A stretch of 64,000 bases of DNA. It comes from Steroidobacteraceae bacterium. Lineage in GTDB: Bacteria > Pseudomonadota > Gammaproteobacteria > Steroidobacterales > Steroidobacteraceae. Where the stretch lies: NCBI GenBank assembly GCA_035502995.1, contig DATJTW010000023.1, positions 53,445-117,444 on the forward strand, in the 5' to 3' direction. Each line of letters begins with the position of its first letter. Position 1 is the first letter of the stretch. Positions 1 to 64,000 of this stretch are shown one piece after another. The translations under genes were made by a program, and so were the position numbers. Below the pieces are notes generated by a model. The model had not been told where the DNA came from. It saw only the letters and a program-made list of their open reading frames with translations, and ran no database searches.

Positions 1-2163
1 AAGGCGCTCGAAGAGCTGCTGCTCGCGCTGCGCCAGGCGCGCGACTACCACCTGCGCGTGCGCGAAGCCGGCGCGCTGCAGGGCCTCGGCGAGGCCTACC
101 AGAACCGCGGCGACACGTTGCAGACGCGCACGTACTTCACCGACGCGCTGGCCATCATGCGCGAGCAGGACGACATCCAGGGCTACGTCTGGGGCCTGGC
201 ATCCGCCGGCATCGTCGCGCGCGAGGAGGGCGACTACGCCGCCGCGATCAAACTACACGAGGAGGCCGTGCGCCTCGCGTTCAACCCGATCGCGCAGGTG
301 CGCACCGCGCGCGAGCTCGGGCTCGACTACTTCGCGCAGCAGGACTATCCGAAGTCCATCGCGGCGTATCGCCAGGGTCTCGCCGTCAAGCTGCAGGATC
401 CGAAACACCACGCGTACAGCGACGTGAAGCGCAATCTGGCGCAATCGCTGATCGATGCCGACGACGGCTCCGGCGCCGCGCTCGGCGAGGCGTCGAAGCT
501 CATCGACGAGACGCTCGAGAGCTCGCTGAAAGTCGGCGACCGCCTCGGCATCATCGGCGCGCACCGCACGCGTGCGAACCTGTTCGCCGCGCAGGGCAAG
601 TCCGAGCAGGCGATGGCCGAATACGCGAAGGCGTTCGATCTCTGCCGCGAGTACCGCGAGCAGAGCGTGAACTCCGACGCCCGCCGCACGACGCTCGTCC
701 ACGAGACGCTGGCGCTGCGCGGCTACCTGGACGCGGCGCTGCGCGACGTGGTGGCGCGCGGTGCGACGCCGCCACGTCCCGCGTCGAAGCGCGAAGAGGC
801 CGCGCTGTACACGCTCGAACGCGTGCGCGACACGTACTTCGGCCCGGCGCGCACCGGCGAGCTCGATGCCGCGACCAGCGCGCGCGTCGACTTGCTGCTG
901 CAGCAGATGGCGGACAAGAGCGTGAAGATCGCGACGCTGCTTCGTGGCGAAAAGACGCCCGACCAGGTCGCCGCGCTGGCGCAGGCCCAGTCGGACATGT
1001 CGGACCTGCACGCGGAGCTCGACCAGTTGCGCACCACCGCAGCGAAGGCGCGCGTCGCCTCGACCGAGCCGAAGGCGCCGTCGGCGAAGACGCTGCGGCC
1101 GTTGCCCGCGGGCGCGGTGCAGGTGTCGTACGCGCTCGGCAACCGGCACGCGTTCGTCTGGGTGCGCAGCCCGAAGGGCGTCAACGTGGCGATGCTCTCC
1201 AAGGCGCCGCGCGAGCTCGAGCGAGAGCTGATCGCGTTGAGCGCGCTGAGCCCGCAGTCGCAGTCGGCGGACGTCGAGCGCTCGCTGGCGGCGGTGTCGG
1301 CCGAACTACTGCCGCCGGGACTGTTGCCCGCGGACTCGACCGCCGTGGAGATCGTCGCCGAAGGCCGCATTGCCGGCGTGCCGTTCGCCGGTCTCGCGTC
1401 GCCGACGCAGCCGGCGAAGCGCCTGGTCGAGACGCACGCGCTGACGATGATCACGTCGCTGTACTCGGTCGATCAGCGTCCGCGCGTGCAGCAGGCGCGG
1501 CCGTTCCGGCTGGTCGCATTGGCCAGCGGCACGAGCGGCCTGCGCGCGGTGCCGGTGGTCAATCCGACCGCCAAACTACAGGCCGCGACCAGTGAGGTCC
1601 GCGCCGTCGCCGACCTGTTCTCCGCGCGCGACCCGGCCGCGAACATCCGCCTGATGGTTGCGCCCGAGGGCAATGCCGCGGACCTGCACCGGATCTGGAG
1701 CAGCGGCGCGGACGTCGTCCACTTCGCCACGCACGCGCTGGCGGACCTGCGCCAGCCGCTGGCGTCGTTGCTGGTGTTGCCGGCGACCGGCGAGGGCGGC
1801 ACGGCTACCTACCTGACGGCCGGCCAGGTCGAAGGCTGGCGCGGCGACGCCGAGCTCGTGTTCCTCAGCGCCTGCGACAGCGCCATCGGCCCGCCGCGTT
1901 ACGCGGGCGGCATGCCCGGCCTGCAACGCGCGTTCCTGCGCGCCGGCGCCCGCGGTGTCATCGCGACGCTGTGGCCGATCGAGGACGTGATGGCGCAGGA
2001 ATTCTCGGCGGATTTCTACCGGCGCTACACGCAGGGCGCGACGGCCGCACAGGCGCTGGGCGAGACGCAGCGCGCGTGGCTCGCGCCCGCGCCGGGCAGG
2101 AGCGACGCGGAGCAGGCACGCCGGCGCATCACCGCGCTGGCGCACGGGTTCTACACGCTATAG
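1..2163 (+). CDS. TPR-repeat / CHAT-domain (caspase-like) protein; 5' end cut by window edge
   Basis: Frame 1 is open from nt 1 into track ORF 58..2163. N-terminal TPR-like repeats (LGEAYQNRGDTLQTRTYFTDALAI, GLASAGIVAREEGDYAAAIKLHEEAV). C-terminal CHAT signature with His/Cys dyad (VVHFATHAL ... LVFLSACDSA). Confidence 0.8.
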   Translation, partial: KALEELLLALRQARDYHLRVREAGALQGLGEAYQNRGDTLQTRTYFTDALAIMREQDDIQGYVWGLASAGIVAREEGDYAAAIKLHEEAVRLAFNPIAQVRTARELGLDYFAQQDYPKSIAAYRQGLAVKLQDPKHHAYSDVKRNLAQSLIDADDGSGAALGEASKLIDETLESSLKVGDRLGIIGAHRTRANLFAAQGKSEQAMAEYAKAFDLCREYREQSVNSDARRTTLVHETLALRGYLDAALRDVVARGATPPRPASKREEAALYTLERVRDTYFGPARTGELDAATSARVDLLLQQMADKSVKIATLLRGEKTPDQVAALAQAQSDMSDLHAELDQLRTTAAKARVASTEPKAPSAKTLRPLPAGAVQVSYALGNRHAFVWVRSPKGVNVAMLSKAPRELERELIALSALSPQSQSADVERSLAAVSAELLPPGLLPADSTAVEIVAEGRIAGVPFAGLASPTQPAKRLVETHALTMITSLYSVDQRPRVQQARPFRLVALASGTSGLRAVPVVNPTAKLQAATSEVRAVADLFSARDPAANIRLMVAPEGNAADLHRIWSSGADVVHFATHALADLRQPLASLLVLPATGEGGTATYLTAGQVEGWRGDAELVFLSACDSAIGPPRYAGGMPGLQRAFLRAGARGVIATLWPIEDVMAQEFSADFYRRYTQGATAAQALGETQRAWLAPAPGRSDAEQARRRITALAHGFYTL

Positions 2164-2173
2164 AACGCCATCT

Positions 2174-3754
2174 TCACGGCGCCGGCGCCTGGCAATCCGG
2201 CGTCATCAACGCGCGCAGGATGCCGTTCGTCCAGCCGAACCCGTCCTGCGTCGGGTACTCGCCGTCGCGCGCCGGTCCGGCGCCTTCGACGTCGTATTTC
2301 TCGACGAGCTTGTGGTCGCGCTCGTAGCCGGACAGGTTCTCGTGCGCCCAGCGCCAGGCGATCGCGCGTGACAGCTCCGCCTCGCCATATCGCGCCAGCC
2401 CCTGGATCGCGATCCACTGCAGCGGCGCCCAGCCGTTCGGCGCGTCCCATTGCTGCCCGCTCGCGATCGGCGTCGGCACGATGCCGCCCGGCCGCAGTAG
2501 ATAGGAGCGCAGCGCCGCCGCGGACTCGGCCGCCTGCTCGCGGGTCGCGACGTCGAAGTACAGCGGGTACATGCCGGCGGCGGTGACGAGCTCCGACGGC
2601 TTCTTCTCGCGCCACAGGTAATCCGTGAACGATCGCCGCGCCGGGTTCCACAGGATCCGGCGCATGCCACGCGCCCGCGTGTCGGCCACCGCCTTCGCGG
2701 CGCGCGCTTCCGCCTCGTTGCCGCCCGCCGCGTAACCCAGCGAAATCGCCACTTCGAGCTGGTACAGCAACGCGTTCAGATCCGGCGGCAGATAGTCCGC
2801 CGTGTGGATCGTCGCCAGCGTCTTCCCGTCCGTCAGCCAGCGCGCGCTGAAGTCCCAGCCGCTCTCGGCCGCCGCGCGCAGGTTGCGGTACACCTCGGCC
2901 TTTGGCCGTCCCGACACGCGCGCGGTTTCGACGTCTTCGCGGTACGACTCGTCGCGCGGACTCGCGCGGTCGTCCCAGTAGCGATTCAGCAGCTCGCCGC
3001 CGGCCAGCCGCACGACGCGCCGCCCGGCGGCGCCGCGCGGCACACCTTGCGCGCCCGCCATCCAGAAGTCGTGCTCCTTCCTCATCTGCGGCAGGTATTT
3101 CGCGTAGACGGCGTCGCCGTCCTTCTGCGCCACCAGCTTCACCATCGCGGCGAAGAACGGCGGCTGCGACCGCGACAGGTAGTAAGTCCGGTTGCCGTTC
3201 GGGATGTGGCCGACCTCGTCGATCAGGTGCGCGAAGTTGTCGACCATCTCCACGACCAGGTCGTGCCGGCCGGACGCCTCGAGCCCGATCATCGTGAAGT
3301 ACGAGTCCCAGTAGTAAACCTCGCGATATCGCCCGCCCGGCACGACGTACCGATGCGGCAGCGGCAGCAGCGAACTGCCGGCCTTCGCGGCATCCGGCCC
3401 GCGCGTCAACGCGGACCACAACGCGTCGATGTGCTGGCAGACATTGCGCGATGGATCGGCCTGGAAACCGCTGCCCGCGTGCTCCGGCTCGTCGAAATGC
3501 CGCGCGACGAACGCGCGCAGATCGAACCCCGTCGCGCCGCGCTCGCGCCGGTACGCCGCACCGATCGCCGCCGGATCCTCCTTCGGAATCGCGTCCGCGA
3601 ACGTCTTGCTGTCCGGGTAGATCGTCGAGCGCTGCACGGCGTCGAACAATTCCGGGTACAGCAGCGACGGCGGCTGCGGCGGTGCGGCGAGCGCGACGGC
3701 GGCGACGACGCCGGCTAACAGCCCGGCCAGGGATCGACCCATGCGGTGTTTCAT
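2174..3754 (-). CDS. treA: periplasmic trehalase (glycoside hydrolase family 37)
   Basis: 526-aa ORF with signal peptide (LAGLLAGVVAAVALAAPP). GH37 signatures PGGRYREVYYWDSYFTMIGL, LNRYWDD and ESGWDFSARW. Confidence 0.9.
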   Translation of the reverse strand: MKHRMGRSLAGLLAGVVAAVALAAPPQPPSLLYPELFDAVQRSTIYPDSKTFADAIPKEDPAAIGAAYRRERGATGFDLRAFVARHFDEPEHAGSGFQADPSRNVCQHIDALWSALTRGPDAAKAGSSLLPLPHRYVVPGGRYREVYYWDSYFTMIGLEASGRHDLVVEMVDNFAHLIDEVGHIPNGNRTYYLSRSQPPFFAAMVKLVAQKDGDAVYAKYLPQMRKEHDFWMAGAQGVPRGAAGRRVVRLAGGELLNRYWDDRASPRDESYREDVETARVSGRPKAEVYRNLRAAAESGWDFSARWLTDGKTLATIHTADYLPPDLNALLYQLEVAISLGYAAGGNEAEARAAKAVADTRARGMRRILWNPARRSFTDYLWREKKPSELVTAAGMYPLYFDVATREQAAESAAALRSYLLRPGGIVPTPIASGQQWDAPNGWAPLQWIAIQGLARYGEAELSRAIAWRWAHENLSGYERDHKLVEKYDVEGAGPARDGEYPTQDGFGWTNGILRALMTPDCQAPAP

Positions 3755-3874
3755 GTCCCGAACTTAAGCGCCCGCGGCGCGCGATGCCATCAGCGTGCGC
3801 CTGCATCCCGTCGGCGCGCCGAACCGTGCGACGAAATCCTGCGCGCCACCCGCGCACTGGTGCACGATCCGCCC

Positions 3875-5920
3875 ATGCGCACCCGCCGCCAGTTCCTCCG
3901 AGATGCGAGCGCCATCGGCGCCGTGTTCGTCATCGGCGATTCGAATGCCCACGTTCGCTATCCGCCGTGGGTCGAAAAACGCGAGTCCTTTCCGCAGGGC
4001 GTCGCCTCCGGCGACCCCGCGCCGACCAGCGTCATCCTCTGGACGCGCCGCCCGCCGGGCCAACCGGATCCCGCCGCCGCCGTCGCGCTGCTGCTGCAGG
4101 TCGCGGCCGATCCGGACTTCCGCAAGATCGTCGCCTCCGACGAAACGCTGCTCACCGCGCAGACCGACTACACCTGTCGCTTCCTCGTCGGCGGCCTGAA
4201 GCCCGCGACCGAATACTGGTATCGCTTCATCGATGGCACCGGCGCCGGCAGCCGCGTGGGCCGCACGATCACCGCGCCTGCCGATCACGACGCGCGCCCG
4301 GTGCAATTCGCGTTCGTCAGCTGCCAGGACGTCGGCCAGAGCGCCTGCAACGCGTACCGCCGCATGATCTGGGAAGACGAGCGCCGCCCCCGTGCCGAGC
4401 AGCTCGGCTTCGTGCTGCATCTCGGCGATTTCATCTACGAGGTGTGCTGGTACCCCGAGGACAAGCCCGGCGGCCGACGCTACTCGCGTCGCATTCGCGA
4501 CCTGTTCCGTTATCCCGACGGCGAGAATCTCCACGACTACCACCTGCCGGTGACGCTCGAGGACTACCGCACCGCCTACCGCGCCTATCTACAGGACCCG
4601 GACCTGCAGGATGCCCGCGCGCGTTTCCCGTTCGTGCCCGTGTGGGACAACCACGAGTTCTCCTGGCAGGGCTTCCAGGGCATCCAGGTGTTCGACGGCA
4701 AACAACGTCCGGCCCAGACGCGCAAGGTCGCGGCCAACCAGGCGTGGTGGGAATACCAGCCGGCGAGAGTCCTCCAGCCCCGTGGCGTCGACCTGAAGGG
4801 TTTCACCGCGCCCGCGGTGACGAACGCACCGATCACCGCCTTCGACGCCGCCGGCTTCGCCCGCGAACCCAACAACATCGCCGCCGTCGATTCGCTGCGC
4901 ATCCAGCGCTCGTTCCGCTACGGCCGCAACACCGAGCTGATCCTCACCGACAACCGCAGCTACAAGACGGCCGACGTCGACCTCGGCGACTTCTCGCCCG
5001 ACGAATTCCCGCAGTTCTCCGACGAGGACGCGGCGCGCATCCTCGACGACGGCCGCGCTTACGCCGGCGGCAAACCACCGGCCACCGTGCACTTCGCCGG
5101 CAAGGACCTGCCGAACCCGCAGAAAGACGCCGCGCCGCAGTCCTATCTGGGCATCGAGCAACGCGCCTGGCTCATCGACAAGCTGCGCGCCAGCAAGGCG
5201 CCGTGGAAGGTCTGGGGCCACAGCTTCGGCACGCTGGCGTGGCGCTCGGATCTGCAGAACCTGCCCACCGGCCTCGGACCGTCGTGGCCTGGCAAGGGCT
5301 ACGGCCTGATCAACGGCGGCTTCTACGCCGAGCACGCCGAGATCTTCGGCGCCGTGCGCAAACACGGCATCACCGGCCTCGCGATCGTCGCGGGCGACAA
5401 ACATTCCTTCTGGGCGGGCCTGGCCTGCGCGGATCTGCCGCCGCGCGATTACGACCCGGTCGCCGTGGAGTTCGTCACCGGCTCGATCTCGGCGCTCGGG
5501 ATGGCCGAAGCGTCGCCGTACGCGATCAAGCCGGATCATCCGCTGCGCGCGTTGTATCTCGTCGGCACGAAGGAGAGCTTCGTGCCGTCGATCAACTTCA
5601 CGATCCTGCACGGCGTGCGCGCGGCGCTGGCGCTCGCGGCCGGCGACGCCGCGAAGGCGCGCGCGCTGCGCAATCCGGACGTCTCGCCGCAGCTCTCGTT
5701 CGTCGATCTCGCCGGGCACGGATACTCCGTGGTCACGACGACGCCGACCGCACTGGAAACGCAGTTCGTTTGCATTCCGCCGCCGCTCGAACGCAGCGCG
5801 ACGCCGGATGGCGGACCGCTGCGCTACAAGGTCACGCATCGCACGGCGTTGTGGAAGCCCGGCGAGCGGCCGACACTCGAGCGCACGCGCGTCGAGGGCG
5901 ACGTCGAGCACTCCATCTGA
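3875..5920 (+). CDS. phoD: Tat-exported PhoD-family alkaline phosphatase/phosphodiesterase
   Basis: Track ORF 3746..5920 trimmed to ATG 3875, which gives a twin-arginine signal (MRTRRQFLRDASAIGAVFV). PhoD-type metallophosphatase motifs FAFVSCQD, LHLGDFIYE, VWDNHEF, AGDKHSFWA. Confidence 0.85.
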   Translation: MRTRRQFLRDASAIGAVFVIGDSNAHVRYPPWVEKRESFPQGVASGDPAPTSVILWTRRPPGQPDPAAAVALLLQVAADPDFRKIVASDETLLTAQTDYTCRFLVGGLKPATEYWYRFIDGTGAGSRVGRTITAPADHDARPVQFAFVSCQDVGQSACNAYRRMIWEDERRPRAEQLGFVLHLGDFIYEVCWYPEDKPGGRRYSRRIRDLFRYPDGENLHDYHLPVTLEDYRTAYRAYLQDPDLQDARARFPFVPVWDNHEFSWQGFQGIQVFDGKQRPAQTRKVAANQAWWEYQPARVLQPRGVDLKGFTAPAVTNAPITAFDAAGFAREPNNIAAVDSLRIQRSFRYGRNTELILTDNRSYKTADVDLGDFSPDEFPQFSDEDAARILDDGRAYAGGKPPATVHFAGKDLPNPQKDAAPQSYLGIEQRAWLIDKLRASKAPWKVWGHSFGTLAWRSDLQNLPTGLGPSWPGKGYGLINGGFYAEHAEIFGAVRKHGITGLAIVAGDKHSFWAGLACADLPPRDYDPVAVEFVTGSISALGMAEASPYAIKPDHPLRALYLVGTKESFVPSINFTILHGVRAALALAAGDAAKARALRNPDVSPQLSFVDLAGHGYSVVTTTPTALETQFVCIPPPLERSATPDGGPLRYKVTHRTALWKPGERPTLERTRVEGDVEHSI

Positions 5921-5935
5921 GTCATACTCGCGGGC

Positions 5936-6637
5936 ATGCCCAAGGCCCGCAAGCACAAAGAACATCACAAGATCGCGCACGTCGGCTGGCTGCGCGCCGC
6001 CGTGCTGGGTGCGAACGACGGCATCGTCTCCACGGCCAGCCTCATCGTCGGCGTGGCCGCGGCGCACAGTCCGCCGTCGACCATCCTCATCGCCGGCACG
6101 GCGGGCCTCGTGGCCGGCGCGATGTCGATGGCGGCCGGCGAATACGTCTCCGTGCACTCGCAGGCCGACGCGGAGAAGGCCGACCTCAAGGTCGAGAAGC
6201 AGGAGCTGCGCGACGAGCCGGAGGCCGAGCTGCGCGAGCTCGCGGGCATCTACGTGAAGCGCGGGCTCGATCCGGCGCTCGCGCGGCAGGTGGCGCAGCA
6301 ACTCACCGAGAAGGATGCGCTCGCTGCGCACGCGCGCGACGAGCTGGGCATCACCGAGGAACTGGCGGCGCGGCCGCTGCAGGCGGCGTTGTCGTCGGCC
6401 GCGAGCTTCACGGTGGGCGCGGCGCTGCCGTTGCTGGTCGTGCTGCTCTATGGCGGCCCGCGGCTCGGGCTCGCCGTGTCCATCGCGTCGCTGATCTTCC
6501 TCGCCTTGCTGGGCGGCCTGGCTGCGCGCGCCGGCGGCGCCAGCGTGATCACCGGCGCGGTACGCGTCACGTTCTGGAGCGCGGTCGCGATGGCGGTCAC
6601 CGCTGGCGTCGGTTCGCTGTTCGGCGCGACGGTCTAG
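5936..6637 (+). CDS. VIT1/CCC1-family iron/manganese transporter
   Basis: 233-aa ORF. Signature GANDGIVSTASLIVGVAAA, acidic cytoplasmic helix (EKADLKVEKQELRDEPEAELREL), hydrophobic C-terminal helices. Confidence 0.85.
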   Translation: MPKARKHKEHHKIAHVGWLRAAVLGANDGIVSTASLIVGVAAAHSPPSTILIAGTAGLVAGAMSMAAGEYVSVHSQADAEKADLKVEKQELRDEPEAELRELAGIYVKRGLDPALARQVAQQLTEKDALAAHARDELGITEELAARPLQAALSSAASFTVGAALPLLVVLLYGGPRLGLAVSIASLIFLALLGGLAARAGGASVITGAVRVTFWSAVAMAVTAGVGSLFGATV

Positions 6638-7309
6638 CTAGAAGCGGTACGACACGCCCGCCGAGATCAGCTTCGACGAGCCCACGTCGTACGTGCCCGC
6701 GCTGCCGCTCAATCGCAGCCCGAGCACGAACTGGTCGTATTGCTGCCAGTCGACGTTGACGCCCAGGTGTTCGTTGAAGCGGTAGCCGATGCCGACGCCA
6801 TACATCACGCCCGAGTTGTTGTCCGAGTACGTGCGCGTCGACGCCGGGATGGCGGGATCGCGCTCGTGAGTCGTGCCTTCCATGTAGACCGCGCCGATCC
6901 GCGCGTTCAGCGACCATCCGTCCGCGAACGGCCACGAGCCGATGACCGAGGTCGAGAAGCCCTGCGTCTCCGCCGACAACGAATAACTGCAGACCGCGGC
7001 CGACACGTTGCCCGGGCAGTTGTACGGGATCCCGCTCATCTCGAACTTCCCGAAATCGACGTAGCTCGCCTCGACGGCGACGAACCGCGAGAACTGGTAG
7101 CCGCCGCGCACCCGGACCCCGACGTCGTCGCCGGACTGCCGCGCGATCTCCGGCCCGAAGAACTGCTGCGATAGTTTGGCCTGCAGCTTCGATTGCCCCA
7201 CGTCCAGGCCGACGTAGAAGCCGGTCACGGACGCCGGCGGGTCCGCCTGCGCTGCCAGCGGCAGCAGGGCGAGAAAACACAGTCGTATGACGAATCCGGC
7301 GCTCTTCAT
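6638..7309 (-). CDS. small outer-membrane beta-barrel protein (OmpA-like/OmpW-like porin family)
   Basis: 223-aa ORF with signal peptide MKSAGFVIRLCFLALLPLAAQA. Alternating beta-strand pattern and C-terminal ...GVSYRF. Its stop codon abuts the stop of the convergent VIT1 gene. Confidence 0.8.
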   Translation of the reverse strand: MKSAGFVIRLCFLALLPLAAQADPPASVTGFYVGLDVGQSKLQAKLSQQFFGPEIARQSGDDVGVRVRGGYQFSRFVAVEASYVDFGKFEMSGIPYNCPGNVSAAVCSYSLSAETQGFSTSVIGSWPFADGWSLNARIGAVYMEGTTHERDPAIPASTRTYSDNNSGVMYGVGIGYRFNEHLGVNVDWQQYDQFVLGLRLSGSAGTYDVGSSKLISAGVSYRF

Positions 7310-7459
7310 GGTTCCCTCCCAGGAACTCCATCGGCCGGTAGTTAGCCAGGGCGCGGCCGGCCTGTCAGCTGCCGTGGGGTGACCGGGAACCGGATCCGCG
7401 GGTCCGGTTACTCATGGAGGTCCGAACCTTCTTACCCGAACGAGTCAGGAGCTATACCA

Positions 7460-8074
7460 ATGAAAATCAAGCATCTTTTGGCGGCGGTGGGCCTCGTCGC
7501 GGCGGGGACCGCGTTCGCCCACGATGGCGGCGGCGACCGTAACGACCGCAACGTCCTCTTCAAGTTCGATGGCGGCATCGGCGTGCAGCCGTTCCGCAGC
7601 CAGGCCGGCGCGCCGGTCCTGAACACCGTCGCGGGCGTTCCGCCCGGCGGCGCGCCCTGGGGCATGACGTCCTTCAAGGCGACGATCAAGAATTCCGGCG
7701 AGATCCGCGGCCGCGGCACGGGCGTGCTGCTGTGGGGCGCCGACGGCATCGGCACGCGCGCCGGTCCGCGCCAGGTCATCGTTTCGCTGTTCTGCCGCAG
7801 CGTTCCGGTGCCGCCGGCCGTCGCCGGCACGGTGCTGCAGAACGCCTTCAACTCGGCGCCCGTCGATCTCGACGAGGACGGCGACTTCGTGGTGAAGGGC
7901 TCGCTGACCGACGCCACCGGCGCCACGCCGCCGCTGACCTGCGGCGACGACGTCGACAACCGCCCCGTGCTGCTGGTGCGCTCCGTGACGCCGGCCAACC
8001 CGACGACCGGTGCGCCGGCGACGCCGGGTGCCTGGTTCGCCGCGGGCGTCATCGCCCCGAAGAACCACGACTGA
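7460..8074 (+). CDS. secreted hypothetical protein
   Basis: Track ORF 7379..8074 trimmed to ATG 7460 (AGGAG about 7 nt upstream), giving signal peptide MKIKHLLAAVGLVAAGTAFA. No family recognised. Confidence 0.6.
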   Translation: MKIKHLLAAVGLVAAGTAFAHDGGGDRNDRNVLFKFDGGIGVQPFRSQAGAPVLNTVAGVPPGGAPWGMTSFKATIKNSGEIRGRGTGVLLWGADGIGTRAGPRQVIVSLFCRSVPVPPAVAGTVLQNAFNSAPVDLDEDGDFVVKGSLTDATGATPPLTCGDDVDNRPVLLVRSVTPANPTTGAPATPGAWFAAGVIAPKNHD

Positions 8075-8099
8075 TCCCGCTGACGTACCCCCGGCAGTG

Positions 8100-8145
8100 G
8101 TAGGAAGGCGCCGGCGGCCAGGAAGGTCGCCGGCGCTTTTCCTAC
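8100..8145 (+). terminator. intrinsic terminator-like hairpin
   Basis: Inverted repeat GTAGGAAGGCGCCGGCG / CGCCGGCGCTTTTCCTAC containing a T-run, 26 nt after the stop of 7460..8074. Confidence 0.6.
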
Positions 8146-8202
8146 AAATGCATCAGCAGATTCACGATGGGCAGGCCCGGACCCAGTCGATAGCCTGAGT
8201 CC

Positions 8203-9069
8203 ATGGCAGCCAATCCGATTGCAGTGCACCTCGCGCCGCGAAGTCGCACGGACTCCTCACAACCCCTCTGCGCCGAGTCGCGCGTGCCGCTGTTGACCGG
8301 CCGCGACATGCCGGTCATCGGACTGGGCACGTGGCAACTCAAGCATCACACCGCGGATTCCATCGCGCAGGCCCTGGCCGCCGGCTACCGCATGATCGAC
8401 ACGTCCGGCGACTACCACACGCAGCGCGGCATCGGCGACGCACTGCGCGCCGCGGGTGTGGCGCGCGAGTCGGTGTTCGTCACGACGAAGGTTGAGGAAA
8501 CCGACGACGCGTATGCCGCGGCCAAGGCCAACCTCGCGCAGTTGAAGCTCGACTACGCGGACCTCGTGTTGATCCACCGCCCGCCCGAACGCGGCGTCGG
8601 CGAGCATCTGTGGCAGGGACTGCGGCGCGCGAAACGCGAAGGCCTGACGCGCGACATCGGCGTGTCGAACTACTCGATCGAGCAGATCGAGGAGCTGGTG
8701 TACCGCACCGGCGAGCTGCCGGTGGTGAATCAGGTCGAGTGGACGCCGTTCGGCCACAGCCCGCGCATGCTCGATTTCTGCCACGACAACCACATCGTGA
8801 TCCAGGCCTGGAGCCCGCTGACGCGCGGCGAACGCCTCAACGACGACAAGCTGGGGGCGATGGCGGCGCGTTACGGCCGCACGCCGGCGCAACTATTGAT
8901 CCGCTGGAGCCTGCAGCTCGGTGTGGTCCCGCTGCCGAAGGCGAATCACGCCACTCACCAGCGCGACAACCTGCACGTATTCGACTTCGAGATCTCGCAG
9001 GTCGACATGAACAAGCTGCGGACGTTGAACGAGCACTGGTCGGCGCTGGGGCGGCTGCTGTACGTCTGA
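8203..9069 (+). CDS. aldo/keto reductase (2,5-diketo-D-gluconate reductase-like)
   Basis: 288-aa ORF. LGTWQL motif and catalytic tetrad contexts IDTSGDYHTQ (Asp, Tyr), FVTTKV (Lys), LVLIHRP (His). Exact start uncertain. Confidence 0.88.
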   Translation: MAANPIAVHLAPRSRTDSSQPLCAESRVPLLTGRDMPVIGLGTWQLKHHTADSIAQALAAGYRMIDTSGDYHTQRGIGDALRAAGVARESVFVTTKVEETDDAYAAAKANLAQLKLDYADLVLIHRPPERGVGEHLWQGLRRAKREGLTRDIGVSNYSIEQIEELVYRTGELPVVNQVEWTPFGHSPRMLDFCHDNHIVIQAWSPLTRGERLNDDKLGAMAARYGRTPAQLLIRWSLQLGVVPLPKANHATHQRDNLHVFDFEISQVDMNKLRTLNEHWSALGRLLYV

Positions 9070-9160
9070 TCCCGCGATACGCGGTATCGCGATGTCGGGG
9101 ACCGATCGCGACCGGATCGATCTCGACGCTGGCCTTCTGAAACTCCCGGGAAGATGGGGC

Positions 9161-9192
9161 ACGCGAGCGCCGTGGGAGTTCGGCGCTCGCGT
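9161..9192. terminator. hairpin between convergent genes (possible bidirectional terminator)
   Basis: Perfect 12-bp stem ACGCGAGCGCCG / CGGCGCTCGCGT with an 8-nt loop, between the AKR and PRC-barrel genes. No clear U-tract. Confidence 0.4.
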
Positions 9193-9227
9193 GTACTGGC
9201 GTCACCGGCCAGCTGCCCCGGTCCTGA

Positions 9228-9587
9228 CTAGTGGCGAACGCTGTAGTAGTCGTTCACCTTCGATTGATACGCGCCGACGCCATCGGACTTCGTCAGCTTG
9301 TCGAGCGAATCCGCGGGCGCCGCCTGCAGCTGCTCCTTCGTGAACGGCACGACGTAGCTGCCTTCCGCCTCGTCGTAGTCCAGCGCCGACCACGGCACCG
9401 GGTGGAACTTCTCGTTCACGCCGAGGAAGCCGCCGAAACCGATCACGGCGTACACGATGTTGTTGGACAGCTTGTCGAGCACGATGTCCTCGACCTGGCC
9501 GATCTTCTCGCCAGCGGTGTTCTTCACGCTGGTGCCGATCACCTTCTTGGCGCGAATGACTTCGGTATGTCCGGATGCGGTGGGCAT
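9228..9587 (-). CDS. PRC-barrel domain protein
   Basis: 119-aa ORF with PRC-barrel pattern VIGTSVKNTAGEKIGQVEDIVLD ... YAVIGFGGFLGVNEKFHPVPW. Confidence 0.75.
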   Translation of the reverse strand: MPTASGHTEVIRAKKVIGTSVKNTAGEKIGQVEDIVLDKLSNNIVYAVIGFGGFLGVNEKFHPVPWSALDYDEAEGSYVVPFTKEQLQAAPADSLDKLTKSDGVGAYQSKVNDYYSVRH

Positions 9588-9748
9588 GGATTCACTCCTT
9601 CGTGGGTCCTTGGTTCACCCAGACCTTACGAACCGCGCTGCGGCGGCCACATCGGAAGATGTCGCCTGCTGGTGTCAGCGGATCGCGGGGCGGCGTTTCG
9701 GCCGGCGCGCCGCGCCGCATACTGGCGCGACCGGCAACGGAGAACCTC

Positions 9749-10012
9749 ATGGCCAAGTGCGAAGTGTGCGGCAACGAGTACGACAAGGCGTTCACCATCA
9801 TCCAGGGCTCGGAGTCGCACGTGTTCGACAGTTTCGAATGCGCGATCCACGCGCTCGCGCCGGTGTGCGAGCACTGCCAGTGCCGGATCATCGGGCACGG
9901 CATGGAGGCGGAGGGGCGGTTCTACTGCTGCGCGAGCTGCGCCAGCCACGCGGGCAAGCCACAGATGCGCGACCGCGCCGAGTCGCGGCAGCCGCTGTCG
10001 GGCCCGGGCTGA
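9749..10012 (+). CDS. small Cys/His-rich metal-binding protein (two TRASH/YHS-like half-sites)
   Basis: Track ORF 9575..10012 trimmed to ATG 9749; 87 aa with 9 Cys and 5 His. Two repeats of CxxC ... (F/Y)xC: CEVCGNEY..FDSFECAIHA and CEHCQC..FYCCASCASHA. Confidence 0.6.
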   Translation: MAKCEVCGNEYDKAFTIIQGSESHVFDSFECAIHALAPVCEHCQCRIIGHGMEAEGRFYCCASCASHAGKPQMRDRAESRQPLSGPG

Positions 10013-10020
10013 GCGGCTGA

Positions 10021-11316
10021 CTAACTACCGGCCGGTGCCGGCCACTCGAGCGCCAGCCGCGCACCGCCGAGCTCGCGGCTCGCGCCCGCGATCACGCGGC
10101 CGCGATGCAGCGACGCGATGCGCGCCACTATCGCCAGCCCGAGGCCGAACCCGCCGGTCTCGCGATTGCGGCTGGTGTCGAGCCGCGTGAACGCGCGGAA
10201 GATCGCGGCGCGATCCGCTTCGGGAATTCCTTCGCCATCGTCCTCGACGACCAGCCGGAAGAGGTCGTAGTCGCGCGTCACTTCGATGCGCACGCGCTGC
10301 TTCGCATACCGCAGCGCGTTAACCAGCAGGTTGTTCAACGCGAGCTCCATCAGCCGCGGCTCCATCCACGCGGACTGCAGATCGTCGGCGCGGACCACGT
10401 CGACGCGGCGCTCGTGCGGCGGACAGGACGCGACCACCTGCTTCAGCCACGGCTCGAGCATCACGTCCTGCACGTCCATGCGCAGGCCGGGATGATCGAG
10501 CCGCGCGTAATCGAGCATGTCCGAGATCAGGTCGTCTATCTGCTGTACGTCCGTGTTCACGGCGCGCAGCTGCGCATGCAGGCTCTCGTCGACTTCGCCC
10601 TCGAGCACGGCGACGGCGAACCGCACGCGCGCCAGCGGCGTGCGCATCTCGTGCGACAGCGCGGCCGTCATCTCCTTCTGGCTCTGGATGAGCTGGCTGA
10701 CCTTGCCGGACATGTCGTCGAGGTTGGTGGCCAGCCCCTTGAGCTGCTTCGCGTGGCGCGCGGTGTCGAGCGGCTCGCGATAGTCGCTCGCGAACTTCTG
10801 CGACGCGTCGGTCAGCAGCCGCAGGTCGATCAGCAGCGGCCGCAGCCACAGGCCGACGATCAGCAGGATCGACGCGTAGAACAACACGGGCAGGAACCGC
10901 ACCCACACGCTCTCGTGCGGCGGGTCGAATGGGCCGAGCCGCAGCACCGCGTTCAGCGCCGGCGCGTTCCACAGATAGAAGACGTGGCCGGCGTCGTCGA
11001 GCAGCTCGCGCGGGCCGTTGTCCTGCGGCAGCGCGCCGGCGATGTCGCCCGTCTCCAGCAGCGCGAGATCCAGGCCGAGGCGGCTGCCGAGCTCGGTGGC
11101 GCGCGCGGCGCGTTCGTCGGCCGGGGCGGCGGCGAGCTCCGCTTCCATGAGATGCAGCGTGGAGACCAGCCACGGATCCGCAGCGCGCGACTGGCGCGAC
11201 TGCAGCGCGCCGAAGCCCAGGTCGAGCAGGATCGCGGCGACCAGCAATCCGCCGGCCAGCGCGATGTACGAGCGGATGAACAGCCCGCGTTCGCCCGCGG
11301 ACAACCACGTCCTCAC
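10021..11316 (-). CDS. two-component sensor histidine kinase (EnvZ/PhoQ-like architecture)
   Basis: 431-aa ORF with two N-terminal hydrophobic segments. H-box LSHEMRTPLA; ATPase boxes LLVNALRYA, EDDGEGIP, GGFGLGLAIV. GTG start lies 1 nt after the regulator stop. Confidence 0.9.
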   Translation of the reverse strand: MRTWLSAGERGLFIRSYIALAGGLLVAAILLDLGFGALQSRQSRAADPWLVSTLHLMEAELAAAPADERAARATELGSRLGLDLALLETGDIAGALPQDNGPRELLDDAGHVFYLWNAPALNAVLRLGPFDPPHESVWVRFLPVLFYASILLIVGLWLRPLLIDLRLLTDASQKFASDYREPLDTARHAKQLKGLATNLDDMSGKVSQLIQSQKEMTAALSHEMRTPLARVRFAVAVLEGEVDESLHAQLRAVNTDVQQIDDLISDMLDYARLDHPGLRMDVQDVMLEPWLKQVVASCPPHERRVDVVRADDLQSAWMEPRLMELALNNLLVNALRYAKQRVRIEVTRDYDLFRLVVEDDGEGIPEADRAAIFRAFTRLDTSRNRETGGFGLGLAIVARIASLHRGRVIAGASRELGGARLALEWPAPAGS

Positions 11317-11317
11317 G

Positions 11318-12028
11318 TCAGGCCCAGGCGTCCGGGACGAGTAGATAGCCCTTGCCCCACACCGTCTTGATGCGCGTCGGCGCCGCGGCGTCGTCGCCGA
11401 GCTTGCGGCGCAGCTTGGATACGCGGCCGTCGATCGAGCGGTCGAGGCCGTCGTAGTCGATGCCGCGCATCGTGCGGAACACCTCGTCGCGGCTGACCAG
11501 CTCGCCGGCGCGGTGCGCCAGCAGGCTGAGCAGCTCGAACTCCTGCGTGGTCAGCGTCACGGCCGTTTCGCCCAGCCACACCTCGCGCGACGTGTCGCTG
11601 ATGCGCAGCGTGCCGAGCAACACGTCCGGCTTTCGCTCGCTGCCCGTGGTCGAGTTTCGCTCGGCGCGGCGCAGCAGCGCGCGGACGCGCGCCAGCAGCA
11701 CCATCGGGTCCACGGGCTTCATCACGTAATCATCGGCGCCGGCCTCGAGGCCGATGACGTGATCGAGATCGGTGTCCTTCGCGGTCAGGATCAGGATGGG
11801 CACGTCGTGCACTCGGCGCAGCTCGCGGCAGATGGAGAGTCCGTCCTTGCCGGGCAGCAGCAGGTCGAGCAGCACGAGCCGCGGCTTCTCCTGCGTGAAA
11901 CGCTCGAGCGCGCGGTCGCCGCGCGCCTCGACTTTCACGCGCAGGCCGTTCTGCTCCAGGTAGGTAGCCGTCAGCTCGGCGAGGCGCGGATCGTCCTCGA
12001 TCAGCAGGATGTCGGTGGCGCTGCTCAC
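11318..12028 (-). CDS. OmpR-family response regulator
   Basis: Track ORF 11318..12325 trimmed to GTG 12028 (VSSATDILLIEDD), 236 aa. Receiver motifs IEDD, LLDLLLPGKDG, ILTAKD; winged-helix end TVWGKGYLL. The GTG overlaps the upstream stop (GTGA). Confidence 0.9.
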   Translation of the reverse strand: MSSATDILLIEDDPRLAELTATYLEQNGLRVKVEARGDRALERFTQEKPRLVLLDLLLPGKDGLSICRELRRVHDVPILILTAKDTDLDHVIGLEAGADDYVMKPVDPMVLLARVRALLRRAERNSTTGSERKPDVLLGTLRISDTSREVWLGETAVTLTTQEFELLSLLAHRAGELVSRDEVFRTMRGIDYDGLDRSIDGRVSKLRRKLGDDAAAPTRIKTVWGKGYLLVPDAWA

Positions 12029-12429
12029 AACACGTCCCACACGTGGCGCGCGCGCCGCTCGCGGCGCCGGTCGTCCGAGCCGACCTTGAGCACGGTCACC
12101 TTGACCTCGGCGAGATGGTCCGTGCCGCCCGGCCGGCCGAGCCAGTACGTGAACTCCTCGCTGACCTCGCGTTCCTGCAGCCACGCGCCGGACAGCGCGC
12201 TGGCCCAGCAATGCAGCGGATCGCCCTGCGTGCTGTCGTTGAGGCAGTACTCGTCGCTGCCGGCGCTCTTCCAGCGCACGTCGAAACTCATCATGCAGCT
12301 CGTCGCCGCCTTGTCGAGCACGCACAGCAGCGGCTTGACGACCAGCTTGACGGGCGCCGGCCCCGCGGCGGCCGCGGGCAGGGAGAACACGGCGCCGGCC
12401 GCGAACGTGGCTAACAACTTGCGAACCAT
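12025..12429 (-). CDS. secreted small protein, DUF3019-like
   Basis: Last 134 aa of track ORF 12025..13359, starting at ATG 12429. Signal peptide MVRKLLATFAAGAVFSLPAAAAG and conserved Cys. The family name is my recollection of the proteins that accompany MipA/OmpV and OmpR/HK genes. Confidence 0.6.
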   Translation of the reverse strand: MVRKLLATFAAGAVFSLPAAAAGPAPVKLVVKPLLCVLDKAATSCMMSFDVRWKSAGSDEYCLNDSTQGDPLHCWASALSGAWLQEREVSEEFTYWLGRPGGTDHLAEVKVTVLKVGSDDRRRERRARHVWDVL

Positions 12430-13349
12430 CAGAACGTCCAGGCGAATCCGCCGAAATAACCGAGCACGTAATCGTCCTTCACCAGCGGGCTGTCCGCCAC
12501 GCTCGACTGCAGCCGCTCGTAGTTGGCCGACAGCGCGAGGCGCAGATTCTTGGTCAGGTAGTAGCTGCTGCGCAAACCGGCCTGCCAGCCGAACCCGCCG
12601 TCGGCGTGGTACTCGGCGACGGTGAAGCTGGCCTCGTCGTCGTGCACGCCCCAGTAGTAGTCGTTCAGCTTGCGGCTCTTGTATTCGATGCCCAGCGACG
12701 GCGAGATCGAGAAGCGCCCGCGCGTGATGCGGTAGTCGTAGTCCGCGCCGATCTCGAAGCCGTCGTGCGTGCCGCTGACATCGCGGAACGCGTGCACCGT
12801 GGCCGAGCCCCATTCGCCGCCGAACAGGCTCTCGAAGCCGGCCTCGATCGCGTAGTCGCGCTCCGGCGGCTTGAACGGCAGCGTTTCCTCGACCGGCGGC
12901 ACGTCGCCACCGAGGGTGGGCGGCGGGGGGTTGCCCTGGTTGGTCAGCGAGGTCGTGTTGCCGGCGGAGAGATACCGGAAGTTGATGTAGCGCGTGTTGG
13001 TCTTCGCGAAGAACGCGCGGTCGGTGTTCACGCGCGCGACCGCGTTCAGCGTGAACGCCGGGCGGTCGAGCAGCTCGAAGCCGAGGTCGCCGTTGTCGAA
13101 GAACCAGCGTTCGCCGAACCAGGCGATGTCGAGGTCGACGAGGATCGGGATCTCGTCCGACTGGATCAGCGGGTTCGTGCGCTGGCCGTAACCGAGCGCG
13201 ACGCCGAGCCGCCAGTGTTTCTCGGCCACGGCGGCGGCCGGCGGCGTCGCGTTCACGGCCGCTTGTGCCGCCGCGTCGGGATCCGCATGCGCGAGCCCCG
13301 CGAGCGCCCAAAGGGCCGCGACTTTCAAGGAGTTGGTTGCGATCGACAC
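12429..13349 (-). CDS. MipA/OmpV-family outer-membrane protein
   Basis: Track ORF 12429..13526. Likely start is GTG 13349 (or TTG 13328), giving the signal end ...KVAALWALAGLAHA/DP. Beta-barrel pattern with C-terminal YFGGFAWTF. Stop overlaps the next start by 1 nt. Confidence 0.75.
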   Translation of the reverse strand: MSIATNSLKVAALWALAGLAHADPDAAAQAAVNATPPAAAVAEKHWRLGVALGYGQRTNPLIQSDEIPILVDLDIAWFGERWFFDNGDLGFELLDRPAFTLNAVARVNTDRAFFAKTNTRYINFRYLSAGNTTSLTNQGNPPPPTLGGDVPPVEETLPFKPPERDYAIEAGFESLFGGEWGSATVHAFRDVSGTHDGFEIGADYDYRITRGRFSISPSLGIEYKSRKLNDYYWGVHDDEASFTVAEYHADGGFGWQAGLRSSYYLTKNLRLALSANYERLQSSVADSPLVKDDYVLGYFGGFAWTF

Positions 13350-13607
13350 GATCCCGCAAGCATGGCCGAAGGGCCGTTCGTTACCTGTCGAAAAGTGTAG
13401 CCCCGGGACCGCACACAATTTGACGAATTCTCTCAACGTTGGCGACAGACCCGTCGCCGGGCGCCCGGTTAGGTTGGCGACACCGGGGCGCAAGCCCGAC
13501 TGGGTTCGCGGCCGAGATCGACCCATCCAGCCGCTTACCGCGCGGAGCGGGCCTCGTGCCCGCTCCGCCGTCCAAACGGCGGGCTCGGCGCGCGCCCGCC
13601 GTCACGT

Positions 13608-14147
13608 ATGCTTCGGCCCATGAACACCACGAAGCTCGCCGCGCTGGTCGCGGCCGTTCTTGCGTTCTCCGTCGTCTCCACCGCCGCCGAGAAGGCGCGC
13701 GAGCTGCCCTACGCGGCCGGCAATCCGAACGGCGGCGTGCCGCTGTGGAATCCCGGCGAGCAGTTCGTCGCCGTGTCCGGCGGTGCCTGTTCCGGCAGCT
13801 GTCCCGTCTACGACCTCTACCTCTTCAGCGACGGCAAGGTCATCTTCTCCGGCCGCAAGTTCACCAACAAGACGGGCGTGCTGACGAAGATGATCTCGCC
13901 CGAGACCTACGCGTCGCTGCTGACGCTGATCGTGAACACCGACGTGCTCGACAAGAAGCTCAAGCGCGGCAGTTGTTTGTCAGGCCGCTCGATGCTGATG
14001 GTGATGCGCTCGACGCCGGACGGTCAGCGCATGCGCGTGCGCGATCTCAACTCGGGCTGCGAAGGACACGCGGACCTGGCGCGCGACATCGAGACGCGCT
14101 TCATCGAAGACACCGAGATCCAGAACTGGCTGGTGCCGAAGAAGTAG
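13608..14147 (+). CDS. secreted hypothetical protein (DUF6438-like)
   Basis: 179-aa ORF (alternative ATG at 13620) with a signal peptide. The motif CSGSCPVYDLYLFSDGKVIFSG resembles DUF6438 (recollection only). Confidence 0.55.
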   Translation: MLRPMNTTKLAALVAAVLAFSVVSTAAEKARELPYAAGNPNGGVPLWNPGEQFVAVSGGACSGSCPVYDLYLFSDGKVIFSGRKFTNKTGVLTKMISPETYASLLTLIVNTDVLDKKLKRGSCLSGRSMLMVMRSTPDGQRMRVRDLNSGCEGHADLARDIETRFIEDTEIQNWLVPKK

Positions 14148-14151
14148 CCAC

Positions 14152-15261
14152 TCAACGGATCGTGAGTGCGATCTCCTCGGAGTGGAAGTTCGCCTCGCGG
14201 CTGGCGATGCGCAAAGTCCCGCTCGACCGGCGCAACGCCGCCGCCGGCACCACCATGTGCAACGACGCCGCGCGCGCGAACGACAACTCGCGCCAGTGTT
14301 CGTCGCCGTGCGGGCGATACAGCGCCACCGCGTTGATGCAGAACGCCGAGCGGTAACGCAGCCGCCACGACAGCAACGCGTCGTTCAGCGACGACCACTG
14401 CATCGACCGCGCCTCGCTGGCGATCTCGATCGGACCCTGCACGGCGTCGGCGACGTTCAGCGCGCGCACGCCCGGACACGCCGCCTCGATGCGCGGATGC
14501 GCGACCGCGCTCAGCAGCAGGTGCTCGCGCAGCTCGTGGTAACCCCAGCCGGGGTTCAGCGACTTGATCAACGCCGCGCAGCCGCTGACGTACGGCGCGC
14601 CGATCGCCGCGTGCGTGCGCGTGACGTGACCGGTGCCGCGCCAGTGCGGCACGCGCGCGAAGCCGGGCGCGGCGATGTCGGCGGCGCAGTCGGCGAGCGG
14701 CTGGAACTCCTCGTCGACGGACAGCACGGTGACCAGATTGGGCGGCGGACCTTCGTCATCGGAACGCACGGCGGCGCGCGGCCGCGCGGCGCAGACGACG
14801 AGTACGTTGCGCGTGGCCGCGTACTGCACGGCGCGGCGGACCGCGCTCGTGCCCATCTCCGCGTCGTGGCCGACGTTGACGATGTGCGCGCCCATCTCGA
14901 CGGCGTACTCGATGGCGTGCGCGAGATCGAACGCCTGCGCGCCGGGATCGGTGCGGTAGCGCACGGGCAGGATGCGTGCCTCGGGAGCGACGCCGGAGAA
15001 ATCCGCCGCGTCGCTGGCGCGGCCCGCGGCAACGCCCGCGGCATGCGTTCCCGCGATGTCGTGTTCGCCGGCGGCGTGTGGCGGATGCGCGGGATCGTGC
15101 TGGAGGTTGGCGCCGAGCAGCGGGTGATCGAGCTGCACGCCCTGGTCGACGATCGCAATGAGCACGGTCGCACTGCCGCGTGTTCTCTGCCACGCGCGTT
15201 CGACGCCCAACCAGTCGAAGGCGGTGCCGAAGCGGCCCGGATCGGCCGCAGCGTTGATCAT
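14152..15261 (-). CDS. subtilase (S8)-fold protein with degenerate catalytic site (pseudo-protease) plus C-terminal extension
   Basis: Track ORF 14152..15882 trimmed to ATG 15261 (369 aa). It aligns block by block with subtilisin: IAIVDQG (Asp32 kept), DIAGTHAAG (His64 position is Ala), LVVCAARP (Asn155 position is Pro), HAAIGAPYVSG (Ser221 position is Ala). No signal peptide. Confidence 0.7.
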   Translation of the reverse strand: MINAAADPGRFGTAFDWLGVERAWQRTRGSATVLIAIVDQGVQLDHPLLGANLQHDPAHPPHAAGEHDIAGTHAAGVAAGRASDAADFSGVAPEARILPVRYRTDPGAQAFDLAHAIEYAVEMGAHIVNVGHDAEMGTSAVRRAVQYAATRNVLVVCAARPRAAVRSDDEGPPPNLVTVLSVDEEFQPLADCAADIAAPGFARVPHWRGTGHVTRTHAAIGAPYVSGCAALIKSLNPGWGYHELREHLLLSAVAHPRIEAACPGVRALNVADAVQGPIEIASEARSMQWSSLNDALLSWRLRYRSAFCINAVALYRPHGDEHWRELSFARAASLHMVVPAAALRRSSGTLRIASREANFHSEEIALTIR

Positions 15262-15323
15262 GTGGTTCCCTTGACCCTGGACGCAGAGGCTTCTCTGCGA
15301 CGAGCGGGCGCCCCGTGACAGGG

Positions 15324-15956
15324 TCAGGGCTTCAGGACGGCGAAATCCAGCGGTTCTTCGTCGGCGGACTGCTTGCGCACGCGCAGCGTGTAGGCGCCGG
15401 CCGGCAGGTCTTCGGAATCGAGCATGAATTCCAGCGTGACCGGCGAGCTCGGATGCTGGCCGTACAGCGTGGTCAGCGTCTCGGCCGGCTGCTGCTGGTC
15501 GGTGACCCGGTCGAGCGTGATGCTGTAGTTCGCCGCGACGTCGAACAACCCGACGATCTCGACGCGCATCACGGCGGAGCCCAGGTGCGGCACGGATTCC
15601 GCGCCGCGCACCTGCGCCAGCCGCAGCGACGGGCCGTTGCGCTGCGCCTCGGTGGAGACCGCGGCCATCAGCGCGCGTCCCAGCTTCGCCGACTGGTGCC
15701 ACCACGCCCAGGAGAACGCGCCCAGGGCCAGCACGATGCTGGCGGCGGCCGCGAACTTCCAGCGCGACTGGCCGTGGGAACGCACGAACTCCGCGGTGGA
15801 ACCGCGCGCGACCTGCGCGAGACCCGCGCGCAGCCGCTGCTCGAACTCGACGTTCTTCGCGAATTCCGGATTCGCGACGCAATAGGCCTCGAACTCCTCG
15901 GCGTCTTTGCCGACGAGCTTGCCCGAGACATATTGTTCAATCTGTTCCTGGTTCAT
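15324..15956 (-). CDS. anti-sigma factor, single-pass membrane protein
   Basis: Track ORF 15324..16076 trimmed to ATG 15956, which overlaps the sigma-factor stop (ATGA). Cytoplasmic N-domain of about 50 aa, then a TM helix WKFAAAASIVLALGAFSWAWW and a periplasmic C-domain. Confidence 0.7.
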   Translation of the reverse strand: MNQEQIEQYVSGKLVGKDAEEFEAYCVANPEFAKNVEFEQRLRAGLAQVARGSTAEFVRSHGQSRWKFAAAASIVLALGAFSWAWWHQSAKLGRALMAAVSTEAQRNGPSLRLAQVRGAESVPHLGSAVMRVEIVGLFDVAANYSITLDRVTDQQQPAETLTTLYGQHPSSPVTLEFMLDSEDLPAGAYTLRVRKQSADEEPLDFAVLKP

Positions 15957-16543
15957 CGATCGCTCAGCAGATCGCGCTTCGAGAAGCCGCGCTCCTCGAG
16001 GATCTGGCGGAAACGGCGGCGCGCCCGGCTCAAGGCCTGGTTGAACGCCGCTTCGGAAAGGTCGAGCTCCTGACAAATCATTTCCTTGTCATGATCGTCT
16101 AGATAGAACCGTTTGAGCATCAGGCGATCCCGGGGTTGCGGCAGCTCGCGAAGCAGCGCACGAACCGCGAGCGCAGCCTCGACATCGGCAGCCCACGCAT
16201 CGACGCTGCCGGCCGGATCCGCGTTCCGGTCGGTGGCATCGGTATCGACATCGGTTCTCTGTCGCTCGGCCTTCCGCAGTGACGCGATCGCGAGATTTCT
16301 TGCGGTCTGCGCCGCGAACGCGGCTAGTTTGCCCGGGTCGTCGATGCCACCGTTGCGCAGGCGCTGGAGGACGACTAACAGGGTCTCCTGCACGAGATCC
16401 TGGAGCAGGCCGTGGTCGCCGCCGGTCCGTCGTCGCAGGATGACGCGGAGTCCGGGCTCGAACTGACGAATGAGCTCGCTTTCGGCGCTGACGTCGCCTT
16501 CACGAATCCGGCGCGACAACTCGCCGCCTGGGACGAAATCCAT
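15953..16543 (-). CDS. ECF-type RNA polymerase sigma-70 family factor
   Basis: 196-aa ORF. Region 2 (LVQETLLVVLQRL) and region 4 HTH (MICQELDLSEAAFNQALSRARRRF). Confidence 0.88.
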   Translation of the reverse strand: MDFVPGGELSRRIREGDVSAESELIRQFEPGLRVILRRRTGGDHGLLQDLVQETLLVVLQRLRNGGIDDPGKLAAFAAQTARNLAIASLRKAERQRTDVDTDATDRNADPAGSVDAWAADVEAALAVRALLRELPQPRDRLMLKRFYLDDHDKEMICQELDLSEAAFNQALSRARRRFRQILEERGFSKRDLLSDR

Positions 16544-16623
16544 AACCCCCTGACCCCGGAACCTTCTGCTTGTCTACGGGCGGGGATTCTGCCACGTCCA
16601 TGGTCGGGACGTTCCCGCCGACG

Positions 16624-17871
16624 TCACACCTCGGGCGGGTGGATGGGCAGGCGGACGGTGAATGTCGTGCCGACGCCACTCTCGGTCACGAAATCGAGGC
16701 TGCCGTGGTGTCCCTTCACGATCACGTTTCGCGCGATGGACAGGCCTTGGCCCGTGCCCTTGCCGACGTCCTTGGTCGTGAAGAAGGGGTCGAAGACGCG
16801 GCCGCGGATCGATTCGGGGATGCCGCCGCCCGTGTCCTCGATCTCGACCCGCACGTGGTCGCCGTCGAGCTTCGTGCGGACGACGATGCGGCCGCGGCAG
16901 CCGGTGCGCCCGACGACCTCGGTGATGGCGTCCGCCGCGTTGACGATCAGGTTCAGCACGACCTGGTTGATCTGGCCGCCGTGGCAGGTGACGTCCGGCA
17001 GCGGCGTGAATTCGGTTTCGACGTCGGCGACCGCGGCGTATTCGCTGCGCGCGATCACCAGCGTGCTGTTGATGGCGCGGTTGAGGTCGACGCGGCCCAT
17101 CTCGTTCTGGTCGGCGTGCGAGAAATCCTTCAGCGAGCGCACGATCTCGGCGATGCGGCCGAGGCCGTCGGCGACGCGCTTCAGCGCCGGCGGCAGCTCC
17201 TCGCGCAGGTACTCGACGTCGTCGTTCGCTTCCGTCTTGTGGGTGGCGTGTAGTTTGTCGACGTACTCGAGCAGTTCCTGAACGCCTTCGCCGATGAACT
17301 TCACGCTGTCCGAGAGGTACTGGATCGGCGTGTTGATCTCGTGCGCGACGCCGCCCGCGAGGCGGCCGATGGATTCGTGGCGCTCGGCATTCGCCATGCG
17401 TTCTTCGGCGGCCTTGCGTTCGGTGATGTCGTAGCCCGTGCCGACGATGCCGGTGAGATTGCCGTCGGCATCGCGCAGCGGGACCTTCGAGGTCAGGATG
17501 ACGCGGTTCATCCCGCGCGTCTTGTCGTACGCGACTTCCTCGAGGTCGTACAGCGCCTCACCCGACTGGATGAGCGCCTGTTCGTCGGCGAAGAACTTCT
17601 CCGCCATCTCGCGCGGGAAGAAATCGAAATCGGTCTTGCCGATCAGGTCGTCCGGGTTCACGCCCATGCGGTTCGCGACCAGCTTGTTGGCGGCGGTGAA
17701 GCGGCTGTGCGCGTCCTTCGCGTAGATGAAGGCCGGGATGAGGTCGATCATCGTCCGCAGCACGGTGCGCTCGTGGGCCAGCGCGGAGGCGAGGTTCCGA
17801 CGCTGGCTGCTGCCGGAGTCGGCATCCTGGTCCAGGTCGTCCGGGGGGAGGCGGTTTGGCTGCGTATTCAC
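16624..17871 (-). CDS. cytoplasmic PAS-domain sensor histidine kinase
   Basis: 415-aa ORF without a TM segment. PAS region (LIPAFIYAKDAHSRFTAANKLVANRMG); H-box GVAHEINTPIQY; ATPase boxes LNLIVNAADA, IEDTGGGIP, GKGTGQGLSIAR. Confidence 0.9.
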   Translation of the reverse strand: MNTQPNRLPPDDLDQDADSGSSQRRNLASALAHERTVLRTMIDLIPAFIYAKDAHSRFTAANKLVANRMGVNPDDLIGKTDFDFFPREMAEKFFADEQALIQSGEALYDLEEVAYDKTRGMNRVILTSKVPLRDADGNLTGIVGTGYDITERKAAEERMANAERHESIGRLAGGVAHEINTPIQYLSDSVKFIGEGVQELLEYVDKLHATHKTEANDDVEYLREELPPALKRVADGLGRIAEIVRSLKDFSHADQNEMGRVDLNRAINSTLVIARSEYAAVADVETEFTPLPDVTCHGGQINQVVLNLIVNAADAITEVVGRTGCRGRIVVRTKLDGDHVRVEIEDTGGGIPESIRGRVFDPFFTTKDVGKGTGQGLSIARNVIVKGHHGSLDFVTESGVGTTFTVRLPIHPPEV

Positions 17872-17959
17872 GACCCTCGGGTAACGGCTTAGGGACCGAA
17901 AACTGAACGGGGTCGCCGGGAAAGCGGTACCGCATCACATGTGCGGTCGCGGTGGATAA

Positions 17960-18652
17960 CTACTTCAATTGGGACAATTCGAGCTGGTCGAACGTGACGT
18001 CGAAACCGGAGCCCTCCGGCGCCGCGCACATGACGCCGACCTCGACGGGAACGCCGGGCGGGAAGTACGCCTGGCGCACGGTCGTGTACTTCTCGCCGTC
18101 CTTCGAGCACTGCGCCTCGAGGGAATCCTTCTTGCGCAGGATGCGCCAGTAGACGGCGCCGTTCTGCGAGAGGTCTTCCATCGTCGACCAGTCCGAGAAA
18201 TCGTGCGTGACGACGACGCTGGCCCAGCGCTGTCCCTCGAAATATTCGGAGCCGCACTTGAGCCAGTGTTTTTCGTCGAGGCGGACCATGAGGCCGGCCT
18301 GGTCGTAGAGCTGCGAGTAGTTGCCGTTCACACGCGCCTGGAACATGAACTCGGCGCCGGCGGGGGCGTGCAGGAAATGGCCGTTGTCGGTGATGTAGCC
18401 GTAGAAGGTCTTGCGCCAGAAATCCGTCTTGCCCTTCGAGCGGGCGGTGATCGAGCCGGAGTCGTAGAACTCCTTGGCGGGCGGGTTGAGCCAGGTCATG
18501 CGGCTCAGCAGGTCGCCGCCGGCGCTCGGCGTGGTGCGCGCCGCGTCGTTCGCAGGCGCGGCGGAGGTCGTGGCGGCCGTGGCGATCGTAGCGGCCGACG
18601 CGGCGAGCGCGGCGCCCATGCCGTGGCCGAGGAACTGGCGGCGGGTCTTCAT
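17960..18652 (-). CDS. Tat-exported DUF1349-family protein (concanavalin-like fold)
   Basis: Track ORF 17960..19216 trimmed to ATG 18652 (230 aa). Tat signal MKTRRQFLGHGMGAALAASAA. DUF1349-like motifs WLNPP, DFWRKTFYGY, DNGHFL. The ATG overlaps the upstream stop (ATGA). Confidence 0.75.
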   Translation of the reverse strand: MKTRRQFLGHGMGAALAASAATIATAATTSAAPANDAARTTPSAGGDLLSRMTWLNPPAKEFYDSGSITARSKGKTDFWRKTFYGYITDNGHFLHAPAGAEFMFQARVNGNYSQLYDQAGLMVRLDEKHWLKCGSEYFEGQRWASVVVTHDFSDWSTMEDLSQNGAVYWRILRKKDSLEAQCSKDGEKYTTVRQAYFPPGVPVEVGVMCAAPEGSGFDVTFDQLELSQLK

Positions 18653-19287
18653 AGGTTTGCACCGGGTAGATAGGCGCGCAGCGCGGCGCGGGTGGTGTCG
18701 GCGGATTCGAACTGGATCGCGTGCAGGCCGCTCTCGCGCGCGGCGACGACGTTCTTCAGCAGGTCGTCGATGAACACGCTCTCGGCGGGCACGATGCCGG
18801 TCCGCTCGACGAGGTGCTTGTAGATCGCCGGCTCGGGCTTGATCAGCAGGATGGCGCCGGAGATCACGAGTTGTTTGAAGTGTGCGAAGAAGCCGTGGGC
18901 CTTCACGAGGTATTCGTACGTGCTCACCGGCATGTTGGAGAGCACGTAGAGGTGCACGCCGGCGGCGGCCAGATCCTCGACGAGCTCGATCGAGCCGGGG
19001 ACGGGATGCAGCGATGCGTTGGCGGTCTGGAGCAGGCGGCGCATCTGCTCGGGCGAGAGGCCGGCGCGCTGGCCGAACTGCGTGACCGCGCGGTCGACGT
19101 CGATGGAGCCGCGGTCGAACTCGTGCCACTCCGGGTGCTGGAAGATCTCGCGGAGCACCAGCGCCTGCTGGGCGGGATCGGGGACGACGGTGGCGATGAA
19201 GGCCGGCGGGTCCCACCTGAGGAGGACACCGCCGACGTCGAAGACGACGTTGCGGATGGGCATGCCCTCAAGGGTAAATGGGGACAT
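18649..19287 (-). CDS. HAD-superfamily hydrolase (subfamily IA-like)
   Basis: 212-aa ORF. Motif I VVFDVGGVLL, then LSNM and FIDD motifs. The true start may be ATG 19263 (MPIRNVVFDVGG), because ATG 19287 lies inside the intergenic repeat. Confidence 0.8.
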   Translation of the reverse strand: MSPFTLEGMPIRNVVFDVGGVLLRWDPPAFIATVVPDPAQQALVLREIFQHPEWHEFDRGSIDVDRAVTQFGQRAGLSPEQMRRLLQTANASLHPVPGSIELVEDLAAAGVHLYVLSNMPVSTYEYLVKAHGFFAHFKQLVISGAILLIKPEPAIYKHLVERTGIVPAESVFIDDLLKNVVAARESGLHAIQFESADTTRAALRAYLPGANL

Positions 19288-19372
19288 TCCTCATTTGCTA
19301 GCAAAAGGGGACACTCCTGAAGCAGGAGCGTCCCCTTTCGCCCGCTACGCGGCGCAAATGAGGAAAGTCCCC
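19280..19372. repeat. REP-like nested palindromic element (family 1, GGGGACA...)
   Basis: GGGGACATTCCTCATTTGC (19280-19298) pairs with GCAAATGAGGAAAGTCCCC (19354-19372). An inner hairpin GCAAAAGGGGACACTCCTG / CAGGAGCGTCCCCTTTCGC lies between. The first 40 nt match 56851-56890 at 33/40 positions. Confidence 0.7.
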
Positions 19373-19386
19373 ACGGTGCCGCAGCT

Positions 19387-20013
19387 CTATCGCCGCGTCG
19401 CGAGCAGCTTGATCCCGAAGAAGATGATCGCCGCGCCGAACACTCGCTCGATCCACAACATCACGCGCGAGCCCTTCAGCGCACGCGCGCCGCGCACCGC
19501 GAGCTGCGCGTATGACATCAGGAACGCGCCGTCTACGACCACCGTGATCACGAACATGATCGCGAGCTGCGGCAACACGGGCCGCGACCGGTCGATGAAC
19601 TGCGGCAGCAGCGCCAGCACGAACAGCAGGTTCTTCGGATTCGTCAGCTGCACGGCGAGCCCTTGAAGCGCGATGCCGTGATGGGCAGGCGGCGTGTCCG
19701 TCACGACGGCCTGCGGCGGCTGCGCCTTCGACAGCAGCATCTTCACGCCGAGATAGATGAGGTACAGCGCACCGGCGATGCGGATCACGTCGACCGCCGT
19801 GCTGAAGCGCGCCAGCAACGCGGCGAGCCCGAACGCGACCAGCGTGAAGCAGACCACGTGGCCGAGCAGGATGCCGGTGGTGCCGGCGATCGCGCCGCGC
19901 TGGCCGAAGCGCGCGCCCTGCGACATCACGAACAGGACGGCGGGACCGGGAGACAGCGCGAAGAGGCTCCAGGTGGCGAGGTAGAGGAGGAAGGTGTCGA
20001 AAGCCATGGGCAC
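19387..20013 (-). CDS. LysE/RhtB-family amino-acid exporter
   Basis: 208-aa ORF with six hydrophobic segments and the LysE-type N-terminus FLLYLATWSLFALSPGPAVLFVMSQG. Confidence 0.85.
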   Translation of the reverse strand: MPMAFDTFLLYLATWSLFALSPGPAVLFVMSQGARFGQRGAIAGTTGILLGHVVCFTLVAFGLAALLARFSTAVDVIRIAGALYLIYLGVKMLLSKAQPPQAVVTDTPPAHHGIALQGLAVQLTNPKNLLFVLALLPQFIDRSRPVLPQLAIMFVITVVVDGAFLMSYAQLAVRGARALKGSRVMLWIERVFGAAIIFFGIKLLATRR

Positions 20014-20079
20014 ACTATATTCATTGCGGCGAATGGAGTTCCGGCCGGTCGGGCGGAATTCCGGTGCGCCGTATCGGAG

Positions 20080-21549
20080 TCATCCGGTCCGAAAGCGTAG
20101 CTCGTGCGGCAGCGCCGGATCGTCATCGACGACGACGGGCTGGGCCGGGTGCCGGTAGTAGTCGGCGTCGATCTGCGAAAGGCGTTCTTCGATGGCGAGC
20201 AGGCCGGGAGGATCCGGGCGATCGACGCGCAGCTGTTCGAGGCTCGGGCCGATCACGGCGGCGAGATCCACGCCCACCGCCGCCGCGCGCTGTGCCGAAG
20301 TCGGATGCGAGTCGAGAGGGTGCGGGGTGTGTGAGGCGAGAAGGCCGCGGCTCAGTTTGTCGGGCTCGATGGCGCCGAGGAAACCCCGCACGTGCGCCAG
20401 ATAGTCGAGACCCATGTTCTTCCGGGATACGCCCCGGTGCAGCAGCTGGCTCGTCCCTCGATGGAAGGCTTCCCAACGGATCGACATCAAGGTGAACTTC
20501 ACGAGCAGCGACGTGATCGCGACGGGCGTACTGACTTCGAGCGCGGCGCGGTCTGCCGCGAATTCCCGTTCGCGATTGATCCCGCTCACGATCCGGCCGA
20601 GGGTGTGGAGCATGAACGCGAGGAAGCCCACCGCCGGGATCATCGCGAGCGAAGCGGCGTCCGGCTCTTCGCTCGCGTGGGCGTGCACCGATTCCGTGGC
20701 GATCTGCAAACTCCGGAATGCGGGCGCGAAACGCCGGCTGAACTCGAGGTCGGCGCCGCGAAAGTGACCGAGTTCGTGGCCGATCACCGCGTCCAGCTCC
20801 GCGTCGTCGAGCAGCCGCAATGCGAATGAGGGTAGATAGAGCGTCTCGGCGCCCGGCAGGTCGCCCACACCGCGCAGTCGGATGACCGTGTCGGCAACGA
20901 AGGCGTTCGGTTCGATCCCCACGATCAGGCGGCTCGGCGCGACCGATCCGAGCTTCTGCGCGATCCGTGCGATGCGATCGAACAATGCCGGCATCTCCGC
21001 GCGCTCCACGACGACGCCCGTGATGCGCAGCGGATCGATCTCGAGCATGCGGCGCAGGTCGCTGACGATGCCGATGGCCGTCAGGATCAGCGTGCCTCCG
21101 AGGATTGCAGGCACGGCGATGATCCTGATGTTTTCCGGGACGAGCCCGACCTGCATGCCTTCCCAGGTGGCGAACCACAGCAGCAGCCCATGAGAGAGAA
21201 GGAGTACGGGTAGCAGCCCGAGCATCACCCGCACCAGCATCGGAAAAAACCGCGCCAGGAGATTGCGATCCCGCGCCAGTGCATACGCGGCGAGCAGGTA
21301 CAGCAGCGGCAGCCCGAGCGATACGGCGAGCGCAATCGAGGACGCGTCGGACAAGAAATCCATCGTGCCGAGCGCTTCGCAGACGGGGTGCGATTCGTTG
21401 CCCGGCCGGGCGCAAACCGCTGCGAGGCCCGAAATCGTATCGAAGTGATTCACTTCGACCAGGCGGTTCTTGCCGTAGTTCGAAGCAAAGAGGCCGAGCG
21501 CGGGTACCGCGGTCAGGCTGACGATGAAAAGGACTATCTTGCCGAACAC
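20080..21549 (-). CDS. membrane-anchored M48-family zinc metalloprotease
   Basis: 489-aa ORF with a polytopic N-terminal region. Zinc motif VIGHELGHF, with a downstream E in REFAADRAA. Confidence 0.75.
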   Translation of the reverse strand: MFGKIVLFIVSLTAVPALGLFASNYGKNRLVEVNHFDTISGLAAVCARPGNESHPVCEALGTMDFLSDASSIALAVSLGLPLLYLLAAYALARDRNLLARFFPMLVRVMLGLLPVLLLSHGLLLWFATWEGMQVGLVPENIRIIAVPAILGGTLILTAIGIVSDLRRMLEIDPLRITGVVVERAEMPALFDRIARIAQKLGSVAPSRLIVGIEPNAFVADTVIRLRGVGDLPGAETLYLPSFALRLLDDAELDAVIGHELGHFRGADLEFSRRFAPAFRSLQIATESVHAHASEEPDAASLAMIPAVGFLAFMLHTLGRIVSGINREREFAADRAALEVSTPVAITSLLVKFTLMSIRWEAFHRGTSQLLHRGVSRKNMGLDYLAHVRGFLGAIEPDKLSRGLLASHTPHPLDSHPTSAQRAAAVGVDLAAVIGPSLEQLRVDRPDPPGLLAIEERLSQIDADYYRHPAQPVVVDDDPALPHELRFRTG

Positions 21550-21644
21550 GCACGGCCTCCCAACCGACGCGACCGGCTCGAACTATCCACGTTGGTCGCG
21601 AGCCGGGCAAGCATTTGCCCGGCCCTGCAGGACATCGGAGGAGT

Positions 21645-23093
21645 CTACGCCTTGATCGGCATCGGCACCGCGTCATTCCGCGTCGGCATCGGCGCCACCA
21701 CCGGCGACGTCAACCCCTGCACCAGCTCCTCGATCTTCACCGCGCCACCGCTGACGAAGCTCTTGTTCGCCGACGCGCCGATCAGGCACGAGTACAGGCC
21801 GCTGCGCTCGTCCGCCGCGCGCTTGTACTTGTCGGGCTCGGCCGTGCCGAACACCTCGGTCAGCATCACGTTGTCGCCGCCACCATGGCCGCCCGCGCCG
21901 GTCCACGGCTCGATGACCTGCGGCTTGCCGCGCATCGGGATCACGCGCGTCGTGATCGCGTCGGCCTCTTCGCCCTGGTAGTTAGTGGCGCCGGCCGACG
22001 TCGCGCCGCCCTCGACGATGCGGTGCTCGAGCCGGCCCTTCGTGCCGTTGAACGCGATGTGGTAACCCTCCCACGCGTTGAACGCATTCAGCGAGTACGA
22101 CAGCGTCGCACCCGTCCTGTACTTCACGATGACGTTCATCGTGTCCTCGATGCTGATCTCCGGGCGGAACACGCAGCGGTCGCGGAGGTAGCCGTCGTAC
22201 TTCTCGTTGTCGAGATAGAGGTCCTTGAAGTTCTGGTCTGCGCCGATGTCGAGATAGAACGTGCACTTCTGCTTCTCGGGACACGTGAGGCAGCGCTCGT
22301 GCGGCCCCTGCAGCCCGAAACGCTTCGCCATCGCCGGCGTGTAGAACTCGCGCTTGCCGTAGGCCTGCACGATCTCCGGCTCGCTGCCCAGCCACCAGTT
22401 CACGAGGTCGAAGTGGTGCGTCGCCTTGTGGATCATCAAACCACCGGAGATCGCCTTGTTGCTGTGCCAGCGGCGGAAGTAGTCGGCGCCGTGCAGCGTG
22501 TTCAACAGCCAGTGGAAATCCACGCTCATCACGTCGCCGATGGCGCCGGACATCAGGATGTCCTTGACCTGCGTGCGCGGCGGCGAGTAGCGGTAGTTGA
22601 ACAACACGCGCACGTGGCGGTTGTTGCGCTTGCAGGCGTCGACGATGCGCTGCGCCTTCTCGGGCGTGGTGGTCAGCGGCTTCTCGGTGATGCAGTCGCA
22701 GCCGGCGTCGAGCGCGCGCACGATGTAGTCGTCGTGGAAACCGTCGGGGCAGGTGACGATGACGCAGTCCGGCTTCAGCTCCTTGAGCATCTTGTCGAAG
22801 TCGGCGGCGGCGTATTTCTTCGGCGGTTTGGTACCGGTCTTCGCGAGGTTCGGCGAGACGAAGCGCACGGCCGTGTCGAGGCGGCCCGGGTTCACGTCGC
22901 AGATGCCGACCAGCTCGTTGTCCTTCGCGAAGGTGTCGGTGATCGCGGTGAGGTACATGCGCGAGCGCGAGCCCACGCCGACGTTCACGAACTTGCGCCG
23001 GCGCCCGGCCGCCATCGAGCTCGCCGCGAAACCCACGGCGGCGACGCCGGCGGTCTTCAACAGGGCGCGCCGGTCGATCGTTGATTCACTCAT
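21645..23093 (-). CDS. Tat-exported Gfo/Idh/MocA-family oxidoreductase
   Basis: Track ORF 21645..23156 trimmed to ATG 23093. Tat-like signal MSESTIDRRALLKTAGVAAVGFAA. Rossmann start FVNVGVGSRS and a Gfo/Idh/MocA C-terminal alpha/beta domain. Confidence 0.85.
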   Translation of the reverse strand: MSESTIDRRALLKTAGVAAVGFAASSMAAGRRRKFVNVGVGSRSRMYLTAITDTFAKDNELVGICDVNPGRLDTAVRFVSPNLAKTGTKPPKKYAAADFDKMLKELKPDCVIVTCPDGFHDDYIVRALDAGCDCITEKPLTTTPEKAQRIVDACKRNNRHVRVLFNYRYSPPRTQVKDILMSGAIGDVMSVDFHWLLNTLHGADYFRRWHSNKAISGGLMIHKATHHFDLVNWWLGSEPEIVQAYGKREFYTPAMAKRFGLQGPHERCLTCPEKQKCTFYLDIGADQNFKDLYLDNEKYDGYLRDRCVFRPEISIEDTMNVIVKYRTGATLSYSLNAFNAWEGYHIAFNGTKGRLEHRIVEGGATSAGATNYQGEEADAITTRVIPMRGKPQVIEPWTGAGGHGGGDNVMLTEVFGTAEPDKYKRAADERSGLYSCLIGASANKSFVSGGAVKIEELVQGLTSPVVAPMPTRNDAVPMPIKA

Positions 23094-23230
23094 CTCTATG
23101 TCCCCCCGAGGAATGGCTGGCTGGTCTGGCTGAGATCGAGCGCGAAGATACCGCAAATCCGATCAGAAGCGATCACGGGCGAGCACGCCAGTGAAGAGTC
23201 GGTAATACTCGGGCGCCTGAAGGGGGATCG

Positions 23231-25423
23231 ATGAAGCTGCTCTCGTTCGTTGCCACGACGCTGATCGCCGCGACCGCGATGGCCGCACCCATCGACCGCC
23301 ACGCGCTCGTGATGCGGCACAACCCTACGGTCACGACCATAGACCGCGCCGCGCCGCTGATGGTCGGCAACGGCAACCTGGCCTTCACGGCCGACATCAC
23401 CGGCCTGCAGACGTTTCCCGAACAGTATTCGCCGCTGGTGCCGCTGCTCATCGAATCGCAATGGGGCTGGCACAGCTTTCCGAATCCGGGCGGCGTCACG
23501 CTCGATGCGGCGCAGGTCGACGTCGGCGTGCCGGGCGTGCGCGGCAAGTATCCGTACCTGCGCAACTGGGACGAGGCGAAGAATCCCGCGATCCAGTGGC
23601 TGCGCGAGAACCCGCACAAGTTCTCGCTGGGCCGCGTGGGCCTGGCGCTGACGAATGGCGCCGGCAAACCCGCCGCGTTCGCGGATCTCTCGGCCAGCAA
23701 ACAAACACTGGATCTGTGGAGCGGACGGCTCTCGAGCTCGTTCACGTTCGACGGCGAGCCCGTCGAGGTCGAGACGTCGATGCACCCGGTCCGCGACGTC
23801 CTGATCGTGCGCGTAAAGTCGCGGCTCGTGTTCGACGGCCGGCTCGGCGTCGATCTCGCGTTCCCCGGCGTGAACAAGGCGATCAACCCGGATCCCGCCG
23901 ACTGGTCGAACCCCGACGCGCACGTCACGAACGAGATCTCGCGCGGCGCCGGCGGCCTCGAGCTCACGCGGCAGATCGACGACACGACGTACGCCGTGCG
24001 CGTCGCGTCGGATCGCGAGCTCGACATCGCGACGCCGGCGCGGCATCGCTACCGGCTGACCGCGCCCGGCGCCACGCAGATGACGCTGCTGATCGAGTTC
24101 TCGCCGCGGGTCGATCCGGAGAAACTGCCCGACGCCGAGACCGCGCGCGCCACCGTCGCGCGCTGGTGGAACGACTACTGGACGCGCGGCGCGATGGTCG
24201 AGCTGAAGGACAGCAAGGATCCGCGCGCCGACGAGCTCGAGCGCCGCATCGTGTTGTCGCAGTACCTGACGGCCGTGAACAGCGCCGGCGTCTATCCACC
24301 GCAGGAAGAGGGCCTGTTCTCCAACAGCTGGAACGGCAAGTTCCATCTCGAGATGCACGCCTGGCACTCGGGGCATTTCGCGAGCTGGGGCCGGCCCGAC
24401 CTGCTCGAGCGCAGCATGTCCTGGTACGTGGCCCAACTACCGAACGCGCAGGCGCGGGCGCGCTCGCACAAGCTGCGCGGCGCGTGGTGGCCGAAGATGG
24501 TCGGGCCCGAAGGGCGCGAGAGCCCGAGCACGGTCAATCCGTTCATCATGTGGCAGCAGCCGCATCCCATCTACCTGGCCGAGTCGCTGTGGCTGGACAC
24601 CCGGGACCCGAAGACGCTCGACACATATAAAGGAGTGGTGTTCGGCACGGCCGACCTGCTGGCCAGCTGGGCGACGTACGACCGGAAGACGAAACGCTTC
24701 CGTCTCGGCCCGCCGATCATCCCGGCGCAGGAGACGCACGCGCCGCTGACCACGTTCAACCCGACGTTCGAGCTCGAGTACTGGCGCTTCGGGTTGAAGA
24801 CGGCGCAGGCGTGGCGCGAGCGGCTCGGCCTGAAGCGCGATCCCAAGTGGGACGACGTGTTGAAGAAGCTGTCGCCGCTGCCGCAGAAGGACGGGCTCTA
24901 TCTGGCCGCGGAATCGCAGCCGGACCTGTGGGAAAAGACGCGCACGCCGGCCTGCTCGAAGAAGGCGGGGCCGGACTGCCCGAACCGTGATCATCCGTCG
25001 TTCGTCGCCGCGCTCGGACTGTTGCCGGGTGAAGACGTCGATCACGAGACCATGCGCCGCACGCTCGATGCCGTCATCAGCGACTGGGACCTGCGCCAGA
25101 CCTGGGGCTGGGACTGGCCGATGCTGGCGATGACCGCGTGGCGGCTCGGCGAGCGCGACCGGGCGTTCGATTTCCTGTTGAGCGAGGCGAAGAATTTCCA
25201 GTTCGGGGCGAGTGGGATGACGCCGCGGTTACACATTGCGGACGACGCCGCGCCGCATGCGGCGGGGACGGAGGACACGCCGGGATATCGGCGGGTTGCC
25301 GAGACCTATTTCCCCTCGAATGGCGCGTTGTTGCTGGCCGTCGCGCTGATGGCTAACAATCCCGGCGAGCCGGGTGACGGCCGCTGGGTGATCCACGCGG
25401 AAGGGTTTCGCCCGGTTCCTTAA
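23231..25423 (+). CDS. secreted 730-aa hypothetical protein (possibly an (alpha/alpha)6 glycoside-hydrolase-like enzyme)
   Basis: Signal peptide MKLLSFVATTLIAATAMAAP. Codon usage is coherent, but I recognise no diagnostic motif. The hydrolase guess rests only on size, secretion and the neighbouring oxidoreductase. Confidence 0.5.
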   Translation: MKLLSFVATTLIAATAMAAPIDRHALVMRHNPTVTTIDRAAPLMVGNGNLAFTADITGLQTFPEQYSPLVPLLIESQWGWHSFPNPGGVTLDAAQVDVGVPGVRGKYPYLRNWDEAKNPAIQWLRENPHKFSLGRVGLALTNGAGKPAAFADLSASKQTLDLWSGRLSSSFTFDGEPVEVETSMHPVRDVLIVRVKSRLVFDGRLGVDLAFPGVNKAINPDPADWSNPDAHVTNEISRGAGGLELTRQIDDTTYAVRVASDRELDIATPARHRYRLTAPGATQMTLLIEFSPRVDPEKLPDAETARATVARWWNDYWTRGAMVELKDSKDPRADELERRIVLSQYLTAVNSAGVYPPQEEGLFSNSWNGKFHLEMHAWHSGHFASWGRPDLLERSMSWYVAQLPNAQARARSHKLRGAWWPKMVGPEGRESPSTVNPFIMWQQPHPIYLAESLWLDTRDPKTLDTYKGVVFGTADLLASWATYDRKTKRFRLGPPIIPAQETHAPLTTFNPTFELEYWRFGLKTAQAWRERLGLKRDPKWDDVLKKLSPLPQKDGLYLAAESQPDLWEKTRTPACSKKAGPDCPNRDHPSFVAALGLLPGEDVDHETMRRTLDAVISDWDLRQTWGWDWPMLAMTAWRLGERDRAFDFLLSEAKNFQFGASGMTPRLHIADDAAPHAAGTEDTPGYRRVAETYFPSNGALLLAVALMANNPGEPGDGRWVIHAEGFRPVP

Positions 25424-25434
25424 CCCGAGGGGTC

Positions 25435-25860
25435 GTGGTGTCCGACGGTTTCTGGTTCCGCTCGACCCTGTTCGAGATCGAGCCCGGCGAAGACGGCGAG
25501 ATCAACCCGGGCATCTACGGCCGCCAGCTCGCGAGCTGGTTGCGGCACAAACTACTGGCCGCGGGGTACGACATCGAAGACGTCATCAACGAGGACTGGG
25601 GCCGCTGCCTGATGTGCCAGCGTTCTCCGTTCGCGTTGTGGGTGGGCGTCGGCAGCGTCGGTGACGGGGACGCCGACACCGGCGCCGCGCCGCCCGCGGA
25701 CGAGATCGTCTGGCACTGCTTCGCGGTCACCGAGGGTGGCCTGAGGATGCGTTTCTTCGGTCGCAAGAGCGAGATCGACACGGCGCGCGAGGCACTGGAC
25801 GCGGCGTTGAAATCCATCCTGCTCGCCGAGCCGCGGATCCTGATCGTCCCGGAACCCTGA
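25435..25860 (+). CDS. hypothetical protein
   Basis: 141-aa ORF with GTG start, 12 nt after the previous stop. Non-shadow amino-acid composition. No family recognised. Confidence 0.5.
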   Translation: MVSDGFWFRSTLFEIEPGEDGEINPGIYGRQLASWLRHKLLAAGYDIEDVINEDWGRCLMCQRSPFALWVGVGSVGDGDADTGAAPPADEIVWHCFAVTEGGLRMRFFGRKSEIDTAREALDAALKSILLAEPRILIVPEP

Positions 25861-26023
25861 TCCGCGCCGTGACGCAGTAGATAGGCCGCTGCGCCTTTCC
25901 CTTACGCGCCCCCGGGCAGGGTGGCGTTTCCGTTCCATAATCGCCTGACAATAATCCGCGCGGCGGCGCCGAGCGGAAGATCGGTCACGGACGGCGGCAA
26001 TGCCGCGCCGCTAAGCTGGCCGC

Positions 26024-26380
26024 ATGAAAAATGTCAGCTCCGCCCAGTCCACCCCGCCGCCGCGACAGGTCCCGCAGCAGGTGCAGCGCCACGAACGCGC
26101 CGAGCGTCCCGAGCGCGTCGAACGCACCGAGCGGAACGTCGAGAAGCAGGCGGTCACCGTCACGCGCTCCACGACGGAGTCGCATCACTCGGTCGAGTCC
26201 CGCGGCCGGCAGGAAGCGGTGCTCGATTCGGAGCACAAGCTGCTGTACATGCGGAACGCGGCGCGGGTTCATGAGGATTCCAACGAGGTGTCGCGGACGC
26301 TGACGTATACGCAGCAGGCGGCGCACGTGACGACGTCGGTGAATGATGGGGCGCAGCCGTTGCTGGACGTGCGCGTCTAG
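26024..26380 (+). CDS. hypothetical charged, low-complexity protein
   Basis: 118-aa ORF with an ER-rich repeat (HERAERPERVERTERNVEK). Composition differs from GC-shadow ORFs. Confidence 0.45.
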   Translation: MKNVSSAQSTPPPRQVPQQVQRHERAERPERVERTERNVEKQAVTVTRSTTESHHSVESRGRQEAVLDSEHKLLYMRNAARVHEDSNEVSRTLTYTQQAAHVTTSVNDGAQPLLDVRV

Positions 26381-26445
26381 CCTGAAAAGCAGGGTCGGCG
26401 GGGTCCGTTGGACTCCGCCCGCGGATCGCGTGAAGATGCCGCCCC

Positions 26446-27417
26446 ATGACCCTCACCGAGCTCCGCTACATCGTCGCGCTGGCCCAGGAGCAGCATTTCG
26501 GCCGTGCCGCCGAACGTTGCCACGTCAGCCAGCCGACGCTGTCGATCGCGGTCAAGAAGCTCGAGGACGAGCTCGGCGTCCTGTTCGAACGCGGCAAACA
26601 GAAGATCCTGCCGACGCCGCTGGGCGAGAAGATCGTCGCCATGGCGTCGCGCGTGCTCGAGCAGGCGGCCGCCATCAAGGACGTCGCCGAAGCCGACAAG
26701 GACCAGCTCGAAGGCCCGATCGCGCTCGGCACGCTGCCGACCATCGGTCCCTATCTGCTGCCGCAGTTCATCCCGCTGCTGCAGGAGACGAGCCGCAAGC
26801 TCTCGCTGTACGTCGAGGAAGGCACCACCACCGAGCTCGCCAACAAGCTGCGCAACGGCGACCTCGACGCGCTCCTCATCACGCAGCCGTTCGCCGAATC
26901 CGACGTCGTCACGCAGCCGCTGTTCGACGAACCGTTCATGCTGCTGATGCCGGCGGATCACAGGCTGGCCAGCCGCGCCCAGATCGCCGCCACCGACCTC
27001 GACCCGAACGAGCTGCTGTTGTTAGGCGAGGGCGCCGCGCTGCGCGAGCAGATCCTCGCCGCGTTCCCGCATCTCGATCCGAGCCGCGAATCCGGCGCCG
27101 GCGTGCGCACGTTCACGCAGGGCGCGACGCTCGAGACGCTGCGCCATATGGTCGCCTCGCGGCTCGGCATCACGATCCTGCCGCAGAGCGCCGCCGAGGC
27201 ACCGCTGTACGCGCCGAACCTGCTGATCACCCGGCCGTTCGCGCCGCCGGTGCCGAAACGCAGCCTGGCGCTGGCCTGGCGCGTGAGCTTCCCGCGACAT
27301 AAGGCGATCGACCTGCTGCGCAAGGCGATCCAGGCGAGCAGCTCGGCGTACTGGAACTACAATACCGCCCGCACGCCGGATGCCCCGGGTGTCATGGTGG
27401 AGAACCAGAACTGGTGA
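26446..27417 (+). CDS. LysR-family regulator, OxyR paralogue lacking the redox-sensing cysteines
   Basis: 323-aa ORF. The N-terminus MTLTELRYIVALAQEQHFGRAAERCHVSQPTLSIAVKKLEDELGV closely matches my recollection of Pseudomonas OxyR. The region equivalent to E. coli GHC(199)LRDQAMGFC(208) reads GEGAALREQILAAF. Confidence 0.85.
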   Translation: MTLTELRYIVALAQEQHFGRAAERCHVSQPTLSIAVKKLEDELGVLFERGKQKILPTPLGEKIVAMASRVLEQAAAIKDVAEADKDQLEGPIALGTLPTIGPYLLPQFIPLLQETSRKLSLYVEEGTTTELANKLRNGDLDALLITQPFAESDVVTQPLFDEPFMLLMPADHRLASRAQIAATDLDPNELLLLGEGAALREQILAAFPHLDPSRESGAGVRTFTQGATLETLRHMVASRLGITILPQSAAEAPLYAPNLLITRPFAPPVPKRSLALAWRVSFPRHKAIDLLRKAIQASSSAYWNYNTARTPDAPGVMVENQNW

Positions 27418-28907
27418 CGAAACCCATCTCGCGCATCGCGATCATCGGCGGCGGCACGTCGGGCTGGCTCGCGGCCGCGATGTTGTGCCAGCACCTGAAG
27501 CGCGAGATCACGGAGATCGAGCTGATCGAGAGCGAGGAGCTCGGCACGATCGGCGTCGGTGAATCGACGGTGCCGCCGTTCGTGGGGTTGATCCACCGGC
27601 TCGGCATCGACGAGAACGAATTCCTGCGCGCGACGGACGGCACGTACAAGTTAGGCATCAAGTTCGTCGGCTGGCACGAGCGCAACGACTCGTATTTCCA
27701 CCCGTTCGGCGTCATCGGCAAGCCGATCGGCAGCCACGACTTCTACCAGTGCTGGCTGAAGGCGCGTTCGCAGGGCGACACGTCGGAGCTGCAGGATTTC
27801 TCGCCGTGCACGGTGATGGCGGAGCAGGGGCGGTTCTTCCACCCGGCGAAGGCGCGCAACACGCCGGTGGGCGGGGCCAACTACGCGCTGCACGTCGACG
27901 CGTTGCTGGTGGCGAAGTACCTGCGCGGTTATTCCGAGGCGCGCGGGCTGAAGCGCACCGAGGGCAAGGTCGTCTCGGTGCGGCAGCGCGAGAACGGATT
28001 CATCGACAGCGTGACGCTCGAGAACGGCCGCGAGATCCACGCGGACTTCTTCATCGACTGCACGGGCTTCAAGGCGCTGCTGATCGGCCACACGCTCGGC
28101 GTCGAGAGCCACGACTGGTCGAACTATCTACCCTGCGATCGCGCCGTCGCCTGCAAGACGGAGAACGCCGGCGCACTGACGCCGTACACGCGCGCGGCGG
28201 CACAGGCGGCGGGCTGGACGTGGCGCATCCCGCTGCAGAAACGCGTCGGCAACGGCTACGTGTATTCGAGCCAGTTCGCCAGCGACGCGACGGCGAAGGC
28301 GACGCTGCTGCGCTCGCTCGACGCGGCCGTGCTCGACGAGCCGCGCGTCATCCCGTACACCACGGGACATCGCAAGCAGTTCTGGAAGTCGAACTGCCTG
28401 TCGCTGGGTTTGTCATCCGGGTTCATCGAGCCGCTCGAGGCGACGTCGATCCACCTGATCGCGCGCGGCATGGATTTCTTCCTGCGCTACTTCCCGGACC
28501 GCGACTGCGATGCGGCGCTGGTGCGCGAGTACAACCGGCGCATGACGGCGGATTTCGAAGAGGTGCGCGACTTCATCGTGCTGCACTACTCGGCGACGCG
28601 TCGCGACGACACGCCGTTCTGGCAGCACTGCCGCAATCTGCCGCTGCCGGACACGCTGCGGGAACGCATCGAGCTGTTCAAGGCGCACGGCGCGATGCGC
28701 GAGGGCGTCGACGAGCTGTTCCGCGCGTCGAGCTGGCAGTCGGTGTTCGAAGGCATGGGCATCCGGCCCGCGAGCCCGAATCCGCGCGTGGAGAATCTCG
28801 ACTACGCGCAGATCGAGCAGACGCTGCGGAACGCGAAGGCGGCGATCGCCGGCATGGTCGAACATCTGCCGACGCACGAGCAGTTCCTGAGGACGCAGAC
28901 GGCGTAA
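27414..28907 (+). CDS. flavin-dependent halogenase homologue (tryptophan-halogenase family), copy 1
   Basis: 497-aa ORF whose GTG start overlaps the LysR stop (GTGA). Motifs IIGGGTSGW, GVGESTVPP, YKLGIKF (PrnA Lys79 equivalent), GWTWRIP (WxWxIP), FIEPLEATS (Glu346 equivalent). Confidence 0.88.
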   Translation: MTKPISRIAIIGGGTSGWLAAAMLCQHLKREITEIELIESEELGTIGVGESTVPPFVGLIHRLGIDENEFLRATDGTYKLGIKFVGWHERNDSYFHPFGVIGKPIGSHDFYQCWLKARSQGDTSELQDFSPCTVMAEQGRFFHPAKARNTPVGGANYALHVDALLVAKYLRGYSEARGLKRTEGKVVSVRQRENGFIDSVTLENGREIHADFFIDCTGFKALLIGHTLGVESHDWSNYLPCDRAVACKTENAGALTPYTRAAAQAAGWTWRIPLQKRVGNGYVYSSQFASDATAKATLLRSLDAAVLDEPRVIPYTTGHRKQFWKSNCLSLGLSSGFIEPLEATSIHLIARGMDFFLRYFPDRDCDAALVREYNRRMTADFEEVRDFIVLHYSATRRDDTPFWQHCRNLPLPDTLRERIELFKAHGAMREGVDELFRASSWQSVFEGMGIRPASPNPRVENLDYAQIEQTLRNAKAAIAGMVEHLPTHEQFLRTQTA

Positions 28908-28909
28908 TT

Positions 28910-28940
28910 GGGGACGTACCCTATTTTCTTGTAACAAAGC
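28910..28940. repeat. degenerate copy of REP-like family 1
   Basis: GGGGACGTACCCTATTTTCTTGTAACAAAGC starts 3 nt after the Hal1 stop. It aligns loosely with GGGGACATTCCTCATTTGCTAGCAAAAGG at 19280. Confidence 0.4.
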
Positions 28941-29003
28941 GCGGGCGGGTCGGGTTCCGGTCATCGCCAACTTCGCTATCATCCGCCGCGAAGGGGAACC
29001 ACG

Positions 29004-30524
29004 ATGAACAACACCGAATCCGCGCCCCGCGCGGTCAAGAAGGTCGTCATTGCCGGCGGCGGCACCGCGGGCTGGGTCGCGGCCATGGCGCTGTCGAAGT
29101 ACTTCGGCACCGTGCTCGACATCACGCTGATCGAGTCCGAGGAGATCGGTACCATCGGTGTCGGCGAATCCACCGTGCCGCCCATCGTCGGCTTCCATCG
29201 CGTGATGGGCATCGACGAGCGCGACTTCATGCACAAGTGCGCGGCCACGTTCAAGGTCGCGATCTGGTTCGAGAACTGGGGCAAGGTCGGCGACTGGTAC
29301 CTGCATCCGTTCGGCCGCTACGGCCAGTCGTCGCAGATGATCGAGTTCTACCACTTCTGGCTGCACGCGCGTTCGCTCGGCCTCAAGGTGCCGATCGGCG
29401 AGTACTGCTACGAGTGGCTGGCCGCCGTCAAGAACCGCTTCGCGCTGCGCGAGAACCCGCGCATCAACTACGCCTATCACTTCGACGCCGCGTTGTACGC
29501 TCGTTACCTGCGCGGCCTCTCCGAGAAACGCGGCGTGAAACGCGTCGAGGGGAAGATCAAGACCGTGCGCGTGCGCGATGGCCACGGCGACGTCTCCGCG
29601 CTGGAGCTCGAGAGCGGGCAGATCATCGAGGGCGACCTCTTCATCGACTGCACCGGCTTCCGCGGCCTGCTCACCGAAGGCGCGCTGCAGACGGGTTACG
29701 AAGACTGGTCGCACTGGCTGCCCTGCGACAGCGCCGTCGCGTTCCAGACGCGCGTCGACAAACCGGCCGCGCCTTACACGGCGTGTTACGCGCACACCGC
29801 GGGCTGGCGCTGGAACATCCCCGTGCAGCATCGCGTCGGCAACGGCGTGGTGTTCTGCAGCCAGTACATGTCGGCCGATGAAGCGCGGGCGTTGCTGCTG
29901 AAGGATTCGGGCGGCACGCCGGTGAAGGACCCGTGGCTGGTGAAGATCAAGGCCGGGCGGCGGCTGAAGGCGTGGAACAAGAACGTCGTGGCGTTCGGCT
30001 TGTCGTCGGGGTTCATCGAGCCGCTCGAGTCGACCAGCATCCACACGATCACGACCGCGGCGATGCGCCTGGTGAACCTGTTCCCGTTCAACGGCGTGAA
30101 CGACGCGCTGCGCGACCAGTACAACGAGCTCGCCAAGTACGAATTCGAACGAATCCGCGATTTCGTCGTGATGCACTACCACTACAACCAGCGCGAGGAT
30201 GCGCCGTTCTGGAAGATGTGCCGCGAGATGGAGATCCCGGAGTCGCTGCGCACGCGCGTCGAGCTGTTCCGCCAGGGCGGGCACGCGTATTCGAAGGACA
30301 ACGAGCTGATGACGGTGGACTCGTGGGTGTCCGTGGCGATGGGCCAGCACATCGAGCCGCAGACGTACAACCGCTTCGCGAGCGTGGGAGACGGCGAGCT
30401 GCGCGACTTCCTGACGAAGCATCGCGCGCAGGTCGCGTCGATCGTCAACGCGTTGCCGGCGCACGCGGATTTCGTGAAGCAGTATTGCGGGGCGGATGAG
30501 AGCGCGTGGAACGTGGGCAGGTAG
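29004..30524 (+). CDS. flavin-dependent halogenase homologue, copy 2
   Basis: 506-aa ORF with AAGGGGA about 7 nt upstream of the ATG. Motifs IAGGGTAGW, GVGESTVPP, FKVAIWF, GWRWNIP, FIEPLESTS. Confidence 0.9.
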   Translation: MNNTESAPRAVKKVVIAGGGTAGWVAAMALSKYFGTVLDITLIESEEIGTIGVGESTVPPIVGFHRVMGIDERDFMHKCAATFKVAIWFENWGKVGDWYLHPFGRYGQSSQMIEFYHFWLHARSLGLKVPIGEYCYEWLAAVKNRFALRENPRINYAYHFDAALYARYLRGLSEKRGVKRVEGKIKTVRVRDGHGDVSALELESGQIIEGDLFIDCTGFRGLLTEGALQTGYEDWSHWLPCDSAVAFQTRVDKPAAPYTACYAHTAGWRWNIPVQHRVGNGVVFCSQYMSADEARALLLKDSGGTPVKDPWLVKIKAGRRLKAWNKNVVAFGLSSGFIEPLESTSIHTITTAAMRLVNLFPFNGVNDALRDQYNELAKYEFERIRDFVVMHYHYNQREDAPFWKMCREMEIPESLRTRVELFRQGGHAYSKDNELMTVDSWVSVAMGQHIEPQTYNRFASVGDGELRDFLTKHRAQVASIVNALPAHADFVKQYCGADESAWNVGR

Positions 30525-30527
30525 GAG

Positions 30528-31799
30528 TTGGCACCAACCCCAACCTTGATCTTCTTCCTGCAGATGTTCGTCATCCTCGCGGCCTGCCGCCTGTGTGGCT
30601 GGCTCGTGCGTCGCGGGTTGCGCCAGCCGCAGGTCATCGGCGAGATGATCGCCGGCGTGCTGCTCGGCCCGTCGTTGTTAGGCGCCATCGCGCCGCAGGT
30701 TCAGCAGTTCCTGTTCCCGCCGGAATCGCGGCCGATGCTCGGCGTCGTCGCGCAGCTCGGCATCGCCATCTACATGTTCCTCGTCGGCCTCGATTTCCGC
30801 AGCGCGGACTTCAAGTCGAACGTGCGCGGCGCCGTCTCCGTCTCGCTGACCGGCATCGTCGTGCCGTTCATCGTCGCGATCCTCGCCACGCCGACCCTGC
30901 TCGACATCCCCGACCTCTTCACCGCCCACGTCTCGCGCTTCGACGCGACGCTGTTCCTCGGCGCGGCCATCGCGATCACCGCGTTCCCCGTGCTCGCGCG
31001 CATCATCAACGACCGCAATCTGAACGGCACGAGCATCGCCACGCTCGCGCTCGCCGCCGCGGCGATTGGTGACGCCATCGCGTGGTGCGTCGTGGCCGTC
31101 GTGCTTGCGAGCCTCGGCGCGGGCACACGCGTCGCCGTCATCGCGATCGTCGGCGGCGCCGTCCTCACCGCCGTCCTCATCCTGCTGGGCCCGAAGCTGC
31201 TCGCGCCGCTCGGCCGTCTCGCGGAGCGCGAGCACGCGGCGGGTCGCGCGCTGAGCCCGACCGTCCTCGCGATCGCATTGATGGCCTGCACGTTGTCCGC
31301 GTACGTCTCCGACGCCATCGGCCTGCACGCCGTGTTCGGTGCGTTCCTCATCGGCACCGCCATGCCGCGCGGCGTGTTCGCCGAACGCCTGCACGAACTG
31401 CTCGCGCCGTTCACGCTCGTGTTCCTGCTGCCCGTGTTCTTCACGTTCTCCGGTCTGAACACGCGACTGACGATGGTCAACACGCCGACACTCGCGTGGA
31501 TCGCCGTTGGCATCCTCGTCGCTTCCATCTTCGCGAAGTTCGTCGCCTGCTGGGGCGCTGCCCGCATCTCGGGACAGAGCAACGATCGCGCGCTCGGCAT
31601 CGGCGCGCTGATGAATGCGCGCGGTCTCACCGAGCTGATCATCATCAACATCGGATTGCAGGCCGGGATCATCGGCGTGTCCCTGTTTTCGATCCTCGTG
31701 TTGATGGCGATCGTGACGACCCTTATGGCCTCGCCCTTGTTCGAGCTCGTGTACGGTCGGGTCGCGCGCGTACGGGGAGAAATTCCACCACTCCATTGA
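30528..31799 (+). CDS. CPA2-family cation:proton antiporter, membrane domain only (no RCK/KTN domain), copy 1
   Basis: 423-aa ORF starting (TTG) 3 nt after the Hal2 stop; the start is uncertain. Na+/H+-exchanger family N-terminus FFLQMFVILAACRLCGWL..QPQVIGEMIAGVLLGPS and about 12 hydrophobic segments. Confidence 0.85.
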   Translation: MAPTPTLIFFLQMFVILAACRLCGWLVRRGLRQPQVIGEMIAGVLLGPSLLGAIAPQVQQFLFPPESRPMLGVVAQLGIAIYMFLVGLDFRSADFKSNVRGAVSVSLTGIVVPFIVAILATPTLLDIPDLFTAHVSRFDATLFLGAAIAITAFPVLARIINDRNLNGTSIATLALAAAAIGDAIAWCVVAVVLASLGAGTRVAVIAIVGGAVLTAVLILLGPKLLAPLGRLAEREHAAGRALSPTVLAIALMACTLSAYVSDAIGLHAVFGAFLIGTAMPRGVFAERLHELLAPFTLVFLLPVFFTFSGLNTRLTMVNTPTLAWIAVGILVASIFAKFVACWGAARISGQSNDRALGIGALMNARGLTELIIINIGLQAGIIGVSLFSILVLMAIVTTLMASPLFELVYGRVARVRGEIPPLH

Positions 31800-31845
31800 T
31801 CAAATTAATGGTGTGCGCGATGCGCGTTGTGGATATAAACGCGCC

Positions 31846-33369
31846 ATGCAAGGAAAGACGACGCACGCACGAAGCGATGCACCCGGTGCCGTGAAGAAAG
31901 TGGTGATCGCCGGCGGCGGCACGGCGGGCTGGATGACGGCCGCGGCGTTGTCGACGTACTTCGCGGATCTCGTCGAGATCACGCTGGTCGAGTCGGAGGA
32001 GATCGGCACCATCGGCGTCGGCGAATCGACGGTGCCGCCGCTGCAGAAATTCCACCGCGTGCTCGGCATCAGCGAGCGCGAGTTCATGACCGAATGCGCG
32101 GCGACGTTCAAGCTCGGCATCTGGTTCGAGAACTGGGGCCATCTCGGCGAGAAGTACCTGCATCCCTTCGGCGTGTACGGCCAACCCTCGCTGACCTGCG
32201 ACTTCCACAACTTCTGGCTGCGCGGCCGCGAGATCGGCCTCGACGAGCCGCTCGGCGCGTACAACCACGAGTGGTCGGCCGGCATGCAGGGCAAGTTCGC
32301 GCTGCACGAGAATCCGCGCATCAACTACGCGTACCACTTCGACGCCGCGCTGTACGCGCGTTTCCTGCGGCGCATCTGCGAACGGCGCGGCGTGCGCCGC
32401 GTGGAAGGGAAGATCCGGCACGTGCGGCTCGCGGCGAACGGCGACGTGCAGGCGCTCGAGCTCGCCGACGACCGCGTCGTGGAGGGCGACTTCTTCGTCG
32501 ACTGCACGGGCTTCCGCGGCCTGCTGATCGAGCAGGCGCTGCACACCGGCTACGAGGACTGGTCCAACTATCTACCCTGCGACAGCGCGGTCGCGTTCCA
32601 GACGCGCGTCGACACGCCGCCCGCGCCGTACACCGCCTGCTACGCGCACACGGCCGGCTGGCGCTGGAACATCCCCGTGCAACATCGCGTCGGCAACGGC
32701 GTCGTGTATTGCAGCCGTTACATGTCGGACGACGAGGCGCGGCACCTGCTCGTCACGGAGTCCGGCGGCACGCCGGTGAAGGAGCCGTGGCAGATCCGCA
32801 CGCGCGCCGGACGGCGCAAGAAGGCGTGGAACCGCAACGTCATCGCCATCGGGTTGTCGAGCGGGTTCGTCGAGCCGCTGGAGTCGACCAGCATCCACAT
32901 GATCATGTCGGCGGCGAGCCGGCTGCTGCACTTCTTCCCGTTCAGCGGGATGAAGGCGCCCGTGGTCGAGCACTACAACCGGCTGGCGCGCGCGGAGATC
33001 GAGCACATCCGCGATTTCGTCTGCATGCACTATTACCTGACGACGCGCGACGATTCGCCGTTCTGGCGCTACTGCCGCGCGATGGAGATCCCGGAGTCGC
33101 TGCGCCGGCGCATCGATCTCTTCAGGAAGGAAGCGTACGTGTACGTCGAGGACGGCGACCTGTTCGCGATCGATTCGTGGATCGCGGTGATGATGGGGCA
33201 GGGCATCGAGCCCGAGAGTTACCACCATTTCCCGCGCACGAACGACGGCGAGCTGACGCGCTATCTCGCGCAGATGCGCGAGCGGGTCGCGAAGGTGGTG
33301 GCGCCGCTGCCGGCGCATGCGGATTTCGTGCGCAAATACTGCGGGGCCAGCGAGGCTGCGTGGGGATAG
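31846..33369 (+). CDS. flavin-dependent halogenase homologue, copy 3 (paralogue of copy 2)
   Basis: Track ORF 31813..33369. ATG 31846 is preferred by comparison with the copy 2 N-terminus. Motifs IAGGGTAGW, GVGESTVPP, FKLGIWF, GWRWNIP, FVEPLESTS. Confidence 0.88.
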   Translation: MQGKTTHARSDAPGAVKKVVIAGGGTAGWMTAAALSTYFADLVEITLVESEEIGTIGVGESTVPPLQKFHRVLGISEREFMTECAATFKLGIWFENWGHLGEKYLHPFGVYGQPSLTCDFHNFWLRGREIGLDEPLGAYNHEWSAGMQGKFALHENPRINYAYHFDAALYARFLRRICERRGVRRVEGKIRHVRLAANGDVQALELADDRVVEGDFFVDCTGFRGLLIEQALHTGYEDWSNYLPCDSAVAFQTRVDTPPAPYTACYAHTAGWRWNIPVQHRVGNGVVYCSRYMSDDEARHLLVTESGGTPVKEPWQIRTRAGRRKKAWNRNVIAIGLSSGFVEPLESTSIHMIMSAASRLLHFFPFSGMKAPVVEHYNRLARAEIEHIRDFVCMHYYLTTRDDSPFWRYCRAMEIPESLRRRIDLFRKEAYVYVEDGDLFAIDSWIAVMMGQGIEPESYHHFPRTNDGELTRYLAQMRERVAKVVAPLPAHADFVRKYCGASEAAWG

Positions 33370-33483
33370 CCTCTCCATAGGCAGAATCAATCAGCCGCCG
33401 ACTGGCCGTCCACCACCCCCACTGCCTATAACGACACCCACAACGACAAGGACCTCAACGGTCCGACGATCAACGGGGGTTCC

Positions 33484-34770
33484 ATGGGTGTCGCGAAGCT
33501 GTCGATCACGTTCTTTTTGCAGATGGCCGTCATCCTGGCCACCTGCCGCGTCGTCGGCTGGCTCGGCCAGAAGTACCTGAAGCAGCCGCAGGTCGTCTGC
33601 GAAATGATCGCCGGCGTGCTGCTCGGCCCGTCGCTGTTCGGCCTCGTCGCCCCCGACATCCAGAAGGTCGTCTTCACGCCCGAGAACAAGGGCGTGCTGT
33701 ATGTCGGCGCGCAGTTCGGCGTCGGCCTCTACATGTTCCTGGTCGGCCTCGGCTTCCGCACCGACCACTTCCGCAAGAACGTGCACAAGGCCGCGTCGGT
33801 CTCGCTGGCCGGCATGTTCGTCCCGTTCCTCGTCGCCATCGCGATCACGCCGCTGCTGATGGAGGTGCCCGGCCTGTTCGCGGCAACGGCCTCGCGTTTC
33901 GACGCGACATTGTTCATGGGCGCGGCCATCGCCATCACCGCGTTCCCGATGCTCGCGCGCATCATCCACGAGCGCGGCCTGTCGGGCACGCCGCTCGGCA
34001 CGCTGGCGCTGTCGGCTGGCGCCATCGACGATGCCGCCGCGTGGTGCGTGCTGGCCGTGGTGCTCGCCAGCTTCGGCAACGCCGGCCACGGCGTCGCGTA
34101 CACGGCGATCATCGGCGGCGTGATCTTCGCGGGTGTCGTGCTGTTGATCGTCCCGCGGCTGCTGGCGCCGCTGGCGCGCCGCGCGGAGCGCGAGGCCGCA
34201 GCCGGCAAACCGCTGAACTCCAGCATCTTCGCCATCGTGCTGACGCTCTTCATGCTCAGCGCGTTCACCGCCGACGCCATCGGCCTGCACGCCGTGTTCG
34301 GCGGCTTCCTGCTCGGCTGCGTGATGCCGCGCGGCATTCTCGCCGACAGCATCCGCAAGCAGCTCGAGCCGTTCACCGTCATCGTGCTGCTGCCGATGTT
34401 CTTCACCTACTCGGGCCTCAACACGCAGCTCACGCTGGTCGCCGATCCCTATCTACTGGCCGTCGCGCTCGGCGTGCTCGCGTGCTCCATCCTCGCGAAG
34501 TTCGGCGCGTGCTGGGCCGCGGCGCGGCTCTCGGGCCAGGACAACCGCACGGCGCTCGGCGTCGGCGCGCTGATGAACGCGCGCGGACTGATGGAGCTGA
34601 TCATCATCAACATCGGCCTGCAGGCCGGCGTGATCGGCCCGGCGTTGTTCTCGATGCTGGTGCTGATGGCGATCGTCACCACGCTGATGGCGTCGCCGCT
34701 GTTCGAAGCGGTGTACGGCCGCCACGCGCGCGCGAGTGGCGAGCTCGGAGCAATCGAAAGCGCGCGTTGA
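33484..34770 (+). CDS. CPA2-family cation:proton antiporter, membrane domain only, copy 2
   Basis: 428-aa ORF with GGGGG upstream of the ATG. FFLQMAVILATCRVVGWL..QPQVVCEMIAGVLLGPS. 70 of 117 residues are identical to copy 1 in the stretch I aligned by hand. Confidence 0.88.
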   Translation: MGVAKLSITFFLQMAVILATCRVVGWLGQKYLKQPQVVCEMIAGVLLGPSLFGLVAPDIQKVVFTPENKGVLYVGAQFGVGLYMFLVGLGFRTDHFRKNVHKAASVSLAGMFVPFLVAIAITPLLMEVPGLFAATASRFDATLFMGAAIAITAFPMLARIIHERGLSGTPLGTLALSAGAIDDAAAWCVLAVVLASFGNAGHGVAYTAIIGGVIFAGVVLLIVPRLLAPLARRAEREAAAGKPLNSSIFAIVLTLFMLSAFTADAIGLHAVFGGFLLGCVMPRGILADSIRKQLEPFTVIVLLPMFFTYSGLNTQLTLVADPYLLAVALGVLACSILAKFGACWAAARLSGQDNRTALGVGALMNARGLMELIIINIGLQAGVIGPALFSMLVLMAIVTTLMASPLFEAVYGRHARASGELGAIESAR

Positions 34771-35018
34771 TCATGCGTTGAAAGTTTTTCCTTCCCCGGT
34801 CGATGACGTCGGCAAGCCCCCCGCTCGACCACGTCATCGATCGGGCGAGGGATTTCTCGCGAGAGGGATGAGCCCTACGGGTTTTCCCATCGCAGAATGA
34901 TTCCATCGCTGTGACTGCGATCACTCAGTCTCTGCACCTCGATGCCGTTAAATGACACATGAAGTGTCTGGTTATCGAGGGGCTCCCGCGTCCGCGGCGA
35001 GTGTCTCCCCGGGGGAAA

Positions 35019-36239
35019 ATGATTTTCCGCATCTCCATGTTCCTGGTCCTCTCGATGGGCGCGGCGTCGCTGTGCGCGCAGGATTTCCGCGAGGATCGCT
35101 TCGCCGTGCGCGGCTTCGGCACGATCGCCGCGGTGACGCACGACACCGATGACGTCGAGTTCCGCCGCAACACCGGCCAGTCCGATGGCGCGGGCGCCGG
35201 CGAAGTGGAGTTCGCCAGCGATTCGCTGCTCGGCGTCCAGCTGAGCGCGAAGCTGCCGGCCGACTTCGACGTCGTCGTGCAGGGCGTCACGCACCAGCGC
35301 GCCGACGGCGACTGGGTGCCGCAGCTGACGCAGGGTTACCTGCGCTGGTCGCCGGACGATTCGTTCGTCGTGCGCGCCGGCCGCGTCGGTTACGACATCT
35401 ATCTCCTCGCCGAGTCCCGCCAGGTCGGCTACTCCTATCTATCGGCGCGCCCGTCGCCGGAGTTCTACGGCCAGATCAGCAACGACGACATCGACGGCGG
35501 CGATCTCACCTACAAGCGCCGCATCGGCGGCGGCCTGGTGCGCGCGCGCCTGTTCGCCGGCGCAGGCGACGGCGAGCTCGCGTTCGAGGACGGCACCAGC
35601 TCCGAATCGCAGCAGCGCCTCGTCGGCGCGACGCTCGACTACCTGCGCGGCGGCTGGACCGCGCGCATCGCGATGGTCCAGATCAGCTACGACGCCGGCA
35701 ACGACATCCCGCTGCTGGTCGCCGGCCTGCGCGCCACCGGGCTGCCGCAGGCGGCGTCCATCGCCAACGATCTCGACGAGCGCGTCTACCACTCGTTCGG
35801 CGTGCAGGCGGGCGTCGCCTACGACGACGGTCCGCTGCAGGCGCAGCTGCTGTACGGCTTCGCCAACTCGGATTCGATCTCCGGCCCCGATTTCAACAAG
35901 GTGCTCGCCGAGGTCGGCTATCGCCTGGACCGCTGGACGCCGTTCGTCGCGTTCGCGACCTCGCGCGACCGCAACCCGATCCGCACCACCGGCCTGCCCG
36001 ACCTGCCGATGTTCGCGCCGCTGAACGGCGCCATCGTGCGCATCCAGGAAGTCACGCGCTCGACGCAGCACACGGCTACGGCCGGCGTGCGCTACGACCT
36101 GTCGTCGCATTTCGATTTCAAGCTGCAGGTCGATCGCATGCACGCGGCCGACACCTCGCTGCTGTTCGACCGCCGGCCGGACGCCGGCAGCCCGGTGGAT
36201 CTCACCGTGTTCACCGCCTCCGTCGACTTCGTGTTCTGA
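35019..36239 (+). CDS. outer-membrane beta-barrel (porin-like) protein
   Basis: Track ORF 34959..36239 trimmed to ATG 35019. Signal peptide MIFRISMFLVLSMGAASLCAQ, alternating strand pattern and a C-terminal aromatic residue (SVDFVF). Confidence 0.75.
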   Translation: MIFRISMFLVLSMGAASLCAQDFREDRFAVRGFGTIAAVTHDTDDVEFRRNTGQSDGAGAGEVEFASDSLLGVQLSAKLPADFDVVVQGVTHQRADGDWVPQLTQGYLRWSPDDSFVVRAGRVGYDIYLLAESRQVGYSYLSARPSPEFYGQISNDDIDGGDLTYKRRIGGGLVRARLFAGAGDGELAFEDGTSSESQQRLVGATLDYLRGGWTARIAMVQISYDAGNDIPLLVAGLRATGLPQAASIANDLDERVYHSFGVQAGVAYDDGPLQAQLLYGFANSDSISGPDFNKVLAEVGYRLDRWTPFVAFATSRDRNPIRTTGLPDLPMFAPLNGAIVRIQEVTRSTQHTATAGVRYDLSSHFDFKLQVDRMHAADTSLLFDRRPDAGSPVDLTVFTASVDFVF

Positions 36240-36244
36240 CCGCC

Positions 36245-36679
36245 ATGAAACGCCTCGTCGCCATCCTGATGCTCGCCCTGGCGCTGCCCGTCGCGCGTGC
36301 CGACGACGCGCCCGCGGGCATCGTCGTCATCGTGAACCCGGCGAGCGGCGTCGAGCGCCTGACGCGCAGCGAGGTCATCGACATCTTCCTCGGCCGCTAT
36401 CGCAAGTTGCCCACCGGGCAGCTCGCGCTGCCCATCGACGTCGCGGAGGGCGGCCCGGAGCGCGCGCAGTTCTACCAGCAGCTGGTGAAGAAGAGTCCGG
36501 CGGAGATGAGTTCGTACTGGGCGCGATTGGTGTTCTCCGGCCAGACCTCGCCGCCGTTCCAGGTGCCGGACGTGAAGACCGCGCTGCAGCTCGTGGAGAG
36601 CAATCCGAACGCCATCGCCTACGTGGACCGCGCCGCCGTGAATCCGAAAGTGAAGGTGGTGCTTGAAATCCGGCCCTGA
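36245..36679 (+). CDS. small periplasmic PstS/PBP-like (type 2 binding-protein fold) protein
   Basis: 144-aa ORF with signal peptide MKRLVAILMLALALPVARA. PBP_like_2-type pattern IVVIVNPASGVERLTRSEVIDIFLGR ... YWARLVFSG ... AIAYVD. Confidence 0.65.
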   Translation: MKRLVAILMLALALPVARADDAPAGIVVIVNPASGVERLTRSEVIDIFLGRYRKLPTGQLALPIDVAEGGPERAQFYQQLVKKSPAEMSSYWARLVFSGQTSPPFQVPDVKTALQLVESNPNAIAYVDRAAVNPKVKVVLEIRP

Positions 36680-38300
36680 CAAACGCGCAGGCTTCGCGGC
36701 CTTCCTGCCGCGCAGCATCGTCGCGCGCACCAGCCTCTCGATCCTGGTGCTGGCCGTGATCATGGGCCTGCTGTTCTCGATCACCGCGTCGTGGCGCGTG
36801 CGCGCCGCCGAGCACGACCGCCTGATGTCGCGCGTCGACGAGCTGGCGTCGACCGTGGAGAGCACGGTCAGCGTCGCCTGTTTCGTCAACGACACGAAGC
36901 TGGCGCAGGAGATCGCCAACGGCCTGATGAAGAACCGCATCGTCGCGGGCGTGACGATCACGTCTGGTCGGACGATCCTGTTCGGCACCGGCACCATTAT
37001 CGAAGCCAACGCGCGCGCGCACGCGAAGGTCGACAAGATTACGCGGCCCGTCTATTCGCCGTTCGAGAAGGGCCCGGCGATCGGCGGCCTCACGATCTAC
37101 GTGTCGCACGAGGAGATCGAGGCGCAGGCCACGGCGTACTCGGGCTACATCACGTGGATCCTCAGCCTGCAGGTGGCCATCGTCGCGGCCGCGGTGGCGT
37201 TCCTCGTCTATCTACTGGTGACGCGACCGATCAAGGGCATCTCCGACGAGCTGCACCGGCTCGAGGTCGCCTCGGGCGTGCAGATCGCGCTGCGCGGCCG
37301 GCGGCGCACGGACGAGATCGGGCAGCTGGTCGGCGACGTCAACGCGCTGATCACGCGGCTCACCGACGTGCTGCAGAAGGAACACCAGCTGCGCGTGGCG
37401 CAGGAGATCAGCGAGCGGCGCATGCGGCTGGTCTTCGAGAAGGCGGACACCGGCATCCTGGTGCTCGACCCGGCCGGCGCGGTGCAGTCGTGCAACCCCG
37501 CGTTCGTGCGCATCCTCGGCGCCGAGGCCGCGGAACCGAACGTGCGGCTGGCCGACCTGCTGGCGCCGCACGGCGAGCGCATCGCGCGGCTGATCGGCGA
37601 GAGCCGCGCGTCCGGCGAACCGCGCGACGCGGATTTCGAGATCGACCGCGGCGGAGTGCGCGGGTCGATCTGGGTGGAGCTGTCGGTGAATCCGCTCGGC
37701 CACAACCTGTTGCAGGGCCTGCTGACCGACGTCACCGAGCGCAAACGCGCGGAGTCGGCGGCGCGCGAGCTGGCGTCGCGCGACACGGTGACGGGATTGC
37801 TGAACCGGCGCGGTCTCGATGCTTCGCTCGCTAACCTGCTGACCACGAACACCGCCCAGCATCCGCTCGCGCTGCTGCAGATCGACCTGGATTACTTCAA
37901 GGAAGTGAACGACACGTTCGGCCACGAGGCCGGCGACCGCGTGCTGCGGGAAGTTGGAGCCATTCTCGAACGGTCGGTGCGCCGTACAGACGTCGTTGCC
38001 CGTACGGGCGGCGACGAATTCGTCGTCGTGCTGCCGGGCATCGAGAGCGTCGAGAAGGCGAAGGACATCGCGGTGAACGTGATCGCGGGCGTGTCGGTGC
38101 CGATCGTGCTGTCGGCAGGGCGGCGCGCGGAGATCGGCGCGAGCATCGGCATCGCGCTCGCGGTGCCGGGCGAGGGCGCGTCGGCGTTGCTGCGCCGCGC
38201 CGATACGGCGATGTACACGGCGAAGCAGTCCGGCCGCGGGCGCGTGTGCCTCGCGCAGACCGGCGGCGACGAGCCCCCCGCGACCCACGCCGCCGCGTAG
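36663..38300 (+). CDS. membrane-bound diguanylate cyclase (2 TM, HAMP-like linker, PAS, GGDEF)
   Basis: 545-aa ORF (TTG start overlaps the previous gene by 17 nt; start uncertain). PAS region (ILVLDPAGAVQSCNPAFVRILG). Intact GGDEF (ARTGGDEFVVV) with an upstream RxxD I-site (RRTD). Confidence 0.88.
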   Translation: MKSGPDKRAGFAAFLPRSIVARTSLSILVLAVIMGLLFSITASWRVRAAEHDRLMSRVDELASTVESTVSVACFVNDTKLAQEIANGLMKNRIVAGVTITSGRTILFGTGTIIEANARAHAKVDKITRPVYSPFEKGPAIGGLTIYVSHEEIEAQATAYSGYITWILSLQVAIVAAAVAFLVYLLVTRPIKGISDELHRLEVASGVQIALRGRRRTDEIGQLVGDVNALITRLTDVLQKEHQLRVAQEISERRMRLVFEKADTGILVLDPAGAVQSCNPAFVRILGAEAAEPNVRLADLLAPHGERIARLIGESRASGEPRDADFEIDRGGVRGSIWVELSVNPLGHNLLQGLLTDVTERKRAESAARELASRDTVTGLLNRRGLDASLANLLTTNTAQHPLALLQIDLDYFKEVNDTFGHEAGDRVLREVGAILERSVRRTDVVARTGGDEFVVVLPGIESVEKAKDIAVNVIAGVSVPIVLSAGRRAEIGASIGIALAVPGEGASALLRRADTAMYTAKQSGRGRVCLAQTGGDEPPATHAAA

Positions 38301-38315
38301 TTGGTGCGCGAATTC

Positions 38316-38353
38316 GGGAATGGGCCCCGAATGGCCGTTTGGGGCCGATCTCC
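38316..38353. repeat. imperfect palindromic element (family 2), degenerate copy of the 52186 palindrome
   Basis: GGGAATGGGCCCCGAATGGCCGTTTGGGGCCGATCTCC matches the 38-nt palindrome at 52186-52223 at 32/38 positions. It lies 16 nt after the DGC stop. Confidence 0.65.
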
Positions 38354-38492
38354 GCATCCGACCCCGATAACTGCGACTTTTTCCCGATTTCTCCCTGAGA
38401 TCGGTGGCGCGTTCGCGACACATAACTACCAGAAGCGAACGAATCGCGGCGCGCTCTAACTAGTGTCGGAGAGCGCCGCGCAGGGGAGGTCC

Positions 38493-39674
38493 ATGCAACC
38501 AGTCCGCACGTGGCGACCGGTCGCGCTCGTCGGCGCCGGACTGCTCGCGGCCTGCGGCCAGGCGCCGCAGCCGGTGGAGGTTCCCGCCGTCGGGACTCTG
38601 GCGCCCGCGCCGGTGCGCACGTGTCCCCATCCTGGCATCGCGACGTTCCGCGCCGCGCCGCCCGCCGCCGCGCCGGTCGTCGCCGACGACGCCAACGGTG
38701 ACGTCGACACCGATACCGGTCTCGCTGCGCTGCTCGATGCCGATGCCGCCACCGCGCTCGCCGCGCGCGCGGCCTGGCGCAACCGCGACGTCGACGACTT
38801 CGTGCGCGGCGCGACGCGCGAGTGCGGCGCCGACGGCAAGTACGTAGTCGATGGCGACGTCACGATCGCCGACGTCGCGCACCTGCGCGCGTTCTTCGAC
38901 CAGCACATCCGCGCCGCCGCGCCGCCTCCCGCTCTGCCGTCGACGAAGCTGCCGCCGACGAAGCCGCCGCCGCCCGCTCCGTCCACTCCATCCCCGCCAG
39001 CCCCCACCCGCAATCAGCTCGTCGCGCTCACGCCCGGCACCGATGCCGTCTGGCCGCCCGCGCTCCAGCACGCGCTGACCTACTGCGTCGGCACCGCGTT
39101 CCGCGGCCAGCACGACCGCGTCGTCGCCGATCTCGAAGCGGCCACCGGCGCCTGGGAGCTCGCCGCCGACGTCGACTTCCGCCACGTCGCCGAACAGGAC
39201 GCGCACTGCGATGCCGCCAACGATGCCGTGACCTTCGACGTCAATCCCGTCGACCTCGGCCTCTACCTGGCGCGCGGCTTTTCCCCCGACGACGCGCGCG
39301 CCGCGCGCAACCTCCACATCGACATCGCCGCGCTGACGCTCGATCCCGCCGACGCGCTGCAGCTCACCGGCCTGCTGCGTCACGAGCTCGGCCACGTGCT
39401 CGGCTTCCGCCACGAGAACCCGCGACCCCAGGCTGGTCCGTGTTTCGACGACAGCGCCACGCCGCCGATCGCTGCGACCGACGCGCTCTCCGTCATGCAC
39501 TACCCACCGTGCAGCGGCGGCCGCGGCTGGAAGTTCCTGCTGACCGACCGCGACCAGAGCGTCGTCGCCTGCGTCTACGGCGCCGCGCGTGGTTTCGTGA
39601 TCGATCCCCGTGTCTGCCGGCAGCGCGATGCACCGCAATCGCGCGCCGGCGTCTTCTCCGCGATGCCGAGGTAA
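38493..39674 (+). CDS. astacin-like metzincin lipoprotein
   Basis: Track ORF 38463..39674 trimmed to ATG 38493 (GGGGAGG upstream). Lipobox LLAAC, Pro-rich linker, zinc motif HELGHVLGFRHE (HExxHxxGxxHE) and Met-turn SVMHYP. Confidence 0.8.
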   Translation: MQPVRTWRPVALVGAGLLAACGQAPQPVEVPAVGTLAPAPVRTCPHPGIATFRAAPPAAAPVVADDANGDVDTDTGLAALLDADAATALAARAAWRNRDVDDFVRGATRECGADGKYVVDGDVTIADVAHLRAFFDQHIRAAAPPPALPSTKLPPTKPPPPAPSTPSPPAPTRNQLVALTPGTDAVWPPALQHALTYCVGTAFRGQHDRVVADLEAATGAWELAADVDFRHVAEQDAHCDAANDAVTFDVNPVDLGLYLARGFSPDDARAARNLHIDIAALTLDPADALQLTGLLRHELGHVLGFRHENPRPQAGPCFDDSATPPIAATDALSVMHYPPCSGGRGWKFLLTDRDQSVVACVYGAARGFVIDPRVCRQRDAPQSRAGVFSAMPR

Positions 39675-39774
39675 CGGAACGCCACTCCCGTCCCCGGTGT
39701 TGTAGGAAAACTCGGCGCGCCGTCCGGGCATCCGCCCGTACGACGCGCCGAGTCCCTGTCCCAGACTCTGCCGC

Positions 39775-40878
39775 GTGAAACTCTTCAGCTGCGAACACTG
39801 CGGGCAGACCGTCTATTTCGAGAACAGCCGTTGCGTGAGCTGCGGCGAGGCGCTCGGCTACGTGCCGGAGTCGGCGTCGATGATCGTGCTCGGCGATGCG
39901 CCGGCCGCGGTCGCGTCGACGAACACGACGGCCTCGATCACCGCCACCCCCGAACTACCGCCGCACCACCGCTGCCGCAACGGCCGCGAACACGACGCCT
40001 GCAACTGGCTCGTGCCGACCGCCGATCACGACTACTGCGCGTCCTGCGAATTGTCCGAGATCATCCCCGACCTCTCCGACGCCCACAACGACCAGGCCTG
40101 GCGCCGCATCGAAGCCGCGAAGCGCCGCCTGCTGTACACGTTGTTCGCGCTCAAACTACCCGTGACGCGCAAGTCGCCCGGCGCGCCGGACGGACTCGCC
40201 TTCCGCTTCCTCGCCGGCACGGACGACGCGCCCGTGATGACCGGCCATGCCGACGGCGTGATCACGCTGAACATCGCCGAGGCCGACTTCGCATTCCGCG
40301 AGAACATGCGCGAGAAGATGGGCGAGGGTTACCGCACCGTGCTCGGCCACCTGCGCCACGAGATCGGCCACTACTACTGGGATCGCCTCGTGCGCGACGG
40401 CGGCCAGCTCGACGCGTTCCGTGCCGTGTTCGGTGACGAGCGCGCGAGCTACGAAGCCGCGCTGGAGCGCCACTACGGCGCGGGTCCGCCCGCCGACTGG
40501 GGCGAACGCTTCATCAGCGCCTACGCGAGCATGCATCCCTGGGAAGACTGGGCCGAGACCTGGGCTCACTACCTGCACATGGTCGACACGCTGGAGACGG
40601 CCAAGAGCCACGGCCTCACCGTGCGCGCACCGGCCGCGCAACGGCCGGGCGAGAAGATCGCGACGGACCGTCTCGCGTTCTTCGATTTCGATTCGCTGAC
40701 CACGGGCTGGACCGCCGTGACGCTGGCACTGAACAGCCTGAACCGCAGCATGGGCATGAAGGACGCGTATCCGTTCGTGATCACGGCGCCGGTGCTGGAG
40801 AAGCTGCGGTTCGTGCACGAGCTGGTGCGCGGCGGCGCCGAGCAGGGCGCGAACCGGGCGCTGCAGCCGGCGGCGTGA
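39775..40878 (+). CDS. zinc-ribbon plus putative zinc metallopeptidase (Peptidase_Mx-like) protein
   Basis: 367-aa ORF with GTG start. N-terminal zinc ribbon CEHCGQTVYFENSRCVSCG and HExxH motif (LRHEIGHYYW). Confidence 0.7.
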   Translation: MKLFSCEHCGQTVYFENSRCVSCGEALGYVPESASMIVLGDAPAAVASTNTTASITATPELPPHHRCRNGREHDACNWLVPTADHDYCASCELSEIIPDLSDAHNDQAWRRIEAAKRRLLYTLFALKLPVTRKSPGAPDGLAFRFLAGTDDAPVMTGHADGVITLNIAEADFAFRENMREKMGEGYRTVLGHLRHEIGHYYWDRLVRDGGQLDAFRAVFGDERASYEAALERHYGAGPPADWGERFISAYASMHPWEDWAETWAHYLHMVDTLETAKSHGLTVRAPAAQRPGEKIATDRLAFFDFDSLTTGWTAVTLALNSLNRSMGMKDAYPFVITAPVLEKLRFVHELVRGGAEQGANRALQPAA

Positions 40879-40986
40879 GCGCAAGCGCCGGCGGATTCGC
40901 GGCGGACCGCGCGGGCCCGCACCATCGCGCGCTGGCCCCCGCGCGCACGAGCCCATAACATTCCCCCGCGTCCAGAAGGGGAATCC

Positions 40987-43449
40987 ATGCACCGTTCCAT
41001 CGTGTCGTTCTCATCCGCGTTTTGCGTCCTGCTCCGTGTCTCGACCGCGTTCGCCGCCGACGATTTCAAGCTCAACGCCCAGGAATATTTCGAACGCCCC
41101 GGCATCAACGTGATGTACGGGCAGGACTACTACCCCGAAGGCCACCAGGGCGGCCTCAGCATCCTGATGCACGACGAGCGCGTCGCCTCGAACGGCGACA
41201 TCCGCCTCGAACCATCGCCGGGCCAGTGGTCGCCGATCCCGAAGCCGGGCAAACGCGAGATCGACGCCGCCACGCAGGAGATCCGCGTGCCGCTGCATTT
41301 CCCGGATGCCGAGCGCGATCGCAAGGGCTTCAACCCGATCGAGTACCCGGATCTCACGCTCGACTACACGGTGCGCGCGCGCCCCGCGGGCGACTCGATC
41401 ATCGTCAGCGTCGACTTCGCGCAGCCGGTGCCGAAGGACTGGGTCGGCAAGGTCGGTTTCAATCTCGAACTCTTCCCGGGGCTCTTCTTCGGCAAGTCGT
41501 ACCAGGTCGGCAAGACCGACGGCGTGTTCCAGCGCCAGCCCACCGGTCCCGGCGAAACGCCGCGGCTCGGCAAGGGCGCGCGGCTCGACGTCGCTCCGGA
41601 GACCGAGCTGTATCACCTGACGATCGAGGCGCTGAAGGGCGGCGAGATCGAACTGCTCGACGGCCGCGGCAATCACAACAACGGCTGGTTCGTCGTGCGC
41701 GCGCTGGCGCCGGCCGGCGCGACGAAGAGCGCGATCGAGTGGAAGGTCACGCCGCACGCGAAGGCCGGCTGGATCCGCACGCCGGTGATCCAGGTGTCGC
41801 AGGTCGGTTATCACCCGGCGCAGCCGAAGCAGGCGCTGATCGAGCTCGATCCGCGCGACACGCAGCGGCCGAACATCGTGCTGCAGAAGATAGGCCAGCT
41901 CGGGCAGGTGAAGACCGTCCTCGACCGCAAGCCGGAGGAGTGGGGGAAGTTCCTGCGCTACCAGTACGCGCGCCTCGACTTCAGCGACGTGAAGGAGCCC
42001 GGCATCTACCGCGTGAAGTACGGCGCGCTGACGTCGCAGCCGTTCCGCATCAACGCCAACGTGTTCTCGCGCGAGGTGTGGCAGCCGACGCTGGAATATT
42101 TCCTGCCGGCGCAGATGTGCCACATGAAGGTGATGGAGAAATACCGGCTGTGGCACGGCGCGTGTCATCTCGACGACGCGCGCATGGCGCCCGTGAACCA
42201 CAACCACTTCGACGGCTACCTGCAGGGCGCATCGACGCTGACCGACTACAAATCGGGCGAACACGTGCCCGGCGTCGATCGCGGCGGCTGGCACGACGCC
42301 GGCGACTGGGACATGCGCGTCGAATCGCAGGCCGACACCATCTACGGCCTGGCGCTGGCGTGGGAGCTGTTCCACGTCGACTACGACAACACCTCGATCG
42401 ACCAGAAGACGCTGGTGACCGAGATCCACCAGCCGGACGGCAAGCCCGACGTGTTGCAGCAGCTCGAGCACGGCGTGTTGTCCGTGGTCGGCGGCTACGA
42501 ATCGATGGGCCGCCTGTACCGCGGCATCATCGAGCCGACGCTGCGGCAGTACGTGTTCCTCGGCGACGGTGCCGGCATGACGGACAACGTGGTGTTCGAT
42601 GCGACGAAGACGCCGGCGGACGAGGCGCCGGTCGTGGGACTGCCGGGCTCGCCCGACGACCGCTGGGTGTTCACCGAGGAGAATCCGCGGCGCGAGCTGC
42701 TGACGGCCGCGTCGCTGGCGGCCGCGTGGCGCGCGCTGAAGGGTTACGACGACGCCCTGGCGAAACGCTCGCTGAAGGCGGCGATCGAGCTGTACGACCG
42801 CGCGAAGCCGCAGGACCCACTGGCGCGCGTCGGCGCCGCCGCGGAGCTGCTGATCGCCACGGGCGATGCGAAGTACCGCGCGCTGCTGCTCGAGCAGAAG
42901 GATGCGATCGCGACCAACGTCGAGCGCATCGGCTGGGCCGTGGGCCGCACGCTGCCGCTGGTGCGCGACGACGCGTACACGAAGACGATCCGCGACGCGG
43001 TCGCCGCGTACCGCAAGAAGGTGGACGAGCAGGCGAAGGAGACGCCGTACGCCGTGCCGTACAAGCCCGACATCTGGGGCGCGGGCTGGAACATCCAGCG
43101 CTTCGGCTGGGACCAATGGATGCTGCACCTGTCGTTCCCGGATCTCTTCCCGCGCACGTATGCGCTGCAGGCGCTGAGCTTCATCCTCGGCGTGCACCCG
43201 GGATCGAACACGGCGAGCTTCGTGTCCGGCGTCGGCGCGAATTCGCTGACCACGGCCTACGGCTTCAACCGCGCCGACTGGTCGTACATCCCCGGCGGCA
43301 GCGCCTCCGGCACGGCGCTGATCCGCCCGGACTTCCCGGAGCTCAAGACCTGGCCGTTCTTCTGGCAGCAGACCGAGTACGTGCTCGGCCGCGGCACGAC
43401 GGACTATCTACTGCTGGTGCTGGCCGCCGACCACGAGCTCAATCGCTGA
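40987..43449 (+). CDS. glycoside hydrolase family 9-like enzyme with N-terminal extension and Ig-like (CelD_N) domain
   Basis: 820-aa ORF with a signal-like N-terminus. Ig-like domain pattern VIQVSQVGYHPAQPKQALIE. GH9 catalytic-Asp motif GGWHDAGDWDMRV. Confidence 0.7.
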   Translation: MHRSIVSFSSAFCVLLRVSTAFAADDFKLNAQEYFERPGINVMYGQDYYPEGHQGGLSILMHDERVASNGDIRLEPSPGQWSPIPKPGKREIDAATQEIRVPLHFPDAERDRKGFNPIEYPDLTLDYTVRARPAGDSIIVSVDFAQPVPKDWVGKVGFNLELFPGLFFGKSYQVGKTDGVFQRQPTGPGETPRLGKGARLDVAPETELYHLTIEALKGGEIELLDGRGNHNNGWFVVRALAPAGATKSAIEWKVTPHAKAGWIRTPVIQVSQVGYHPAQPKQALIELDPRDTQRPNIVLQKIGQLGQVKTVLDRKPEEWGKFLRYQYARLDFSDVKEPGIYRVKYGALTSQPFRINANVFSREVWQPTLEYFLPAQMCHMKVMEKYRLWHGACHLDDARMAPVNHNHFDGYLQGASTLTDYKSGEHVPGVDRGGWHDAGDWDMRVESQADTIYGLALAWELFHVDYDNTSIDQKTLVTEIHQPDGKPDVLQQLEHGVLSVVGGYESMGRLYRGIIEPTLRQYVFLGDGAGMTDNVVFDATKTPADEAPVVGLPGSPDDRWVFTEENPRRELLTAASLAAAWRALKGYDDALAKRSLKAAIELYDRAKPQDPLARVGAAAELLIATGDAKYRALLLEQKDAIATNVERIGWAVGRTLPLVRDDAYTKTIRDAVAAYRKKVDEQAKETPYAVPYKPDIWGAGWNIQRFGWDQWMLHLSFPDLFPRTYALQALSFILGVHPGSNTASFVSGVGANSLTTAYGFNRADWSYIPGGSASGTALIRPDFPELKTWPFFWQQTEYVLGRGTTDYLLLVLAADHELNR

Positions 43450-44426
43450 TGCGGGCGGGCGTCGCGCTCCGCGCCGCGGTCGCGTGGCTGGCGCTGCTCG
43501 GCAGCGCCGCTGCCGCGCCGCCGCGCCCCGCGCCCGCGCCGCCGCCGAAGGTCGATCACCACCAGCACCTGCTGAGCGCGTCGATGACGGCGCCGGGCCA
43601 GAAGCCGATCGACGCGAAGGCGCTGGTCGCCATGCTCGACGCGGCCGGCATCAAGCGCGCGGTGCTGCTGTCGAACGCCTACCGCTTCGGCAGCCCGTTC
43701 CTCGAGACCCCGTTCACCGACGAGTATTCGCGCGTCGCCCTGGAGAACGACTGGACGATGCGCGAGGCGGCGAAGTATCCGAAGCGGCTGGTCGCGTTCT
43801 GCGGCTTCAACCCGCTGAAGGACTACGCGCTCGGCGAGCTGGCGCGCTGCGCACGCGACCCGCGGTTCGGGCGCGGCATCAAGCTGCAGTTCGGCAACTC
43901 GGGTGTGGACGTCCAGGATCCCGTCGACCTGGCGCGGCTGCGGCGCGTGTTCCGCGCGGCGAACACCGCGCGGATGGCGCTGGTGATCCACGTGCGGCCG
44001 GGATCGGACCGGCCCTGGGGCGCCGCGCAGGCGCAGACTTTCCTCGACGAGCTGCTGCCGGCGGTCCCCGACATCGTGGTGCAGATCGCGCACCTCGGCG
44101 GTGGCGGCGGCGGCGAGCTCGACGCGGCGGCCGAGCAGGCGCTGTCGGTGTTCGCGTCGGCGTTCATCCGCAAGGACGCGCGCGTGAACAACCTGTGGTT
44201 CGACGTGTCGGGCATCACCGGCGGCGCGAACTCGGCGGCCCGCGGCCCGGTGATCGCGCAGCTGCTGCGCGCGATCGGCACGAAACACCTTTTGTACGGC
44301 TCGGACGGCGGCGATCCGACGGATCCACCCGCGAAGGCCGCGCTGGAGTCCTTCCGCAGGCTGCCGTTGATGCCGATCGAGCTGCGCGCGATCGAGGCGA
44401 ACGTGGCGCCCTATCTACCGCGGTAG
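43449..44426 (+). CDS. secreted amidohydrolase-fold (TIM-barrel metal-dependent hydrolase) protein
   Basis: In-frame C-terminal part of track ORF 41022..44426, starting at ATG 43449 (TGATG overlap with the GH9 stop). Signal peptide MRAGVALRAAVAWLALLGSAAA and HxH metal motif VDHHQHLL. Confidence 0.7.
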   Translation: MRAGVALRAAVAWLALLGSAAAAPPRPAPAPPPKVDHHQHLLSASMTAPGQKPIDAKALVAMLDAAGIKRAVLLSNAYRFGSPFLETPFTDEYSRVALENDWTMREAAKYPKRLVAFCGFNPLKDYALGELARCARDPRFGRGIKLQFGNSGVDVQDPVDLARLRRVFRAANTARMALVIHVRPGSDRPWGAAQAQTFLDELLPAVPDIVVQIAHLGGGGGGELDAAAEQALSVFASAFIRKDARVNNLWFDVSGITGGANSAARGPVIAQLLRAIGTKHLLYGSDGGDPTDPPAKAALESFRRLPLMPIELRAIEANVAPYLPR

Positions 44427-45707
44427 TTCGCTCCCGGCGCCGGCGGCCGGCGTCACCGCGGCCGGCGTCACCGCGCCCGGCGCGCGGCGCAGCGTCGCGT
44501 GTCCGTACGTGAGCCGCCGCCACAGGTATTCCATCGGCCCGAGCTCGAAGCGCTTCAGCCACCAGGCACTGACCGGCACCTGGATCGCGAAGTAGATGGT
44601 CACCGCCAGCAGCAGGTCCAGCGCCGGCCCGACCTTGCCCCACAGCCCGAACCCCCAGCCGTAGAACAGCGTGGTCGCGATCGCCGTCTGCATCAGGTAG
44701 TTGGTCAGAGGCATGCGGCCGGCGGTGGCGAACACGTTCAACTTCGGGCGCACGGCCGGGTTGTGCACGCAGCGGATCAGCGTGGCGACGTAGAAGATCA
44801 TCACGAGCACGCGGCACACCCAGTAGCAGATGCCGGCGAACAGCCGGAACGGCGTCGGCGTGACGAAGTCCGTGGTCGTGTTCTCCCAGATCGCGAACAC
44901 CGCGCCGGCCGCGATGCCGCCGGCCAGCGCGATCCACTGGATGCGGCGCACGAACGGCAGGTGTTTCTCCGTGTCCTGGAAGAACTGCCGGCGACCCAGG
45001 ATCAGTCCGAGGATCATCGTCGCGAAGATCTGCGCGTAGAAGTTCACCAGGCCGCGCAGCTCCCAGGGCGTGGTGTACAGGTGGATCGTCTCGCGCGTGT
45101 GCTCGCGCAGCGCGTCGAGGAACGAGCCCTGGCCGTAGGCAAGGTTGTTGGATGCCTCCATGAGCCGAGATCCCGCGACGATGATCTCGCGGTCGGCCGG
45201 CACGAACGTCAGCAGCCGGTGCACCATCATCGCGACCGGCAACAGCAGGCACCCGGCGAACAATGCCCACAGCAGCTTCTCCGGCACGCGGCGCAGCGCC
45301 AGCAGCACGACGCCGAACATCGCGTACATGTGCAGCACGTCGCCGGTCCAGAACACGCACATGTGGATGGCGCCGAACACGAACAGCCAGAAGATGCGGC
45401 GCAGGTAGATGGACTTGGCATGGCCGGGGTCGCGCGACTCGAGCCGGCCGAGCTGGATCGTGAAGCCGATGGCGAACAACATGCTGAACATGCTGTTGAA
45501 CTTGCCTGAGAACAGCACTTCCGTCGTGGTGCGCGTCCACTCGTCCCACCAGGCCGGCCAGAGCTCGGTGCCGTCGGTGCCGGCGTAGAACGAGGTGTTG
45601 AAGCTCGGCATGTTCATGATGAAGATGCCGAGCAGCGCGACGCCGCGGATCACGTCCAGGGTGTAGATGCGTTCTCGGCCGGAGACGGGAGTGGCGGAAG
45701 TCGTCAT
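44415..45707 (-). CDS. DUF418 (YeiB-like) polytopic membrane protein
   Basis: 430-aa ORF. N-terminal signature RIYTLDVIRGVALLGIFIMN and many hydrophobic segments. Its 3' end overlaps the convergent amidohydrolase gene by 12 nt. Confidence 0.75.
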   Translation of the reverse strand: MTTSATPVSGRERIYTLDVIRGVALLGIFIMNMPSFNTSFYAGTDGTELWPAWWDEWTRTTTEVLFSGKFNSMFSMLFAIGFTIQLGRLESRDPGHAKSIYLRRIFWLFVFGAIHMCVFWTGDVLHMYAMFGVVLLALRRVPEKLLWALFAGCLLLPVAMMVHRLLTFVPADREIIVAGSRLMEASNNLAYGQGSFLDALREHTRETIHLYTTPWELRGLVNFYAQIFATMILGLILGRRQFFQDTEKHLPFVRRIQWIALAGGIAAGAVFAIWENTTTDFVTPTPFRLFAGICYWVCRVLVMIFYVATLIRCVHNPAVRPKLNVFATAGRMPLTNYLMQTAIATTLFYGWGFGLWGKVGPALDLLLAVTIYFAIQVPVSAWWLKRFELGPMEYLWRRLTYGHATLRRAPGAVTPAAVTPAAGAGSELPR

Positions 45708-45771
45708 GCGACACCTGTTTTTCTGACTGCCCCGTTGTCAGCGCGGAGTCTACGCGCGACGATGCGGTTCC

Positions 45772-46878
45772 ATGAAATCGCGCCACAGGCTCGCCGCCGC
45801 TTTCGTGACGTTTTTCCCCCTGGCGGGACTCGCCGCGGTACCGCCGACGTTCGATGCCGCGGTCCAGGATCTGGCGCGCGGCTGGCTGGCCGACAACGGC
45901 GGCGTGGGCCTGTCCATTGGCGTCTACGAAGACGGTCAGCGCCGCTATTACAACGTCGGCACGTCGCGGGTGGACGGCGACAAGGTGCCGACGAAGGACA
46001 CCGTCTACGAGATCGGCTCCATCGCCAAGACCTTCGCCGCGCAGTTGCTGGCGCGCGCGGTGGTCGAGGGCCGCGCGTCGCTCGATGACGAGGTCACGAA
46101 GTATCTCGCGCAGCCGTACCCGAACTTCACGCGCGACGGCGAGCCCATCCGGCTGCTGCACCTCGTGAACATGACGTCGCAGCTCGTGGACAACATCCCC
46201 GACATGACGCAGGTGCGCACCGTGCCCGGCACGCCGCTGCCGGTGACCAAGATGGAAGTGTTCACGAAGTATTCGCGCGAGGAGATGCTGCGCCAGCTGC
46301 ACCGGGTCGCGCCGCGCGCCGCGCCGGGCGGCGACCCGGGGCAGTCGAACGTCGCCGCGATGCTGCTTATGGTCGTGCTCGAGAAGATCTACGACGAGCC
46401 GTTCGACACGCTGCTGGCGCGCGAGATCGAGAAGCCGTTGCGCATGGCCAGCGGCACGGCGCCGCCGGCCAAACTACTGGCGCGCGGCTACACGCGCGCC
46501 AACGAGGAGCTGCCGCCGTTCGAGGCGCCGATGGCCTGGGTCACGGGCTCGTTGCGCTACAGCGCCAGGGACCTGCTGGAATACGCCGCGTGGCAGGTGG
46601 CGGAGCGGGATGCATCGGTGAAGATCGCGCACCGGCCGACGTGGGCCACGCCGGACCAGAAGCAGGGGATCGCGTTCTACTGGCTGACCGGCGATTCGCC
46701 GCACGGGCGCCGCCTGTTCTATTCGGGGGTGACGTTCGGGTTCGCGGGCATGTGCGACCTGTACCCGGACGCACGCGTCGCGATCGTCCTGCTGGCCAAC
46801 AAAGACGCACAACGCGCGCAGGAGACCCTGCGCGCGTTGTCCGCGAAGATAGCGGCGCTCGCGCGCCCGCCGGATTAA
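45772..46878 (+). CDS. serine hydrolase of the beta-lactamase (class C/PBP4-like) fold
   Basis: 368-aa ORF with a signal peptide. SxxK active-site motif in YEIGSIAKTFAA. Confidence 0.8.
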   Translation: MKSRHRLAAAFVTFFPLAGLAAVPPTFDAAVQDLARGWLADNGGVGLSIGVYEDGQRRYYNVGTSRVDGDKVPTKDTVYEIGSIAKTFAAQLLARAVVEGRASLDDEVTKYLAQPYPNFTRDGEPIRLLHLVNMTSQLVDNIPDMTQVRTVPGTPLPVTKMEVFTKYSREEMLRQLHRVAPRAAPGGDPGQSNVAAMLLMVVLEKIYDEPFDTLLAREIEKPLRMASGTAPPAKLLARGYTRANEELPPFEAPMAWVTGSLRYSARDLLEYAAWQVAERDASVKIAHRPTWATPDQKQGIAFYWLTGDSPHGRRLFYSGVTFGFAGMCDLYPDARVAIVLLANKDAQRAQETLRALSAKIAALARPPD

Positions 46879-47339
46879 CTCGCCGTCTTGGCGATCAGCG
46901 TTTCCGCGGCGCGATCGCTGAGCGTCGCCTGCGGACGCGGCTGAGCGGCCGGCGTGCCCTTGTGGCTCATGTCGACGCGGCCGCTGAAGTTCGCACCGTC
47001 GGCGATGCCGACGCGCGGCGCGAACACGTTGCCGGTGACCTTGGCCGAAGCGCGGATCGCGACCGACTCCGTCGCGTAGATGTCGCCATCCACGCGGCCT
47101 TCGACGATCACGAACTTCGCCTTGATGTTGCCGGTGACGCCGCCGTCCTTGCCGATCGACAGGCTGCGCGTGTGCTCGATCGAACCTTCGAGCTGGCCCT
47201 GGAATTCCAGGTCCTCTTCGCCGTACAACTCGCCCTTGAAATGCAGCGTCGGGCCGAGCACGCAGGCGCCGGCCTGGGGCTGCGGCGCGGCCGGCGGGGC
47301 CGGGGGCGCAAGCTTGGTGTCACTGAAACCCTTGCTCAT
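46875..47339 (-). CDS. bactofilin-family polymer-forming protein
   Basis: Track ORF 46875..47444 trimmed to ATG 47339 (GGAGAA upstream). Pro-rich N-terminus, then a beta-helix repeat region (LHFKGELYGEEDLEFQGQLEGSIE...GNIKAKFVIVEGRVDGDIYA...VTGNVFAPRVGIADGANFSGRVDM). Confidence 0.8.
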   Translation of the reverse strand: MSKGFSDTKLAPPAPPAAPQPQAGACVLGPTLHFKGELYGEEDLEFQGQLEGSIEHTRSLSIGKDGGVTGNIKAKFVIVEGRVDGDIYATESVAIRASAKVTGNVFAPRVGIADGANFSGRVDMSHKGTPAAQPRPQATLSDRAAETLIAKTAS

Positions 47340-47352
47340 GGCTTTCTCCGGT

Positions 47353-47721
47353 TCAGCGGGGCGCGCCGGCGGTGTTGGGGCCTGAGACGCTTTGCTCCAT
47401 GGAAACGCTGCCATTGAAATTTGCTCCCTCGGTGATGCTGACACTCGGCGCGCGGATGTTGCCGCGCACGACTGCGGATTGACTGACCTTCACGCTCTTC
47501 TTGGCGTGCATGTCGCCCTGGACTTTTCCGTCGACGTCGATGGACGCGGCGGACACGGTGGCGACGACCTCACCCTTGGCGCCGACGACGACGCGCTGCT
47601 GGTGATGGATGGTGCCTTCGATGCGACCTTCGACCTTCAGGTCCTCCTGGGCTTTCAGTTCGCCCTTGAACCGGAGCGTCGGACCGAAGACCGACATCTT
47701 CTCTGCTGCAGCGCTGCTCAT
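47353..47721 (-). CDS. bactofilin-family polymer-forming protein
   Basis: 122-aa ORF with the same repeat architecture (LRFKGELKAQEDLKVEGRIEGTIH...VDGKVQGDMHA...VRGNIRAPSVSITEGANFNGSVSM). Confidence 0.85.
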   Translation of the reverse strand: MSSAAAEKMSVFGPTLRFKGELKAQEDLKVEGRIEGTIHHQQRVVVGAKGEVVATVSAASIDVDGKVQGDMHAKKSVKVSQSAVVRGNIRAPSVSITEGANFNGSVSMEQSVSGPNTAGAPR

Positions 47722-47890
47722 TCGACTGGCCTCCCAAGCTGTAAACGGACGCGAGAGCGACGCGTAGATTGCGCCGCGTTATGGGAAGAAAACCGTGTCT
47801 TGGTTCGCAGCCGTAATAGTTTGGAGGCGACAGAGTGGGCAATATGTAGAACGCGCGAAACACGTCACGCGCCCAAGAAAAGGAATTCCG

Positions 47891-50800
47891 ATGCGAACGA
47901 TCAGGATGGGACTGTGCTTGGCGCTGTGGGCGCTCGCGGTGCAGGTCGGGCGAGCGGCAGACGCACCGCCGCCGCCGATGGCGATGGGCGGTCCGCCGGT
48001 TCCGCCGGGCTGCCAGTTCACGGGATTCCCGAAAGCCGGCGCGAAGTCGCCGGCAGACCTCTCCGGCCCGCTACCGGTTGCGGACTATCTCGACGCGCTG
48101 TTCGACTGCACCGATTTGCGCTTCAACGGGGCCGAGCTCTACAAGCCGGCCAACGCTTGGCTGGAAAACGACACGAAGCAGTACTCGGCGCTGCTCGCGC
48201 GCGGCAAGTTCTCCTGGCTGATCGTGCCGGCGCAGACGCAGTACTACGGATTCGACGGCATCGAGCGCTCCCTGCTGAGCGCGGAGATCGCGGACGCGTT
48301 CGTGGCACACGGCGCGGCACCCGATCCGATGCTCGCGGCACGCGCGCTGGGCGAGATCCGCCGCCGCTACGAGCCCGTGGCGGCACCGCTCCTGGCGCAG
48401 TCGATCGGCGCCACGCGAATGCTCGAGACCTATGTGGGTCACGACGGAAAACGCGCGATGACCCTGACGCTGCGTTTGATGGATTGCAGCGTCGGCGGGA
48501 CGTGCCGTCTGCTCAAGCAGCACGACTGGCGCGCGCTGCCGTTCACCGACGAGAAGCCGCCGTTCCTCGTGGTGCGCGGGATGCGCGACGCGCTGGTCGG
48601 CGAGATGCTGGGCATGAAGGCGAACGCCGCGCGGCCAGTGGCGCCGCGGCCGAAACGCGCGGGCACGGACCTCTCGGCCCTCGGCACCGCGCCCACCGAC
48701 GCCGAGCCCGCGCTGGTCTCGGGGGTGCTCGCGGCGCTCATGCCCGGTGACGACGAGACCGGTCGCGATCGTCTCTCGGTGCTCGCACTGCGCGATGCAC
48801 TGAACGCGACGCCGTCGAACGCGAACCGGGTCCGCGCTGCGGCCGCGGCCTTCCGGCTGAACCGCCGACCGTACGCGCTGGCGTTGTTGCAGGGGCTGAA
48901 CGATCCCGCGGCGGTGACGCTCCGCGAACTCCTGAACGGCAACCTGCCCGAGGCGCAGACCGGTCTCGCGTCCGTCGAGCCGGCCGATCTGAAACTGATC
49001 CTGGCATTCGCCGTGCAGGATCTGCGCAGCCGCTACGATCGCCCCGCCGACTTCGACCCGGCCGCAGCGGCGCGGTTGTTCGGCGCGAACGACAGTCCGT
49101 GGTCCGGCGTCGTGTTCCGGCGCGCGGGCGACCTCGACAACTGGAGCCGCGCGGATGCCGTGACGCCCAAGCGGCTGCTCGATGCCGCCTTCCCCGTCGC
49201 GGGGCAGGATCTCGCCTCGGTGCTGAAGGGCATGCGCGTCGTCGGACGCAACGCGGATCCCGACATCGCGCTCACCCTCGCGAGCCTGCGTCATCTGCGC
49301 CAGGCGCAAGGCCGGTTGTCTCCGGCGGATTGCTGCTCGGCGAACCGCGCGAACTCCGCCTGGCCCATCTACTGGCTCGCGGAATCGCTGCTGCAGTCGA
49401 ACGCGATCAAGGCGACCGCCTTCCAGCTGCTCACGCAGGGCGAACCCGAGGAGGCGAAACGGTTGCTGGGGATCTACCAGGAGTTCTACGCCGGCCAGCC
49501 GTATTTCGAAGTACTGCGTTTCCGCATCGACGCCGAGCTCGCGTCGCGGGCGTCGAACGAGATGGCGTCGCGCCTCATGGCGGAAGCCGAAGCCGCCGAG
49601 AAATCCGCGGCGTACTGGTCGCAGGGCCAAACGTACTCGGGCCAGTTGTCGGCGCTGCGCGGCACCGCGACGATGATCCCGCGCATGGCGTATACGCAGG
49701 ACTTCCCGCCGCGGGCCGCCTGGCCGCCGCTGGATGCGACACCGGGACCGTCCTCGTGGGCGTGTGACGTGCTGCGCTACGCCACGGTCGACGTGATGGC
49801 AGCGTCGTTCTGCCTGATGGCGGCGCCACCGGGTCGCGCCGATGCGCTGCGCGCGGACGTGGCCGCGCGGTTCCACGGCAATGCGCAGGCCGCGGCGATG
49901 TTGCGGCCCTACCTGCCGCGCGCCGCGAACGCGGATCCCGTCGCCGAGTTCCGCACCGCGATCGCGGGCGACCCGGAATCGTGGGACAACTATCGCGACC
50001 TCGGCCTGCTGCTGCTGAAGCGCGATGCCAACTACCCGGAAGCGCAGAAGGTCTATCTCTCCTACCCGGAGTTCAAGCGCACCCGGCATGCGTACCCGGT
50101 GCGCGTGTCGAACGATGCGTACGACGTCGGCTCCGAGCTCTTCTGGCGCGGCCAGTACGAGCTCGCGCGCCCGCTCTACGAACTCGCGGCGAACCTCGAC
50201 ACGGGTTCCAACGCGTCGATGTCGAGCGCGATCCGGCTGGCGCTGATCGACGGCGACTACGCGACCGCCATGGCCGGCTCGCGCGAGCGCGGCCAGCGCT
50301 ACCCGAACCCGTACGCCTTTCGCGACTATCTGTCGCTGCTGCACGTCCTCGGGCGCGGCGACGAGGCGCGCGCCGGTTTCGCGCAGATCTCCGGCGCCTT
50401 CGACGATCCGTCGGCGTGGGTCGCCGAGCTCGTCGGGCAGCGCATGCAGGCGCAGACCGCGGACCAGTTCAAGGCCTGGATCCTCTCGGACCCGATCCGC
50501 CAGGCGCGCTACCGCGGTCGCCACTACGCGCCTATCTACGCACTGTGGTGGATGACAACCGATCGCAAACCCGGCGCGGACTTCGCGGCGCTGATGCGCA
50601 AGATCGAGGCCGATGAAAGGCGCACCGTCGAATACGACGGCATCTCGATGGGCCGGCCGCATCCGAAGATGGAAGGCGGCCTGGAGATCGTGCGGCCGTC
50701 GCAGTTCCGCGGCCCCAAGGCGCCGAAGCTGCCGCCGGAATCGAACGGACCGTCGGAGTACGTGCTGCTCGCGGATGCGCTGGCAGCGCACTACGCCGGC

Positions 50801-51412
50801 GACTACGCCGCGGCGGTGACGAAGTTCGGGGCGCTGGCCGATCGTTATCCGATCGAGGAAGGCGACACCATGGTGGCGCTGGGATATTTCGCCTACGACG
50901 CGGCGAAGACCGGCGACAAGGTGGGGCTCGAGGAATTCATCGGCCTCATCCCGAACGACTCGCAGTACTTCGACGTGTGGCTGGCGCGCGCGCACTTCGC
51001 GGCCGTGCGCCACGACGCGGACAAGTCGTACCAGGCGCTGCTGCGCGCGTTCAACGTGCGGCCGTACACGGAGTCGCGCCCCGTGATGACGGAGTACCAG
51101 TTCGCCGAGGCCTGCGAGACCGTGCTGAAAGAGACCGGCGATGCGCGGGTCGCGGCGATGCTGCTCGACTGGGCGAAGCGCTGGCAGCGCATCCATCCCA
51201 CGTCGTCGTGGGCATATGCGGTCGAGGCAAACTACTCGAAGAACCCGGCGGATGTGACGCGCGCGCTGGCGCTGGCGCTGTATCTCGATCCGTCGTCGCC
51301 GCGGCTCGCGCGGTTCGACGCCGCAAAACAGGCGGCCGCGCGCGCGTGGTTGAAGGCCAATAACCCGTTCCTCGGTCGCCGCCCGCGCTCCGCTCCACCG
51401 TCGGGTGTCTGA
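47891..51412 (+). CDS. large (1173 aa) secreted, predominantly helical repeat (TPR-like) protein of unknown function
   Basis: Track ORF 47795..51412 trimmed to ATG 47891 (AAGGA upstream). Signal peptide MRTIRMGLCLALWALAVQVGRA. TPR-like stretches (e.g. DPESWDNYRDLGLLLLKRDANYPEAQKVYL). No catalytic motif seen. Confidence 0.7.
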   Translation: MRTIRMGLCLALWALAVQVGRAADAPPPPMAMGGPPVPPGCQFTGFPKAGAKSPADLSGPLPVADYLDALFDCTDLRFNGAELYKPANAWLENDTKQYSALLARGKFSWLIVPAQTQYYGFDGIERSLLSAEIADAFVAHGAAPDPMLAARALGEIRRRYEPVAAPLLAQSIGATRMLETYVGHDGKRAMTLTLRLMDCSVGGTCRLLKQHDWRALPFTDEKPPFLVVRGMRDALVGEMLGMKANAARPVAPRPKRAGTDLSALGTAPTDAEPALVSGVLAALMPGDDETGRDRLSVLALRDALNATPSNANRVRAAAAAFRLNRRPYALALLQGLNDPAAVTLRELLNGNLPEAQTGLASVEPADLKLILAFAVQDLRSRYDRPADFDPAAAARLFGANDSPWSGVVFRRAGDLDNWSRADAVTPKRLLDAAFPVAGQDLASVLKGMRVVGRNADPDIALTLASLRHLRQAQGRLSPADCCSANRANSAWPIYWLAESLLQSNAIKATAFQLLTQGEPEEAKRLLGIYQEFYAGQPYFEVLRFRIDAELASRASNEMASRLMAEAEAAEKSAAYWSQGQTYSGQLSALRGTATMIPRMAYTQDFPPRAAWPPLDATPGPSSWACDVLRYATVDVMAASFCLMAAPPGRADALRADVAARFHGNAQAAAMLRPYLPRAANADPVAEFRTAIAGDPESWDNYRDLGLLLLKRDANYPEAQKVYLSYPEFKRTRHAYPVRVSNDAYDVGSELFWRGQYELARPLYELAANLDTGSNASMSSAIRLALIDGDYATAMAGSRERGQRYPNPYAFRDYLSLLHVLGRGDEARAGFAQISGAFDDPSAWVAELVGQRMQAQTADQFKAWILSDPIRQARYRGRHYAPIYALWWMTTDRKPGADFAALMRKIEADERRTVEYDGISMGRPHPKMEGGLEIVRPSQFRGPKAPKLPPESNGPSEYVLLADALAAHYAGDYAAAVTKFGALADRYPIEEGDTMVALGYFAYDAAKTGDKVGLEEFIGLIPNDSQYFDVWLARAHFAAVRHDADKSYQALLRAFNVRPYTESRPVMTEYQFAEACETVLKETGDARVAAMLLDWAKRWQRIHPTSSWAYAVEANYSKNPADVTRALALALYLDPSSPRLARFDAAKQAAARAWLKANNPFLGRRPRSAPPSGV

Positions 51413-51525
51413 CCGATTGGTGCCGGTTGGATTGGAGCCCGGTGTGACCCGGGGAACTCAGGCCTGAATCACCGCGGCCCCGGCACCCGGGGCCGTGGCC
51501 AGATCCGCTGAGTCCCAGCCGGCAT

Positions 51526-52134
51526 TCACCGGGCCGCCAACGACCGAGCCATCAGCGCCAGGGGCCGGCCATCCGGATCCTCGAAGAACGCCATCCATTC
51601 CTCCGTGCCGTCGGCATGGCGATGGATCAGGTGCGGCGCGTGCGTGAAGTTCACGCCGCGCGACTGCAGCGTCGCGTGCGCGGCGACGATGTCGGGCACG
51701 CGCAGGTAGAGGATCGATTCCTTCGCCGCGCCGCCTTCCTGGCTCAGCATCAGGCGCGTGCCGCCGAGATCGAAGAACGCCAGCGTGCCGAAGGTGTAGA
51801 GGTGCGGCAGGCCGAGCACGTCGCGATACCAGCGTTCGGACGCGGCCGTGTCGCCGACGGAGCGGGCGATCTGGCCGATCGGCCCGAGTTGCAGTGTCAC
51901 ATCCATCGGCCGTTCTCCCGTTCGTACCCAGCGGCGCAACGCGCGCCGATCCGCCAACCCGAGTTTCGCCAGTGCGTTCGAGACGTGGAATTTCACGGCG
52001 TCCACGCTGATCCCGCGCCGCCGGGCGATGTCGCCATTCGTCATGCCGTGCTGGACGGCGTACACCGTGCGCCATTCGGCCGGCGTCAGCAGATCCGCGT
52101 GTCGCGGCCGGCCGCGCGGGCGCTTCGTCTTCAT
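51526..52134 (-). CDS. LuxR-type HTH fused to a VOC/glyoxalase-fold domain
   Basis: Last 202 aa of track ORF 51526..52650, starting at ATG 52134. LuxR HTH (LTPAEWRTVYAVQHGMTNGDIARRRGISVDAVKFHVSNALAKLG), then a VOC-like domain (IGQIARSVGD...FFDLGGTRLML...FFEDPDGRPLALM). Confidence 0.75.
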   Translation of the reverse strand: MKTKRPRGRPRHADLLTPAEWRTVYAVQHGMTNGDIARRRGISVDAVKFHVSNALAKLGLADRRALRRWVRTGERPMDVTLQLGPIGQIARSVGDTAASERWYRDVLGLPHLYTFGTLAFFDLGGTRLMLSQEGGAAKESILYLRVPDIVAAHATLQSRGVNFTHAPHLIHRHADGTEEWMAFFEDPDGRPLALMARSLAAR

Positions 52135-52185
52135 GACGCGATCGTACGGAGACGCCCCCCGATTTTCCCTACCCGTGGGATCCAT

Positions 52186-52223
52186 GGGGATTGGCCCCAA
52201 ACGGCCGTTTGGGGCCAATCCCC
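52186..52223. repeat. perfect 38-bp palindrome in a divergent intergenic region (family 2)
   Basis: GGGGATTGGCCCCAAACGG|CCGTTTGGGGCCAATCCCC; the first 19 nt are the exact reverse complement of the last 19. It lies between the LuxR-VOC start (52134, minus strand) and the DUF1800 start (about 52286, plus strand). Confidence 0.9.
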
Positions 52224-52285
52224 AATCGGCGACAGTTTGCGGCGACGCGCTGCGGCGGGTTACGGTGCCGCCGTCAGGGGGTTCC

Positions 52286-54151
52286 GTGAAACAAACCGAA
52301 GACGGCGTCGAGGGCACGCCGGCTGAAATCGTGACCAACGGCGTCGATGCCCGGCAGGGCGACGTTCGCGGCGCCGACACGGGCAGCATCGACATTCGCG
52401 GCGCGAACGTGGCCGCCGCGTTGGCTGCGTTGCTGGCCGCGTCCTGCGGCGGAGGCGGCGGCGCCGAATCATCGCCACCGCCGAGCTCCAGCAATCCGCC
52501 GCCGCCCGCCGTCACGCCGCCGCCGTCCCCGCCCGCATCTCCGCCGCCGCCCCCGCCGCCCGCCGGCCCCGCGCCCACCGACGTCGAAGCCGCGCGCTTC
52601 CTGCAGCAGGCGCAGTTCGCCGTCACCGATCCGGATCTCGCCGCGGTCAAGCAGCTCGGCTACGCCGGTTATCTCGACTCCCGCTTCGGCCAGTCGCTCG
52701 GCACCACCGGCGTCAAATGGCTCACCGACCAGGGCCACAACTCGATCACCGCCGAAGCGCGCTACTTCTGGCCGCAGTTCGGCGACTTCATGATCTGGAA
52801 CCAGCTGCTCGCCGGCCCGGACCAGATGCGCAAGCGCGCCGCGCTCGCGCTCTCCGAATACTTCGTCGTGTCGCTGAGCCCGATCGACGGCTTCTATCCG
52901 CCGTACGTCATCGCCGCCTACTGGGACCTGCTCTGCGCCAACGCCTTCGGCAATTTCCGCACGCTGCTCGAGAAGATCACGCTGAACGCCGGCATGGGTT
53001 TCTTCCTGAACACGCGCGGCAATCTCAAGGAGGACGCGAACGGCCGACAGCCCGACGAGAACTACGCGCGCGAGGTCATGCAGCTGTTCACGATCGGCCT
53101 CTACGAGCTGAACGCCGACGGCACGCACAAGCTCGACGGCAACGGCAACCCCATCGAGACCTACGGCCAGAGCGACATCACGAACCTCGCGCGCGTGTTC
53201 ACCGGCTACGACTGGGACTACCTCGCCAACGGCGGCTCGTTCACCGACGTGGCCTGGGTCGACTACAACATCCCCAGCACGCACTTCGCGTCGAACCCGA
53301 TGTGGTTCAACTCAGCCGCGCATTCGAACCTCGAGGTGAACTTCCTCGGCAAGAACATCCCCGCGAACACGGAAGGCCGCGCGGCGCTGGGCATCGCGCT
53401 CGATCACCTGTTCAACCACGCGAACGTCGGCCCGTTCTTCGCGCGGCAGATGATCCAGCGCCTCGTGACCAGCAATCCCTCGCCGGAGTACGTTGGCCGC
53501 GTCGCCGCGAAATTCGCCGACAACGGCGCCGGCGTGCGCGGCGATCTGAAAGCCGTGTGGACCGCGATCCTGCTGGACAGCGAGGCGCGCACCGCGCCGT
53601 CCGCGTCGAACACGCTGGCCGGCAAGCTGCGCGAGCCGGTCGTTCGCTGGGTGCAGCTGCTGCGCACCGTCGGCATCACGTCGACCAACGGCAAGTACGA
53701 GATCTACGAAACGTCGCCCGCGGACCAGGCACTGGGCCAGTCGCCGCTGCGCTCGCCGTCGGTGTTCAATTTCTTCCGGCCCGGCTACGTGCCGCCGAAC
53801 ACCGAGATCGCGACCGCGAGCAAGCAGGCGCCGGAATTCCAGCTGCTGAACGAAACGACCACCGCCGGCTACATCAACTGGATGCAGTGGACCTCGCGCT
53901 ACGCGTACAACGACGTCGGACCCAACTACTCGGCGCTGCTGCCGATCGCGCACGACACGAACGCCGTGCTCGACTGGCTGAACCTGCGGCTGACGGCCAA
54001 CCAGCTGTCGGCCGCGTCGCTGACCGTGGTGCGGAACCTGATGAACGCGTTCGGCATCACCGCCGCGAGCACGCAGGATCAGAAGCTGGACATGCTGGCC
54101 ACCGCGGCATTCCTCATCGTCGTGTGCCCCGAATATCTGGTGCAGAAATGA
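52286..54151 (+). CDS. DUF1800-family protein, probable lipoprotein with Pro-rich linker
   Basis: Track ORF 51848..54151. Its 5' part is antisense to the LuxR-VOC gene, so the start was moved to GTG 52286 (CAGGGGG upstream); alternatives are ATG 52184 and GTG 52409. Lipobox-like LLAASCGG, a PPPP-rich linker and the DUF1800 pattern LFNHANVGPFFARQMIQRLVTSNPS. Confidence 0.75.
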   Translation: MKQTEDGVEGTPAEIVTNGVDARQGDVRGADTGSIDIRGANVAAALAALLAASCGGGGGAESSPPPSSSNPPPPAVTPPPSPPASPPPPPPPAGPAPTDVEAARFLQQAQFAVTDPDLAAVKQLGYAGYLDSRFGQSLGTTGVKWLTDQGHNSITAEARYFWPQFGDFMIWNQLLAGPDQMRKRAALALSEYFVVSLSPIDGFYPPYVIAAYWDLLCANAFGNFRTLLEKITLNAGMGFFLNTRGNLKEDANGRQPDENYAREVMQLFTIGLYELNADGTHKLDGNGNPIETYGQSDITNLARVFTGYDWDYLANGGSFTDVAWVDYNIPSTHFASNPMWFNSAAHSNLEVNFLGKNIPANTEGRAALGIALDHLFNHANVGPFFARQMIQRLVTSNPSPEYVGRVAAKFADNGAGVRGDLKAVWTAILLDSEARTAPSASNTLAGKLREPVVRWVQLLRTVGITSTNGKYEIYETSPADQALGQSPLRSPSVFNFFRPGYVPPNTEIATASKQAPEFQLLNETTTAGYINWMQWTSRYAYNDVGPNYSALLPIAHDTNAVLDWLNLRLTANQLSAASLTVVRNLMNAFGITAASTQDQKLDMLATAAFLIVVCPEYLVQK

Positions 54152-55554
54152 GCGACAACCCTCTCGAGCGGAAGTGGACCCGCCGCGTCGTCCTGCAGCG
54201 CGCGATGCAGTTGTCGGCGATGGGCGTGGCGACTCCACTGGCGATCAACCTCGCGGCGATCGGCGAAGCCGCCGCCTTCGACAGCACCGACTACAAGGCG
54301 CTGGTCTGCGTGTTCCTCTACGGCGGCAACGACTACGCGAACACGATCGTCCCTTACGACGCGACCAACTACGCGAAGTACCACCAGATCCGCGCCGGCG
54401 CCGCCGGCGAGACGCAGTCGGGCATCGCGCTGGCGCGCGCGGCACTGGCGCCGACCGCGCTGACGCCCGCGGGCGGCCAGGTGTTGACCGACAACCTGCA
54501 GTACGCGCTGGCGCCGTCGCTCGCGGCGTTGAAGCCGGTGTGGGATGCGGGCCGGCTCGCGATCCAGTTGAACGTCGGACCGCTGATGCAGCCGACGACG
54601 CTCGCGCAGTACAACAGCACCAACAAGGTGGCGAACCCGCTGCCGCCGAAACTGTTCTCGCACAACGACCAGCAGTCCATCTGGCAGTCGAACGGCAGCG
54701 AGGGCTCGACGATCGGCTGGGGCGGGCGGCTCGGCGACATCGCGTTGTCGGGCAACACGAGCAATTCGCTGCTGACCTGCATCTCCGCGTCCGGCAACGC
54801 GGTGTTCGTCGCGGGGCGCGATGCCTTGCAGTACCAGGTCAGCCCGGCGGGCGCGATCAAGATCGCCGGGCTCGCCAACAACGGCTTGCGCGACGCATTG
54901 AACGCGATGATCACGGCGTCCGGCACGCACGTGATGGAGAAGGAGTACGTCGCGGTGACGCGGCGTTCGATCGAGCTCGAAGGCACGGTCAACGGCGCGA
55001 TCGCCAACGTGAATCCGGCGACGGCGTTCCCGAACAATCCGCTGGCCGCGCAGTTGAAGGTCGTGGCGCGGCTGATCGGCGCGCGCCTGGCGACGGGATT
55101 GAAGCGGCAGGTGTTCTTCGTGTCGCTCGGCGGGTTCGACAATCACAACGCGCTGATGAACGACCACCCGGCGCTGCTGACGCGAGTCGGCGAGGCGATG
55201 CGCGCGTTCTACGACGCCACCGTCGAGCTCGGCGTGGCGAGCAAGGTGACCACGTTCACCGCGTCGGATTTCGGGCGCACGCTGGCATCGAACGCGGATG
55301 GTTCCGATCACGGCTGGGGCTCGCATCACTTCGTGATGGGCGGCGCGGTGAATGGCGGGCGCTACTACGGCATCGCGCCGCACGTCTCGCTGCAGACCGA
55401 CGACCAGGTGGGGCAGGGCCGGCTGTTGCCGTCGACCGGCGTGGATCCGTTTGCGGCGACGCTGGCGCGCTGGTTCGGCTGCTCGCCGACGGAGATCGCG
55501 GGGATCCTGCCGAACATCGGGCGGTACCCGACGGCCGATCTCGGCTTCGTCTAG
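54148..55554 (+). CDS. Tat-exported DUF1501-family (sulfatase/phosphatase-fold) protein
   Basis: In-frame part of track ORF 52717..55554, starting at ATG 54148 (ATGA overlap with the DUF1800 stop). Tat-like signal KWTRRVVLQRAMQLSAMG. Motifs ALVCVFLYGGNDYANTIVP and GSDHGWGSHHFVMGG. Confidence 0.85.
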   Translation: MSDNPLERKWTRRVVLQRAMQLSAMGVATPLAINLAAIGEAAAFDSTDYKALVCVFLYGGNDYANTIVPYDATNYAKYHQIRAGAAGETQSGIALARAALAPTALTPAGGQVLTDNLQYALAPSLAALKPVWDAGRLAIQLNVGPLMQPTTLAQYNSTNKVANPLPPKLFSHNDQQSIWQSNGSEGSTIGWGGRLGDIALSGNTSNSLLTCISASGNAVFVAGRDALQYQVSPAGAIKIAGLANNGLRDALNAMITASGTHVMEKEYVAVTRRSIELEGTVNGAIANVNPATAFPNNPLAAQLKVVARLIGARLATGLKRQVFFVSLGGFDNHNALMNDHPALLTRVGEAMRAFYDATVELGVASKVTTFTASDFGRTLASNADGSDHGWGSHHFVMGGAVNGGRYYGIAPHVSLQTDDQVGQGRLLPSTGVDPFAATLARWFGCSPTEIAGILPNIGRYPTADLGFV

Positions 55555-55670
55555 ATAACGGGGATCACGCCGTCGCGCGTCCCCGCCGGATCGCAACCGG
55601 CGGAGACAGGTATCCCTGTTATCCCTCTCCGACACCGCCTATGCTTGGCCCGTCTTCGAAGGGGGTAAAC

Positions 55671-56849
55671 ATGTCGACCAATCTCCGGACGCTCGTCCGC
55701 TCATCCGTCTTTTGCTCGTTGATCCTGCTCGCGACGGCGACCTTCGCCTCCGAGCAACCGCCGACGCTCGCCGTCGGTTCGCCGATGCCGTCGTTCTCGC
55801 TGCCCGGCGTCGACGGCAAGACCTACACCGAGAAGAGCTTCGCGAAGGCGAAGATCCTCGTGCTGGTCTTCACCTGCGCGCACTGCCCGACGGCCCAGGC
55901 CTACCAGGAGCGCATCAAGAAGCTGGTGACCGACTACTCGCCGAAAGGCGTCACGCTCGTCGCGATCAATCCGAATCACGCGGACTCGGTGCGGCTCGAC
56001 GAGCTCGCGTACTCCGACCTCTCCGACTCGTTCGACGAGATGAAGGAGCGCGCGAAGATGGAGAAGTTCAACTTCGTGTGGCTCGACGACGGCCCGAAGC
56101 AGGAGGTCTCGCACAAGTACGGCCCGGTCGCCACGCCGCACGTGTTCATCTTCGACGCCGCGCGCAAGCTCCGCTTCGAAGGCCGCATCGACGACGCCGA
56201 GCGTGAATCGCAGGCGACCTCGCACGACACGCGCAACGCGCTCGACGCACTGCTGGCCGGCAAGGAACCGCCCGTCACGTCGACGCGCGTGTTCGGCTGC
56301 TCGGTGAAGTGGGCCGACAAGGTGGTCGAGTACGCGAAGTTCAAGGAGCGCTGGGCCGCGGAGCCGGTGACGCTCGAGAAGGCGGACATCGCCAAGCTCA
56401 AGGAGATCCGCGCCAACAAGGACTCCGGCAAGCTGCGCTTCATCAACGTGTGGGCGACGTGGTGCGGTCCGTGCATCGCGGAGTTCGACGAACTGGTCGA
56501 GCACAACCTGCGCTTCCGCATCCGCCAGTTCGAGATGGTGACGATCTCGGCGGATTCGCCGGACGACGAAGCGACGGTGAAGGACTTCCTGCAGAAAAAG
56601 CACGCGTCGATGAAGAACTACATCATCCCGTCCGAGCAGAAGGACGCGTTCTTCGACGCGATCGATCCCGCGACGACGTGGAAGGGCCAGCTGCCGTATA
56701 CGATCATCGTCAACGAGAAGGGCGAGGTGGTGTACCGCGAGTACGGCGCGCTGTCGTTCCTGAAGATGCGCCGCGCGATCGTGCCCGAGCTGAACCGCAT
56801 CAAGCCCTGGGGTGGTCTGTCGCCCATCAAGCCGGGCGCCGCGCCGTAA
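55671..56849 (+). CDS. secreted protein with two thioredoxin-fold (TlpA/redoxin-like) domains
   Basis: In-frame part of track ORF 54174..56849, starting at ATG 55671 (GGGGG upstream). Signal peptide present. The first domain has FTCAHCP and the second has WATWCGPC. Confidence 0.75.
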   Translation: MSTNLRTLVRSSVFCSLILLATATFASEQPPTLAVGSPMPSFSLPGVDGKTYTEKSFAKAKILVLVFTCAHCPTAQAYQERIKKLVTDYSPKGVTLVAINPNHADSVRLDELAYSDLSDSFDEMKERAKMEKFNFVWLDDGPKQEVSHKYGPVATPHVFIFDAARKLRFEGRIDDAERESQATSHDTRNALDALLAGKEPPVTSTRVFGCSVKWADKVVEYAKFKERWAAEPVTLEKADIAKLKEIRANKDSGKLRFINVWATWCGPCIAEFDELVEHNLRFRIRQFEMVTISADSPDDEATVKDFLQKKHASMKNYIIPSEQKDAFFDAIDPATTWKGQLPYTIIVNEKGEVVYREYGALSFLKMRRAIVPELNRIKPWGGLSPIKPGAAP

Positions 56850-56850
56850 T

Positions 56851-56890
56851 GGGGACAGTCCCCGTTTGCTGGCAAAAGGGGACAGTCACG
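56851..56890. repeat. REP-like element, family 1
   Basis: GGGGACAGTCCCCGTTTGCTGGCAAAAGGGGACAGTCACG matches 19280-19319 at 33/40 positions. Internal arms GGGGAC/GTCCCC and CCCCGTTTGC/GCAAAAGGGG. It fills the gap between two genes and ends 11 nt before the next ATG. Confidence 0.75.
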
Positions 56891-56901
56891 AAAGGACGAC
56901 C

Positions 56902-57318
56902 ATGACACGGCAGACACTGGGCCTCGTTTCGCTGGTCGTGAAGGACTACGACGAGGCCCTGGCGTTCTACGTCGGCACGCTCGGCTTCCGCCTCGTCGAA
57001 GACAGCCTCGTCCCCGAGCAGAACAAGCGCTGGGTGGTCATCGAACCACCCGGCGCCGCGGGCCAGGGCGCCAAACTACTGCTGGCGCGTGCGTCGAACG
57101 ACGCGCAGACCGCGCGCGTCGGCAACCAGACCGGCGGCCGCGTGTTCCTCTTCCTCTACACCGACGATTTCTGGCGCGATTTCAACGCCTGGTCGGCCGC
57201 CGGCGTGAAGTTCGCGCGCCAGCCGTCGCAGGCGCCGTACGGCACGGTCGCGGTGTTCGAGGATCTGTACGGCAATCTCTGGGACCTGGTCGAGCTCGGC
57301 GGCGCGAAGCCGGCCTGA
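56902..57318 (+). CDS. VOC-family (glyoxalase/bleomycin-resistance fold) protein
   Basis: Track ORF 56812..57318 trimmed to ATG 56902 (AAAGGA upstream). Pattern LGLVSLVVKDYDEALAFYVGTLGF ... VFEDLYGNLWDLVE. Confidence 0.8.
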   Translation: MTRQTLGLVSLVVKDYDEALAFYVGTLGFRLVEDSLVPEQNKRWVVIEPPGAAGQGAKLLLARASNDAQTARVGNQTGGRVFLFLYTDDFWRDFNAWSAAGVKFARQPSQAPYGTVAVFEDLYGNLWDLVELGGAKPA

Positions 57319-57323
57319 CCCGC

Positions 57324-57343
57324 GCCGCCGCGGCGGCTCTTTA
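57324..57343 (+). terminator. possible intrinsic terminator
   Basis: GC palindrome GCCGCCGCGGCGGC followed by TCTTTA, 6 nt after the VOC gene stop. The stem is short and the loop minimal. Confidence 0.3.
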
Positions 57344-57536
57344 ACCCACGTTATCCCGATTCATCGGCCCGGCTCGCATTGGGCCAGCCGGCCGCCGCGT
57401 CACGCGATCGCGCCGCCGGGAGCGGAATCCGCCTACACGGAAGCGTGAATGGCGCACGCTCGCGCGCACGCCCGAAGCCCATTCTGGCGACAGTTAGGAC
57501 TCGGACTCCCGGGGCGGAACCAGTGGACGGTCGCCG

Positions 57537-60257
57537 TTGCGCGCGCGCCTGAAAAATTTCGGTCGACTCGGAAATCTCGGCATCACCGCCCGGCTGGTGA
57601 TCTCGCTGGCGTGCGTCGCCGTGCTGGCCGCCGCTGCCAACTTCTTCGTCGAGAGCGGCGTCACCGTCGTCACGCTGGTGTCGCCGGCCGCGTCGCCCGC
57701 GCAGGCTGCAGCGCCCGCCCTCGCGCCGCGATCCCCCGCCTCGGCGTCTGCCGCCGCGTCGCAGCGTGACGCCTCGCGCCTCGCGCTGTCGCTCGGCGCC
57801 TTCGATCAGACCGTGCGCACGGCGCTCGAAGCCACCGCCGACTCCGCGCCGACTCACCAGCTCGCGATGTCGTCGCTGACGCGCGCCGCCGAGGGCTACG
57901 TCCCGGGCGACGAGGCCGGCATCGCGGACGCACTCGCGATGCGCGACACCGTGCTCGCGCACGGCCGCGACTCGCGGCCGCTGCTCGAGGCCTCGCATCG
58001 CCGCCGCGTGGCGCTCGACGAATACTCGACGACGCTGTCGACGATGAGCACGCGGCTGCAGAAGTCGATCGACCGCGCCTGGAAGATCATGGGCCGCGTC
58101 GTCGCGCGGCAGTCGTTGATGAAACTCAGCGCGCAGCTCGACGACATCCAGTCCCTCTTCTCCGCGCGCGATGCGTCCCGGCCGCTGGATGCGCTGTCCG
58201 TGCAGCTGGCGCAGGCGGAGCAGGTGTTCGCCATGACGCTGCAGAAGAACGCCGACGCGCTGGTCAAATCGCAGGGCGCGGACTGGGTCGACGGCATGCG
58301 CACCGACGTCGTGAGCCTCGACGCCGCGCGCCACGCGCTGACCCTCGCGGAAAAGCGTCGCGCCCAGCTCGCGACGCGCTACTTCGCGGAGTCGGAGCGG
58401 CTCCAGCGCAGGCTGTCGGAGGTCCGCCCGCGGGCCGCGGACCTCGCGGTCACCGCGCCGCAGCCGAAGGAACGCGTGTCGGCAGCATCGCTGACGACCG
58501 TGCCGGCGGCATCATTCACGCCCGCGTCGGCCACCGACCGGCGCGCCGCCGCCGAAACCACCACGACGACCGTCGCCCGTCGCCCGCTCGTCGCCAGCCT
58601 GAGCCTCGTCGTGCTCGGGCTGCTCACCTGGCTCAGCATCGTCACCATCCTCGGCGTCGTGCGCCAGGTGCGCCGGCTCAAGGACGCGACGCGCCGGCTC
58701 GCCAACGGCGAGTGGATAGACCCGGTGCGCCCGGTCGGCATCCGCGAGCTCGACGAGCTCGGTGCCGCCGTCGATTCGATGGGGCGCCAGCTCGCCGCCG
58801 CGCAGCAGATCAACCTCGAGGCGCAGCGCCGGCTCGAGGGCACCGTCGCCGAGCGCACGCGCGATCTCAAGGCGCTCGCCGAGAAGGATCCGCTCACCGG
58901 CCTGCCGAACCGCCGCCAGCTGTTCACCGAGCTCGACGAGGCGATCGAGTGGGCGCATGCCAGCAAACAACTCGTCGGCGTCTTCTACCTGGACGTCGAC
59001 AACTTCAAGACGCTGAACGACAGCATGGGCCACGCGTTCGGCGACCGCGTGTTGATCGAGATCTCGCGGCGTCTCGAGGCCACGGCACAGGGTTTCGGAT
59101 TCGCCGGCCGGCTCGGCGGCGACGAATTCATGATCGTGCAGGTCGAGGCGCGCACCACCGACGAGATCCGCGCGGCCGGCGACGAGATCGTGCGCGCCTT
59201 CGAGGCGCCGATCGGGATCGAGGGGCGCGAGATCATCGTCAGCGTCAGTGTCGGCGCCAGCGTCTACCCGGACCACGAGGAGGATTCAGAGGCGCTGCTG
59301 CGCGCGGCGGATGCCGCGTTGTTCTCCGCGAAGGAGCTCGGCCGCAGCCGCGTCGCGATGTTCACGCCGGAGCTGCTGGAGCGCGCCACCGCGAAGTTCG
59401 CCATCGAGCAGCGGCTGCGCCGCGCGATCGAGAAGCGCGAGTTCGAGTTGTTCTATCAACCCGAGATCAACGTGCAGACGCTGGAGGTCTCGCTCGTGGA
59501 AGCGCTGATCCGTTGGCGCATGCCGGACGGCAGCTACCAGTGCCCGGGCGAATTCCTCGCCGTGGCCGAGGAGTTCGGGCTGATCGCCGAGATCGACGAG
59601 TGGGTGCTGAACACCGCGCTCGACGCGGCGGCGCAGTGGCACCACGGTCCGTGGCCCGAGGCCTGCGTCGCGATCAACGTCTCGCCGCGGCAGCTGCTGG
59701 ACCAGCGCTTCGTCGGCAAGCTGCGCGACCTGCTCGCGCGTCATCGCCTGCCGGCGCGTTGTGTCGAGCTGGAGCTGACGGAGTCGGTGCTGCAGACCGG
59801 CCCGGCGACCATCAAGGCGCTGACCGAGCTGCGCGCGCTCGGCATCGCCATCGCGCTCGACGATTTCGGCACCGGTTATTCATCCATCGCGTCGCTGGAA
59901 CAACTGCCACTGACGCGCGTGAAGCTGGATCGCAGCCTGATCGCGCGCATCGACAGCAGCGCGCGGTCGGCGTCCATCGCGCGGGCCACGCTCGGGTTGT
60001 GCGCGGAGCTGGGGCTCGAAGTGACGGCCGAAGGCGTCGAGAGAGTGGAGCAGTTCTCGGCACTGCTCGGCTTCGGCGCGATCTCGCTGCAGGGCTATCT
60101 ACTGGCCGAGCCGGCGCCGCGCGGCGAGGTGCTAGCGGCGCTGCATCGCGTGCCCGGCTACTGCCAGGAGCTGGTGCTCTCGTGCAGCGCGCCGACGGCG
60201 ACCGCGCGGCTGCGCCACATCGAGGCGCATGCCGCGCTGGCGGCAACGCCCGCCTGA
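57537..60257 (+). CDS. membrane-anchored GGDEF-EAL (diguanylate cyclase/phosphodiesterase) protein with HAMP-like linker
   Basis: 906-aa ORF with TTG start. TM segments near the N-terminus and at about residue 340. GGDEF (GRLGGDEFMIV). EAL-domain motifs EFELFYQPEI, VEALIRW, ELTES, DDFGTGYSS, KLDRSL. Confidence 0.88.
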   Translation: MRARLKNFGRLGNLGITARLVISLACVAVLAAAANFFVESGVTVVTLVSPAASPAQAAAPALAPRSPASASAAASQRDASRLALSLGAFDQTVRTALEATADSAPTHQLAMSSLTRAAEGYVPGDEAGIADALAMRDTVLAHGRDSRPLLEASHRRRVALDEYSTTLSTMSTRLQKSIDRAWKIMGRVVARQSLMKLSAQLDDIQSLFSARDASRPLDALSVQLAQAEQVFAMTLQKNADALVKSQGADWVDGMRTDVVSLDAARHALTLAEKRRAQLATRYFAESERLQRRLSEVRPRAADLAVTAPQPKERVSAASLTTVPAASFTPASATDRRAAAETTTTTVARRPLVASLSLVVLGLLTWLSIVTILGVVRQVRRLKDATRRLANGEWIDPVRPVGIRELDELGAAVDSMGRQLAAAQQINLEAQRRLEGTVAERTRDLKALAEKDPLTGLPNRRQLFTELDEAIEWAHASKQLVGVFYLDVDNFKTLNDSMGHAFGDRVLIEISRRLEATAQGFGFAGRLGGDEFMIVQVEARTTDEIRAAGDEIVRAFEAPIGIEGREIIVSVSVGASVYPDHEEDSEALLRAADAALFSAKELGRSRVAMFTPELLERATAKFAIEQRLRRAIEKREFELFYQPEINVQTLEVSLVEALIRWRMPDGSYQCPGEFLAVAEEFGLIAEIDEWVLNTALDAAAQWHHGPWPEACVAINVSPRQLLDQRFVGKLRDLLARHRLPARCVELELTESVLQTGPATIKALTELRALGIAIALDDFGTGYSSIASLEQLPLTRVKLDRSLIARIDSSARSASIARATLGLCAELGLEVTAEGVERVEQFSALLGFGAISLQGYLLAEPAPRGEVLAALHRVPGYCQELVLSCSAPTATARLRHIEAHAALAATPA

Positions 60258-60291
60258 CGCCGGATCGACGCGGCGGCCTCGCGGGTCGCCT

Positions 60292-60378
60292 TCAGAACCA
60301 GCCGCACGCAAAACCGATCGCGACGAACAGGGTCAGCATCAACCAGGGCGACATCTTGGTATTGCTCTTCATGGTCAT
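60292..60378 (-). CDS. possible 28-aa hydrophobic micro-protein
   Basis: Not in the ORF track (too short). ATG 60378 overlaps the XRE gene stop (ATGA). It encodes MTMKSNTKMSPWLMLTLFVAIGFACGWF, with one hydrophobic helix. Confidence 0.35.
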   Translation of the reverse strand: MTMKSNTKMSPWLMLTLFVAIGFACGWF

Positions 60379-60569
60379 TTCTCCGTGAAAAAAATCTTCT
60401 CGATCGGTTTGCCGAACAGTTTCGCGATGGCGAAGGCCAGCGGCAGGCTCGGGTCGTAACGCTCGGTCTCGATCGCGTTGATCGTCTGGCGCGAGACCTC
60501 GAGCTGATCCGCGAGATCGCCCTGGCTCCAGCCGCGGTCGGTGCGCAGCTGGCGGACGACGTTCTTCAT
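60375..60569 (-). CDS. small XRE-family helix-turn-helix transcriptional regulator
   Basis: Last 64 aa of track ORF 60375..60797, starting at ATG 60569 (ATGA overlap with the upstream stop). HTH WSQGDLADQLEVSRQTINAIETERYDPSLPLAFAIAKLF. Confidence 0.85.
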   Translation of the reverse strand: MKNVVRQLRTDRGWSQGDLADQLEVSRQTINAIETERYDPSLPLAFAIAKLFGKPIEKIFFTEK

Positions 60570-60964
60570 TGCGCCCGCAACTTGCAGTAGACGCCGTGGA
60601 ACAGGCTGACGGTGCCCCAGCTCAGTCCGAACACCATCCAGATCACGAACATGCTGAGCCGCGGGTAACCGACGTTCTCGAGGAATCCCCACGTCAGCGA
60701 GAAGAGCGCGGTGACGCCGCCGGCGATCGACAGCGCCTGCAGGTTGCGCAGGCGGACGAACTCGTCCATGCGGCCGACCTGGCGCATGAACGCCCACAGG
60801 CCGAGAAGCGCGGGGATCATCGGGCTCAGCATCAACGCCGTGCGGGCAATGCCGTCCGCGACGTGCGGCGCAGCGCGCAAGGAGACGGACACGACGATGG
60901 CGTACAGGACCAGCGAGCCGCCCATCTCGACGAGGAATTTCTGGGTTGCCTCGCGTTCACGCAT
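60566..60964 (-). CDS. small integral membrane protein co-transcribed with the XRE regulator
   Basis: Track ORF 60566..60985 trimmed to ATG 60964 (GGAG about 7 nt upstream). Four hydrophobic segments. Confidence 0.65.
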   Translation of the reverse strand: MREREATQKFLVEMGGSLVLYAIVVSVSLRAAPHVADGIARTALMLSPMIPALLGLWAFMRQVGRMDEFVRLRNLQALSIAGGVTALFSLTWGFLENVGYPRLSMFVIWMVFGLSWGTVSLFHGVYCKLRAQ

Positions 60965-61032
60965 GTCGAATCTCCACCCTGTCAATGATGCTTTACAGGG
61001 TAGGGTGCGACGATGGGCTTGTCAAGGTTCCT

Positions 61033-61554
61033 TTACAAGGCGGTTTCGCGCGGCGCGACGGCCAGCAATTCGGCGATCGCCGGTTGTTTGGCGGCGGAGT
61101 ACGCCAGCAGTCGCGTGGCGCCTGCCGCGACCGCGGCGCGTTTGGCCGCGGCGTATCGTTCGCGTGCGATCGGGTCGGCGCGCAGGTGGTCGCGCAGCCG
61201 CAGGTTGTTGGACCAGTGATCGCCGTCGCGACGGACGACGTGCAGGTTGAAGGACACGGGGCCGCGCAGACGCAGATAGCGCCGCTCCGGCACGCCGGCC
61301 TCGCCGAGATCCTCGTATCCGAGCACCACGAGCTGCGCGACCAGCGCGGCGGGCGGCGGCCAGTGCGTCACGCCCAGCATCAGGTCGACGACGGGTTTCG
61401 CGGTCAGGCCGGGAACCGCGGTGCTGCCGATGTGTTCGATTGCCTCCGGCGTGATGCCCGGCACGCCGCGGAGCCGGCGCCGCTCGGCTTCGAATGCGGC
61501 TGGCCACGAAGGGTCGTAGGGAGCCAGCGTCACCGTTTCGTCGAGTCCGCTCAC
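61033..61554 (-). CDS. GrpB-family (UPF0157) protein
   Basis: 173-aa ORF with GTG start. GrpB pattern LAPYDPSWPAAFEAE ... IEHIGSTAVPGLTAKPVVDLMLGV. Confidence 0.8.
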   Translation of the reverse strand: MSGLDETVTLAPYDPSWPAAFEAERRRLRGVPGITPEAIEHIGSTAVPGLTAKPVVDLMLGVTHWPPPAALVAQLVVLGYEDLGEAGVPERRYLRLRGPVSFNLHVVRRDGDHWSNNLRLRDHLRADPIARERYAAAKRAAVAAGATRLLAYSAAKQPAIAELLAVAPRETAL

Positions 61555-61573
61555 GGCGTCCCCGCCGCGGCGC

Positions 61574-62431
61574 TCACTGGAACGTGTTGCAGCTATCTAC
61601 CTGGCCGCTGGCGAATCCCTTGCGGAACCACTCCTGGCGCTGCTTGCCGGAGCCGTGCGTGAACGTCTCCTGGTGCACGTTGCCCTGGATGCGGCGCTGG
61701 ATCGTGTCGTCGCCGACGGCCTGCGCCGCGGTCAGCGCCTCGTCGATGTCGCCCGCTTCGACGAGCTGGCGCGAGCTGTCCGCGTAGTGCGCCCAGATGC
61801 CGGCGTAGCAGTCCGCCTGCAGCTCCATGCGCACCTGCCACTGGTTCTGTTCTTCCTGCGAGCGCGCCTGCTGCTGCGCGGCGCGCACCTTGTCCGAGAT
61901 GCCGGTAATGGTCTGCACGTGGTGGCCGACCTCGTGCGCGATCACGTACGCCTTCGCGAAATCGCCCTGCGCGGCGAACTCGGTCTCGAGTTGTTTGAAG
62001 AAGGCGAGGTCGATGTACACCTTCTGGTCCGCGGGACAATAGAAAGGCCCGGCCGCCGACGTCGCGGAACCGCAGCCGGTGTTGATGCCCTCGGAGAACA
62101 GCGCGAGTTTGGGCTGCGGATATTCGCGGCCGGCCTGCTGGAAGATCGCGGTCCAGGTTTCCTCGGTATCGCCGAGCACGTGCGCGACGAACTGGCCGCC
62201 TTCGTCGGTGGGCGCGCCGCTGGCGATCTCTTCTTCGGCCTGCGGCGTGCCGCTGCCGCCCATCAGTCCCATGACGACACGCGGATCGATGCCGAAGTAC
62301 CACGCGGCCAGCAGCGCGACGATGCCGCCGATGCCGAACTTCATGCCGCCGCCGCCGAATCCGCCGCCGCCAGTGCTCCGGCCACGGTAGTCCTGGATGT
62401 TCTGGCTCTCTCTGCTCTGGCGCCAACGCAT
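61574..62431 (-). CDS. ypfJ: YpfJ-like neutral zinc metallopeptidase
   Basis: Track ORF 61574..62872 trimmed to ATG 62431 (285 aa). Gly-rich N-terminus plus TM (GGGGFGGGGMKFGIGGIVALLAAWYF). HExxH motif (VIAHEVGHHVQ). Confidence 0.8.
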   Translation of the reverse strand: MRWRQSRESQNIQDYRGRSTGGGGFGGGGMKFGIGGIVALLAAWYFGIDPRVVMGLMGGSGTPQAEEEIASGAPTDEGGQFVAHVLGDTEETWTAIFQQAGREYPQPKLALFSEGINTGCGSATSAAGPFYCPADQKVYIDLAFFKQLETEFAAQGDFAKAYVIAHEVGHHVQTITGISDKVRAAQQQARSQEEQNQWQVRMELQADCYAGIWAHYADSSRQLVEAGDIDEALTAAQAVGDDTIQRRIQGNVHQETFTHGSGKQRQEWFRKGFASGQVDSCNTFQ

Positions 62432-62473
62432 GCGGCGGATGTTAGCAGGGTCGCACGGTATGATCCGCGGCTC

Positions 62474-64000
62474 GTGAAATCCGGTCTGCCCATCGACGAA
62501 ATCCTGCCCGCGTTGCGCACCGCGCTCGCGCAGGGCCGCAACGCCGTCGTGGAAGCGCCGCCCGGCGCCGGCAAGAGCACCGTCGTTCCGATTGCGCTGC
62601 TCGACGAACCGTGGTTGCGCGGCGGGAGGATCGTGATGCTCGAACCGCGGCGGCTGGCGACGCGCGCCGTCGCCACGCGCATGGCCGCGACGCTCGGAGA
62701 GCCGCCGGGCGAGACGGTCGGTTACCGCATGCGGCTCGAGACGCGCGTGTCGCGCCGCACCCGCATCGAGGTGGTGACCGAGGGCGTGTTCACGCGCATG
62801 TTGCAGTCCGACCCGGCGCTCGAAGGCGTCGCCGCGGTGCTGTTCGACGAATTCCACGAACGCAGCCTGCACGCCGACACCGGGCTCGCGTTCGCGCTGG
62901 ATTCCCAGGAAAACCTGGCGCCGGAGCTGCGGCTGCTGGTGATGTCGGCCACGCTCGACGGCGCGGCGGTGGCGAAGTTGTTAGGCGGCGCGGCGGCCGG
63001 CGCACCGGTGGTGACGGCCGCCGGGCGCGTGTTCGCGGTCGACGTGCGCCATGCCGGCAGCGGCCTGCCGCTGTTGCCGGGTCCGCCGGTCGGCGGTCGC
63101 GAGACGCCGGAGCTCGTGACGCTGCGCGCGATCAAGCGTGCGCTGGGCGAGACCGAGGGCGACCTGCTGGTGTTCCTGCCGGGCGCCGGCGAGATCCGCC
63201 GCGTGCAGGGCATGCTGGGCGACGTCGGTCCGGCGATCGACGTGTTTCCCTTGTATGGCGAGCTGGCGCCGGGCGACCAGGATGCCGCGCTCGCGCCGGC
63301 GCGCGCCGGGCGGCGCAAGGTCGTGCTGGCCACGAACATCGCGGAGACCAGCCTCACCATCGACGGCGTGCGCGTCGTCATCGACGCCGGCCTCGAGCGG
63401 CGCAGCCTGTTCGATCCGGCCAGCGGGATGAACCGGCTCGAGGTGCAGCGCATCTCGCGCGCGTCGGCGGAGCAGCGGGCGGGCCGCGCCGGACGTACCG
63501 CGCCCGGCGTCGCGTATCGGCTGTGGGGCGAGGGCGCGGAGCGCAGTCTCGCCGCGTATGCGCCGCCCGAGGTGATGGTCGCCGATCTCGCGCCGCTGGC
63601 ACTGGATCTCGCGGCGTGGGGTACGGAGGCCGGCAAGCTGCGCTGGCTGGATCCGCCGCCCGCGGCCACGCTGGCCAGCGCGCGCGATTTGCTGACGCGC
63701 CTCGGTGCGCTCGACGCGGCCGGCCGCGTCACCGCCCATGGCCGCGCGATGCAGGAATTCCCCGCGCACCCGCGACTGGCGCACATGCTGATCCGCGCGC
63801 GCGGGCTCGGCGCGGGTAGTTTGGCCGCGGAGCTCGCGGCGTTGTTGTCGGATCGCGACCTGCTGCGCGCGGGTGGCGGCGGCCGCGAACGCGACAGCGA
63901 CATCCACACGCGGCTGGAGCTGCTGCGGCGGGGTGGCGGCAACGTCGATCGCGGCGCGCTGGACCGCGTGCGCCGCTCGCAGCGCGCGTTCGAGGCGCAG
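62474..64000 (+). CDS. hrpB: ATP-dependent RNA helicase HrpB (DEAH-box), 3' end cut by window edge
   Basis: Absent from the ORF track because no stop lies within the window. The frame is open from GTG 62474 to nt 64000. Walker A APPGAGKST, DEFHERS (DEAH box), VMSATLD, VLATNIAETSLTIDGV, QRAGRAGR. Confidence 0.88.
   Translation, partial: MKSGLPIDEILPALRTALAQGRNAVVEAPPGAGKSTVVPIALLDEPWLRGGRIVMLEPRRLATRAVATRMAATLGEPPGETVGYRMRLETRVSRRTRIEVVTEGVFTRMLQSDPALEGVAAVLFDEFHERSLHADTGLAFALDSQENLAPELRLLVMSATLDGAAVAKLLGGAAAGAPVVTAAGRVFAVDVRHAGSGLPLLPGPPVGGRETPELVTLRAIKRALGETEGDLLVFLPGAGEIRRVQGMLGDVGPAIDVFPLYGELAPGDQDAALAPARAGRRKVVLATNIAETSLTIDGVRVVIDAGLERRSLFDPASGMNRLEVQRISRASAEQRAGRAGRTAPGVAYRLWGEGAERSLAAYAPPEVMVADLAPLALDLAAWGTEAGKLRWLDPPPAATLASARDLLTRLGALDAAGRVTAHGRAMQEFPAHPRLAHMLIRARGLGAGSLAAELAALLSDRDLLRAGGGGRERDSDIHTRLELLRRGGGNVDRGALDRVRRSQRAFEAQ

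Follow-up and report, generated by a model that had tools for sequence, protein, structure and literature searches.

The only families in which we know sequence-specific DNA uptake to be established are Neisseriaceae and Pasteurellaceae. The DNA uptake sequence (DUS) of Neisseriaceae reportedly has dialects, and its receptor is said to be the minor pilin ComP. We know of no receptor for the USS of Pasteurellaceae (Hin- and Apl-type), which has a 9-bp core and AT-rich flanks. Chi sites (RecBCD/AddAB) are over-represented, species-specific 5-8-mers that mark self DNA, and the known ones are G/T-rich. HIP1 (GCGATCGC) of cyanobacteria is a palindromic, GC-rich, methyltransferase-linked octamer that is hyper-abundant in genes, in all frames, and conserved beyond codon needs; very-short-patch-type correction of near-cognates is suspected for it.

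The window analysed here is a whole 64-kb stretch of DNA from a 4.85-Mb genome (G000) of a Steroidobacteraceae-like member of the Gammaproteobacteria, a class different from that of the DUS hosts. All 15 copies of the octamer CTATCTAC named in the original prediction were recovered by exact search (15/15), whereas 100 dinucleotide-preserving shuffles averaged 0.15 copies and never gave more than 2. On the plus strand 10 copies read CTATCTAC and 5 read GTAGATAG, and the near copy CTATCTAT is also present as claimed. The copies are as follows.

2497-2504, minus strand: CTATCTAC, sense in a minus-strand gene, TCC TAT CTA CTG (S-Y-L-L)
4585-4592, plus strand: CTATCTAC, sense, GCC TAT CTA CAG (A-Y-L-Q)
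11341-11348, minus strand: CTATCTAC, GGC TAT CTA CTC, close to the 3' end of the minus-strand ORF 11321-12478
18666-18673, minus strand: CTATCTAC, sense, GCC TAT CTA CCC
20832-20839, minus strand: CTATCTAC, sense, CTC TAT CTA CCC
25877-25884, minus strand: CTATCTAC, intergenic (GTAGATAG on the plus strand), about 17 nt past a TGA stop
28124-28131, plus strand: CTATCTAC in a tryptophan-halogenase gene, AAC TAT CTA CCC (N-Y-L-P)
32568-32575, plus strand: CTATCTAC in a halogenase paralogue, AAC TAT CTA CCC
34449-34456, plus strand: CTATCTAC in a Na+/H+ exchanger gene, CCC TAT CTA CTG
35435-35442, plus strand: one-off variant CTATCTAT, TCC TAT CTA TCG
37208-37215, plus strand: CTATCTAC, sense, GTC TAT CTA CTG
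43404-43411, plus strand: CTATCTAC in a GH9 glycosidase gene, GAC TAT CTA CTG
44411-44418, plus strand: CTATCTAC in the final codons of a gene, CCC TAT CTA CCG CGG TAG
50532-50539, plus strand: CTATCTAC in the other sense frame, CCT ATC TAC (P-I-Y)
60095-60102, plus strand: CTATCTAC, sense, GGC TAT CTA CTG
61593-61600, plus strand: CTATCTAC at a divergent boundary, antisense to the start of ORF 61036-61596, or non-coding

The claim that 12 of the 15 copies encode TAT-CTA holds: ten are NNC-TAT-CTA-CNN in the ORF calls, and those at 11341 and 44411 prove to be TAT-CTA when the adjacent genes are followed to their 3' ends. The copies at 50532 (CCT-ATC-TAC) and 25877 lie, as had been said, in another sense frame and between genes. 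The copy at 61593 had been called antisense; it sits at a divergent gene boundary with its best frame on the opposite strand, but could be non-coding. A string shared by two halogenase paralogues was also found as described, and both (PF04820) have AACTATCTACCCTGCGA at SNYLPC. At the 28124 halogenase site, CTACCTGC in G005 and G018 and GTACCTGC in G015 all use TAC-CTG, and the G015 orthologue of the 32568 site reads CAC TGG TTG CCC (H-W-L-P). At the 34449 site G015 has the sister word CAAACTAC (K-L) instead. The word in the GH9 gene is kept in G015, and in G018 TAC CTC TTG TTA G adjoins this site.

The window is in part a local peak. Among 40 windows of 64 kb the genome has a mean of 8 copies of CTATCTAC and a maximum of 15, so that the density here is twice the mean. 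A local fluctuation had been named as a possible refutation; the excess over the whole genome is still very large, with 528 copies against 41 expected from a zero-order model. Called ORFs carry 401 copies in the sense direction, against 14.7 when synonymous codons are shuffled within genes (27-fold); the ORFs were called crudely, from stop to stop with codon-usage scoring, and frame counts are approximate. A maximal-order Markov model built on 7-mers does expect 503 copies, but those 7-mers themselves belong to the enriched word. No excess is seen in about 190 family members outside one subclade or in 700 members of the class, whether or not their GC content is similar. Local fluctuation, or the general composition of GC-rich genomes with no selection on a specific word, is thus almost certainly not the explanation.

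The excess of CTATCTAC is that of a DNA word and not of a codon pair or a protein signal. The rare pair TAT-CTA encodes 13% of all Tyr-Leu dipeptides, and the base before TAT is C in 528 copies and G in 7. A change of one base at position 1, 3 or 5 gives words that are 16- to 500-fold less common. The word occupies 35% of x-Tyr-Leu-[HLPQR] sites, 19% of [APST]-I-Y, 9% of L-S-T and 3.8% of antisense V-D-[RS], and NCT precedes ATC-TAC in 21% of cases but ATC plus another codon in 0.7%. The over-representation of CTATCTAC extends to every sense frame, to the single antisense frame that is open and to non-coding DNA. The word persists in orthologues, at 19 of 38 sites in G015, where family words as a whole are identical at 43% of aligned sites compared with 29% for other 8-mers with 5 A/T. 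These data bear out the earlier view that selection or drive acts on the nucleotide word, and the conservation check that accompanied it gave a positive result.

A signal at the level of RNA or translation, with TAT-CTA, AAA-CTA and TTG-TTA acting as pause sites or as binding sites of an mRNA factor, would agree with several of the data. These are the top three over-represented codon pairs, 288 of 424 copies in called ORFs lie on the sense strand in one frame, and no copy occurs across 30 kb of highly expressed genes (nuo, ftsH, carAB and dnaK). The sense bias within genes, however, arises because TAG stops close two of the three antisense frames. Such a signal also does not account for the fixed wobble base of the preceding codon, for the enrichment in other sense frames, antisense (47-fold) and in non-coding DNA (14- to 40-fold), or for a word whose unconstrained optimum contains stop codons. 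In tandem spacers the word is opposite to transcription in 38 cases and along it in 20. The translational pause listed in the original prediction is not supported by this, and a translational role is very unlikely; as a codon-pair effect it is ruled out by the multiple reading frames and fixed flanking bases.

Although the octamer is real, it was misjudged as the unit. In non-coding DNA (387 kb) the top 8-mer is CTAACTAC/GTAGTTAG, with about 100 copies against 2.2 expected, or about 40-fold, whereas CTATCTAC has 32 against 2.3 and CAAACTAC 40 against 5. The mismatch profile there shows that C1, A3, C5 and A7 are strict. TTGTTAGG, which contains CTAACAA, is likewise over-represented. CTATCTAC is thus one coding-compatible member of a double-strand word family with the core CTAAC[T/A]A, of which (GA)CTAACTAC(Y) is the best form in this genome. 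The genome is 68% GC, yet the word is AT-rich. One strand of CTAACTAC reads TAA and the other has two TAGs, and genes therefore use stop-free proxies that differ from it by one mismatch, CTATCTAC for Tyr-Leu and CAAACTAC for Lys-Leu. These use the rare synonymous codons C-TAT-CTA-C and C-AAA-CTA-C, and TTG-TTA-GG (Leu-Leu-Gly), which bears CTAACAA, is written in the same way. At the ends of genes the family word overlays the stop codon itself, and a gene stop codon lies inside CTAACTAC in 44 of 250 copies. In the NCA-AAC-TAC frame CAAACTAC is only about 1.6- to 3-fold over-represented, so that apparent enrichment is unequal between frames; this fits graded affinity, though it is not fully explained. 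A single longer bipartite motif was rejected, as the flanks have weak G-2, A-1 and Y+9 preferences and the members do not co-occur. Membership in a REP or MITE was rejected because the flanks are variable and orthologous alignments are without indels. Other family words in the window are listed below.

249-256, plus strand: CAAACTAC, ATC AAA CTA CAC (K-L)
1572, 17250 (minus strand), 25548, 40152, 46470, 51228, 57072, 63816 (minus strand) and one more: starts of further CAAACTAC copies, giving n = 10 with that at 249
7338-7345, minus strand: CTAACTAC, frame CTA ACT ACC (L-T-T)
10021-10028, plus strand: CTAACTAC, the unconstrained optimum, immediately 3' of a TGA stop (GGCTGA-CTAACTAC)
12411-12418: CTAACAAC
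21978-21985, minus strand: CTAACTAC, frame ACT AAC TAC (T-N-Y)
27019-27026, plus strand: TTGTTAGG, TTG TTA GGC (L-L-G), includes the dialect word CTAACAA
30675-30682 and 62978-62985: further copies of TTGTTAGG

The genome has about 1,900 family sites, roughly one per 2.5 kb (0.4 per kb), on both strands and in genes and spacers. Their spacing is more even than random (CV 0.92 vs 1.03 +/- 0.024). Gaps shorter than 200 nt number 74 against 146 +/- 11 expected, and close pairs of family members 20 against 42. The 30-kb desert mentioned above is the largest and consists of core, highly expressed genes, which reflects codon cost and not foreignness, and deserts were rejected as foreign DNA. Even spacing, equal strand use, a cloud of one-off variants, a coding-frame bias towards cheap peptides and subclade-specific variants are all shared with the USS of Pasteurellaceae; unlike the USS, the present word has no AT-rich flanks.

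The same spacing data could point to a binding site of another chromosome-maintenance or self-recognition protein, either a nucleoid or segregation factor or a Chi-like site for a helicase-nuclease such as AddAB. Selection for about one site per few kb would explain both the number and the even spacing of the sites, including the deficit of close pairs. Both strands are used, the word variants differ between lineages, and the G-strand forms GTAGTTAG and GTTGTTAG are G/T-rich, as one strand of Chi is. Chi, KOPS and other architecture-imparting words show replication polarity. Here the replichore orientation check suggested earlier showed no bias, with an occupancy of 0.339 in leading-strand and 0.339 in lagging-strand genes and, in G015, 17/42 and 16/46, and Chi/KOPS-type polarity is ruled out by this. 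RecC (PF04257) was absent from all five genomes searched (5/5), and no known Chi is as strongly enriched as this AT-rich word (20- to 40-fold). We are aware of no nucleoid protein that has about 2,000 exact 8-mer sites together with dialects at the species level. A role of this kind is unlikely, though it deserves to be kept in mind.

The word is lineage-specific, and related taxa have related one-letter variants, or dialects. The excess of CTATCTAC and CAAACTAC is limited to one subclade of the genus, where the form is CTA[AT]CTAC. G016 has 1,738 copies of CTAACAAC but only 23 of CTATCTAC, and the CTAACAAC dialect also occurs in G047. In another genus, G084 and G136 carry CTAACAA(A), with CTAACAAA as the form in G084. 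A de novo test found no hyper-abundant word in their congener G048. No such word occurred in 35 other genera, and nothing comparable appeared in two samples of the class, of 400 and 300 genomes. Literature searches for these words, singly and in combination, and for octamers over-represented in genomes of high GC content returned only primers and unrelated matches.

The lineage-specific distribution also fits the gain and loss of an enzyme. A sequence-specific repair or mutation bias would convert near-cognates by methyltransferase-tied, very-short-patch-type (VSP) correction and leave the words functionless. In non-coding DNA the C-to-T neighbours at strict positions are missing (TTAACTAC, 1 vs 1.6 expected; CTAATTAC, 0 vs 1.5), whereas other one-off neighbours are 2- to 15-fold over-represented, and some sites show clustered nucleotide changes, such as CACTGGTTGCCC compared with AACTATCTACCC. 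However, C5-methylase (PF00145) and Vsr (PF03852) were absent from G000, G084, G136, G048 and G111, three of which bear the word, and this leaves a Dcm/Vsr-type form of the repair bias listed earlier without machinery in these five genomes. A MutH-type nicking endonuclease (PF02976) was likewise absent from the five genomes searched (5/5). Known VSP systems restore C but these words are AT-rich, and a purely mutational process does not predict a halved number of short gaps. We regard this explanation as improbable. The word shares with HIP1 its hyper-abundance as an octamer in genes and in all frames and its conservation beyond codon needs, but unlike HIP1 it is asymmetric and AT-rich.

Of the mechanisms first listed, a protein-recognition or recombination-related site is the live one. 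The explanation we favour, while placing it a little short of probable, is that the word may be a DUS-like tag of self DNA, a function read from the genomic signature. A component of the type IV pilus or competence apparatus would prefer DNA bearing the word, and biased uptake followed by homologous recombination would spread it through the shared genome. The spread would proceed wherever the codon cost is tolerable and halt where a second nearby copy adds nothing, and shifts in receptor specificity between species would produce the one-letter dialects observed. Like the DUS, this is a short, non-palindromic, lineage-specific word that recurs about 10^3 times in a genome, on either strand and both within genes and in spacers, with one-letter dialects in related species. 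The DUS differs in that it is not an AT-rich, stop-containing word in a 68% GC genome, represented in genes by mismatch proxies. Two differences count against an uptake function: the density is below that of DUS (0.4 vs about 1 per kb) and USS, and the close inverted pairs found at terminators in Neisseria are lacking, in keeping with the deficit of close pairs. The unequal enrichment of the words between frames also tells against it.

The competence machinery that accompanies DUS and USS (type IV pilus, ComEA and ComEC) is encoded. In G000 the minor-pilin operon comprises FimT/U-like, PilW, PilY1 and PilE proteins, and two minor pilins, encoded at C120:12803-13438 and C129:28748-29026, belong to the ComP_DUS family (PF16732; 72 and 54 bits). 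G048, which lacks the word, has homologues of these pilins as well, and ComEC and ComEA occur both there and in G111, likewise word-free, which counts against uptake; the competence genes are thus necessary but non-discriminating. A second ComEA paralogue is present in G084 and G136 and absent from G000, G015 and G016. Sxy/TfoX with both domains regulates competence in USS systems, whereas G000 encodes a TfoX_N protein with the N-terminal domain alone. TfoX_N was found in 9/9 word-bearing genomes sampled and, in genus g30, in exactly two of five genomes, the two with the word. As a discriminating gene it was rejected, because it also occurs in 52 of 122 genomes without the two words counted, and four TfoX_N genomes from other genera had no hyper-abundant word at all. 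With only about two independent phylogenetic origins, the association between gene and word is weak.

In the broader form of this proposal, which we put forward tentatively from the genome comparisons, the soil Steroidobacteraceae-like genus and part of a second genus might use a third, independently evolved family of uptake sequences, with a stop-codon-loaded CTAAC[T/A]A core and dialects that switch between species. It is equally tentative that a drive toward this core could be strong enough to rewrite a third of eligible Tyr-Leu sites. A bolder version, which we offer as speculation, is that the CTAAC core, reported also in the word GCCTAACGA of a soil Verrucomicrobium, might mark a recognition module shared or exchanged across phyla.

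The word family explains puzzling clusters of rare Leu codons in annotation and offers a marker of native as opposed to recently acquired DNA. An AT-rich word in a GC-rich genome is a clean system in which to measure how far drive at the DNA level can override codon usage and even the choice of amino acids. Sister species that have switched dialect, with CTAACTAC, CTAACAAC or none, and G084/G136 compared with G048/G111/G157, are natural experiments for the receptor. If the word is an uptake tag, it would be the third case of sequence-specific DNA uptake, in abundant but poorly studied soil bacteria, and self-DNA tagging would be more widespread.

All 15 copies of the octamer CTATCTAC listed by the original prediction, and only those, were recovered in the window:

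C23:53445-117444: the window, from an assembly (G000) of 4.85 Mb, 129 contigs and 67.7% GC

A protein encoded in the window finds its best matches, at 66-72% identity, in Steroidobacteraceae MAGs, which makes the source a Steroidobacteraceae-like gammaproteobacterium. Dinucleotide-preserving shuffles of the window gave a mean of 0.15 copies and a maximum of 2. Once two gene-end copies were properly read, 12 of the 15 had the frame NNC-TAT-CTA-CNN, as had been stated. Over the whole genome the count reaches 528 (271 and 257 per strand), where base composition predicts 41, and chance or composition is given practically no weight. The 64-kb windows (n = 40) average 8 copies. The concern that the count was a local fluctuation therefore holds only in part, because the window is the densest of the forty, a local peak on top of a genome-wide phenomenon.

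The original prediction held that selection or context bias acted on a nucleotide word rather than on protein, and this is supported by the rarity of variants, by a synonymous shuffle and by enrichment in several frames and antisense. Among single-base variants across the genome, position 1 is C in 528 cases and A, G or T in 11, 7 and 2, and position 5 is C in 528 against 3, 1 and 3 for the other bases; even more GC-rich variants are rare. A codon-aware background, in which synonymous codons were shuffled within each ORF, yielded 14.7 sense copies, versus 401 observed. The pair TAT-CTA occurs 412 times (10 expected), accounting for 13% of all 3,200 Tyr-Leu dipeptides, and TAC-CTA is depleted (8 versus 39 expected). 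The word is written at 35% of x-Tyr-Leu-[HLPQR] sites, at 19% of [APST]-Ile-Tyr (as NCT-ATC-TAC), at 9% of Leu-Ser-Thr (as CTA-TCT-ACN) and at 3.8% of antisense Val-Asp-[Arg/Ser] (as GTA-GAT-AGN). Relative to the products of codon frequencies, these values amount to enrichments of roughly 8- to 240-fold. As a local control, NCT stands ahead of ATC-TAC in 21% of cases, versus 0.7% ahead of ATC and any other codon. By crude gene calls, 395 genic copies are sense and 29 antisense, because TAG stops close two of the three antisense frames. The pull of the word family is sufficient to override codon usage. A signal at the level of RNA or translation, such as a pause site, is improbable, since enrichment is found in every frame, antisense and in non-coding DNA. 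Independently of the word family, the genome has a general context bias favouring NAT codons ahead of C-starting codons (GAT-CTC 3.3-fold, AAT-CTC 3.1-fold, TAT-CTC 3.0-fold, GAT-CCG 2.8-fold).

The same controls brought out CAAACTAC (288 versus 13.9, written C-AAA-CTA-C), TTGTTAGG (126 versus 1.0, written TTG-TTA-GG), CTAACTAC/GTAGTTAG and CTAACAAC/GTTGTTAG, and among the genome's codon pairs TAT-CTA, AAA-CTA and TTG-TTA show the greatest over-representation. In 387 kb without coding potential in any frame, the most enriched 8-mer is CTAACTAC (about 100 versus 2.2), and CTATCTAC (32 versus 2.3), CAAACTAC (40 versus 5) and CTAACAAC (42 versus 3.5) are also in excess. The non-coding mismatch profile is strict at C1, A3, C5 and A7, prefers T over A at positions 2 and 6 and A over G or T at position 4, is weak at C8, and favours G-2, A-1 and Y+9 in the flanks. 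One strand of CTAACTAC contains TAA and the other two TAGs. The frame C|NNN|CTA|C cannot accommodate it, and CTATCTAC and CAAACTAC stand in for it as stop-free proxies with one mismatch. The octamer is accordingly a real word, but its apparent locking to codons only reflects the need for stop-free proxies within genes. In 44 of 250 CTAACTAC copies the gene's own stop codon lies inside the word, and many others follow TGA immediately or stand just ahead of ATG. At 44411-44432 of the window, a gene-end CTATCTAC is followed by CGCGGTAGTTCG, and the TAG stop lies within a one-off family word in reverse orientation (GTAGTTCG versus GTAGTTAG). Non-coding DNA also holds a REP-like palindromic element, seen directly after a TAA stop at window 56848-56893 (TAATGGGGACAGTCCCC...AAAAGGGGACAGTCAC; about 200 non-coding copies genome-wide), with words such as GGGGACAG, AATGGGGA and TCCCCATT (17- to 22-fold enriched), and a second repeat word, TTTGCTAGG (12- to 15-fold).

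The conservation in orthologues that the original prediction proposed to check was found in G015, aligned to G000 over 285 kb at 78% identity. Half of the CTATCTAC sites (19 of 38) are unchanged there, the remainder being mostly preferred-codon spellings (CTACCTGC, TTACCTGC) or one-step intermediates (CTATCTGC), and 43% of family words are conserved versus 29% of other 8-mers with five A/T. Four sites of the window illustrate this:

28124: CTATCTAC in G000; TAC-CTG in relatives (CTACCTGC in G005 and G018, GTACCTGC in G015)
34449: Tyr-Leu CTATCTAC in G000; Lys-Leu CAAACTAC in G015
43404: CTATCTAC in G000, retained in G015; adjacent TTG-TTA-G in G018
32568: AAC TAT CTA CCC (N-Y-L-P) in G000; CAC TGG TTG CCC (H-W-L-P) in G015

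At the last three the word alters its form or forces amino-acid changes. It thus persists, turns over and is sometimes accompanied by such changes. Tryptophan-halogenase-family (PF04820) paralogues form a cluster (window 27414-28907 and about 31717-33366; the original prediction lists a third copy) beside genes for a porin, a GH9 glycosidase and an Na+/H+ exchanger. Around the word, two of the paralogues are identical over 17 nt, and the G015 orthologue of one has HWLP, not NYLP, which suggests either that gene conversion took place between paralogues or that the word rewrote them independently.

From each of the other genomes, 60-400 kb was sampled. Of 18 species sampled within the GTDB genus of G000, 16 were enriched in both CTATCTAC and CAAACTAC (300-880 copies versus 60-165 for controls). 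This joint enrichment was absent from G016, G017 and G047, from 200 genomes representing 39 further genera of the family and from 400 genomes of about 240 families of the class. The exceptions in the genus bear a dialect, CTAACAAC, with 1,738 copies in G016 (control 93) and 442 in G047; de novo k-mer analysis of G016 returned it with the same strict positions. In another genus (g30), CTAACAAC reaches 742 copies in G084 and 835 in G136, versus 5-10 in the congeners G048, G111 and G157. De novo k-mers of G084 were CTAACAAA/GCTAACAA, with CTAACAA recurring about every 1.4 kb; the same analysis of G048 gave no hyper-abundant word. Comparison of the words of G000, G016 and G084 gives a common core, CTAAC, and a variable 3' half (TA-C, AA-C or AA-A). 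In 300 genomes of the class, CTAAC[A/G]AC never rose above its control. A soil Verrucomicrobium word, GCCTAACGA, is reported to have the CTAAC core and is a lead only. A literature search found no publication describing these words.

Ten family words together make 1,907 sites (0.39 per kb). A link of orientation to replichores had been raised and was not borne out: with replication direction derived from GC3 skew, Tyr-Leu site occupancy was 0.339 in both leading and lagging genes on 21 contigs with clear skew, and 17/42 versus 16/46 over 400 kb of G015, a complete genome. Word density is alike across convergent, divergent and tandem spacers, and in tandem spacers 38 words run against transcription and 20 along it. 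Spacing is evener than random (CV 0.92 versus 1.03 +/- 0.024), with 74 gaps below 200 nt against 146 +/- 11 expected; close pairs have half the expected frequency and inverted pairs are rare. The longest desert is:

G000 C82:42069-72189: 30 kb with no family word; nuo subunits, secG, glmM, folP, ftsH, carAB, dapB, dnaJ-dnaK-grpE, hrcA, recN

Here strong codon selection evidently outweighs the word, which is kept out of the core genes with the highest expression. A 14-kb island of 59% GC also lacks it. RecC, MutH, Vsr and C5-methyltransferase were not found in G000, G084, G136, G048 or G111. Another protein-binding or Chi-like self mark is unlikely, given the lack of replication polarity and of RecC in these genomes. 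Somewhat less likely still is a repair or mutation bias, which does not predict even spacing and for which no Vsr or Dcm was found.

G000 encodes ComEA, ComEC, a TfoX_N-domain protein, a second ComP_DUS-family pilin adjoining ispH, and:

G000 minor-pilin operon: GspH/FimT-like, PilW, PilY1 and a PilE-like pilin, which matches Pfam ComP_DUS (71 bits)

Word-free relatives also have ComEC and ComEA, and G048 has ComP_DUS pilins; competence genes thus discriminate poorly between word-bearing and word-free genomes. TfoX_N was found in 9 of 9 word-bearing genomes sampled and, within g30, in exactly the two of five that bear words. It was also found in 52 of 122 other genomes, in four of which no hyper-abundant word was found. 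The association is only suggestive because there are about two independent origins. G084 (C78:14772-14939) and G136 (C4:122049-122216, C64:245-412) carry additional ComEA-like (HHH_3) paralogues, about 126-141 aa long, which were not found in G048, G111, G157, G000, G015 or G016.

Our data show a double-strand, orientation-neutral, evenly spaced and lineage-specific family of DNA words with dialects. Because these features, taken together, fit the genomic signature known for DNA uptake sequences, and a toolkit for type IV pili and competence is present, we tentatively regard a DUS/USS-like self-DNA tag as the most likely function. Such a word would have spread through the genome by biased uptake and recombination.

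What the first reader, a model, noticed from the sequence alone, without database searches (positions are those of the whole stretch)
14152..16543. ECF sigma / anti-sigma operon ending in a catalytically dead, cytoplasmic subtilase homologue
Three co-oriented genes form the unit: ECF sigma (16543-15953), an anti-sigma whose ATG overlaps the sigma stop (ATGA), and, 62 nt further on, a 369-aa S8-fold protein. This protein aligns block by block with subtilisin BPN' but retains only Asp32 (IAIVDQG). The His64 position is Ala (SHGTHVAG versus IAGTHAAG). The oxyanion Asn155 position is Pro (VAAAGN versus VCAARP). Ser221 is Ala (GTSMASPHVAG versus HAAIGAPYVSG). It has no signal peptide and carries an extra C-terminal domain of about 100 aa. 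An intact ORF with a conserved fold but three of four catalytic residues replaced suggests a pseudo-enzyme retained for binding or regulation. It could be a third component of the sigma/anti-sigma switch or a decoy. I do not know of a described ECF group with such a partner.
Basis: partly seen in the sequence, partly recalled or inferred. Interest (0 to 1): 0.6.

Follow-up and report, generated by a model that had tools for sequence, protein, structure and literature searches.

The report
Dead subtilase tied to sigma/anti-sigma pair
A soil bacterium keeps a sigma factor, its membrane anti-sigma factor and a catalytically dead, cytoplasmic subtilisin-like protein as one conserved three-gene unit; the unit is a stripped-down descendant of a larger sigma/anti-sigma/caspase-like/subtilase cassette, and the dead protease's job is unknown.

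Summary
On the minus strand lie an ECF sigma gene (15953-16543), an anti-sigma gene overlapping it by ATGA (15324-15956) and, 62 nt on, a 369-aa S8-fold protein (14152-15261). That protein has no signal peptide and no propeptide. It keeps Asp32 but has Ala, Pro and Ala at the His64, Asn155 and Ser221 positions.

This is not recent decay:
- None of 120 homologues has the catalytic His, and none has a full triad.
- All are full length, and pN/pS is about 0.25 in the closest pairs.
- The three-gene order holds in all 17 related loci, all apparently from one uncultured Steroidobacteraceae genus.

What is new here:
- **Origin.** The closest active relative (39% identical, Tat-exported, intact triad) lies in a cassette of homologous anti-sigma, periplasmic TPR-CHAT, a small protein and the S8. 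The window's unit is a reduced derivative of that cassette.
- **Recurrent linkage.** 13 of 27 loci with related sigma factors in the family carry an adjacent clan-SB peptidase; 12 are S8 genes that retain His and Ser.
- **Possible promoter.** A fixed bipartite motif, TGTCAY-N12-YRTYGCAGA, precedes the dead gene in every locus and is unique in the genome.
- **Relaxed cleft.** The old substrate cleft evolves faster than the rest of the protein.

ECF-subtilase-CHAT linkage is already catalogued (ECF54), and this scan has noted such cassettes on other DNA. This dead, cytoplasmic variant has not been noted. The function is inferred, not shown.

The parts
15953..16543 (-). ECF (group 4) sigma-70 family factor, 196 aa
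   Evidence: Pfam Sigma70_r2 and Sigma70_r4_2 both score above their cut-offs. NCBIfam TIGR02937 scores 59.9 bits against a cut-off of 42.9, and no named subfamily reaches its cut-off. The best solved relative is M. tuberculosis SigL, E=1.3e-5. It is 76-92% identical across the 16 related loci.
16586..16594 (-). Conserved TGGCAGAAT, an extended -10-like box of housekeeping type, 43-51 nt upstream of the sigma start
   Evidence: An alignment of 17 upstream regions conserves only a [CT]A[GA][AG]AT core at this position. No conserved ECF-type -35/-10 pair is seen. That it is a promoter is inference.
15324..15956 (-). Single-pass anti-sigma-like protein, 210 aa. It has an N-terminal helical domain (about residues 1-50), a TM segment (about 68-86) and a periplasmic domain of about 120 aa.
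   Evidence: The ATGA overlap with sigma is visible directly in the sequence. The TM segment has a KD19 maximum of 1.57 at residue 68. A profile of 14 homologues hits the anti-SigL factor RslA (3hug_B) only weakly, E about 1. The hit falls exactly on the HxxxCxxC helix, where this protein reads Y..N..F. Pfam and NCBIfam give only sub-threshold hints.
15294..15320 (-). Conserved bipartite motif TGTCAC-N12-CGTCGCAGA in the anti-sigma/S8 spacer. It is a candidate dedicated promoter or operator.
   Evidence: It is present with fixed 12-nt spacing in the window and all 17 related loci. There is one exact copy in the 4.85-Mb genome, and one-mismatch copies do not exceed the control (13 against 10). 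The window count is no more than chance. The half-sites resemble the ECF41 promoter TGTCACA-n16-CGTC (PMC3426412), but the spacer is 5 nt shorter.
15282..15299 (-). Short inverted repeat CGCAGAG-N4-CTCTGCG directly after the motif
   Evidence: It is read from the sequence. The 3' arm is present in only part of the related loci. Its meaning is unknown.
14458..15261 (-). Pseudo-subtilase, S8-fold domain (residues 1-268). D39 is kept; A70, P161 and A219 occupy the His64, Asn155 and Ser221 positions.
   Evidence: Supported. The AlphaFold2 model built with a 56-sequence alignment has mean pLDDT 88 and pTM 0.89. The Foldseek top hits are subtilases, with E values from 1e-20 to 1e-15.
14155..14457 (-). 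C-terminal beta-sandwich domain of the pseudo-subtilase (residues 269-369). It contains the family-specific conserved loop R316-P-H-G-D-x-H-W-R-E-L326.
   Evidence: The model predicts 7-8 strands with pLDDT above 90. Mean column conservation is 0.79, as high as the catalytic domain. The domain is shared with active relatives P0130, P0162, P0210, P0190 and P0241. The loop is not shared with P0130.
14149..14168 (-). Weak terminator-like hairpin overlapping the S8 stop codon
   Evidence: It comes from a consensus scan only. Three such sites were found in the region against 2.8 expected, so it is not significant by itself.

Best explanation
The unit is an ECF sigma factor, its cognate single-pass, non-zinc anti-sigma factor, and a cytoplasmic subtilase that can no longer cleave.

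It descends from a larger cassette: sigma, anti-sigma, a periplasmic TPR-CHAT caspase-like protease, a small protein and a Tat-exported active subtilase. In this lineage the CHAT and small genes were lost. The subtilase lost its export signal, its propeptide and three of its four catalytic residues, yet it stayed under purifying selection next to the pair.

Most likely working (inferred, not shown):
- The sigma/anti-sigma genes are read from a housekeeping-type promoter.
- The dead subtilase is read mainly from its own conserved promoter-like element in the 62-nt spacer. That would make it the single dedicated target of this sigma, as ECF41 sigma factors have one neighbouring target.
- Its product acts without catalysis, as a binding or scaffold protein. 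It would use surfaces other than the old substrate cleft, plausibly the conserved C-terminal beta-sandwich.

Shown: gene structure, dead active site, family-wide conservation, selection, linkage, evolutionary origin, the motif and its uniqueness.

Inferred: that the motif is a promoter read by this sigma; what the protein binds.
For: - **Dead site across the family.**
- **Cytoplasmic.** There is no signal peptide and no room for one upstream.
- **Purifying selection.** In the closest pairs pN/pS is 0.095/0.37 and 0.10/0.39, and all 12 ORFs examined are intact.
- **Linkage.** The trio keeps the same order in 17 of 17 related loci, including two that have lost the upstream PAS kinase gene.
- **Origin.** In the tree the pseudo family (support 100/100) is sister to active P0130/P0392 (97/83). 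P0130 has a twin-arginine signal, a propeptide and intact D/H/N/S. It lies downstream of an anti-sigma 30% identical to the window's (E=4e-23), a signal-peptide-bearing TPR-CHAT with an intact His/Cys dyad, and a small protein.
- **Recurrent linkage.** 12 of 27 loci with related sigma genes have an adjacent S8 gene by my HMM, all 12 retaining His and Ser. L040 adds an S53/S8-like protein found by Pfam, making 13.
- **Motif.** Fixed spacing in all loci and unique in the genome. It has ECF-like TGTCAC and CGTC boxes. No ECF-like motif is conserved upstream of sigma.
- **Cleft relaxed.** Cleft positions average 0.59 against 0.77 for the domain, lower than all 5000 random position sets. In a mostly active S8 control set the values are 0.55 against 0.51.
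Against: - The spacing between TGTCAC and CGTC is 12 nt. That is 4-5 nt shorter than in known ECF promoters (16-17 nt), so the motif may be an operator or an RNA element instead.
- No terminator separates anti-sigma from the S8 gene, so read-through co-transcription is equally possible.
- All carriers seem to belong to one genus. Flanking genes are syntenic too, so conserved order partly reflects shared ancestry.
- Distance covariation of the S8 with sigma (0.42) or anti-sigma (0.32) is no stronger than with some flanking genes (0.33, 0.28).
- Cleft positions are surface positions, and burial was not controlled for in the conservation comparison.
- The ancestral cassette rests on one metagenomic contig (L067) that lacks the sigma gene, plus one shorter contig (L068).
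Confidence: 0.4

Rival explanations
1. The dead subtilase is a true third regulatory component. It is co-transcribed with sigma and anti-sigma and binds the cytoplasmic anti-sigma domain or the sigma factor itself, as co-anti-sigma, anti-anti-sigma or stabiliser. It thereby tunes release of sigma.
For: - Invariant adjacency, a 60-110-nt spacer and no predicted terminator.
- Retention under purifying selection after loss of export and catalysis. That is hard to explain for a former secreted degradative enzyme.
- Its active sister lies in a cassette whose other parts resemble the DdvA/DdvS protease-gated switch.
- Partial distance correlations with sigma (0.42) and anti-sigma (0.32) are positive.
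- Subtilisin-like pseudoproteases acting as signalling proteins have a precedent in CspC and CspA of Clostridioides difficile (PMC6636752, PMC7200643).
Against: - There is no direct evidence of an interaction.
- The covariation is no stronger than with flanking genes.
- The ancestral enzyme worked in the periplasm, so a cytoplasmic partner would be a new acquisition.
- The old cleft is relaxed.
- The conserved motif suggests separate control.
Confidence: 0.3
2. The linkage is historical only. The relic subtilase has taken on a new function unrelated to the sigma/anti-sigma pair and stays adjacent because the whole region is syntenic within one genus.
For: - LysE, HAD, orf17960 and the PAS kinase are syntenic in nearly all loci too.
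- The three congeneric genomes that lack the trio also lack the neighbouring kinase and orf17960.
- No specific covariation was found.
Against: - Linkage of this S8 clade with this anti-sigma clade predates the family. In L067 the S8 is 39% identical and the anti-sigma 30% identical.
- Synteny breaks immediately downstream of the S8 gene but never between it and the anti-sigma gene. The trio also survives loss of the kinase gene in L011 and L012.
Confidence: 0.15
3. The protein is still a hydrolase that uses non-canonical residues, for example the retained Asp39 and His73, or Ser at position 219 in some members.
For: Asp39 is kept in 119 of 120 members and the second His of the GTH motif in 117 of 120. 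Ten members have Ser at the Ser221 position.
Against: No member has the general-base His, and none combines D, H and S. The oxyanion position is hypervariable. The cleft strands are poorly conserved. The nucleophile position is Ala in 102 of 120 members.
Confidence: 0.05

Closest known systems
ECF54-type gene context (Huang et al. 2015; Casas-Pastor et al. 2021; reviewed in PMC8999054)
   Same: An ECF sigma factor is conserved next to subtilase and CHAT-domain proteins. Control by proteolysis is proposed but untested. The sister cassette L067 and the paralogous cassette on contig C11 of this genome have sigma and/or anti-sigma plus TPR-CHAT plus S8.
   Different: ECF54 is actinobacterial and is described as lacking an anti-sigma factor. 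Here there is a membrane anti-sigma, the host is a gammaproteobacterium, the window's unit has no CHAT gene, and the subtilase is dead. Sequence membership of the sigma in ECF54 could not be tested because no ECF Hub models were available.
DdvS/DdvA of Myxococcus xanthus (PMC11506125)
   Same: An ECF sigma is held by a single-pass anti-sigma whose inactivation is proposed to start with a periplasmic TPR-CHAT protease and continue with RseP. The ancestral-type cassette L067 has the same parts.
   Different: In DdvA the TPR-CHAT is fused to the anti-sigma. In L067 it is a separate secreted protein, and in the window it is absent. DdvA has a CHCC zinc site, whereas this anti-sigma has Y/N/F at the zinc positions. 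There is no subtilase in the Ddv model and no defence genes here. PADLOC gives only a generic subtilase hit.
CspC and CspA pseudoproteases of Clostridioides difficile (PMC6636752, PMC7200643)
   Same: They are bacterial subtilisin-fold proteins that lost catalytic residues yet are retained as signalling components.
   Different: They are Firmicute spore proteins acting on germination, not linked to ECF sigma factors. They do not appear among the 60 listed of 129 PDB sequence matches, nor among the top 50 structural matches. Here the protein has no propeptide and is cytoplasmic in a Gram-negative host.
ECF41 sigma factors and their single neighbouring target (PMC3426412)
   Same: The sigma is not obviously autoregulated, and one adjacent gene is preceded by a conserved motif with TGTCAC(A) and CGTC boxes.
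   Different: ECF41 proteins carry a C-terminal SnoaL-like extension and have no anti-sigma. Their spacer is 16 +/- 1 nt after TGTCACA, against 11 nt here. Their targets are COE enzymes, not a pseudo-protease.
SigL/RslA of Mycobacterium tuberculosis (PDB 6dv9, 3hug)
   Same: These are the best solved sequence relatives of the sigma (E=1.3e-5) and, weakly, of the anti-sigma N-terminal helix (E about 1).
   Different: RslA is a zinc-binding HxxxCxxC anti-sigma, and the motif is degenerate here. No protease partner is described for that pair, to my knowledge.

Membership tests
Peptidase S8 (subtilase) fold family | Sequence match to the Pfam PF00082 profile above the gathering score, and a subtilisin fold | tested here: met
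   The score is 83.4 bits against a cut-off of 21.8. The AF2 model has pLDDT 88, and Foldseek E values to subtilases range from 1e-20 to 1e-15.
Peptidase S8 (active enzyme) | Asp-His-Ser catalytic triad plus the oxyanion Asn | tested here: not met
   D39 is present, but His64 is Ala, Asn155 is Pro and Ser221 is Ala. None of 120 homologues has His.
Peptidase S8 (secreted zymogen architecture) | Signal peptide and an N-terminal propeptide | tested here: not met
   The protein starts at the equivalent of the mature N-terminus. There is no hydrophobic N-terminus. The upstream frame is closed within a few codons in relatives. The sister P0130 has both features.
ECF (group 4) sigma factors | [quoted passage not shown] | tested here: met
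   PF04542 scores 35.5 against 24, and PF08281 scores 25.8 against 25.7. TIGR02937 scores 59.9 against 42.9. The 196-aa length leaves no room for regions 1.1 or 3.
ECF54 group | Membership of the sigma sequence in the ECF54 clade or HMM | not testable with these tools
   No ECF Hub models or ECF54 sequences were available. The supplements of PMC7826278 are not held.
ECF54 group | No co-encoded anti-sigma factor; actinobacterial host | tested here: not met
   A single-pass anti-sigma-like gene overlaps the sigma stop. Related records are labelled Steroidobacteraceae or Proteobacteria.
ECF54 group | Conserved neighbours with subtilase, CHAT and carboxypeptidase domains | tested here: inconclusive
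   A subtilase neighbour is present but dead. There is no CHAT or carboxypeptidase in the unit. CHAT is present in the sister and paralogous cassettes.
Class I (ASD) anti-sigma factors, ZAS subtype | N-terminal anti-sigma domain helices with the HxxxCxxC zinc motif | tested here: not met
   The profile aligns to the RslA motif helix, but the residues are Y, N and F. The ASD assignment itself is weak: E about 1 in PDB, 0.02-0.04 in Pfam and NCBIfam.
Class I (ASD) anti-sigma factors, general | Gene directly downstream of, and coupled to, the sigma gene; one TM segment; short cytoplasmic N-terminal helical domain | tested here: met
   The ATGA overlap is seen. The TM segment lies at about residues 68-86. 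The conserved N-terminal 50 residues are shared with paralogues that follow related sigma genes.
DdvA-type TPR-CHAT anti-sigma factors | Periplasmic TPR-CHAT domain fused to the anti-sigma | tested here: not met
   The periplasmic part is only about 120 aa with no CHAT match. CHAT is a separate gene in L067 and on contig C11.
Csp-type subtilisin pseudoproteases | Homology to the CspA/B/C clade, a retained prodomain, and a spore context | tested here: not met
   No Csp chain appears among the 60 listed of 129 PDB sequence matches, nor among the top 50 structural matches. There is no prodomain. The host is a Gram-negative non-sporulating lineage, judging by the record labels.

The most novel reading that the evidence does not exclude
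The dead subtilase is a working part of the switch. It would bind the sigma/anti-sigma complex, or a cleaved anti-sigma fragment, through its conserved C-terminal beta-sandwich and set the threshold or duration of sigma release. If so, the subtilase modules in the widespread, untested ECF/CHAT/subtilase cassettes (ECF54-type and relatives in several phyla) would have a regulatory role that does not need catalysis. This reduced three-gene unit would then be the simplest system in which to show it.
Probability: 0.25. Interest if true: 0.7.

Novelty: new variant of a known kind. Interest (0 to 1): 0.45.

Why it matters
ECF sigma factors encoded next to subtilase and CHAT proteases are catalogued, but no such system has been tested. 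It is unknown whether the proteases are regulators or products.

This locus is a natural reduction experiment. The caspase-like protease and the small protein have gone, and the subtilase has lost export and catalysis. It is nevertheless kept, under selection, directly behind the anti-sigma gene. That suggests the subtilase module does something that does not need cleavage. It also offers a minimal three-protein system that could be rebuilt in a laboratory host.

It adds a Gram-negative, cytoplasmic example to the very short list of bacterial subtilisin-fold pseudoenzymes.

The limits are real. The family is confined to one uncultured soil genus, and its function is not known.

Tried and rejected
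- **Single-sequence structure prediction.** It gave an unusable model (pLDDT 34) and was replaced by an alignment-based model.
- **Genome-wide motif search.** There is one exact copy. One-mismatch copies do not exceed the reversed-pattern control (13 against 10), so no wider regulon could be defined. No like motif was found in the paralogous cassette or in L067 and L068.
- **Shared promoter idea.** I considered that the sigma-upstream box and the S8-upstream box were one shared promoter type. I rejected this after anchoring the alignments, because only 'GCAGA' is shared and the sigma box is a housekeeping-type -10.
- **Rfam scan of 13400-18000.** It found nothing relevant.
- **Distance covariation of the S8 with sigma or anti-sigma against flanking genes.** The result was inconclusive.
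- **Unit gain or loss among congeners.** The three genomes without the trio also lack the flanking kinase and orf17960, so the test is uninformative.
- **More P0130-type cassettes.** None turned up in 400 gammaproteobacterial genomes (the tool warned that an empty answer shows nothing). The metagenome scan gave only one distant locus.
- **Promoter of the paralogous CHAT operon.** I did not reach the true gene start and abandoned the attempt.
- **HGDEH as an inverted zincin motif (HxxEH).** Rejected, because the Glu is not conserved and the segment is a predicted loop.
- **The TPR-CHAT gene at window 1-2163.** It is only 27% identical to the cassette CHATs and is near the trio in just one other locus, so it is not part of the unit.
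- **ECF group classification.** The supplements are not held, and a sigma homologue search returned only orthologues.
Full report
**What is there.** On the minus strand of this 68-70% G+C window lie three genes. They are a 196-aa sigma factor (15953-16543), a 210-aa protein whose ATG overlaps the sigma stop in ATGA (15324-15956), and, after 62 nt, a 369-aa protein (14152-15261).

The first has sigma-70 regions 2 and 4 and matches the ECF superfamily model above its cut-off. No named subfamily reaches its cut-off. The nearest solved relative is SigL of M. tuberculosis.

The second has a conserved helical N-terminus of about 50 residues, one hydrophobic segment (about 68-86) and about 120 residues beyond it. 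A profile of 14 homologues touches only the anti-SigL factor RslA, weakly (E about 1). The hit falls exactly on the zinc-motif helix, where this protein reads Y, N and F instead of H, C and C. Its assignment as an anti-sigma rests on position, architecture and these weak matches.

**The subtilase homologue is catalytically dead, and so is its whole family.** Pfam Peptidase_S8 matches residues 32-252 (E=2e-23). Alignments to AK.1 protease and thermitase, and an HMM alignment including subtilisin BPN', agree on four positions:
- D39 aligns with Asp32.
- A70 aligns with His64.
- P161 aligns with Asn155.
- A219 aligns with Ser221.

Among 120 homologues (60-78% identical, 340-383 aa), the Asp is kept in 119. 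The His position is P, A, S, G or L and never His. The Ser position is Ala in 102 and Ser in 10. No member has a full triad.

In the closest orthologue pairs pN/pS is about 0.25, and all 12 ORFs examined are intact. So the gene is under purifying selection and is not decaying.

The protein has no signal peptide or membrane segment. In relatives the frame closes within a few codons upstream of the conserved Met.

An alignment-based AlphaFold2 model (pLDDT 88, pTM 0.89) shows a subtilisin fold plus a C-terminal beta-sandwich. Foldseek finds subtilases, including those with extra beta domains.

**Distribution and linkage.** Sixteen species-level genome loci, plus one more from the genome search, carry sigma, anti-sigma and pseudo-subtilase in the same order. 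Their records are labelled Steroidobacteraceae or unclassified Proteobacteria.

In a sample of 200 genomes of the family, the pseudo-subtilase was found in 5 of 8 other genomes of the window's genus and in 0 of 192 genomes of 39 other genera. The orthologous sigma (at least 76% identical) was found in exactly the same genomes. This co-occurrence is not independent evidence, because the three congeners without the trio also lack the flanking kinase and orf17960.

Two observations are more telling. Gene order upstream (LysE, HAD, orf17960, PAS kinase) is conserved, but synteny breaks immediately after the S8 gene. And the trio stays intact in two loci that have lost the kinase gene.

**Where it came from.** A search of 1.8 billion cluster representatives shows the family to be one isolated cluster. 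The next full-length relative, P0130, is only 39% identical.

P0130 and its relative P0392 have a twin-arginine signal, a propeptide, intact D/H/N/S and the same C-terminal domain. In a maximum-likelihood tree the pseudo family (support 100/100) is sister to P0130/P0392 (97/83), within a clade that also holds another intact enzyme (100/98).

On its contig P0130 is the last gene of a run:
- A partial anti-sigma, 30% identical to the window's over 178 residues including the periplasmic part (E=4e-23).
- A 1111-aa TPR-CHAT protein with a signal peptide and an intact His/Cys dyad.
- A 205-aa protein of no known family.
- P0130 itself.

The window's unit therefore has the gene order of this cassette, with the CHAT and small genes removed and the subtilase stripped of export signal, propeptide and catalytic residues.

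The theme recurs. The window's own genome has a paralogous sigma (45-49% identical) on another contig, in the order TPR-CHAT, small secreted protein, secreted S8, sigma, anti-sigma.

Of 27 loci with sigma homologues across the family, 12 have an S8 gene directly adjacent. All 12 retain His and Ser, and the N-termini I read look like signal peptides. A thirteenth, L040, has an S53/S8-like 966-aa protein. These 13 fall into about five or six arrangement types, so they are not 13 independent events.

**Regulatory sequence.** The spacer before the dead gene holds TGTCAC-N12-CGTCGCAGA (15294-15320). It is conserved with fixed spacing in all 18 loci. It is present once in the 4.85-Mb genome, and near-matches do not exceed the control.

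TGTCAC(A) and CGTC are the -35 and -10 boxes of ECF41 promoters, whose sigma factors have a single neighbouring target (PMC3426412). Here, however, the spacer is 5 nt shorter, which is atypical for any ECF promoter I know.

Upstream of sigma, the only conserved element is a housekeeping-type -10-like box (TGGCAGAAT). No terminator is predicted between anti-sigma and the S8 gene. A weak one overlaps the S8 stop.

Both an internal sigma-dependent promoter and read-through remain possible. Transcript data could not be consulted.

**What the protein may do.** Positions equivalent to the subtilisin substrate cleft are the least conserved part of the domain. Their mean is 0.59 against 0.77, lower than all 5000 random position sets. 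In a mostly active control set they are slightly above average (0.55 against 0.51).

The C-terminal domain is as conserved as the core (0.79). It carries a family-specific conserved loop, RPHGDxHWREL, that the active sister lacks. This argues against a decoy or substrate trap that uses the old cleft. It favours a scaffold or binding role through other surfaces.

Distance covariation with sigma (0.42) and anti-sigma (0.32) is positive. It is no stronger than with some flanking genes, whereas the sigma/anti-sigma pair itself gives 0.63.

**Verdict on mechanism.** My estimates are:
- About 0.4 that the gene is the sigma's dedicated, non-catalytic product.
- About 0.3 that it is a third regulatory component.
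- About 0.15 that the linkage is only historical.
- About 0.05 that there is cryptic activity.

A former secreted degradative enzyme that lost export and catalysis would be expected to decay. Its retention next to the pair is the main argument that it matters to the switch or its output.

**Comparison with what is known.** ECF sigma factors with subtilase, CHAT and carboxypeptidase neighbours are catalogued as ECF54. They are proposed, without tests, to be controlled by proteolysis (PMC8999054; PMC7826278). That group is actinobacterial and lacks an anti-sigma.

DdvA/DdvS shows how a periplasmic TPR-CHAT can gate an anti-sigma (PMC11506125). CspC and CspA show that dead subtilases can be signalling proteins.

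Notes of this scan record sigma/CHAT/S8 cassettes in Zixibacteria, Acidobacteriota and Actinomycetota. They record none for this family or locus.

I therefore class it as a new variant of a known kind. It is a reduced, proteobacterial sigma/anti-sigma unit with a conserved, cytoplasmic, dead subtilase.

Noticed in passing
own genome, contig C11 (L037 3663-9928 and L043 1377-3869): A paralogous cassette lies on one strand: two tandem TPR-CHAT genes, a 187-aa secreted protein of no known family, a secreted S8 with D/H/S intact but no oxyanion Asn, an ECF sigma (45-49% identical to the window's) and an anti-sigma. Orthologous cassettes occur in other genomes of the genus (L042, L045, L046, L048).
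   Followed up: partly
L040 2137-5697 (genome G161, another genus of the family): A sigma 47% identical to the window's is followed directly by a 966-aa protein. That protein has a pro-kumamolisin activation domain, an S8/S53-like domain and a weak nucleoside-phosphorylase-like match, with no anti-sigma between them. A prolyl oligopeptidase gene lies upstream.
   Followed up: no
window 16624-17871 (-): A 415-aa PAS histidine kinase with no adjacent receiver ends 80 nt before the sigma gene. It is conserved there in 14 of 16 related loci but lost in L011 and L012. Any link to the sigma unit is untested.
   Followed up: partly
window 1-2163 (+): A truncated TPR-CHAT gene with an intact HFATHA / SACDS dyad sits at the window edge. 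It is only 27% identical to the cassette CHATs and is near the trio in only one other locus (L016).
   Followed up: partly
window 13608-14147 (+): A 179-aa protein with a Sec-type signal peptide converges on the pseudo-subtilase gene, ending 5 nt from its stop. In L001 its homologue lies 3.4 kb away, so the adjacency is not conserved.
   Followed up: partly
L001 and L014: The sigma gene (L001) and the anti-sigma and S8 genes (L014) are split into several frames in these MFD-series assemblies. These are probably assembly frameshifts rather than pseudogenes.
   Followed up: no
database proteins P0136, P0142, P0164: Some public 'proteins' of this locus are wrong-frame or frameshift-fused translations. 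P0142, for example, joins anti-sigma and S8 sequence with Arg-rich out-of-frame stretches. They should not be read as natural fusions.
   Followed up: no
L067 3942-4559 and L068 412-1020: The small protein between CHAT and the active S8 is well conserved between the two metagenomic contigs. It has no Pfam match, no signal peptide and no detectable similarity to the small protein of the paralogous cassette on C11.
   Followed up: partly

Follow-up and report, generated by a model that had tools for sequence, protein, structure and literature searches.

Genes for flavin-dependent halogenases and for CPA2-family cation/proton antiporters share a neighbourhood that recurs in three classes of Proteobacteria and is, as far as we could find, undescribed. 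The example analysed here lies in a 64,000-nucleotide stretch of DNA (the window) from a soil bacterium of the family Steroidobacteraceae, and comprises three halogenase genes, two antiporter genes and one regulator gene (Table 1). A first-pass annotation had suggested either an ion/pH-coupled halogenation system or a system handling hypohalous acid or electrophiles, and the evidence leans towards the former. We tentatively regard the locus as an accessory one in which the antiporter may serve as the ion/pH housekeeping partner of cytoplasmic halide chemistry.

Table 1. Features of the halogenase-antiporter locus and of the genes downstream (CPA1 and CPA2 are gene names; both products belong to the CPA2 family).
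Feature	Position	Strand	Evidence or location
LysR-type regulator, OxyR clade	26446..27417	+	Pfam HTH_1 and LysR_substrate
Hal1, flavin-dependent halogenase, 9luq/BrvH/Xcc4156 clade	27414..28907	+	PF04820, E 1e-179
Hal2, flavin-dependent halogenase, nearest Xcc4156	29004..30524	+	PF04820, E 4e-182
CPA1, NapA-like CPA2-family antiporter, 417 aa	30546..31799	+	PF00999, E 1.5e-50
Hal3, Hal2 paralogue (65% identical)	31846..33369	+	PF04820, E 7e-185; identity; tree
Putative LysR-type operator ATAGGCAGAATCAAT	33377-33391 (element 33377..33432)	+	between Hal3 and the CPA2 gene
CPA2, NapA-like CPA2-family antiporter, 428 aa	33484..34770	+	PF00999, E 6e-55
Porin-like outer-membrane beta-barrel protein	34959..36239	+	weak OMP_b-brl and Porin_4 matches
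Small secreted protein	36245..36679	+	faint PstS-like match (NCBIfam TIGR02136, E 0.0016, below cut-off)
Membrane PAS-GGDEF diguanylate cyclase	36663..38300	+	Pfam GGDEF, E 2e-43, plus PAS

The positions and domains of the six plus-strand genes were borne out by Pfam searches and agree with the gene calls of the source assembly; GC3 in the six frames is 0.90-0.94. The start of CPA1 had been placed 3 nt from the Hal2 stop, but orthologues support a TTG at 30546, 21 nt after the stop (other possible starts are 30528 and 30564). In one relative, the Hal2-CPA1 junction is a GTGA overlap. The same type of overlap, between the LysR stop and the GTG start of Hal1, was confirmed in the window, and every locus examined in Steroidobacteraceae and Cellvibrio has kept the LysR-Hal1 coupling. 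The usual partners of halogenases are missing, as had been noticed: the window genes scanned include no TonB-dependent receptor, SapC, JmjC, NRPS/PKS or flavin reductase, and biosynthetic genes are likewise lacking near the locus. Downstream, the porin-like gene, the product of which had no match in a PDB sequence search, is kept after the antiporter slot in three relatives (L004, L005 and L166). The gene for the small secreted protein, and the diguanylate cyclase gene that overlaps it, are kept in L005 and L166. Together with the porin-like gene they form a trio, and the two may or may not belong to the halogenase-antiporter module.

Hal1, Hal2 and Hal3 match PF04820 with E values in the range 1e-179 to 1e-185 and retain GGGT[AS]GW, GVGESTVPP, the Lys motif, GW.W.IP and EPLE. 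They had been thought catalytically competent, and the conservation of all FAD, Lys and Glu motifs is consistent with this. Hal1, with which the regulator is paired in the conserved core, has 9luq, 6frl and 6y1w as its best PDB matches. Hal2 aligns with 6y1w (E 6e-151) over residues 7-497, while its alignment with PrnA stops at residue 425, and its gene is tightly linked to CPA1. Hal3 is absent among the close relatives examined; in L004 and L166, for instance, CPA1 is directly followed by the operator. Full-length identities are 65% for Hal2/Hal3, 62% for CPA1/CPA2 and 42% for Hal1 against either Hal2 or Hal3. The partial counts given earlier for the first two pairs were slightly high; we obtain 68/99 (not 74) and 66/117 (not 70), respectively.

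The CPA2 gene product keeps the equivalents of NapA D156-D157, K305 (the TM10 Lys) and R331, as aligned to 4bwz/5bz2, and is 71-85% identical to the antiporters of L019, L006, L165 and Cellvibrio. It is the conservative orthologue of the antiporter adjoining LysR-Hal1 in Steroidobacter and Cellvibrio. CPA1 is a divergent paralogue. In a motif survey, it featured GD where the DD ion-site motif, kept in 76 of 83 antiporters, is expected; having lost the first aspartate, it probably has a different stoichiometry or ion preference. CPA1 relatives are abundant, with at least 120 full-length proteins of at least 76% identity in metagenomes. NapA is the best structural match of the CPA1 AlphaFold model (pLDDT 67.6; TM 0.75-0.79), and KefC is also among the top matches. 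The TM4 motif ITAFP[VM]LARI presumably resembles that of CHX/Kha1-type K+/H+ exchangers.

A putative LysR-type operator (the box), with an extra ATAG in front of it at 33366, makes up an element with a -10-like TATAAC (33427-33432); this element precedes the CPA2 gene, at a distance of 52 nt from its ATG. The box is unique in the window and was matched in 0/100 shuffles. The same box occurs in the same place in L006, L165, L019, L164, L167 and Cellvibrio L010 and L011, and boxes in L008 and L007 were judged by eye to be nearly identical. The operator is thus kept in Steroidobacteraceae and also in Cellvibrio, where it lies between the divergent LysR and CPA genes. The strict pattern matches in only 9 of 175 loci, and eight of the nine matches are in front of a transporter gene, the ninth (L004) preceding a decayed copy. 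Because the CPA2 gene has a conserved putative operator and promoter of its own, the locus is not the single operon that had been proposed.

Two further statements about the locus were not sustained. Duplication of the halogenase-antiporter unit as a block had been taken as established; however, only 2/100 NJ bootstraps place the CPA1 clade next to the CPA2 type of Steroidobacteraceae as its sister. The two DNA blocks (Hal2-CPA1 and Hal3-CPA2) are 73-76% identical, and block duplication is a plausible reading of the sequences. The 1:1 pairing, described as fixed, is not so in relatives, in which halogenase:antiporter ratios are 1:1, 2:1, 2:2 and 1:0. Comparison of relatives shows that Hal1 was ancestrally paired with the CPA2 type and its operator. 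The ancestral core thus delineated consists of an OxyR-derived LysR gene translationally coupled to a BrvH/Xcc4156-type Hal1, followed by the LysR-type operator and a promoter driving a NapA-like antiporter (the CPA2 gene). In this genome, a second cassette, Hal2-CPA1 plus Hal3, has built up between Hal1 and the operator.

The association of the two gene types held up in a neighbourhood survey: adjacency far exceeds chance expectation and is found in Alpha-, Beta- and Gammaproteobacteria. In 80 species-level loci selected by the antiporter only, blind to the halogenase, a halogenase is nearby in 44 and missing in 36. Within 2.5 kb of the antiporter we counted 41 halogenase genes in 382 kb (10.7 per 100 kb), against two at 2.5-5 kb and none in 625 kb at 5-10 kb. 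A PF00999 gene, in turn, is found near HAL-B in 5/5 genomes selected from the HAL-B side, and nearby, intact or decayed, in 3/4 selected from the Hal1 side. The same pair is also present on RefSeq-annotated plasmids. The association extends to three halogenase clades and involves at least two subfamilies of antiporter; a second subfamily, only 27% identical, fills the same slot in L019, L171 and L102. That three halogenase clades are combined with antiporter subfamilies of 27%, 41% and 60-85% identity, in differing gene orders and orientations, implies that the pair was assembled repeatedly and not inherited as one block.

This variety, and the putative operator that in Gammaproteobacteria ties the antiporter to the regulator-halogenase operon, argue against the absence of any functional link, to which we give only a small chance. 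In that case, inherited synteny or hitch-hiking in a small mobile cassette stabilised by the adjoining PIN/Phd pair would account for the linkage, and the window would show no more than a local tandem amplification. A PIN-Phd toxin-antitoxin pair indeed flanks the antiporter in 27 loci, the cassette is found on Sphingomonas plasmids, flanks vary widely and each gene occurs without the other. Moreover, the halogenase of Alpha- and Betaproteobacteria is usually on the strand opposite to the antiporter. Linkage is asymmetric: an antiporter is found near fewer than 10% of Hal2/3-like halogenases, and most of them, judging by the nearest relatives in metagenomes, instead lie in the known TonB receptor-SapC-JmjC context. 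SapC or JmjC occurs in only 1-2 of 82 antiporter-selected loci.

In the ion/pH reading, the halogenases would halogenate a small aromatic compound other than tryptophan, drawing FADH2 from a housekeeping reductase and consuming O2 and cytoplasmic halide. The regulator would co-induce the antiporter, which would swap K+ or Na+ for H+ and carry the cation/proton fluxes accompanying both the accumulation of the anion against the inside-negative membrane potential and its use in a proton-consuming reaction. Such an exchange would make the antiporter an ion/pH housekeeping partner, and not a carrier of organic substrates. Clustering of halogenase genes with the antiporter, the shared operator, the kept ion site, the NapA fold and the lack of biosynthetic genes nearby support this reading, as do ion-transporter neighbours: beyond HAL-B, on the side away from the antiporter, 4/5 genomes looked up carry another inorganic-ion transporter gene (HPP, NhaA or CNNM/CorC), and in L044 and L060 the halogenase is flanked by a gene resembling Amt ammonium transporters, identified by eye only. 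Against it, a CPA2-family antiporter cannot itself move halide and the window encodes no anion transporter; opposite-strand halogenases, the 36/80 loci devoid of halogenase and the asymmetry of the linkage count similarly.

Transporter replacements and outer-membrane proteins bear on an unlikely alternative, in which the antiporter-fold protein would bring the organic substrate or product of the halogenase, e.g., a cationic indole or amine, across the inner membrane, and the porin-like or AlgE-like barrel provides outer-membrane passage in a small uptake-and-modify or modify-and-export pathway. The slot after Hal1 is always occupied by a transporter, mostly of CPA2 type, yet its kind varies: it is an NMT1/SsuA-type ABC importer in L167, for which uptake of an anion or organic substrate fits at least as well as ion/pH housekeeping, and in L164 the antiporter is truncated and an MFS gene comes next. 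A barrel gene follows the antiporter not only in the window and the three relatives mentioned but, as an unrelated AlgE-like type, also in 10 alphaproteobacterial loci and L172, which hints at a dedicated solute route. In L112, L116 and L161, the antiporter is joined to the TonB receptor-SapC-JmjC-halogenase cluster. However, no homology was detected between the porin-like and AlgE-like barrels, and the canonical site for inorganic cations (DD, Lys, Arg) is retained by the antiporters. To our knowledge, no PF00999 member carries organic cations.

The regulator has the same two domains as OxyR of P. aeruginosa (4x6g; 56% identity, E 1e-100) and E. coli (1i69), and the window operator is of the OxyR ATAG-N7-CTAT flavour. 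It differs from OxyR in scoring 222.6 bits against the NCBIfam OxyR model (cut-off 329 bits), in being apparently co-transcribed with a halogenase and in the alignment columns of C199 (Ala), C208 (Phe) and H198 (Ala). Both redox cysteines are lost in all Steroidobacteraceae regulators compared, and both are kept in the Cellvibrio orthologues L008 and L011. An oxidant- or electrophile-defence unit like KefF-KefC, in which oxidative or halogenating stress, sensed by an OxyR-type regulator, would lead to induction of a flavoenzyme and of a K+/H+ exchanger that acidifies the cytoplasm for protection, is kept in consideration because the regulator is OxyR-derived, even though it lacks the two cysteines in this family. 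The L167 operon includes a peroxiredoxin/SCO1-like gene, and HAL-B adjoins a thioredoxin gene in L172; both point the same way. Nevertheless, we deem such a unit improbable: alpha- and betaproteobacterial loci examined have no LysR gene, and a halogenase makes reactive halogen species and removes none. KefF and KefG are flavoproteins encoded with a CPA2-family K+/H+ exchanger, and the window likewise has a flavoenzyme gene directly adjoining the exchanger gene. However, KefF is a flavodoxin-like quinone reductase and not a halogenase, and the KTN/RCK domain that gates Kef systems, binding glutathione adducts and the flavoprotein, had no Pfam match in CPA1 or CPA2.

Other known systems resemble the locus in part. 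NapA of Thermus thermophilus (4bwz, 5bz2) is, like CPA1 and CPA2, a CPA2-family Na+/H+ antiporter devoid of an RCK/regulatory domain, and CPA1 is modelled with its 13-helix fold; the window antiporters are only about 27% identical to it, and CPA1 has Gly at the D156 position. BrvH (6frl) and Xcc4156 (6y1w), proteobacterial flavin-dependent halogenases of unknown native substrate to which Hal1-3 are likened by sequence, align end to end with them (E 1e-124 to 1e-151) and share the FAD motif, WxWxIP and the catalytic Lys and Glu. In vitro, they brominate indole derivatives and not free tryptophan (PMC7336383). Unlike the window halogenases, which are partnered by a cation/proton antiporter and a LysR regulator, they have no genomic partner that we found reported in the literature on them. 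The TonB-dependent receptor-SapC-JmjC-tryptophan-halogenase neighbourhood (Iyer et al. 2010, PMC2938197) features the same halogenase family, but the window lacks its receptor, SapC and JmjC.

The literature search yielded no account of the halogenase-antiporter pairing, in agreement with the first-pass annotation; a link between halogenation and antiporters is nonetheless not without precedent. Kef-type membrane antiporters (StaN-type, 'KefB membrane component') occur in glycopeptide clusters (PMC11727664), the Na+/H+ antiporter gene flH in fluorinase clusters (PMC3999930), and Na+/H+ antiporters in fluoride riboswitch regulons (PMC11139923), parallels that favour the ion/pH reading. In glycopeptide and fluorinase clusters, as in the window, a membrane-only antiporter of Kef or Na+/H+ type accompanies halogenating chemistry, the likeness being one of antiporter type, and its role is likewise unexplained (PMC11727664, PMC3999930). 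These clusters are large, actinobacterial and endowed with NRPS or fluorinase genes; the window, in contrast, has no biosynthetic machinery, and the halogenase-antiporter pair is itself the conserved unit.

The six genes of the locus were recovered where the first-pass annotation had placed them and with the domains that it had assigned, according to Pfam. The source assembly (ENA contig k141_3402739, 96.8 kb) also calls the six + strand ORFs as genes. All six feature a GC3 of 0.90–0.94, in a window whose G+C content is about 68%. The LysR stop codon overlaps the GTG start of Hal1 (GTGA), as had been reported. The 3-nt gap described between Hal2 and the first antiporter gene, CPA1, has to be revised, as the start codon backed by CPA1 orthologues lies 21 nt past the Hal2 stop. 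In the comparison locus L084, the two genes overlap (GTGA), and Hal2 and CPA1 are tightly linked. The source organism is a member of the Steroidobacteraceae. The nearest genome loci are found in Steroidobacteraceae MAGs, and Hal1 homologues at 72–77% identity carry the names Steroidobacter or Povalibacter.

Features of the halogenase–antiporter locus, in window positions
Feature	Position	Strand	Domains or elements
LysR regulator	26446-27417	+	HTH_1, LysR_substrate
Hal1	27414-28907	+	PF04820
Hal2	29004-30524	+	PF04820
CPA1	30546 (TTG start)-31799	+	PF00999, without RCK
Hal3	31846-33369	+	PF04820
LysR-type box	33377-33391	+	-10-like TATAAC at 33427-33432
CPA2	33484-34770	+	PF00999, without RCK

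Hal1, Hal2 and Hal3 match PF04820 over their whole length (598, 606 and 616 bits, respectively, against a cut-off of 21; E 1e-179 to 1e-185). The FAD-binding GxGxxG motif (GGGT[SA]GW), the WxWxIP motif (GWTWRIP or GWRWNIP) and the catalytic residues are kept in all three, in agreement with the earlier reading. In an alignment of 51 halogenases, the Lys of YKLGIKF, FKVAIWF and FKLGIWF and the Glu of F[IV]EPLE[AS]T, the putative equivalents of PrnA K79 and E346, occupy shared columns, and they line up with those of Xcc4156 and BrvH. Alignments of the three proteins with 9luq, BrvH (6frl) and Xcc4156 (6y1w) span their whole length, reaching residues 492–497 for Hal1 and Hal2. As regards the C-terminal tryptophan-binding module of PrnA/RebH-type enzymes, the PrnA alignment ends at residue 425 for both Hal1 and Hal2, and Hal1 aligns with RebH and other tryptophan halogenases up to residue 495. 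Hal2 and Hal3 share 65% identity; Hal1 shares 42% with each of them. Antiporter-adjacent halogenases form three clades (all trees reported here are neighbour-joining trees), namely the Hal1 type, which is accompanied by LysR, the Hal2/3 type, and the HAL-B clade, the members of which are nearest to 2pyx, 9ltb and 9lu2. Enzymes of the BrvH, Xcc and 2pyx types are under development as brominating biocatalysts.

CPA1 and CPA2 (62% identity) match PF00999 with 172.6 bits (E 1e-50) and 187.1 bits (E 6e-55), well above the cut-off of 26.2, and score 132 and 128 bits against NCBIfam TIGR00932, under its 238-bit cut-off. In an alignment to NapA, CPA2 keeps D156-D157 (AIDDAAAW), the TM10 lysine K305 (ILAKFG) and R331. 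The DD motif is found in 76 of the 83 surveyed antiporter relatives. In CPA1 and its six orthologues, the first Asp is replaced by Gly (AIGDA, hereafter GD), while the Lys is retained. The best match of the CPA1 model (pLDDT 67.6) is NapA (TM 0.75–0.79), whose 13-helix fold it shares, followed by KefC and NhaP; by fold and profile, CPA1 belongs to the CPA2 family, with a variant ion site. CPA1 is not a decaying copy: clusters of intact sequences at 76% identity or higher number more than 120. Other antiporters also occupy the same slot. A PF00999 subfamily 27% identical to CPA1 and CPA2 is found there in L019 (8643-9815; a gammaproteobacterial MAG), L171 (6590-7849; Asticcacaulis) and L102 (1-609; a metagenome contig); identity within this subfamily is about 61%, and its genes directly adjoin halogenases. 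A third subfamily, at 41% identity, fills the slot in L135 and L161.

The pairing of the two families recurs beyond this genome. Among 80 species-representative genome loci, fetched with the antiporter as the sole query and with genes called by a custom ORF script, 44 carry a halogenase. Frequencies vary among antiporter types. A halogenase lies within 2 kb in 32 of 46 loci of type B ('AFDDA', Alpha- and Betaproteobacteria) and within 5 kb in six of seven GD loci, and is present in 8 of 29 loci of type A ('AIDDA'), all eight gammaproteobacterial. Halogenase density served as an internal control; per 100 kb, it is 10.7 within 2.5 kb of the antiporter and 0.58 at 2.5–5 kb, and no halogenase was found at 5–10 kb (625 kb surveyed). 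Conversely, a PF00999 gene is located nearby in all five genomes picked from the HAL-B side, and of four genomes picked from the Hal1 side, one carries an intact antiporter, two a decayed one and the fourth an ABC importer. Some Sphingomonas plasmids are annotated in RefSeq with the order 'PIN - Phd | cation:proton antiporter | tryptophan halogenase family protein'. Starting from Hal2/3-like halogenases (50–74% identical), an antiporter was found in only five or six of 80 metagenomic loci; most of the 80 show the TonB receptor-SapC-JmjC arrangement described by Iyer et al. (PMC2938197). The halogenase–antiporter link is asymmetric. The first-pass annotation had taken the arrangement to be undescribed, and our search of the open-access literature found no description of the pairing, of its LysR-type operator or of the GD variant. 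The component families are all known; the conserved neighbourhood, the operator and the GD variant are apparently new.

A 15-nt box (ATAG-N7-C[AT]AT) is located in front of the CPA2-type gene, a few bases 3' of the stop codon of the preceding gene, and a TATAAA-like -10 element, also 5' of the CPA2-type gene, starts about 35 nt past the end of the box. The box occurs once in the window, and no match was obtained in 100 shuffles. It is found in L006, L165, L019 and L164, in the divergent LysR-antiporter intergenic region of Cellvibrio, and in L167, where it precedes an ABC importer standing in for the antiporter. The strict pattern is present in 9 of 175 loci, eight times before a transporter gene and once (L004) before a decayed copy. 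CPA1 is not preceded by a box, and searches allowing up to three mismatches before LysR, Hal2 or the porin gene gave only chance-level matches. A scan of the 23–40 kb interval for intrinsic terminators and promoters was uninformative (10 terminator-like sites versus 8.3 expected, and no sigma-70 promoter-like sites). The conserved box and -10 element point to a LysR-type-dependent promoter of CPA2's own; the transporter is most likely under the regulator's control. With such a promoter, the locus would not be the single operon first proposed.

The regulator shares 56% identity with P. aeruginosa OxyR (E 1e-100) and scores 222.6 bits against the NCBIfam OxyR model NF008361, under the 329-bit cut-off. 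It reads GEGAALREQILAAFP where P. aeruginosa OxyR reads GEGHCFRDQVLEACP, so that H198, C199 and C208 are all replaced. The redox cysteines are missing from all Steroidobacteraceae orthologues, and both are kept in the Cellvibrio loci L008 (8771-9736) and L011 (3508-4473), which retain the OxyR His-Cys...Cys arrangement. The unit formed by regulator, halogenase and antiporter may respond to peroxide in one of the two orders and to a ligand in the other. With a regulator of OxyR ancestry, a role of the locus in oxidant defence is conceivable.

Across the family, we found halogenase-to-antiporter ratios of 1:1, 2:1, 2:2 and 1:0, and the window itself has 3:2, at odds with the fixed 1:1 pairing initially proposed. 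In L004 and L166, the box and remnants of a CPA2-type gene are found between CPA1 and the porin gene. The L004 remnant (2341-2860) keeps N-terminal codons, and the L166 copy (12030-12460) carries an internal deletion; both follow an operator and a -10 box that are intact. These remnants indicate that the two-antiporter arrangement predates the L004 and L166 lineages, in which CPA2 decayed later. The two halogenase–antiporter DNA blocks are 73–76% identical. The proposed block duplication is only compatible with the data, because the antiporter tree (100 bootstraps) does not settle where the CPA1 clade attaches. The simplest reading would be an ancestral LysR-Hal1-operator-CPA2 unit to which Hal2-CPA1 was added, plus Hal3 in this genome. 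Among cultured Steroidobacter, S. cummioxidans or S. agaridevorans carries the simple form, made up of LysR, Hal1, the operator and the antiporter.

Genes flanking the pair vary among lineages. In the window, CPA2 is followed on the same strand by genes encoding a porin-like barrel, a secreted protein of 144 residues whose match to PstS is faint, and a PAS-GGDEF cyclase of the membrane (34959-38300), and then by two metallopeptidases and a GH9 enzyme. L005 and L166 keep the whole trio, and L004 also has the porin, but not the other two. For the porin-like protein, a PDB sequence search gave no match and Pfam gave weak ones only; neither BLASTP nor HMM searches revealed homology to the AlgE-like barrel found 3' of alphaproteobacterial antiporters, and the likeness is positional only. 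Upstream, a 730-residue protein (23231-25423), whose N-terminus resembles a signal peptide, is without a match in Pfam, NCBIfam or the PDB sequences, and is kept 5' of the locus in L001, L002, L019 and L166, adjoining a GFO/IDH/MocA oxidoreductase gene. Just 5' of LysR, a 118-residue ORF (26024-26380; GC3 0.87), called as a gene in the source assembly, contains the Arg/Glu-rich low-complexity stretch ERAERPERVERTER and has no homologue among the fetched loci. Another ORF of 1205 residues (47795-51412) is coding-like (GC3 0.87) and has no Pfam match. In the Steroidobacteraceae MAG locus L167 (9581-13190), what comes after LysR-Hal1 and the operator is not an antiporter but an NMT1/SsuA-type ABC importer, together with an AhpC/SCO1-like redoxin.

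Among the five HAL-B-side genomes, four carry an inorganic-ion transporter gene (HPP, NhaA or CNNM/CorC) on the side of the halogenase opposite the antiporter, and HPP also adjoins the antiporter in four betaproteobacterial loci. Ion-transport genes are found beside the pair in L168 (4228-4932), L169 (4198-4908), L170 (3625-4908) and L171 (3375-4559), and 3' of the antiporter in L034, L047 and L061. HPP, of the nitrite-transporter family, is the sole candidate anion carrier seen near these halogenases. In Alpha- and Betaproteobacteria, PIN (VapC-like) and Phd/YefM antitoxin genes lie divergently 5' of the type-B antiporter (27 loci in the range L020-L080; L168-L171; L173, 3993-4701; L174, 4027-4715), and the flanks beyond them vary. 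Positional conservation of the PIN-Phd pair is unusually deep for a toxin-antitoxin pair, which may stabilise a mobile cassette or regulate it.

The adjacency is conserved and the operator shared, the catalytic motifs of the halogenases are intact and the cation/proton site of CPA2 is canonical. We consider it probable that halogenases and antiporters are functionally coupled. What the antiporter does is a more tentative matter. It could be an ion-housekeeping partner of halogenation, a possibility to which we give somewhat less than even weight; co-induced with the halogenases, it would handle the flow of cations and protons linked with halide accumulation and with halogenation, a reaction that consumes protons. 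We favour this model because inorganic-ion transporters other than the antiporter flank HAL-B halogenases, because no biosynthetic genes are nearby, and because other halogen-handling systems offer parallels (PMC11727664, PMC3999930, PMC11139923). Counting against it, no anion carrier was found in the window, a role in substrate transport fits the ABC importer of L167 and the outer-membrane proteins that recur beside the pair, and the OxyR ancestry of the regulator would suit oxidant defence.

Orphan halogenases of the BrvH/Xcc4156 and 2pyx types and NapA-like antiporters might constitute a widespread, unrecognised functional unit for halide acquisition and halogenation, or halide handling, in soil and freshwater Proteobacteria, with HPP-type anion carriers or outer-membrane channels added in some genomes; at low external halide, cytoplasmic halogenation would depend mechanistically on the antiporter. 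We regard this broader proposal as rather unlikely as it stands. If true, the native role of these halogenases would become approachable through physiology for the first time. To our knowledge, neither native substrates nor roles are known for the large group of 'tryptophan halogenase' homologues from Proteobacteria (BrvH, the Xcc enzymes, 2pyx). A conserved, co-regulated antiporter partnership would be a concrete and testable lead, pointing to ion, halide or pH physiology, not to classical secondary-metabolite tailoring. It bears on the rarely posed question of how cytoplasmic halogenases are supplied with halide against an inside-negative membrane potential, and may also account for the recurrent membrane antiporters of glycopeptide and fluorinase clusters. 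The locus family offers a natural variant series (1:1, 2:1, 3:2, and an ABC importer replacing the antiporter), the GD ion-site variant is available as material, and the defined operator eases genetic experiments.

The regulator lacks Cys199 and Cys208 of the OxyR peroxide sensor and falls below the equivalog cut-off. KefB and KefC are proteins of about 600 residues with a C-terminal KTN/RCK domain, whereas the window antiporters are 417–428 residues long and have no RCK/TrkA match; against the KefB model NF002973, a window antiporter scores 41 bits (cut-off 804). The substrates brominated by BrvH and the Xanthomonas enzymes are indole derivatives, not tryptophan, and the native substrates of these enzymes are unknown (PMC7336383); the best matches are such indole-type enzymes, inactive on tryptophan (PMC7336383). 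As the first-pass annotation had remarked, the usual partners of halogenases are missing from the window. Unlike secondary-metabolite clusters with a tailoring halogenase, the locus has no scaffold-building genes among those scanned, and NRPS/PKS, carrier proteins and a dedicated flavin reductase were likewise not found among the scanned window genes, in which small ORFs were not exhaustively covered. Unlike the TonB receptor-SapC-JmjC-halogenase neighbourhood, it carries none of the three partner genes, which gave no tblastn match in the window (12 representatives per family) and no Pfam match in its large ORFs; in their place, the halogenases stand beside membrane antiporters.
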